A stretch of 17,866 nt of DNA. It comes from Candidatus Nanohaloarchaea archaeon (GTDB lineage Archaea; Nanohalarchaeota; Nanosalinia; Nanosalinales; Nanosalinaceae). The notes beneath the pieces were generated by a model, which had not been told where the DNA came from, ran no database searches, and worked only from the letters and a program-made list of their open reading frames with translations. Every line of letters starts with the position of its first letter. Positions within the stretch are counted from its first letter, which is position 1. Below, one piece after another: positions 1 to 17,866 of the stretch. Position numbers and translations under genes: made by a program. Location of the stretch: assembly GCA_046497485.1 (NCBI GenBank), contig JAWOFP010000001.1, positions 1 to 17,866 on the forward strand, written 5' to 3'.

Positions 1-654
1 AGCAGGGAAACTGTAGATGAATTAATTTTCAAAGGAGGAACAGCTCTCTTAAAATTCTATCAACTGGATAGATTCTCCGAGGATCTTGATTTCACACAAA
101 ACGGAGAGATTGATTTAGAAGATCTTGTCAATAAAGTTAAGAGAGATCTGGAAAGTTTTGGTGCGGAAGTCCAGCAGTTAGATATTGAAGACTCTGAGAG
201 AAGTTTTAAAGCTCGTTTAGGGGTAGAAGGACCTCTCTATAATGGAGATAGAAGAAGCCTGAATTTCGTTAGAATTGAAATAAATAAGGAAAGTACAGTA
301 GAAAATTTCAATACAGAAAGATATGCTCCGAGATTTCAGGATTTAACTGCATTTGATCTTCCTATTCTTACTGAGGAAGAGATTCTTTCCGAAAAGATAA
401 GAGCTATCAGGACAAGATACAAGCCTAGAGATCTCTACGATATCTATCACCTGATCCAGAAAGGAGTAACGATAGATGAAGAGTTAGTAAATTCTAAGTT
501 AGAGTACTATGATATTGAACATGGTGTGGATGAAACAATGGAGAAGGCAGAGAGGCTGGAGACAAATTGGGAGAATCTTTCTGTACTCGCTTATTCAACG
601 CCTCCAGCCTTTGAAAAAGCCTTAGAAACCTTAGAAGAAAGCCTGAAGGGCTAA
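1..654 (+). CDS. AbiEii/AbiGii-family nucleotidyltransferase (type IV TA toxin), 5'-truncated by window edge
   Basis: Not in ORF track. Manual translation of frame +1 is open from base 1 to TAA at 652-654: SRETVDELIFKGGTALLKFYQLDRFSEDLDFT...EILSEKIRAIRTRYKPRDLYDIYHL. Contains the KGGT, RFSEDLDF, EKI and RDLYD motifs of AbiEii. Confidence 0.9.
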   Translation, partial: SRETVDELIFKGGTALLKFYQLDRFSEDLDFTQNGEIDLEDLVNKVKRDLESFGAEVQQLDIEDSERSFKARLGVEGPLYNGDRRSLNFVRIEINKESTVENFNTERYAPRFQDLTAFDLPILTEEEILSEKIRAIRTRYKPRDLYDIYHLIQKGVTIDEELVNSKLEYYDIEHGVDETMEKAERLETNWENLSVLAYSTPPAFEKALETLEESLKG

Positions 655-681
655 TGTTAAAACAATTTTTTATTCAGTTCC

Positions 682-711
682 TTTATTAATCATCATGCAT
701 AACTTATGCAT
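682..711 (+). promoter_or_regulatory. TATA-like box followed by 17-bp operator-like inverted repeat upstream of cysD-like gene
   Basis: TTTATTAA at 682-689; perfect inverted repeat ATGCATAA-C-TTATGCAT at 695-711; ATG at 731. Confidence 0.5.
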
Positions 712-730
712 AGTCGAAAGTGGTTTATCT

Positions 731-1648
731 ATGTTAGAAGCACCAGTTACAAGAGACGAAATTGAGAACGCACCGATAAAAGCAAAAATCAAAGCAGGAG
801 AAGAAGTCGTCAAAAAGGCCTTAGAAGAATACGACAGCGAAAACGTTGTCATAGGATTTACAGGCGGAAAAGACTCAACCTTAACTGCTTGGCTTGTCAA
901 AAGAGTCTGCGAAGAACACGGATTCGACAAACCAAAGTTCATGTTCGTAGACCATGGACAGCACTTCGATGAGTTAGAAGACTATGTCGAGAGACTAGCA
1001 TCCAACTGGGGGTTCGAAGTAATGACGGCTAAGAACCAGGACCTAATTGAGAAAGCAGACGAGCCCGGAGATATGGTTCCGGTAGCAGAACTAAATCCGC
1101 GTAACCAAGAAGAGGCCTCAAGAATCGACGAAGAAATGGATGAAGTTCCTTGGTTGATGGATACAGAAGCCGGAAACCACTTACTCAAGACGGTTCCTAT
1201 GAACGAGCTCTTGGAGGAACATGGAATTGAAGCTGTAATTAACGGTGTTCGATGGGATGAACACGAATCTCGTGGAGATGAAGACTTCTATAGTCCAAGA
1301 GAGGATCCGGACCACATCAGAGTACACCCAATCCTCCAGTTAGATGAAAGAGATGTATGGGATGTCTCATGGTTCCACATGGTACCCGACATCACAGGGG
1401 TAGATGTCTCCGAATACCCTGAGGATGAATCGGACTTGCCTGAAGGCCTTTCAAAAGACGATGTACCGATCAGTCCAAAGTACTGGGCAGGATTCAGGTC
1501 TCTTGGATCAGAAGTGTCAACCGATAAATCCGATGAAATCCCTGCATGGCTACAGGATGTAGAAAACACTAAGGAAAGAGCAGGAAGAGCCCAGAACAAA
1601 GACGACAAAGAAATTATGGACAAACTTCGAAAATTGGGCTATATGTAA
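731..1648 (+). CDS. cysD: PAPS reductase-superfamily PP-loop protein, CysD-like (sulfate adenylyltransferase subunit 2 type)
   Basis: TGGKDS PP-loop, LKT, GVRWDE..SR, RVHPIL, FRSLG and C-terminal ERAGRAQ...MDKLRKLGYM resembling the CysD tail. Lacks the CysH ECGLH tail and Fe-S cysteines. Start moved from 695 to ATG 731 because the 695 ATG lies inside the palindrome directly after the TATA-like box. Confidence 0.75.
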   Translation: MLEAPVTRDEIENAPIKAKIKAGEEVVKKALEEYDSENVVIGFTGGKDSTLTAWLVKRVCEEHGFDKPKFMFVDHGQHFDELEDYVERLASNWGFEVMTAKNQDLIEKADEPGDMVPVAELNPRNQEEASRIDEEMDEVPWLMDTEAGNHLLKTVPMNELLEEHGIEAVINGVRWDEHESRGDEDFYSPREDPDHIRVHPILQLDERDVWDVSWFHMVPDITGVDVSEYPEDESDLPEGLSKDDVPISPKYWAGFRSLGSEVSTDKSDEIPAWLQDVENTKERAGRAQNKDDKEIMDKLRKLGYM

Positions 1649-1675
1649 GGTAGAAGGCCTCTTTAGCCACTTTAT

Positions 1676-2080
1676 TCATATCTCTTCCAGTTTTTCTGTT
1701 TTTTCTTTATCTTTGAGGTGTTTGTCTCCGGTTATTATTTTCAAACCGTGTTCTCTTGCTTTTGATAGTATTATTGCATCCATTAGCCCGAAGTCAGAGA
1801 ATTTTTCCCTCTGTTTTGTTTTTATTATTCCTGCGTCGGATCCTATATCCGTGTTCAAAGAGAGAACAGTCGAGTTAGATTCTACAAAGTCTCTAATTTC
1901 GGCCCAGCGATGATCTGTTTTCAGATTGTTGCTGTGGAAGTTATCTGACAGTTCAGCGATTGAGATAATAGATGTGTAGCATTCTTTATCTGATTTCAAG
2001 ATGCTGTATATTTTCTTTCCTTTCTCACTGCCTATGTAGAATTCTATCCACGCCCAGGTATCTAACAAATACTCACTCAT
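1676..2080 (-). CDS. vapC: VapC-type PIN-domain toxin
   Basis: YLLDTWAWIEF, SIISIAEL, GLMDAIIL and IITGDKHL PIN motifs. ATG at 2080 overlaps the antitoxin stop by 8 nt (ATGAGTGA). Confidence 0.9.
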   Translation of the reverse strand: MSEYLLDTWAWIEFYIGSEKGKKIYSILKSDKECYTSIISIAELSDNFHSNNLKTDHRWAEIRDFVESNSTVLSLNTDIGSDAGIIKTKQREKFSDFGLMDAIILSKAREHGLKIITGDKHLKDKEKTEKLEEI

Positions 2081-2282
2081 TTTCCCATTTCCGGTCATTA
2101 CCGTCTCTTATATTTTCTTTATCTTCAATCTTCATGGAGCCAAACATTTCATCTATATTAGGAGCTTCAAGCTCTTTCTCCGCTATTTCTTTCAGCAGCT
2201 CGTCAAATGAACCGAAATTCTTCTTACTTTTCAACTTCTTGAGCTTCCGGTGGGTATCACTTCCAATAGTTACAGTAGTCAT
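2073..2282 (-). CDS. vapB: VapB-type antitoxin (N-terminal RHH-like domain)
   Basis: 69 aa directly upstream of and overlapping the PIN gene; MTTVTI beta-strand then two helices (SFDELL), C-terminal EMFGSMK tail typical of archaeal VapB. Confidence 0.85.
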   Translation of the reverse strand: MTTVTIGSDTHRKLKKLKSKKNFGSFDELLKEIAEKELEAPNIDEMFGSMKIEDKENIRDGNDRKWENE

Positions 2283-2286
2283 AATA

Positions 2287-2318
2287 GTAATTGGTAATTA
2301 GTAATTGAAATGCTTTTT
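2287..2318 (-). promoter_or_regulatory. vapBC promoter with three tandem 7-bp repeats (putative autoregulatory operator)
   Basis: Minus strand reads AAAAAGCATTT-CAATTAC-TAATTAC-CAATTAC-TATT-ATG. TTTCAA lies about 29 nt upstream of the ATG; heptads at 2287-2307. Confidence 0.6.
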
Positions 2319-2343
2319 GGTCCAGATATGAATATGTCTTGGT

Positions 2344-3084
2344 TTATTCTACCATTTCTTCAGATAATTCCTCTATATCTGAGACTTCCTCTGTGGACAT
2401 GTTATATCTTCTTTCGGTGTAGCGATTAACTGAGAACTCTTGAGGCACATATTCTACATTTTCTGTGACTAGGCCTGGCGCAACTTCTTCCTCAACTACC
2501 TCTCTTTCATAGTAAGCGATAGATGCTTGGCCTTCTGGGACATAAAAATTATCTAGGCCTTTTCTTCCTGCGGCTTCTGCTTTTTCCAGTATTCCTCCGA
2601 CTCTTCCTATCCGTCCTTCTCTGGTTATTGTGCCGGTTACCGCTGTTTTGTTATCTACCGGGTTATCTTCTATTGCGGCGATTGTTGCAATGGTCATTGC
2701 TGCTCCTGCTGAAGGGCCGCCGACAAAGCTTCCGTCAATTTCAAAGCTATAGGTAATGTCTTTGGAGCTTAAATCTTCCTCAGTAAACTCTTCGGCAACT
2801 GCTCTAGCAGTTCTTGCGGAGAGCTGTGTGTCTGTCTCGATGAAAGGATCTGTGTTCAGTAATAGGCTTCCGTCTCCAGGGGAAATCCTGGCCCTTGCTT
2901 TTCCTAAGGCGCCTTCTCCTTGACTGGAGACTGCTGCGATATAGGTCTCAGCCGTTCTAGTACCTTCAAAAGGTTCTTCCTGGAAATTAGGTGCTTGAAG
3001 GTTAAGTAAGAGTAGAGTGAATAATATTCCGGCTGCAAACGCCAAGGCGACATCAAGCTCAAGGTTTTCGATAGAATCTCTCAT
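2344..3084 (-). CDS. Membrane-anchored Lon-type (S16) protease domain protein, no AAA+ module
   Basis: N-terminal TM helix; GGPSAGAAM (catalytic Ser), TAVTGTI and VGGILEKAEAA (catalytic Lys) Lon_C motifs; only 246 aa. Confidence 0.85.
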   Translation of the reverse strand: MRDSIENLELDVALAFAAGILFTLLLLNLQAPNFQEEPFEGTRTAETYIAAVSSQGEGALGKARARISPGDGSLLLNTDPFIETDTQLSARTARAVAEEFTEEDLSSKDITYSFEIDGSFVGGPSAGAAMTIATIAAIEDNPVDNKTAVTGTITREGRIGRVGGILEKAEAAGRKGLDNFYVPEGQASIAYYEREVVEEEVAPGLVTENVEYVPQEFSVNRYTERRYNMSTEEVSDIEELSEEMVE

Positions 3085-3137
3085 AACTCTGTAATTTTTC
3101 AGGGATTGATTTCAATCTTTAGCTACAAAGATAATTT

Positions 3138-3800
3138 ATGGATCTTATTTTTCTTGGGATGAACAAAGCAGGCGAAAAAGTTCTTGAATGGCTGGAACAA
3201 AAAGAAGAAGTCAATATTAAAGCCGTTATTGAGGAAAAAGAAGGCCTTGAAAAAATAAGAGATTTGAGGCCTGAACTAGTCATTTCATCAGGATTCGAAC
3301 ATATCGTTCCTAAGGAAATCATTGATATTCCTGAGAAAGGCATTGTCAACTTACATCCTTCTTATCTTCCTTATAACCGAGGAGCGCATCCATACATCTG
3401 GCCTTTAATCGAAGAAACTCCTGCTGGAGTTTCCGTCCATTTCATGAATGAGAACTTGGATGAAGGCCCTTTAATCGCTAGGAGAGAAGTAGAAATTAGG
3501 TCTGATGACAACGCCAAATCTCTGAGAGATCGGTTAATGAAACATCAAGCAGAGATTTTCAAGGAAAACTGGGAGAAAATACTCGAGGGAAAATCCAGGC
3601 CTCAGGATTTGGAGAAGGGAAATGTCCATTACAAAAGTGATTTGGATCAAATTTCTAACCTGGACTTAGATGAAGAGATGAGCTTAAGAAGGGCCTTAAA
3701 CTTGTTAAGAGGCCTGAGTTACGGTGAGAGGTCTCTGGCGTTTTTTGAGGAAGATAAAACTTATCGAATAAATTTCAGTATTGAGAAGGACTCAAACTAA
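3138..3800 (+). CDS. N10-formyl-THF-dependent formyltransferase, probably an NDP-amino-sugar N-formyltransferase
   Basis: VNLHPSYLPYNRG, GVSVHFM and LDEGPL motifs of the Formyl_trans_N fold; short C-terminal extension rather than the full Fmt C-domain. Confidence 0.85.
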   Translation: MDLIFLGMNKAGEKVLEWLEQKEEVNIKAVIEEKEGLEKIRDLRPELVISSGFEHIVPKEIIDIPEKGIVNLHPSYLPYNRGAHPYIWPLIEETPAGVSVHFMNENLDEGPLIARREVEIRSDDNAKSLRDRLMKHQAEIFKENWEKILEGKSRPQDLEKGNVHYKSDLDQISNLDLDEEMSLRRALNLLRGLSYGERSLAFFEEDKTYRINFSIEKDSN

Positions 3801-3825
3801 AAAACTTGAATGCTAAACAATAGTT

Positions 3826-4566
3826 ATGTCGAAGAAAAGGGTTTCTCTCACTTTAAATCAGACTTTGCTGAAGCGTGTTGATGCGGAAGCAGATCACAGA
3901 TCGTTGAATAGGTCGCAGATGGTCGAAGAAATAATTGAAGACTATATACGTGGACAGACCATCGATACCGCAGTGATTCTATGTGGAGACCCTGACTTAT
4001 CGCCTTTGAAGGAGATTAATGGGAGGCCGGTACTATCTCACATACTTGAAGGATTACAGGACAAAGGCCTTACACGAGCTATAATTTTAGCTGGAGGTAA
4101 CCGCGAAAAGCTTCAGTCTCATTTCGGGGAAAAAGGATTCGGAATTACTCTAGATTATGTCTCAGATGAGGTGGAAGGGCCTGCTGAGGCCTTGAAAAAA
4201 CTAGAGGATAGGATCGGCAAGACTTTCCTAGTACTAAATGGTGATGTGGTGCTGGACTTGGATATTGAGGACATGGTTAGTGTGCATCGACAGGAAGACT
4301 CGGTCGCGACCATGGCGTTGCGGACGGCAGATGATCCTTCTCAGTATGGAGTTGTTAGAATGAAGGGTCGGACAGTCTTAGGGTTCGAGGAGAAGCCTGA
4401 ACCTGGCGAGGAGCCTACCCGGTTGGTCAATGCCGGTGCCTATATCTTTGAGCCTGAAGCGTTTAGTATTTTAGAAGAAGATCTCGACAGCTTTTTCGAA
4501 GAACTCTCAAGTGAGAAGCAGCTTTCAGGATATATTTACGGCGGTAAATGGGATAAAGCCGATTAA
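3826..4566 (+). CDS. RHH (CopG-like) DNA-binding domain fused to degenerate sugar-phosphate nucleotidyltransferase domain
   Basis: Residues 1-42 (KRVSLTL...LLKRVD...NRSQMVEEIIEDYI) match the RHH pattern. The remainder has AVIL, GRPVL, FLVLNGDV, YGVV, FEEKP and VNAGAYIF of NTP_transferases but lacks GxGTR/PK. Confidence 0.85.
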   Translation: MSKKRVSLTLNQTLLKRVDAEADHRSLNRSQMVEEIIEDYIRGQTIDTAVILCGDPDLSPLKEINGRPVLSHILEGLQDKGLTRAIILAGGNREKLQSHFGEKGFGITLDYVSDEVEGPAEALKKLEDRIGKTFLVLNGDVVLDLDIEDMVSVHRQEDSVATMALRTADDPSQYGVVRMKGRTVLGFEEKPEPGEEPTRLVNAGAYIFEPEAFSILEEDLDSFFEELSSEKQLSGYIYGGKWDKAD

Positions 4567-4970
4567 AACCTGTTTACAAGTTCTGCTATATCTTCTTCAA
4601 CTATCGACAGTAGATTGTAAAGCACCGAGACACCCATTCCTCCTAGAGCAAACTTCATGTAAGGTTCGAGGCCGGTCTGAAGAATGTAATGAGTGAATAT
4701 CATTGGCGCCAGTGCTGAAAGATAATGTATAGTTGAAAGTACTAGAGGCGCCTGATTTTCTGAGGCCTCAGTCTTTCTACCGAACAAAGCTAATGCAAGC
4801 ATCCCGAACCCTAGTACTGCCCCAAAACCATATGATAGTGCTAGAGGAAGGTTTGGTGCTCCAAACTCATTGATCAGTAATGCTCCTGAACCCCAGAAAG
4901 CGATTGTGAATCCGTATGCTCTTGATTCTCCTGAGATCATGGAACGCATGTAGTTTTTCTCTTTACCCAT
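4563..4970 (-). CDS. Small integral membrane protein (about 4 TM), unknown function
   Basis: 135-aa ORF with four hydrophobic segments; convergent 4-nt overlap with the neighbouring gene end. Confidence 0.75.
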   Translation of the reverse strand: MGKEKNYMRSMISGESRAYGFTIAFWGSGALLINEFGAPNLPLALSYGFGAVLGFGMLALALFGRKTEASENQAPLVLSTIHYLSALAPMIFTHYILQTGLEPYMKFALGGMGVSVLYNLLSIVEEDIAELVNRF

Positions 4971-5049
4971 GAATTCAACTTGTTTTTCTTTTCTTTTATT
5001 CAGTTGGGGTTGGGAAAGACGGTTAAAGATTATAGTTATACTGAGGGTT

Positions 5050-5412
5050 ATGGGAAGAATCGAGAAGCCTTGGGGTTATGAAGAGCAAATTCTCGCCACA
5101 CAGGTAGATGTAGGCGGCGAGAGAGGAATGCTAGGTATGAGACGGCTAGTTATTAACTCCGATGAAATGACATCTTATGCAGTGCATGAAACTCAAGCGG
5201 ATATAATCTACTTGGAGAATGGCTCTGCAGTACTCAGAAAAGAAGACGAGATGGAAGAACTGGAACAAGGAAACGCATGCATTGTAAGAAGCGGAGAAAA
5301 ACATCAGATACAGAACATCGATTCCAAAGTCGCCGAAGTACTGGAGATCTCATTCCCATACAGGCCTGACGATATAGAAAGAGTTGAGGACCCTTACAGC
5401 GAATCAAGATAA
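5050..5412 (+). CDS. Cupin-domain protein, phosphomannose isomerase type II/ManC C-terminal-like
   Basis: EKPWGYE start, H...GEKHQIQN, LEISFP..DDIERVEDPY. Start moved from 4969 to ATG 5050, which follows a GAAAGACGGTTAAAG BRE/TATA-like element about 27 nt upstream. Confidence 0.8.
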   Translation: MGRIEKPWGYEEQILATQVDVGGERGMLGMRRLVINSDEMTSYAVHETQADIIYLENGSAVLRKEDEMEELEQGNACIVRSGEKHQIQNIDSKVAEVLEISFPYRPDDIERVEDPYSESR

Positions 5413-5415
5413 AGC

Positions 5416-5712
5416 ATGAATCTGTTGAAAAGCTTTCTTACAGGCCTTGCAGCAGCCGCAATAATCTTTGGCACAGTGGAAATAATAGGGTTCAATAGTT
5501 ATACTTGGTCAATGATTCTCTACATGTATATTGTCTTAGCAGTCTTTGTATCAATGGAATCCAGATATGATTCAGGCCTTAAAGAAATAGTTAATCATCT
5601 GGGGAATATCCGTTCCAGAATGCTGTTTGTGATAGATGAGGAAGAGAGAAAGGTTAAGAGAGTCTTCACAGGAGAGGAATTCAAGATAAAGGATTCGGAA
5701 AAAGTTCAGTAA
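5416..5712 (+). CDS. Small membrane protein (2 TM plus charged tail), unknown function
   Basis: Starts 3 nt after the cupin stop; two N-terminal hydrophobic helices. Confidence 0.65.
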   Translation: MNLLKSFLTGLAAAAIIFGTVEIIGFNSYTWSMILYMYIVLAVFVSMESRYDSGLKEIVNHLGNIRSRMLFVIDEEERKVKRVFTGEEFKIKDSEKVQ

Positions 5713-6533
5713 GAATACTCCTCCACTAATTCTCCGTCCGCATCATAAATATAGGCTGTGTCGCCATTCTGATTCCAGATAGGCCTTCCGCTATCCTGGG
5801 TAAATTTCGCATCGGAATTATCGGTATAAAGCCTAATAGATTCGCCGGTTTCTATCTCTCCATCGTCAAAAGTATAACTATTTCCACTAAAGTCCTCAAC
5901 ACTCCAGCCGTCTAACTCTATACTTTCGTCCATTGTGTTTTCTATCCGGATGTATTCGCCTTCTCCTTTCGAGGCGTCAGGCTGAACTTCTATATCTACA
6001 GAAACACCGTCTTCATTATTTCCTGATTGGAACTCCTTGTTATTATTCATCATCTCATCCATCGAATCCATCAAGTTCGACTTTCTATCTTCCAAGGCCT
6101 CTAAATCGGTTCCCTCAAACTCTTGCTCTACAGATCCGGATACATTTCTTTCAATTAGAGTTCCTTCCGGTCCACGGACCTCAACTTTACTCATTTCAGA
6201 CCTCTCTACCTGAATTAAAAGGCCTTCAGGAGTCTCCAACCTTCTCTCAACTCTACCTGGTGTTTTCACCACTTCAAGTAGCTTGTCTGAACTCTCTAAT
6301 GTTCTCTTGGAACGGTTGCTAGTTCTGTTGACCGTCATCGTCTCGAAAGCCGTCGATACTACGCGCACAAATCTATCAGAGTTCAGAGAAGTCGATATTT
6401 CAACAGGTTGAGACTCGTTATTTTCAAGGCCTAGAGGTCGCTGTTCGTCGGGAAGAGTCTGTGATGCCGCAGGAATTGCCAGAAAACCCACTAAAACTAG
6501 CGAGATCAAAACTGAGTTATTGAAATCCGGCAT
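5706..6533 (-). CDS. Secreted protein with C-terminal lamin tail domain (LTD)
   Basis: Hydrophobic signal peptide ending PAASQ; C-terminal EYIRIEN...IELDGWSVED...YTF...IWNQNGDTAYIYDADGELV is the LTD consensus. Confidence 0.85.
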   Translation of the reverse strand: MPDFNNSVLISLVLVGFLAIPAASQTLPDEQRPLGLENNESQPVEISTSLNSDRFVRVVSTAFETMTVNRTSNRSKRTLESSDKLLEVVKTPGRVERRLETPEGLLIQVERSEMSKVEVRGPEGTLIERNVSGSVEQEFEGTDLEALEDRKSNLMDSMDEMMNNNKEFQSGNNEDGVSVDIEVQPDASKGEGEYIRIENTMDESIELDGWSVEDFSGNSYTFDDGEIETGESIRLYTDNSDAKFTQDSGRPIWNQNGDTAYIYDADGELVEEYSY

Positions 6534-6558
6534 AACTCTTATTTCTAAGTTCTATAAT

Positions 6559-7557
6559 TTAAACTTTGTACTCTTCTGTCAAAACCTCTAAAACCGTCTT
6601 GCAGAATCCGAATATTACCGGCCCTATAAATAATCCTACAGCGCCGAACACATATACTCCGCCTATAACTCCCATCAATACTGCTCCGGGATGAATCTCG
6701 GCTCTTCTATCTACCAAGTAAGGCCTCAAGATGCTGTCCGATGGACTGACAACTGCCAGACCGTAAACCAAAATGAATAATCCTTCTGGAATATTCCCTA
6801 CTGCTATCATGTAAAGTCCGGCCGGCGCCCAGACAAGGAACGCACCTATAACAGGTATGAATGAAAGCAAGATCATTATGAAGGTCCAGAACGCTGCATT
6901 AGGTATTCCAGCTATAAACAGTGCTACTCCGCCTAATAGGCCTTCAACTATGGCGACTAGGACGTGTCCTTTTAGAATAGATTTTGTCATCAATGATGCG
7001 TTGGAGTAAAGCTCGCTCTGAGTATCCTCTTCTACTGGGGTTACGCTTATCAGCCATTGATGGAGTTTATCACCATCTTTGATCATGTAGAATAGAGTGA
7101 ACAATAATATTAGTATTCCGATCGCCAGGCCTGTAATGAAGTCTAATAACTGAGTTACTCCTCCGAAAGCGATTGATGTGAAGTTTTCAAGGCCTTGACT
7201 TATCTCCTCTTGAATATCTATTTCTCTTCCCGTCCATTCCGAAATAAATGTTTCTAATTCCTGTATTTCTACCGTTTCTACCTGGTCTACATTGTCTACT
7301 AAAGTTCTTGCATCCTGAATAACTGCGCCTAACGAGAGCGCGAAAGGGGCTATAATTGCGGCTACAAAAACTATTATTACAAGGCCTGTAGATAATGCAG
7401 GCCCTATAAAAGGTTCAACCTTGCTTTGAATAGGTTTTAAGACAAAAGCTAGTATTATGGCGGTTATAATATATCCTAGGAACGGCGTCACCATCAGCAA
7501 GGAAAGTATAACTAGAAGCGCTGCCAGGCCTCCTAGAAATGGTTTTTCAAAATCCAT
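6559..7557 (-). CDS. AI-2E family transporter
   Basis: 332 aa multi-TM; FYMIKDG, SFIPVIGAFLVWAP, DSILRP, IHP and GLFIGPVI motifs. Confidence 0.9.
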   Translation of the reverse strand: MDFEKPFLGGLAALLVILSLLMVTPFLGYIITAIILAFVLKPIQSKVEPFIGPALSTGLVIIVFVAAIIAPFALSLGAVIQDARTLVDNVDQVETVEIQELETFISEWTGREIDIQEEISQGLENFTSIAFGGVTQLLDFITGLAIGILILLFTLFYMIKDGDKLHQWLISVTPVEEDTQSELYSNASLMTKSILKGHVLVAIVEGLLGGVALFIAGIPNAAFWTFIMILLSFIPVIGAFLVWAPAGLYMIAVGNIPEGLFILVYGLAVVSPSDSILRPYLVDRRAEIHPGAVLMGVIGGVYVFGAVGLFIGPVIFGFCKTVLEVLTEEYKV

Positions 7558-7578
7558 ATATCTATGTTTTAGTTAAAC

Positions 7579-8766
7579 TTAGATAAAACCTATGCCGAAG
7601 TAACTCAAGGCAGGGTAGATAAGCACCGACATTGATGCTGCCCAGGAATTTTTCAGCAATGCTACAGTCCCGATAAATGAGGATACTCCGAATACCAGGA
7701 AGCCGTACAGGCCTGTGGTGTAACCAACTGTAATGCAGATTGCGGAGACTGTGAAAAACGCTAAAGTCCTGAAATCAAATTTTCTAACTATCTTTAGGAA
7801 GAAGTCCAGGTTTTTCATTGCTGTGATTCCTGCGATGCCTGAAGCAAAGAGGCAACAGCCAATCAGGAACATTATTTGAGGAAGTCTGACATCTGAAATA
7901 GTCTGTAAAGCGACCGAGCTACCAGATCTAGGACTGCCTATCAAGTAAAGCGCCAGAAACGAGATCAGTATATCGCTGGTGTTTACACCTCCAAGACCTA
8001 CCATGAAGTTCTCTCTTTCCGAGTCCATTAGAGGCGTCAAAAAAGTCGTAGCGATTGCTGCGCCGATACCTGGGACTATTCCTGCTAGAAGGCCTGCTCC
8101 AAAACCAGTGCATCCGGATAAAACATTTTTTTCTCCAATATTCCAGTTCTTTTTCTGTCCAGGTATTCCAATCTCCTGGGTTAAACTGTAGAGGATTGCG
8201 GGTAAGGCAAATAGTCCTGCAAAGATAGGCATCAGGATAAACTGCTGTTGGAAACCTGAGTTAAGGGTTAGGAGGCCTAAAGTTCCTGACAGTATTGAGA
8301 CAATTACAGCATTGATTCTAGACTCTGATTCCAGGATTATGAAGAAAAGGAAAAATAGTAGAATGAAACCCATAACAGATTCAATATATTCATAAACCAG
8401 TTTTAGGCCTACATAAATTACTGGTAAAGCAAGTATGAATACGTAGACTGATGTGATTCCTCCTACTAATGTCAGCATAAACGCTTTCCGTCCTTCTCCT
8501 TCCGCGACCATATCAAGGCCTGGCAAAGAGCTTAAAGCATTTTCAGCTTCCGGCGCCTTCAGGAAAAGCGCTGGTAAAAAGTCGTTCAAGGTATGGGAAA
8601 CACTTAGGCCTGAGATAAAGGCCATAAAACTGATGAAATCCGGCTGAATCACAAAGTAGAATGGTAGAATTGTGAAGATGACTGTGTTGGGGTGTATCCC
8701 TGGTATTATGCCTGTAAGGCTCCCTGCCAGAACTCCAATCGTTATGTAGAGCAGGATTTCTAGCAT
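7579..8766 (-). CDS. TctA-family (tripartite tricarboxylate transporter-like) archaeal membrane protein
   Basis: GSLTGIIPGIHPN N-terminal motif with an internal repeat (GLLAGIVPGIG), plus DFLPALFL and GSPRSG; about 11-12 TM. Confidence 0.85.
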   Translation of the reverse strand: MLEILLYITIGVLAGSLTGIIPGIHPNTVIFTILPFYFVIQPDFISFMAFISGLSVSHTLNDFLPALFLKAPEAENALSSLPGLDMVAEGEGRKAFMLTLVGGITSVYVFILALPVIYVGLKLVYEYIESVMGFILLFFLFFIILESESRINAVIVSILSGTLGLLTLNSGFQQQFILMPIFAGLFALPAILYSLTQEIGIPGQKKNWNIGEKNVLSGCTGFGAGLLAGIVPGIGAAIATTFLTPLMDSERENFMVGLGGVNTSDILISFLALYLIGSPRSGSSVALQTISDVRLPQIMFLIGCCLFASGIAGITAMKNLDFFLKIVRKFDFRTLAFFTVSAICITVGYTTGLYGFLVFGVSSFIGTVALLKNSWAASMSVLIYPALSYFGIGFI

Positions 8767-8817
8767 GTGAAATGGTTTTTCGACATGGATAAAAAAGCCA
8801 CATCATAAATTGAGGTT

Positions 8818-9129
8818 ATGTTCGGCGGCAAAGACATGAGTAAGATGATGAAACAGATGGGAATGGATATGGACGAAATCGACGCAGAAAAGGTCGAGGT
8901 CCATCTGTCAAACGACAAAAGACTAGTATTTTCAAAGCCAGAGCTCTCAAAGATTGAGGCACAGGGACAGGAAATCTTCCAGTTACAGGGGAATTACAGT
9001 GAAGAAACAGCGATTCCCGAAGAAGATATTGAATTAGTTATGGAGAAGACTGAGGCCTCAGAGGAAGAAGCCAAGAAGGCCTTAGAGAGCGAAGGCGACG
9101 TTGCTGGAGCAGTAATGAGCCTCCAGTAA
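8818..9129 (+). CDS. nac: Nascent polypeptide-associated complex protein (archaeal NAC)
   Basis: MMKQMGMDM...AEKV NAC domain and C-terminal UBA-like EDIELVMEKTEASEEEAKKALESEGDVAGAVMSL. Confidence 0.95.
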   Translation: MFGGKDMSKMMKQMGMDMDEIDAEKVEVHLSNDKRLVFSKPELSKIEAQGQEIFQLQGNYSEETAIPEEDIELVMEKTEASEEEAKKALESEGDVAGAVMSLQ

Positions 9130-9136
9130 ATTCGCT

Positions 9137-9159
9137 TATTTTTATCTAACTTTTTCTTT
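9137..9159 (+). terminator. Oligo-T archaeal terminator candidate after nac
   Basis: T-runs (TATTTTTAT...CTTTTTCTTT) just downstream of the nac stop, in the convergent nac/secD gap. Confidence 0.4.
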
Positions 9160-9188
9160 GAAATAATTCTCTAAGCCTGATCCTCGAT

Positions 9189-10802
9189 TTAATTATCAAG
9201 TTGCTCCATGAACTTGGAGAATGCAGGCCTAGTAATCGTAATTCCGACCATGATTCCAAGGATTGTGGTCCATGCAAAGTCATGGATTGAGCTCATTGCA
9301 GCGCCTGAAGGCCCAGCCGTGAAAATAAATCCTCCTATCAGTGCTGCAAAGACTCCGATAGCTGTGAAGTGCCTATTGCTTTTTCTGCCGTAGAAGTTGT
9401 ACATTAGGAGGCCTACCCCAGCTAAAGCTAGGAATAAGCTTACTGTTCCAGGGTAGATTATTGGTGACATGGCTCCTATTGTTGAGGCTGCCGATGTGAA
9501 GATTACGAAGAATGCTCTCTTCATTTTCTCTGTCCAGGACTGAATAACTTCTCTATCAGATTCATCTGTAATTATGATTTGGTCGTCTACTCCTGTTCCG
9601 ACTGCCGCGATTATTCCTGCTATTGCTGAAAGGCTGAGTGTTCCTGCGGTTGTGAACCAGACTCCTAGTAGAATGTAGACTTCTGAAGCGCCTGTAACAA
9701 CCATAGGAATCGCAACTTTTGGATTCTGATATCTTGCAGTAACCAGTAGGCCTGTAGCAATTAGAGATCCTACAATGGATAGGATTGAAGCCCTTAGGAA
9801 GTCATCTCCTAGTGCGGATGAAAGTGTTGTAGTAGATTCCACTTCTACGCTTACTGGTAGGCTTCCGGACTGAAGGATTGCCTGCATATTTTCAAGACTG
9901 GACTGTGCTTCGTCATACGTATCATCTCCTCCGCTTATCTGGCTTTGAGTCAAGACTTGATCTTTGAATACTCCGCTCATTCTGAGTGCTGAGTTTCTCT
10001 CGCCGTCAACATATAGCCCCATTCGTGCGAATTCTCCATTGTCATGTTGCAGGTAGCCTTCATCAGTATTTACGCTTGTTCGGTAGTTCTGTGCGATCCG
10101 ATTGACATTTCTTGCTGCATCGCTTGTAATCGTGGTCGGGAACTGCCAGTTGTAAGGCCCGGAGCCTGAAATCTGGCCGGAGCCAACATCCTGTACATCT
10201 GCGCCCGTATAAGTCACGACCTCGATATTTGCGTATCTCTCTGTATTATTGATGTATACAAACTCTGGGCCTTCCTCGCTTAATGTGAATCTTTCGTCAG
10301 GCCTGTAGGTCTCATCTCCTACTTCTACACTGCCGTTTTTCTCATCCCAAACAAAGTTGTATGTTTCTTCTATTGTGAACTCTCGCTCATCTTCGACCTG
10401 GATCGGCATCCTTGCCTCGAAACGCCCTTCCTGTGATATTACTTCTCGTATCTGGCTTTGATTCGTTACACCGACTTCCACTTGTAACCTGTAGTTTCCG
10501 CCTCCTATGTCCACGGTTCTGACTTGTGGATCTGGAAGGCCTAACTGTGTCATTCTTATCGATAGTACGTCTCTTACTTGGTCGGCTAGTTCCTGCTGTT
10601 CCTCTCCTGTGGCATTAGTTTCCATTTTTAGAAGTAACCGTGTTCCTCCTGTGAACTCTATGCCTAGTCGGTCCTCAATATCTGTTTCTAGCTGGACATC
10701 TCCGTCTTCACCCTGTACGTAGCTAGGGTTAAGCATTACAGTCGCTACTAGAAGGCCTGCGAAGAATACCCAGACTCTCCATTCCATTGCTAACTCTTTC
10801 AT
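9189..10802 (-). CDS. secD: Protein translocase subunit SecD
   Basis: LGIEFTGGTRLLL, LQSGSLPV, IAGIIAAVGTGVDDQIIITDE and TRPAF motifs. ATG 10802 overlaps the secF stop as ATGA. Confidence 0.93.
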   Translation of the reverse strand: MKELAMEWRVWVFFAGLLVATVMLNPSYVQGEDGDVQLETDIEDRLGIEFTGGTRLLLKMETNATGEEQQELADQVRDVLSIRMTQLGLPDPQVRTVDIGGGNYRLQVEVGVTNQSQIREVISQEGRFEARMPIQVEDEREFTIEETYNFVWDEKNGSVEVGDETYRPDERFTLSEEGPEFVYINNTERYANIEVVTYTGADVQDVGSGQISGSGPYNWQFPTTITSDAARNVNRIAQNYRTSVNTDEGYLQHDNGEFARMGLYVDGERNSALRMSGVFKDQVLTQSQISGGDDTYDEAQSSLENMQAILQSGSLPVSVEVESTTTLSSALGDDFLRASILSIVGSLIATGLLVTARYQNPKVAIPMVVTGASEVYILLGVWFTTAGTLSLSAIAGIIAAVGTGVDDQIIITDESDREVIQSWTEKMKRAFFVIFTSAASTIGAMSPIIYPGTVSLFLALAGVGLLMYNFYGRKSNRHFTAIGVFAALIGGFIFTAGPSGAAMSSIHDFAWTTILGIMVGITITRPAFSKFMEQLDN

Positions 10803-11746
10803 TTCCATGGTAGTCCACCTCTAAAGCTGCTTATGCTGTCAAAGTCGCCTTCGACATATTTCTTCAATATTATCGTGTTACCCATCCAAGTTAATGGGAT
10901 ATCTGCTAGAAGCCCAATCACCATTACCGCTGCAATGTTTGAAAGTGCTGAAGGCCCTACGATTGAAACCGATATGAGGTATAGTAGTGTGAATCCTGCG
11001 ATCCCTCCTGAGCTCATAGTCAGGCCTGTTTTCATTGAGCTCCACATCCGGGATTTTACTGTCCCTCTATTCATTTTTAATATGCGTGTGGAGAGCACAA
11101 TATCTGTGTCAACGGAATAACCTATAAGCATCAGTAAAGCTGCTAAAGAGCCTAGTGAAAGCGGAACGCCTATTAGACTCATTCCTGCTGCTGCAATTAG
11201 TATATCTCCTCCTGCAGCAAATACTACTGCGATCGAAGGGGTGAAGTCCTTGAAAGCATAAAATATTACTGTGCTCATAACAGTGAACGCAAGTATAAAT
11301 GCGAACTGAGCCTGCTGGAAGAACTGACCTGAGACTGCTGCAGAAATCGAATTGAAGCCATCGACTTCTGCTTCATATCCTCCTGACTCAAGTATCTCCA
11401 AGGCCTCTTCTCTTTCGATTTCTGGAGGCGCAACCTGTACAAGTAATAACTGTCGCTCGCCGGTATCTTGTGTCAGCACAGAAGTTCCAGGCCTACCGTT
11501 ATCTGCGAAGAGCTGTTCTACTTCTGTCGAGCTGAAGTCTCCTTCTACTTCAAAGGTTATCTCTGTTCCTCCGGCGAAATCTGTTCCTTTTTCTAGGAAT
11601 TCTCCTGTGGTTGCGAAGTTGAAGAAAAGCACTCCAGAAGCGATTAAAATCAGTAATAGAGGCACAACAAAGTATTTATCGTAGTCCTCATACATCTTAT
11701 CGAACATTTTGCTACTGCGCTTTTCTACATTATCAGCCCATTCCAC
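10799..11746 (-). CDS. secF: Protein translocase subunit SecF
   Basis: GTDFAGGTEI and AALLMLIGYSVDTDIVLSTR motifs, 6 TM. GTG 11746 lies about 25-30 nt downstream of TTTAAAA (11776-11770); alternative ATG at 11707. Confidence 0.93.
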   Translation of the reverse strand: MEWADNVEKRSSKMFDKMYEDYDKYFVVPLLLILIASGVLFFNFATTGEFLEKGTDFAGGTEITFEVEGDFSSTEVEQLFADNGRPGTSVLTQDTGERQLLLVQVAPPEIEREEALEILESGGYEAEVDGFNSISAAVSGQFFQQAQFAFILAFTVMSTVIFYAFKDFTPSIAVVFAAGGDILIAAAGMSLIGVPLSLGSLAALLMLIGYSVDTDIVLSTRILKMNRGTVKSRMWSSMKTGLTMSSGGIAGFTLLYLISVSIVGPSALSNIAAVMVIGLLADIPLTWMGNTIILKKYVEGDFDSISSFRGGLPWK

Positions 11747-11836
11747 ACCACAGAATGGGTCTAAAATGCTTTTAAACCCGACGAATCAGTTTTCGAAAGC
11801 TCATAAAAAACCTTTTAACCAAAAAACAGTTTAGGC

Positions 11837-14455
11837 ATGAACGATAAACTAGATCAGGCAATTGACAAGGCCTCAAATTACAGTTTTGGAGCAGCAATAC
11901 TAACAGTTTTCTTACTGGCTTTCGGATTAAGATACTATCCTGCCAGAAACATTGAATACCTTCAGGCCTTGGATCCTTACAATCTTTTCAGGATGTCACA
12001 GCAAATCGCATACACTGGATCTCTACCTGATCTCGACTTCATGCGTTATTTCCCATATGCATCGCCTACATATGTTTCACACCAGCTTAACCTCTGGATT
12101 CCGGCTATAATGTATAAAATGGGAGGATTCCTAGCATTCGAGAATTACCTAGGATTTGCTAAAACTATCGCCCCTCTCTTCTCAGCTTTATCTGCAGTTA
12201 CAATGTACTTTTTAGGAAGAGAACTATACGATAAATACACAGGCCTAGGAGCAGCATTCTTCATAGCAGTCCTTCCAGGAGCAATGTTCAGAGGAAGCGC
12301 AGGCTTCTTCGAGAAAGAAGCTATCGGAACATTCTTTATGATGGTCTCACTGCTCTTCTTCACACTAGCCTGGAAAAACAGGAACTGGGCTTACGGAATG
12401 GTTTCAGGCCTCGCACTAGGAATCTTCTCAGCCACATGGGGAGGAAGCCAGATGCTATGGCTACTCTATCCAATGATTATAGGATTCATGTTGTTAATAA
12501 ATGAAGCAACCGAGGATATGATTCCTGCTTTTACGCCGATAGTGATAATTGCGGCGTTTGTTGGAGCAGTATTTAATCCAAACAGATTGTGGCTCGGCAG
12601 CAAGGAGGTACTACTGAGCTTTGGGTTTTTAGGCCTTCTATGGGTGCGGTATCTTGTTGAAGAATTAGATATTGTTGCAGAAGATAGACTGGATTACTTT
12701 ATGCCTTCAACATATATCGCTGGCGCTTTTGTCTTAGCTTTATCGCCTTTATACTCTCAGACTGTAGCAAGCTTAGTCTACTCAATTTACACAACTGCTA
12801 CACAGTCAGGAAGCGGAGTAATTGGAGGGACAGTTGCGGAAAACGCATCAACACAGATGAGCCAGTTAATCAGCCAGATGGGTTCGGGAGTTCTCAGTGG
12901 AGTATTCCCTGGAGTTGGGGCAATTTCCTCACTGTTTGGGACCTGGACATTAGTCTTCATAGGATTCCCTATGATGATCTCAACCCTCTACCTAATGTTT
13001 GGAAGAAAATACGGTATAATAGAAGAAGGCCTATCTGGAAAAAGGCAGTACGGAGTCATTGCCGGAGTAATAGCGGCTTGGGCTATAGGATTCACAGCAT
13101 TCTTCGAGGGATACAGAGCCTTCGGACTGATCGCAGGCCTAGTTCTTTCAGTAGTGTTAGCCTTAATCAATTTCTACATTGACGAGGACTCAGCATTTAA
13201 TATCTCAGTAATAACGCTAGTTTTCACAGCTTTAGTCGCTTCACTGTATGCATTAGGACAGAACAGCGTTCAGGAAACAGCCACTATTCTAAGAGGAGTG
13301 GCGTACCCAATATGGTTATCTATAGCAGGCCTTGGAATAGTTTATACTACTGAAAGCTTCGAGCCAATGGATATAGGCATGGACTGGTACAAAATTATCC
13401 CCGTATTCTGGCTAGGAACCAATCTATTAGGTGCGGTTGCCAGAAGCAGACTTGTCTATCTTGCGACTTTCTCGGCCGCGCTCGGTGCAGGATATATGCT
13501 CTCAAGAGTGATTAGAAAGCTTCAGACAATGGAGTTTTCCGATACAGGCCTTGACTCCTCAAGAGTAAGAATAGTTTTACTACTGGTCTTGGCTCTTGGA
13601 GTAGTTACAGTTAATGTTGCTGCAGGATTCTTCGCAGTCTCAAGCTCATCAGGATCTCCTAACCAGTTATGGATGGAGAACCTGGATTACTTAGATGAAG
13701 AGGCACCGAATGGATCAGTCACAATGTCATGGTGGGACTACGGTTACCACTTCCAGTCAATCGGTAGAACGGGTACAGTAGCTGACGGAGGAAACTTTGG
13801 GTACTACACAAGTGAAGAAAAAGTGAACTATCCGTTAGCGCAGTACTTCGCGTCGAATGATACAAGGGAGAACTACGACGAGCTCTACAACAAGCATTCG
13901 GTTGATTACGTTGTGCTGGATAACACGATGATTGGAAAGTATTCGGCTGTAAGCCAGATCGCGAACAGAGACAACGAAAACTTCAATTCAATGTATCAGG
14001 TTTCAACTCCAAACTCGGCGCAGCAGTCAATATCTGAGTCTGAAGACAGGACTGTCATGAATTTCCAGGGAAGAGTTGCTCAGTGGAATGCACAGATTTA
14101 TGCTCCTATCGAGATTAACAATAACACTGTTGAGGTATCGGATACAGTGACTATGCAGACTCATACAGGAGAAAGCATAGAAATAAACTGCATTCTGACA
14201 GAAGACGGAATACAGAACTTAGGAGATGAAGACTCTGAAGAGTCCAACTTCTGCGTAGCAATCGATCCTTACTACAGCCTAGAGAGAGGCCTTTCATTTG
14301 AAGGCTTCCAGTCAAGGATTACAGTGATTCCAAGAGATGTTGCAGATCACAACTTGATGAGGCTATACTTCATGGATGGTCATGGAATGGACTATCTAGA
14401 AAAAGTCGAAGAGGGATCAAACGACTACGTCAAAATGTGGGAAGTTACGGAATGA
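11837..14455 (+). CDS. aglB: Oligosaccharyltransferase AglB (STT3 family)
   Basis: WWDYG motif, ALDPY, TVAEN (TIxE-like) and DNTMIGK (DK motif); large N-terminal TM region plus soluble C-terminal domain. Confidence 0.95.
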   Translation: MNDKLDQAIDKASNYSFGAAILTVFLLAFGLRYYPARNIEYLQALDPYNLFRMSQQIAYTGSLPDLDFMRYFPYASPTYVSHQLNLWIPAIMYKMGGFLAFENYLGFAKTIAPLFSALSAVTMYFLGRELYDKYTGLGAAFFIAVLPGAMFRGSAGFFEKEAIGTFFMMVSLLFFTLAWKNRNWAYGMVSGLALGIFSATWGGSQMLWLLYPMIIGFMLLINEATEDMIPAFTPIVIIAAFVGAVFNPNRLWLGSKEVLLSFGFLGLLWVRYLVEELDIVAEDRLDYFMPSTYIAGAFVLALSPLYSQTVASLVYSIYTTATQSGSGVIGGTVAENASTQMSQLISQMGSGVLSGVFPGVGAISSLFGTWTLVFIGFPMMISTLYLMFGRKYGIIEEGLSGKRQYGVIAGVIAAWAIGFTAFFEGYRAFGLIAGLVLSVVLALINFYIDEDSAFNISVITLVFTALVASLYALGQNSVQETATILRGVAYPIWLSIAGLGIVYTTESFEPMDIGMDWYKIIPVFWLGTNLLGAVARSRLVYLATFSAALGAGYMLSRVIRKLQTMEFSDTGLDSSRVRIVLLLVLALGVVTVNVAAGFFAVSSSSGSPNQLWMENLDYLDEEAPNGSVTMSWWDYGYHFQSIGRTGTVADGGNFGYYTSEEKVNYPLAQYFASNDTRENYDELYNKHSVDYVVLDNTMIGKYSAVSQIANRDNENFNSMYQVSTPNSAQQSISESEDRTVMNFQGRVAQWNAQIYAPIEINNNTVEVSDTVTMQTHTGESIEINCILTEDGIQNLGDEDSEESNFCVAIDPYYSLERGLSFEGFQSRITVIPRDVADHNLMRLYFMDGHGMDYLEKVEEGSNDYVKMWEVTE

Positions 14456-15564
14456 TTGAGCTAATACTGCTGATTTCAGGCCTACTGGGGTTCCTGATAG
14501 TGTTTTTCGGAACCCCATTGGCAGAAGAATATTTGGCGGCTTCAGGAATCCTTGGTATTGATCAGCAGAAAGAAGAGAAACCGAGAGTTCCGACTTCTGG
14601 AGGCACAATAGTCTTACTTGGTTTTGTAGTAGCCCTCAGCTTCTTCTCAGGAGCAATCTCCCTTTTCACAAATGTTGCAATAAATGAGGCCTTGATTTTT
14701 GCTTCTCTAACATCTGTCACATTGATCGCGTTGATAGGATTAATCGACGATGTTCACGTTGATTTATCAAAAATCGTGGGAGAGGAGATTGAGAGAGACA
14801 TTCTGATTTCCGATAATAGAACTGTTATACATGAAAAAGCAGACTTTCTTTTCGGGGCGCCAGACCCAGAGATGGATAGGAAAGGCCTTTCACAGGCGGC
14901 CAAGATGACAATGGTTTTACCTGCTGTACTTCCATTGATTGCGGTCGGCGCAGGATCATGGACAATGAGCTTTCCTTTCATCGGAGCGATTGAATGGGGT
15001 CTGATTTATCCGCTTGTTCTCCTTCCATTAGGCCTGATGTTTGTATCAAATGCAGTGAACATGCTTGCAGGAGTAAACGGGCTTGAAGCAGGTCTTTCAC
15101 TAGTGGCATCGACCGCACTAGGGATTTTCGCTTTCCAGAATGGTAGAATTGAGGCCTCAGTTATCGCTTTTGTCCTTGCATCAAGTCTTGCCGCGTTTCT
15201 AGTTTTCAACCGTTATCCTTCAACTATACTTCCTGGGGACTCTCTAACATATCTCTCGGGAGCAGCAATGTTTTCAGCAATGGTCGCAGGAAACATGGAG
15301 AAGTTCGCGGTTGTACTGTTCATGCCTTGGCTAATTGAGTTCTTCCTGAAGGCTCGTTCAAGATTTGATGCAAGATCATGGGGACAGTTACAGGAAGAAG
15401 GAGAACTCAAATCATTCTACCTGAATACTTACTCACTAACTCACTTATTCATGGATAGAGGCCTGAATGAGAAACAGATCGCTCAGTCAATGATAGGTTT
15501 GATGGTTTTATGGGCTGCGTTCACACTTCTTCTCTTCAACTATGTTCCGCTTCTGAACCCATAG
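14452..15564 (+). CDS. aglH: Glycos_transf_4 polyprenyl-phosphate HexNAc-1-phosphate transferase, Alg7/AglH-like
   Basis: PTSGG, GLIDD, NAVNMLAGVNGLEAG, FNRYPSTILPGDSLTY and GNMEK closely follow the Alg7/GPT pattern. ATG 14452 overlaps the aglB stop as ATGA. Confidence 0.8.
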   Translation: MIELILLISGLLGFLIVFFGTPLAEEYLAASGILGIDQQKEEKPRVPTSGGTIVLLGFVVALSFFSGAISLFTNVAINEALIFASLTSVTLIALIGLIDDVHVDLSKIVGEEIERDILISDNRTVIHEKADFLFGAPDPEMDRKGLSQAAKMTMVLPAVLPLIAVGAGSWTMSFPFIGAIEWGLIYPLVLLPLGLMFVSNAVNMLAGVNGLEAGLSLVASTALGIFAFQNGRIEASVIAFVLASSLAAFLVFNRYPSTILPGDSLTYLSGAAMFSAMVAGNMEKFAVVLFMPWLIEFFLKARSRFDARSWGQLQEEGELKSFYLNTYSLTHLFMDRGLNEKQIAQSMIGLMVLWAAFTLLLFNYVPLLNP

Positions 15565-15704
15565 ATTACTGCTAGACAGATTACATAGATGATTGCGAGG
15601 CCTAAAAGGATATCTGTTGAATTCTTAAAGATCAGAAATGTGAGTAGAATTACTGCTGCGGCAGACATTTCCACTGCAAATCGCCTTATTATTTTCTTCT
15701 TCAT
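15540..15704 (-). CDS. Small 2-TM membrane protein, unknown function
   Basis: Basic N-terminus plus two hydrophobic helices. ATG 15704 preferred over 15722 because TTTATA (15736-15731) then sits about 30 nt upstream. Overlaps the aglH 3' end by 25 nt. Confidence 0.5.
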   Translation of the reverse strand: MKKKIIRRFAVEMSAAAVILLTFLIFKNSTDILLGLAIIYVICLAVIYGFRSGT

Positions 15705-15759
15705 TTTCTCGAATCTTTTCATAGAAATGGTATAAATTTGTGGAGGTTAAAATGTATGT

Positions 15760-15933
15760 GTGACTTACTTCCAGTGTCCGGAATGCGGGTTCAAGCAGAG
15801 AAGTAAGGCAAAGGATAGGATTAAGTGTCATAGATGCGGCCGGAGCTACAAGAAGAGGAGGAAATACGAGGCCTCGAAAAGTCCAGATGAGGAGAAAGGC
15901 ACAGGATTCTTCAAGTATACTAAAGAGGACTAA
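15760..15933 (+). CDS. CPxCG-type zinc-finger microprotein (57 aa)
   Basis: Below ORF-track cutoff. GTG start, MTYFQCPECGFKQRSKAKDRIKCHRCGRSYKKRRKYEASKSPDEEKGTGFFKYTKED; two CxxCG knuckles; TATAAA at 15731-15736; stop 3 nt before the glycosylase start. Confidence 0.8.
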   Translation: MTYFQCPECGFKQRSKAKDRIKCHRCGRSYKKRRKYEASKSPDEEKGTGFFKYTKED

Positions 15934-15936
15934 AAA

Positions 15937-16788
15937 ATGGAAAAATATGAGATAGAAGCAAAGAATTTTGATTTGGAACTTACTCTGACATGTGGGCAGA
16001 CTTTTTGCTGGAATCGTATTAATGGAGACCTCTATGGAGAAGGACCAGAGAAATTCTACACTTTCAGAAAGGGAGAGCCGTTAATTGTCGAACAGAAAGA
16101 AGATACTATTATTGCGGAGACAGAATTGCCGGAGAGAGAAGTAAGAAATGCTTTGAGCTTAAATCACGAGCTTGAGGGGATATATGCGACGTTCCCAAGC
16201 GATGGAAAACTTGAGAAAGCTAGGACCGAATTAGAAGGCCTCAGAATCATTCAGGATGAATTTTTTCCGTGCCTGATTTCCTATCTCTGCTCTCCTCAGA
16301 TGCAGATCCCAAGAATAAAACAGATGCACAACAGAATAGCTAAGGAGTATGGTGAAACTGTAGAGTATGCTGGAGAAGAACTTGTGAGATTCCCTGATAT
16401 GGAAGAACTTTCAGATGCAACTGAAGCAGACCTTAGAGACTTAGGCCTAGGGTACAGAGCAAAATATGTCGCAAGAACTATTGAGATACTTCAAGAAGAA
16501 GGTCTTTCAATTTCTTCAGACTATGAAGAAGCTAGAGAGGATTTGAAGAACCTTTACGGCGTTGGCGATAAAGTAGCTGACTGTGTTCTGCTTTTCTCAC
16601 TTGAGTTTTTAGAGGCGTATCCATTAGATACTTGGGCGTTGAAATCTGCGGAAAAGCATTACCCTGATCTTCATTCTGAGGATTACGATGAGGCCTCAGA
16701 GAATCTCCGTGAATACTTTGGACCTTACTCCGGCTATGCGCAGGAGTATTTATTCCATGCGGCTAGAAAAGGGATTATAGAGGTGTAG
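15937..16788 (+). CDS. ogg: 8-oxoguanine DNA glycosylase/AP lyase, Ogg1-type (HhH-GPD)
   Basis: N-terminal LELTLTCGQTFCW (OGG_N), GLRIIQD, LGLGYRAKY, HhH GVGDKVADCVLLFSL with catalytic Lys, PLDTW Asp, and GYAQEYLF. Confidence 0.9.
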   Translation: MEKYEIEAKNFDLELTLTCGQTFCWNRINGDLYGEGPEKFYTFRKGEPLIVEQKEDTIIAETELPEREVRNALSLNHELEGIYATFPSDGKLEKARTELEGLRIIQDEFFPCLISYLCSPQMQIPRIKQMHNRIAKEYGETVEYAGEELVRFPDMEELSDATEADLRDLGLGYRAKYVARTIEILQEEGLSISSDYEEAREDLKNLYGVGDKVADCVLLFSLEFLEAYPLDTWALKSAEKHYPDLHSEDYDEASENLREYFGPYSGYAQEYLFHAARKGIIEV

Positions 16789-16791
16789 AAA

Positions 16792-17004
16792 ATGCAGGTA
16801 ACAATGGTTAGAGATGATCTATCTGATGAGACTGTAGATGATTTTGAGGTAAGTGAAGGCCTGAAAGTTGGAGAGTTTCTAGATCAGCAAGGTATTGAGA
16901 GGCAAGAGGTACTGGTTTCTAGGGATGGAAAGATTATTTCTGAGACTGCCGAGTTAGAGGATGGTGATGAGATTAATGTTTTCGATGTTATCGCAGGCGG
17001 TTAA
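16792..17004 (+). CDS. Ubiquitin-like beta-grasp protein (SAMP/MoaD/ThiS family)
   Basis: 70 aa ending LEDGDEINVFDVIAGG with C-terminal di-glycine; GAGGTG SD-like motif at 16780-16785. Confidence 0.9.
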   Translation: MQVTMVRDDLSDETVDDFEVSEGLKVGEFLDQQGIERQEVLVSRDGKIISETAELEDGDEINVFDVIAGG

Positions 17005-17035
17005 AATTTAAACTATAGGCCTCAATTCTTGTTTT

Positions 17036-17362
17036 ATGCAGTTCTTTGATGTGGAGGATAAGTCTGAGCGCGATATTGTTTTTGATGTCTTTGATTTGAA
17101 TGATCTTCAGAAATCTATTTTTGATACTTTGGAAGATCGGACTTTGACTGTTCAGGAGATTGCTGATGCTGTTGATAGGAATCGTTCGACTGTTCAAAGG
17201 GCTTTACAGGAGATGACTGATAAAGATTTATTGATGCGCGAAGGTAAGACTGATAAGACGGTCTACTATGTCTATACTTCGCTTCCTATGGATGAGATCA
17301 GAGATATTACTTCTGATGCTTTAGAGGAGTGGCATGAAACGATTCAAGGTAAGCTGGATTAG
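17036..17362 (+). CDS. Winged-HTH transcriptional regulator (TrmB-like)
   Basis: LTVQEIADAVDRNRSTVQRALQEM helix-turn-helix followed by YYVY wing; own TTTAAA box at 17007-17012. Confidence 0.88.
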   Translation: MQFFDVEDKSERDIVFDVFDLNDLQKSIFDTLEDRTLTVQEIADAVDRNRSTVQRALQEMTDKDLLMREGKTDKTVYYVYTSLPMDEIRDITSDALEEWHETIQGKLD

Positions 17363-17649
17363 AATTCCCAGAATAAGTATCCTAGATAGATTAATGCGAC
17401 TCCCTCGCTGATTAGAGGAAATAAAGGCCTGATTTCTATACCTGCGATTAATGATAGTACTCCTATTCCCAGGAAGAGGCCTAGAACCTGTTTTGATTCT
17501 TCTAGGACTAGTTCTTCTACTTTTTCCAAGGTAAGTTCATCTTTCGATCTAAATAAGACTATTAGAAGATAGAATTTTGCGAATACTGCTGTTGTGTGCC
17601 AAGAGGCCTCTACTATATCGTAGCCTGTGGATGTTAGAAATTCAATCAT
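17359..17649 (-). CDS. Small membrane protein (about 3 TM), unknown function
   Basis: 96-aa ORF with three hydrophobic segments; convergent 4-nt overlap with the HTH gene. Confidence 0.7.
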   Translation of the reverse strand: MIEFLTSTGYDIVEASWHTTAVFAKFYLLIVLFRSKDELTLEKVEELVLEESKQVLGLFLGIGVLSLIAGIEIRPLFPLISEGVALIYLGYLFWEF

Positions 17650-17698
17650 TTTGGGTGAAAGGCCTGATGGTTAGAAAAGGGTTAGGAAATGAGAATAT

Positions 17699-17866
17699 TT
17701 AGTTTTCCTGTTCTTCATCGACCTGGCTGGTCTGGAAGTCCTTAATTATGATTATATCGTCAATGGACTGAACCATTCTGTAAGGAATCACAACATTTTT
17801 GCTTCCTCCGACCTTCTGTGCGAGGTATGATCCTTTTTCTGCACCTACTACTACTGCTCTAACGGC
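17699..17866 (-). CDS. PRC-barrel domain protein, 5'-truncated by window edge
   Basis: Not in ORF track. Manual translation: AVRAVVVGAEKGSYLAQKVGGSKNVVIPYRMVQSIDDIIIIKDFQTSQVDEEQEN*; VIPYxxVxxIxDIIII is the archaeal PRC-barrel C-terminal motif. Confidence 0.8.
   Translation of the reverse strand, partial: AVRAVVVGAEKGSYLAQKVGGSKNVVIPYRMVQSIDDIIIIKDFQTSQVDEEQEN

Follow-up and report, generated by a model that had tools for sequence, protein, structure and literature searches.

The highly iterated palindromes (HIPs) of cyanobacteria comprise HIP1 (GCGATCGC) and alternates, including CAGGCCTG of Synechococcus PCC 6312 (PMC4390886, PMC5861425, PMC13756078). Their cause has been debated for three decades, and they are usually tied to methyltransferases. 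The alternate CAGGCCTG contains the hexamer AGGCCT and occurs at 0.37 per kb, with an observed-to-expected ratio of 14.7. In Alcanivorax borkumensis, a type II system methylates AGGCCT, for which 1,674 sites are reported (PMC12128166). Two other kinds of dispersed word are described. The DUS/USS of Neisseria and Pasteurellaceae have a 9-10-bp asymmetric core, are position-independent, and are abundant enough to enrich the peptides they encode (PMC2817400, available text). Chi words are asymmetric, G-rich, and polarised on the chromosome, and they attenuate the nuclease of their enzyme and stimulate recombination. The Chi of Bacillus subtilis, AGCGG, has a GxGG core in common with Escherichia coli Chi, and its reading locus is the N-terminal helicase-like region of AddB (PMC3321194, available text). 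Codon usage accounts for almost the whole frequency of E. coli Chi (bioRxiv 2021.07.08.451572, available text). In this study, we compared these systems with AGGCCT in a nanohaloarchaeal genome.

The window, i.e., the whole stretch of DNA analysed, comprises 17,866 bp of contig JAWOFP010000001.1 of a Candidatus Nanohaloarchaea archaeon (GCA_046497485.1). AGGCCT, which was assigned to no strand, is dispersed over positions 816..17665 in 70 copies (1 per 255 bp). Base composition predicts 3.0 copies (23-fold excess), and 200 dinucleotide shuffles of the window gave 4.61 ± 2.08 copies, with a maximum of 12 (15-fold excess). The A..T context was found in 70 of the 92 GGCC tetramers. With respect to the 21 called genes, the codon phases were 9/14/42; 34 copies were located in plus-strand genes, 31 in minus-strand genes, and five were intergenic (1655..1660, 15598..15603, 15869..15874, 17017..17022, and 17660..17665). 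A phase 1 copy at 816..821 encodes Lys-Ala-Leu in a PAPS-reductase-family gene (695-1648), a phase 2 copy at 3242..3247 encodes Glu-Gly-Leu in the ORF 3138-3800, and the phase 0 copies at 3267..3272 and 3597..3602 encode Arg-Pro as AGG CCT. The original prediction of about 70 copies at more than 20-fold excess, with some three quarters of GGCC in the A..T context and copies in all three phases, in genes of both strands and between genes, was borne out by these counts, and the peptides that it cited all match. In the window, 65 of the 85 synonymous opportunities are filled by AGGCCT.

The excess extends beyond the window. The 0.97-Mb genome (G000) carries 3,249 copies, a mean of 1 per 298 bp (3.4 per kb); all 66 contigs contain the word, and AGGCCT ranks first in count among hexamers. 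AGGCCT fills 64-78% of synonymous openings, with 30-42-fold odds, and across the genome AGG CCT encodes 520 of the 665 Arg-Pro dipeptides. The flanks of the copies are essentially without conservation. AGG CCT and GGC CT code for common residues, as an artefact of codons, dipeptides, or assembly would need; even so, the probability of an artefact is negligible. In-gene copies number 2,893 against 403 ± 16 in 20 synonymous-codon shuffles (7-fold), and 338 copies lie outside genes against 11 expected (30-fold). Moreover, the same peptides in the low-site genome G024 are filled with AGGCCT at only 3-5%, and the excess is seen again in several relatives assembled as a single contig and in 12 of the 50 genomes of the family. 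The label of a HIP-like word is therefore retained: AGGCCT is genome-wide, occurs in any frame, withstands the codon null, and is patchy in kin.

The 50 family genomes were classified as 12 rich in AGGCCT, one intermediate (G004), and 37 not rich, and single genera include rich and low members. Orthologues offer about 14 motif-encoding peptide opportunities per 1000 codons in rich versus about 9 in low genomes. The positional conservation of AGGCCT was about that of control words in four genome comparisons (phi 0.33 v 0.28; 0.20 v 0.10, CI 0.11-0.28; 0.15 v 0.15; and -0.11 v 0.22). Like HIP1 and its alternates, AGGCCT is a short palindrome in more than 10-fold excess, found within genes as well as spacers, in every frame, and patchily among kin, and its outer bases are the most tolerant. 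Distinct from them, it is an archaeal hexamer, present at 3.4 per kb with flanks that are almost free; neither a cognate methyltransferase of four Pfam families nor MutS was found, its positions are conserved about as control words are, and an intact AddAB-type enzyme co-occurs with it. AGGCCT is an archaeal word on the scale of HIPs for which a methyltransferase was not found.

As judged from sequence, the best correlate of AGGCCT richness is an AddAB-type helicase-nuclease. The candidate reader is an overlapping addB-addA pair (836 and 889 aa) on contig C62 of G000 (17323-22499), outside the window. The pair is also intact in G005 and G053, which were examined for addAB without having been retrieved by that gene. 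In the rich genomes G001 and G003, the AddA C-terminus adjoins Trm11. AddA has UvrD, UvrD_C, and PD-(D/E)xK Pfam domains, that is, an SF1A helicase with a C-terminal nuclease, encoded beside addB; its scores stay under the equivalog cut-offs set for curated AddA models. AddB gave weak Pfam matches to UvrD_C and PD-(D/E)xK (PDDEXK_1), and 'helicase/nuclease subunit B' at rank 8 in Atlas (0.95); no NCBIfam or PDB sequence match was obtained. A structure model of AddB built from three sequences was unusable (pLDDT 39.7). In the low-site genome G024, AddA ends at 759 aa, the nuclease domain is missing, and between addB and addA lie two small inserted genes that look by eye like toxin-antitoxin genes. 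A screen for genes present in G000 and G005 and either missing from G024 or weak there (60-62 genes, 42 Pfam-scanned, nine profiled) missed addAB because G024 retains the truncated copy, which was seen solely as a length outlier. Near the AddB N-terminus, the segment G-x-F-A-x-T-P is degenerate in the aligned loci of nuclease-truncated genomes, and it may correspond to the Chi-reading region of B. subtilis AddB; no residue near the AddB N-terminus cleanly splits rich from not-rich loci.

The integrity of AddAB was compared with AGGCCT richness in a core clade (support 100; tree extended with FastTree). Ten of the 15 distinct full-length loci were AGGCCT-rich (7.6-24-fold), versus none of the nine with a nuclease-truncated AddA (0-4.2-fold); the Fisher p value of 0.002 is overstated since kin are not independent, and AddA truncation falls at some three points of the tree. 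The tally left out L558 (cut by a contig end), L560 (= L559), L564 (= L563), and the outer-clade loci, and was made without G002, G004, and most of the 37 low genomes. The full-length loci that are not rich comprise L486 and L487, with core-gene flanks, and L561, L562, and L565, with island-like flanks. Two outer-clade loci lie in rich DNA, yet L572 has a split addB (16-fold) and L574 a frameshifted addA (8.8-fold, 5 sites in 3.4 kb). At 55 non-nanohaloarchaeal loci of the same AddAB family, AGGCCT was at most 2.2-fold. An intact AddAB looks necessary for AGGCCT richness but is not sufficient. In the intact-pair exception L457/L487, another palindrome, GGWCC, is in excess, at 113 vs 58 expected; GGWCC was at most 1.12-fold at 83 other loci, and the next among 18 listed loci was at 1.44-fold. 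Of the functions suggested in the original prediction, recombination gains the most from this co-occurrence.

We tentatively propose, at somewhat below an even chance, that AGGCCT is a Chi-like stop signal for the genome's two-gene AddAB-type helicase-nuclease. The pair would resect DNA ends, with AddB reading AGGCCT, and the palindrome would serve both travel directions of the enzyme. Recognition may be weak per encounter, in which case sites would add up independently. Each copy could limit the trimming of a broken end or win gene conversion in repair, so that copies accumulate; selection or conversion drive may in this way reach roughly 40-fold odds. A fuller version is offered with greater reserve: a palindromic Chi in Nanohaloarchaea, driven by repair from one chromosome copy to another into two thirds of synonymous openings, would have reshaped the proteome, would decay on loss of the AddA nuclease, and could switch (GGWCC). 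The likeness to Chi and AddAB or RecBCD lies in a two-gene SF1A helicase-nuclease, whose second subunit has a degenerate helicase region and PD-(D/E)xK (weak matches in the present AddB), in a short dispersed word, and in the loss of the word with the nuclease domain. In contrast to B. subtilis Chi (PMC3321194, available text), AGGCCT is palindromic, with no GxGG and no strand skew, and known Chi is not enriched to 30-50-fold odds over codon usage. AddB also differs from known AddB: no curated AddB model matched, and that of G053 has three cysteines and no Walker A, unlike the Fe-S cluster and Walker A of the B. subtilis type. The truncation events of AddA, about three, are few and tell against the Chi-like reading. 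A Chi-like stop signal of this kind was not found described for archaea in the literature. If AddAB reads AGGCCT, the resection of DNA ends in archaea is regulated by sequence, and genomes together with their proteins can be rewritten by a repair enzyme; AGGCCT would then be the first archaeal Chi, and highly iterated palindromes would have a route that needs no methylase. The candidate reader is a concrete two-protein pair, assayable on linear DNA; should it not be the reader, the rich and low sister genomes are still a tractable system to find it.

A mark maintained by methylation or biased repair, as the original prediction had also suggested, was not supported: no cognate methyltransferase is common to the rich genomes, MutS was not found, and flanks are not protected. 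PF01555 and PF00145 were searched in 50 genomes, PF02086 and PF02384 in five rich genomes, and motif scans were run on G000, G005, and G024. The rich genomes share no DNA methyltransferase of the C5, beta-class, or D12 kind. A C5 methylase occurred in one of the 12, inside an McrBC island poor in AGGCCT; D12 was absent from all five rich genomes searched; and N6_N4 gave nothing over the cut-off in single-contig G005, G010, and G053. In G053, the four Pfam families yielded only a match to a Trm11-type tRNA methylase, which is also what the weak PF01555 matches really are. MutS was not found in G000. Site-directed mismatch repair guarding the flanks was rejected, since synonymous divergence showed no drop beside AGGCCT across four genome pairs. 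In G053 v G022 (85 genes), it was 0.37-0.46 near shared copies and 0.425 far away; in the smallest pair, G053 v G054 (12 genes), values within 400 bp were below those farther out, with no gradient. An Elhai-type modification-directed repair ratchet, making and protecting functionless copies via an unrecognised or host-supplied enzyme, would agree with the alternate HIP CAGGCCTG, with AGGCCT being a genuine methyltransferase target in Alcanivorax (PMC12128166), and with the C-to-T neighbours AGACCT/AGGTCT, which are 2.8-3.2-fold over baseline where derivable from AGGCCT and 0.7-1.5-fold elsewhere. Unlike Alcanivorax, the rich genomes have no such enzyme in common, and the one-mismatch neighbours are not drained; with the methylase, MutS, and divergence results, these make the ratchet quite unlikely. 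For the Chi-like reading, the missing methyltransferase link and unprotected flanks would be expected of a word read in single-stranded DNA.

AGGCCT could instead be bound by an abundant protein that binds DNA or organises the chromosome, or by one allele of a conserved protein of this type, with selection keeping density rather than positions, as Xu et al. favour for HIP1 (PMC5861425). Near-matches are graded (AGGCCT >> AGGCCC > AGGCCR), AGGCCC being 2.9-5.3-fold in excess even where a perfect AGGCCT is impossible; sites exclude close neighbours on a 10-30 bp scale resembling a footprint; and fill rises slightly in AT-rich flanks, from 0.63 to 0.71. Two to five histone paralogues were found in 50 of 50 genomes, and SMC in G005. 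However, none of the nine profiled candidate genes tracks richness (DnaG, Mrr, PolB2, RadA type, second Cdc6, SWIM, small wHTH, RHH-NTP transferase, and SAM methylase), and the link with AddA truncation is left unexplained, which makes this reading possible though doubtful. Chromosome organisation by histones, in particular, was not supported: helical phasing around AGGCCT, strong at first, failed controls. Other WSSSSW hexamers, and the low genome G024, display the 10-bp AA/TT phasing too, and fill is not predicted by it (pooled z 1.1; G053 alone z 2.35); G024 does not lack the histone (86% identical copy). It is improbable that AGGCCT marks DNA as self during uptake or exchange between cells and spreads by molecular drive, as DUS/USS do or as in the newly proposed HIP1 role. 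Foreign-looking islands are poor in AGGCCT, HIP1 increases transformation efficiency (PMC13756078), and encoded peptides are enriched (Arg-Pro use 1.59 in a rich genome vs 0.79 in G024), as with uptake sequences (PMC2817400, available text). Against it, a 6-bp palindrome, unlike the longer asymmetric DUS/USS, is a poor self-discriminator, the HIP1 effect requires methylation by a cognate enzyme not found here, and none of the 50 genomes yielded ComEC, in a search whose controls (10/14) were all bacterial and which would miss an archaeal channel. In a viral scan for triple AGGCCT (11 of 64 parts, at least 122 loci), none of the 40 listed loci looked halophilic, and the top loci inspected were tandem repeats.

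Returning to the Chi-like reading, beyond a distance of 60-100 bp to the nearest site the advantage of AGGCCT is flat, at a log-odds of about 4, which does not fit an efficient stop whose benefit increases with the length of the gap. A benefit proportional to gap length fitted less well than nearest-neighbour or harmonic forms and was rejected. No replichore skew was detected, AGGCCC and GGGCCT being balanced over 11 bins of G005. The pair correlation of AGGCCT in G000 is level from 0.2 to 3 kb. At 10-90 kb, a single G005 spectrum, taken without a null, had a top power of about 10 times the mean.

The original prediction had put about 70 AGGCCT copies in the window, and exactly 70 were counted, where composition predicts 3.0 and dinucleotide shuffles give 4.6. 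Its example positions were all correct, and the copies lie, as claimed, in all codon phases (9/14/42) and in intergenic DNA (five copies). The excess is not limited to the window. G000, the genome holding it (967,558 bp, 66 contigs, 97% complete), carries 3,249 copies, present on 66 of 66 contigs. Its acidic proteins help to place it among nanohaloarchaea. AGGCCT is its commonest hexamer; the second-ranked palindromic hexamer is only 1.6-fold above a second-order model. Genes contain 2,893 copies versus 403 ± 16 in synonymous shuffles, and 338 were observed outside genes versus 11 expected. ACGT is strongly avoided throughout G000 (0.49 of second-order expectation). Of the 50 family genomes, twelve are rich (about 2-4.8 AGGCCT per kb), 37 are low, and G004 falls in between. 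Genus g2 is mixed, with two rich and four low members, and none of 16 genomes from other families of the same order is rich.

Fill, the share of protein-permitted places actually bearing AGGCCT, is 64-78% in G000, with odds 30-42-fold over the codon baseline. The odds are 32-52-fold in the rich G005, 10-12-fold in the rich G053 (360 kb examined), and 0.5-0.8-fold in the low G024. The force favoring AGGCCT has altered proteins: per 1000 codons, orthologues from rich genomes offer about 14 opportunities and those from G024 about 9. Positions turn over between genomes; fill in G005 is 79% at places with a G000 site and 72% at others, and the position correlation is near that of control words. Specificity is graded: AGGCCC/GGGCCT is enriched 2.9-5.3-fold even at places that cannot take the exact word, AGGCCR 1.5-2.9-fold, and the remaining neighbors fall inside control scatter. 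The flanks are almost unconstrained, with a weak A preference at +3/+4. With opportunities allowed for, copies shun close neighbors. Fill is 0.19 when another copy lies ≤15 bp away versus 0.74-0.78 at 100-300 bp, and the advantage in log-odds starts at 1.4, reaches about 4 by 60-100 bp, and is flat beyond. The avoidance zone is narrower in G005.

The gene for AddA, part of a helicase-nuclease of AddAB type, first stood out only as a length outlier in a gene comparison. G000, G005, and G053 carry an intact, closely coupled addB-addA pair. In G024, AddA stops at 759 aa, without the nuclease domain, and two small genes, a putative toxin-antitoxin pair, sit between addB and addA. AddAB loci were gathered by scans of genomes and metagenomes, giving a nanohaloarchaeal core clade in the tree that was later extended, and richness was scored on 3.6-21 kb of flank. 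Since the loci were retrieved via the AddAB gene itself, its integrity alone tests the link. Among distinct core-clade loci, the DNA is rich around 10 of 15 full-length copies versus 0 of 9 truncated ones. Truncation maps to roughly three points of the tree, and the six truncated genome loci that were aligned also have a degenerate N-terminal AddB segment.

A Chi-like role for AGGCCT is the favored reading, plausible although short of probable. An AddAB-type enzyme would load at a break and unwind DNA, and AGGCCT met in single strand would sometimes halt cutting. The palindrome could operate from either side; functional in both directions, such a word suits a chromosome without clear replichore polarity. 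With recognition weak at each encounter, sites would add independently, with interference only within the enzyme footprint. A molecule without AGGCCT would be trimmed past the position and then copied from a word-bearing molecule, giving a conversion drive. The chief difficulty is the scale of the excess. E. coli Chi frequency is nearly accounted for by codon usage (bioRxiv 2021.07.08.451572), so 40-fold odds require strong drive or selection. Also against a Chi-like role, AGGCCT is low at five full-length core-clade loci (two sit among core genes), it reaches at most 2.2-fold in 55 loci of Halobacteria and other lineages, the AddAB copies of outer-clade loci L572 and L574 are split yet lie within rich DNA, and no AddB residue cleanly separates the rich type. 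L457/L487, a nanohaloarchaeal locus with intact addAB amid core genes, has no AGGCCT excess; GGWCC occurs there 113 times versus 58 in synonymous shuffles, the top ratio among tested loci, possibly a switched word.

Methylation- or repair-biased maintenance, as originally proposed, gained no support: none of the four methyltransferase families searched supplied a cognate enzyme common to the rich genomes. Site-directed repair predicts slower synonymous change near sites, and no slowing was seen (0.37-0.46 near versus 0.425 far; 85 genes, G053 versus G022). A C5 methylase occurs in only one of 12 rich genomes, G000 itself, divergent from McrB-like and McrC-like genes in a site-poor McrBC-type island (C53:98-4274; L002) that is probably a recently acquired defence island. 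N6_N4 methyltransferase gave no match over the cut-off in the single-contig G005, G010, and G053, D12 methyltransferase is absent from five of five rich genomes searched, and N6_Mtase matches in rich genomes belong to type I, long type IIG-like, or Trm11-type proteins. MutS was not found; NucS is present and ordinary. Maintenance by a modification ratchet is unlikely. An exchange signal is about as unlikely; a search of the 50 family genomes for ComEC found it in none. Binding by another protein is also unlikely, if less so; none of nine candidate genes profiled, one of them a putative PolB2, tracks richness. Helical phasing was rejected, as the 10-bp AA/TT wave around sites is generic to GC-centered hexamers and does not predict fill. 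A 10-bp AA/TT versus GC wave runs genome-wide in both rich and low genomes. Histone paralogues (G000 C38:17434, C24:13746, and C48:16886) number three or four in a genome here, and every one of the 50 has 2-5. In G024 (L164), GGCC-containing hexamers are avoided (0.06-0.9-fold), and its C5 methylase, whose GGCC specificity is presumed from motif likeness, likely belongs to a GGCC restriction system.

AGGCCT behaves like a highly iterated palindrome (HIP) but lacks the HIP methyltransferase feature; the gene anatomy resembles Chi/AddAB, but there is no polarity, no GxGG core, and no Fe-S feature in AddB of G053. Because each class has failed features, the system was assigned to neither. This comparison drew on PMC5861425, PMC13756078, PMC4390886, PMC12128166, PMC10266531, PMC3321194, PMC2817400, PMC6343036, and bioRxiv 2021.07.08.451572. 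CAGGCCTG has already been reported among the alternate HIPs, for a single cyanobacterium (PMC4390886, PMC5861425, PMC13756078). No archaeal report of AGGCCT excess was found in the accessible text of the mostly open-access literature searched, and supplementary oligomer tables might bear on novelty.

Several other genes were noted. A membrane-anchored Mrr-family nuclease (G000 C59:11255-11934), adjoining primase-like island genes, is frameshifted in G000; G005 and G053 have intact copies. RadA (G000 C52:1154-2098; L112:8045-8974) shows two classes of identity to G005 (76-91% versus 64-68%) that cut across genera, even inside g21, a pattern possibly due to transfer. Archaeal DnaG (query L063:11697-12803) is present in 36 of 50 family genomes and was not found with this query in the single-contig genomes G024 and G018 or in four of four g21 genomes. 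In the window, a PAPS-reductase-family protein (695-1648) is 87-90% conserved across three genera versus a median of about 61%, and a ribbon-helix-helix domain fused to a nucleotidyltransferase (3826-4566) occurs in 39 of 50 family genomes.

Follow-up and report, generated by a model that had tools for sequence, protein, structure and literature searches.

The gene described here raises the question of whether a protein with the fold of a sugar-1-phosphate nucleotidyltransferase, preceded by a ribbon-helix-helix (RHH) domain, still works as an enzyme or serves as a transcriptional regulator and, in the latter case, which genes it controls and what it senses. The gene (3826..4566, + strand) encodes 246 aa in an intact ORF and has orthologs in the phylum. 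It lies in the 17,866-nt stretch of DNA of a nanohaloarchaeon that was analysed in this study (the window).

The first gene of the window, truncated at position 1, codes for an AbiEii-type nucleotidyltransferase toxin (1-654) and is followed by a PAPS-reductase-family gene (695-1648), a VapB/PIN toxin-antitoxin pair (1676-2282), a gene for a membrane-anchored Lon C-terminal protease domain (2344-3084) and a sugar N-formyltransferase-like gene (3138-3800; best NCBIfam match PRK07579, under cut-off). A TATA-like A/T run (3798..3804, + strand) overlies the formyltransferase stop, approximately 28 nt before the ATG of the fusion gene, and is found at the same position in the orthologs, which suggests that the fusion gene has its own, probably leaderless, promoter. 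The conserved neighbour on the other side encodes a 135-aa membrane protein (4563..4970, - strand) that matches no Pfam or NCBIfam family, and is convergent to the regulator in 24 of the 45 loci tested.

Domain architecture of the fusion protein

The arrangement described in the sequence-only reading, an RHH domain in front of an NTP_transferase fold, was confirmed by Pfam, which placed RHH_1 at residues 5-41 (E 1.1e-4, 22.4 bits versus a cut-off of 20.5) and NTP_transferase at residues 65-221 (E 2.9e-22). The RHH domain, for DNA binding and dimerisation, comprises residues 1-43 (3826..3954, + strand), and a search with residues 1-49 matched the PDB entries of CopG (1b01, E 6e-4) and antitoxin Rv0298. 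In the AlphaFold2 model (mean pLDDT 88.4) helices 12-24 and 29-43 precede the nucleotidyltransferase fold, giving the strand-helix-helix order of RHH proteins, with alternating polar residues (the invariant R5, S7 and T9) in the strand. The predicted recognition strand is K4-R5-V6-S7-L8-T9-L10 (3835..3855, + strand), in which L8 is also invariant.

A dimer model, proposed earlier as a check, predicted a homodimer formed through the RHH domain, with a score of 0.48 (best control 0.00), an interface within residues 1-41, contacts agreeing in at least 64% and pLDDT of at least 83. With the score mark used, 20 of 30 solved pairs and 1 of 23 single chains pass, and the positive outcome here may come from the likeness of this domain to RHH dimers that are already solved.

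The second domain (3964..4563, + strand), the predicted ligand sensor, lacks the C-terminal beta-helix, as the protein terminates four residues past W242. The best Foldseek match of the model was 8x7s (E 2.5e-17, TM 0.73), and the model also resembles the sugar-1-phosphate nucleotidyltransferases GMPPB/VTC1. None of the 25 NCBIfam nucleotidyltransferase families listed (AglF, GlmU, GMPP and RmlA among them) matched over its cut-off, the top score being 95.7 bits versus a cut-off of 292. The Pfam/NCBIfam search gave no TrmB family match, and the NikR model was absent among the listed family matches, the C-terminal domain being NTP_transferase.

Erosion of the active site and retention of the product pocket

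The triphosphate/pyrophosphate loop of the protein is reduced to ILCGDPDLSP (3976..4005, + strand). It had been suggested that an in-frame loss of about a dozen residues had removed both the NTP-binding Arg and the catalytic Lys. The loss and the missing Arg are real; however, alignment to an intact fused ortholog (L078, named Aenigmatarchaeota) sets the deletion at 10 residues, and the Lys position aligns with S59, i.e. it is substituted rather than deleted. Lys occupies this position in 56 of the best 120 of 706 homologs, and Arg in 29.

The residue roles are those described in PMC9168903 for the product-bound structure of VTC1, in which pyrophosphate is held by G9, T12, R13 and K23, while residue 80, G85, N109, Y145, G146, E162, N173 and W217 make contact with GDP-mannose or line it, and D111 and D219 are catalytic. 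VTC1 was mapped onto the fusion protein by eye, through L078, and its Glu195-Lys196 segment was left out of the pocket scoring because the alignment there is ambiguous by one residue. In this mapping all four pyrophosphate-site residues are lost (their equivalents are D55, deleted, deleted and S59), whereas the product-side residues D114, G118, N138, Y174, G175, E189, N202 and W242 are kept. The second acidic ligand (WxD) corresponds to K244, and the helix beyond it is cut off.

The four motifs that had been reported to remain are all present: N138-G139-D140 (4237..4245, + strand) and, within the retained sugar pocket (4345..4443, + strand), Y174-G-V-V, E188-E-K-P191 and N202-A-G-A-Y206. The Asp of the first motif is nevertheless atypical, this residue being His in 91, Asp in 17 and Asn in 12 of the best 120 of 706 homologs. 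In the same set Y174, G175, E189, K190, N202, G204 and Y206 are each kept in at least 110 proteins, residue 114 is acidic in 116 (varying between E and D), and the invariant positions comprise R5, S7, L8, T9, N28, R29, S30, C53 and G54 as well as G118, N138, G175, N202, G204, Y206 and W242. By analogy with GMPPA, this pattern would be that of a product-binding pseudoenzyme, and the fusion protein is very probably devoid of useful enzyme activity.

Conservation of the erosion and the wider RHH-nucleotidyltransferase family

The loop deletion is common to all 120 of the closest homologs (the best 120 of 706 matches) and is therefore neither chance nor an assembly error, which disposes of the concern that it might be unique to this assembly. 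Those of the closest homologs for which a taxon is given are Nanohaloarchaea. Full-length matches (E<1e-60) occur in 53 of 70 Nanohaloarchaeota genomes; if only the 28 genomes with a completeness of 90% or more are considered, 23 have one. Two genomes (G045 and G009) were at first counted as lacking the gene, which is actually cut there by contig ends. The deletion reaches the distant nanohaloarchaeal families f4 and f5. In 14 of 18 close pairs with unsaturated dS, the dN/dS ratio of the nucleotidyltransferase domain was 0.03-0.30. Judged from these substitution rates, the eroded fusion is under purifying selection phylum-wide. Two copies of the fusion gene (L073:3998-4743 and G048:C12:36917-37656) are distributed over two frames, through either an assembly error or a recent break.

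The search for this domain architecture and the alignment of the GxGTR region, both suggested earlier, uncovered a wide DPANN family. A family match (E<=1e-30) was present in 114 of 251 sampled genomes of Aenigmatarchaeota, some of these being stand-alone enzymes, and fusions occur too in the sister phylum of genome G071. Source names among the relatives include Woesearchaeota, Diapherotrites and one Patescibacteria protein, most records having no taxon. Among the best 150 clusters (50% identity) 114 are fusions, and GxG[TS]R is matched by only 7. A quick IQ-TREE tree of the nucleotidyltransferase domain (137 rows, with family f1 thinned to about one row in three; unrooted, deep branches open) united the nanohaloarchaeal proteins in one clade (SH-aLRT 99).

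As far as the alignments reveal, the family spans intact to eroded states. The Arg, the Lys and both Asp are kept in all 16 fusions of clade F and in all 19 stand-alone enzymes, and the catalytic Arg is absent from all 36 proteins of f1 and all 14 of f4/f5. The fully intact and ancestral-type clade F, together with the Lys or Arg often remaining at the Lys position of homologs and the label of nucleotidyltransferase that these proteins bear in database records, could speak for a still-active bifunctional enzyme-regulator (a PutA-like trigger enzyme). Alternatively, the protein could be the product of a decaying pseudogene. Both proposals are very hard to credit: the Arg present in every stand-alone enzyme is missing throughout f1 and f4/f5, the copy studied here has none of the four pyrophosphate-site residues, an intact nucleotidyltransferase paralog exists in the same genome, and dN/dS values well under 1 argue against decay. 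The database label may inflate metabolic reconstructions of DPANN archaea.

The genome studied here also carries, at L326:9554-11902 (G000 contig C8), tandem GlmU-like nucleotidyltransferases with the loops PAAKKKESL (degenerate) and AAGESSR, which may be another active/inactive partner pair.

A candidate operator and the genes that carry it

Repeated heptamers with a 10-bp period were detected upstream of 130 fusion genes, and the candidate operator is the 17-bp GTAWTAC-N3-GTAWTAC. Its exact form is present in 54 of 70 genomes of the phylum (reversed control, 0 of 70). The genome studied here has one perfect and three one-mismatch sites (approximately one expected under a Markov model); these score 21-26 bits with a PWM built from other genomes, the next best score being 9.9. 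Three of them are placed at the starts of genes for a ROK glucokinase, a class I aldolase and the intact nucleotidyltransferase (names taken from best matches, all under family cut-offs). The fourth, which is the only perfect one (L204, G000:C32:18242), lies between an MgtE/CBS transporter gene and the gene of a 161-aa protein of no family.

Target genes were then assessed without regard to the motif, by taking the 30 best loci per search and approximately 120 nt around each start, with up to one mismatch. Of the PGK starts, 22 of 29 carried the motif, compared with none of 29 pyruvate kinase starts (one locus dropped from each for want of an anchor), and it was found at 22 of 30 class I aldolase, 19 of 30 glucokinase and 22 of 30 intact nucleotidyltransferase starts. 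In some genomes sites also occur before FBPase_3, PEPCK, glutamate dehydrogenase and an epimerase. The sites at glutamate dehydrogenase and at the MgtE/no-family gene pair fit a sugar-only regulon poorly. PGK gave no match in our own assembly (G000, 97% complete, 66 contigs), which probably reflects an assembly gap; it is present in 56 of 70 genomes of the phylum.

The sites are located just behind the TATA element, at a distance of most often 14-15 nt, and therefore cover the start region; they often overlap the ATG.

The glycosylation genes of the window had been put forward as the targets, and this part of the proposal did not survive. At up to one mismatch the motif was found at 0 of 29 aglH starts (one locus dropped), 0 of 33 cupin starts, 0 of 4 formyltransferase orthologs and 0 of 4 aglB orthologs. 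Nothing in the window exceeded chance, and the PWM was negative at all seven gene starts tested, so these genes are rejected as direct targets.

Autoregulation was likewise rejected for family f1, in which the motif was found upstream of none of 35 fusion genes and yet is located approximately 18 nt ahead of genes nearby. The operator lies within 120 nt of the start of the 135-aa membrane protein gene in 16 of 24 orthologous loci and, in many relatives, between this start and a divergent gene; it is absent from this position in our own genome.

Beyond the membrane-protein gene, behind a perfect operator, relatives carry a variable gene slot (L001-L030, L054, L062, L066, L073, L220, L234), which is empty in our window. 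Clustering of 35 slot genes gave HAD-like phosphatases (11 and 5), cupin-like genes (8) and a trio of no known kind, and the slot gene of L015 is glucosyl-3-phosphoglycerate synthase-like (E 1e-23, under cut-off). This content hints at compatible-solute or sugar-phosphate turnover.

Motif type follows the regulator clade

GTAWTAC-N3-GTAWTAC precedes the fusion gene itself in 8 of 14 cases in nanohaloarchaeal families f4/f5 and in 13 of 15 cases in clade C of the sister phylum, and the recognition strands of these two groups resemble that of the protein studied here. Upstream of the genes of other clades different motifs were found: a TTCATAC repeat (10 of 11) with the RVTIT strand, TATGTACATA (5 of 5) with the RTSIE strand, and ATCYTAC (8 of 9 and 4 of 6) with two Lys-strand clades. 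Off-diagonal counts of strand by motif were near zero, with the caveats that the motif classes had been drawn by eye on these very sequences and that kinship among the genomes makes the counts non-independent.

The best match of the RVTIT-type RHH domain is E. coli NikR, the operator of which is given in PMC7055735 as GTATGA-N16-TCATAC. Among the 251 genomes of Aenigmatarchaeota the TTCATAC repeat was found in 18, all of them within the 114 with a family match, and two held-out genomes with the repeat carry the RVTIT strand. The reversed-pattern control for this census is uninformative, because a reversed direct repeat largely matches the same sites. Metagenome loci provided 66 distinct upstream regions (from 80), of which, at up to one mismatch, 39 contain the NikR-type pair and none the nanohaloarchaeal motif (controls for the pair: 0.001 in shuffles and 0 of 71 inside genes); the pair had already been noticed in these loci before it was counted.

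In these sequences motif type tracks the regulator clade and the RHH strand, and NikR-like strands go with the half-site published for NikR. The fusion protein thus probably binds GTAWTAC-N3-GTAWTAC. Since the f1 promoters have no site, what ties our own copy to the motif is the strand sequence that it shares, together with the local site present in relatives.

The neighbourhoods of the fusion genes in these groups are also of interest. In the sister phylum the gene is located directly upstream of a pgk-like gene (L071, L074, L076, L080, L081, L083), often then followed by gap-like genes, and in two loci it is divergent from a glutamate dehydrogenase-like gene (all named by eye). In Aenigmatarchaeota the genes divergent from the fusions resemble those of nucleotide-sugar dehydrogenases or GHMP sugar kinases (also named by eye), with the clade motif in the intervening DNA (L088, L089, L099, L107, L109, L111, L112, L118, L135, L143, L145, L150, L151, L153). 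One of these loci, L107, carries two fusion paralogs in tandem.

Sites in genomes without the gene

The expectation that a genome without the gene would have no motif failed for G046. In this closed genome (one contig, 99% complete) the fusion gene is cleanly missing at the syntenic site, yet sites with up to one mismatch are kept at pgk, aldolase, glucokinase and nucleotidyltransferase genes. Perfect sites number 0, versus 2-3 in its three genus relatives. As the gene is retained in these relatives, its loss from G046 may have happened recently. G046 contains 15 RHH_1 matches (3-8 in four other genomes); its syntenic locus L246 (G046:C1:945000-964999) lacks not only the regulator but also the local operator and the slot gene, and a 2-mismatch site lies between AglF-like and AglM-like genes. 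Genome G030 (93% complete) likewise gave no gene match and has 3 perfect sites. Among sister-phylum genomes, 13 of the 15 that have a clade-C gene contain the motif, as do 6 of the 27 that lack one; since the site in most of these 13 is the autoregulatory one, they do not count as independent evidence. Perfect operators, some in tandem or approximately 430 nt apart, were also seen at L330, L331, L336, L347 and L348, whose genomes have no clade-C fusion; at four of these five loci no ORF of at least 95 aa starts within 200 nt.

The sites persisting in G046, along with the fixed TATA distance and the frequent ATG overlap, could mean that the motif is the site of another factor or a core promoter element, the fusion being a non-catalytic partner of the GMPPA or GlgD kind in which the RHH domain only dimerises. 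Several fusion genes of Aenigmatarchaeota are directly upstream of a canonical nucleotidyltransferase gene, and GMPPA is such a partner (PMC11228364). We nevertheless consider this explanation improbable. The type of motif changes with the fusion clade and strand, and follows the NikR half-site where the strand is NikR-like (PMC7055735). Closed genomes having the gene contain only 2-6 sites each at up to one mismatch, too few for a core element. None of the 14 RHH proteins of G046 that were examined (of 15) resembles the RHH domain of the fusion family, the best, a NikR-like protein, scoring 23 bits versus 77 for the real one. The TrmB sensor domain was not found in our own genome, with weak partial matches in three of four others, which weakens the case for another reader of the motif. 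Finally, the fusion protein lacks the beta-helix through which GMPPA and GMPPB assemble (PMC9168903).

A proposed repressor of sugar supply with a dead enzyme as predicted sensor

The idea of a one-component regulator with a pseudo-enzyme as its sensing domain, with which the sequence-only reading had ended, therefore gains from the phylum-wide erosion under purifying selection, the invariance of R5, S7 and T9 in 120 of 120 homologs, the co-variation of operator and strand, and the retention of the product residues, all of them properties of sequences. We propose, with a probability of about 0.7, that the fusion protein represses genes of hexose-phosphate and NDP-sugar supply via the motif, sensing a sugar nucleotide through its dead domain. 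Each RHH dimer would read one 7-bp half-site, and a pair of dimers, spaced by one helical turn, would occupy the transcription start and prevent initiation. The former enzyme domain, which would keep the nucleoside and sugar subsites, would bind the NDP-sugar end product as GMPPA does GDP-mannose; with this ligand bound, repression would become tighter on all routes leading to hexose phosphate and NDP-sugar, i.e. glucose uptake via glucokinase, gluconeogenesis and activation, leaving pyruvate kinase free. Ligand-tightened repression of all supply routes would account for the presence of sites at both glucokinase and gluconeogenic genes and for their absence at pyruvate kinase. As to the details, we lean towards an NDP-sugar (with GDP, UDP or ADP as the base) as the effector, and give slightly better than even odds to its acting as a co-repressor rather than an inducer.

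The protein might instead bind the motif and repress, with a sugar phosphate (e.g. hexose-1-phosphate) as an inducer, or with the former enzyme serving as a ligand-less scaffold for oligomerisation. The sugar-side residues are indeed the best conserved part of the domain, base-side position 114 varies between E and D, clades I and J of Aenigmatarchaeota have lost sugar-pocket residues (clade I still having its upstream motif), and sugar acts to release the known TrmB-type sugar regulators of archaea (PMC10817205). Against this, G118 is invariant and residue 114 almost always acidic, both of which would be needless for a sensor of sugar phosphate. Moreover, glucokinase and gluconeogenic genes have sites in the same repressing position and pyruvate kinase has none, a pattern that suits end-product feedback better than a switch between glycolysis and gluconeogenesis. 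We therefore regard this alternative as unlikely and retain repression tightened by an NDP-sugar as the preferred reading.

In a literature search, from which subscription papers and supplementary annotation tables were out of reach, no description of the fusion, the motif or the regulon was found, and for the central carbon metabolism of nanohaloarchaea or other DPANN it likewise yielded no regulator or regulon; the accessible part of PMC6393860 does not mention the fusion. What is new here is a candidate operator and a family of regulators to go with it: one named protein, its proposed 17-bp site and a short list of targets, open to direct examination with purified protein. Such a regulator would show how host-dependent cells with genomes of ~1 Mb balance glucose use, gluconeogenesis and sugar-nucleotide supply. 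The graded series from an intact enzyme-regulator fusion to a dead sensor constitutes a natural record of a pseudoenzyme becoming a transcription factor. In a broader view, to which we assign a little more than an even chance, fusion of an RHH domain to a sugar nucleotidyltransferase gave rise to a transcription factor family, so far undescribed, in symbionts with small genomes (DPANN archaea and Patescibacteria); the protein studied here would be its founding member, and the enzyme half would repeatedly have been eroded to an NDP-sugar sensor. Paralogs of the protein would have diversified strand and operator for different sugar-nucleotide pathways, giving a readable strand-to-operator code, and in nanohaloarchaea the protein would replace TrmB as the master sugar-phosphate regulator.

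Comparison with known systems

Enzyme-derived one-component regulators, in which a metabolic fold is reused as the sensor, are represented by Mlc and NagC (ROK fold), and PutA is an RHH-enzyme fusion that remains catalytically active. The folds of these proteins differ from the nucleotidyltransferase fold of the fusion protein.

Three other systems also invite comparison. NikR, described as the only metal-regulated RHH family, is likewise an RHH domain fused to a ligand-binding domain that represses through paired half-sites, and the R-x-T-x-T paralog clades of the present family carry its half-site GTATGA/TCATAC upstream (PMC7055735). However, the sensor here is a nucleotidyltransferase fold instead of a nickel domain, the predicted targets are sugar genes, and the half-sites are 3 bp apart, compared with 16 in NikR (PMC7055735). 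GMPPA, an inactive paralog of GDP-mannose pyrophosphorylase that binds GDP-mannose and gives feedback (PMC11228364), shares with the fusion the use, here predicted from the sequence, of a dead sugar-1-phosphate nucleotidyltransferase as a product-sensing feedback device (PMC11228364, PMC9168903). GMPPA inhibits its partner enzyme by beta-helix contact (PMC9168903), whereas the fusion, with a DNA-binding domain and no beta-helix, would exert its effect on transcription. The regulators TrmBL1, Tgr and haloarchaeal TrmB resemble the proposed one in that a single regulator serves the central sugar genes of an archaeon, and for the TrmB type a site downstream of TATA means repression (PMC10817205). 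They differ in combining an HTH with the TrmB sensor domain, in their motif, and in activating gluconeogenic while repressing glycolytic genes (PMC10817205), whereas here all conserved sites, at glucokinase as well as at gluconeogenic genes, are in the repressing position. The fusion protein thus belongs neither to NikR nor to GMPPA nor to TrmB, although it shares a likeness with each of them.
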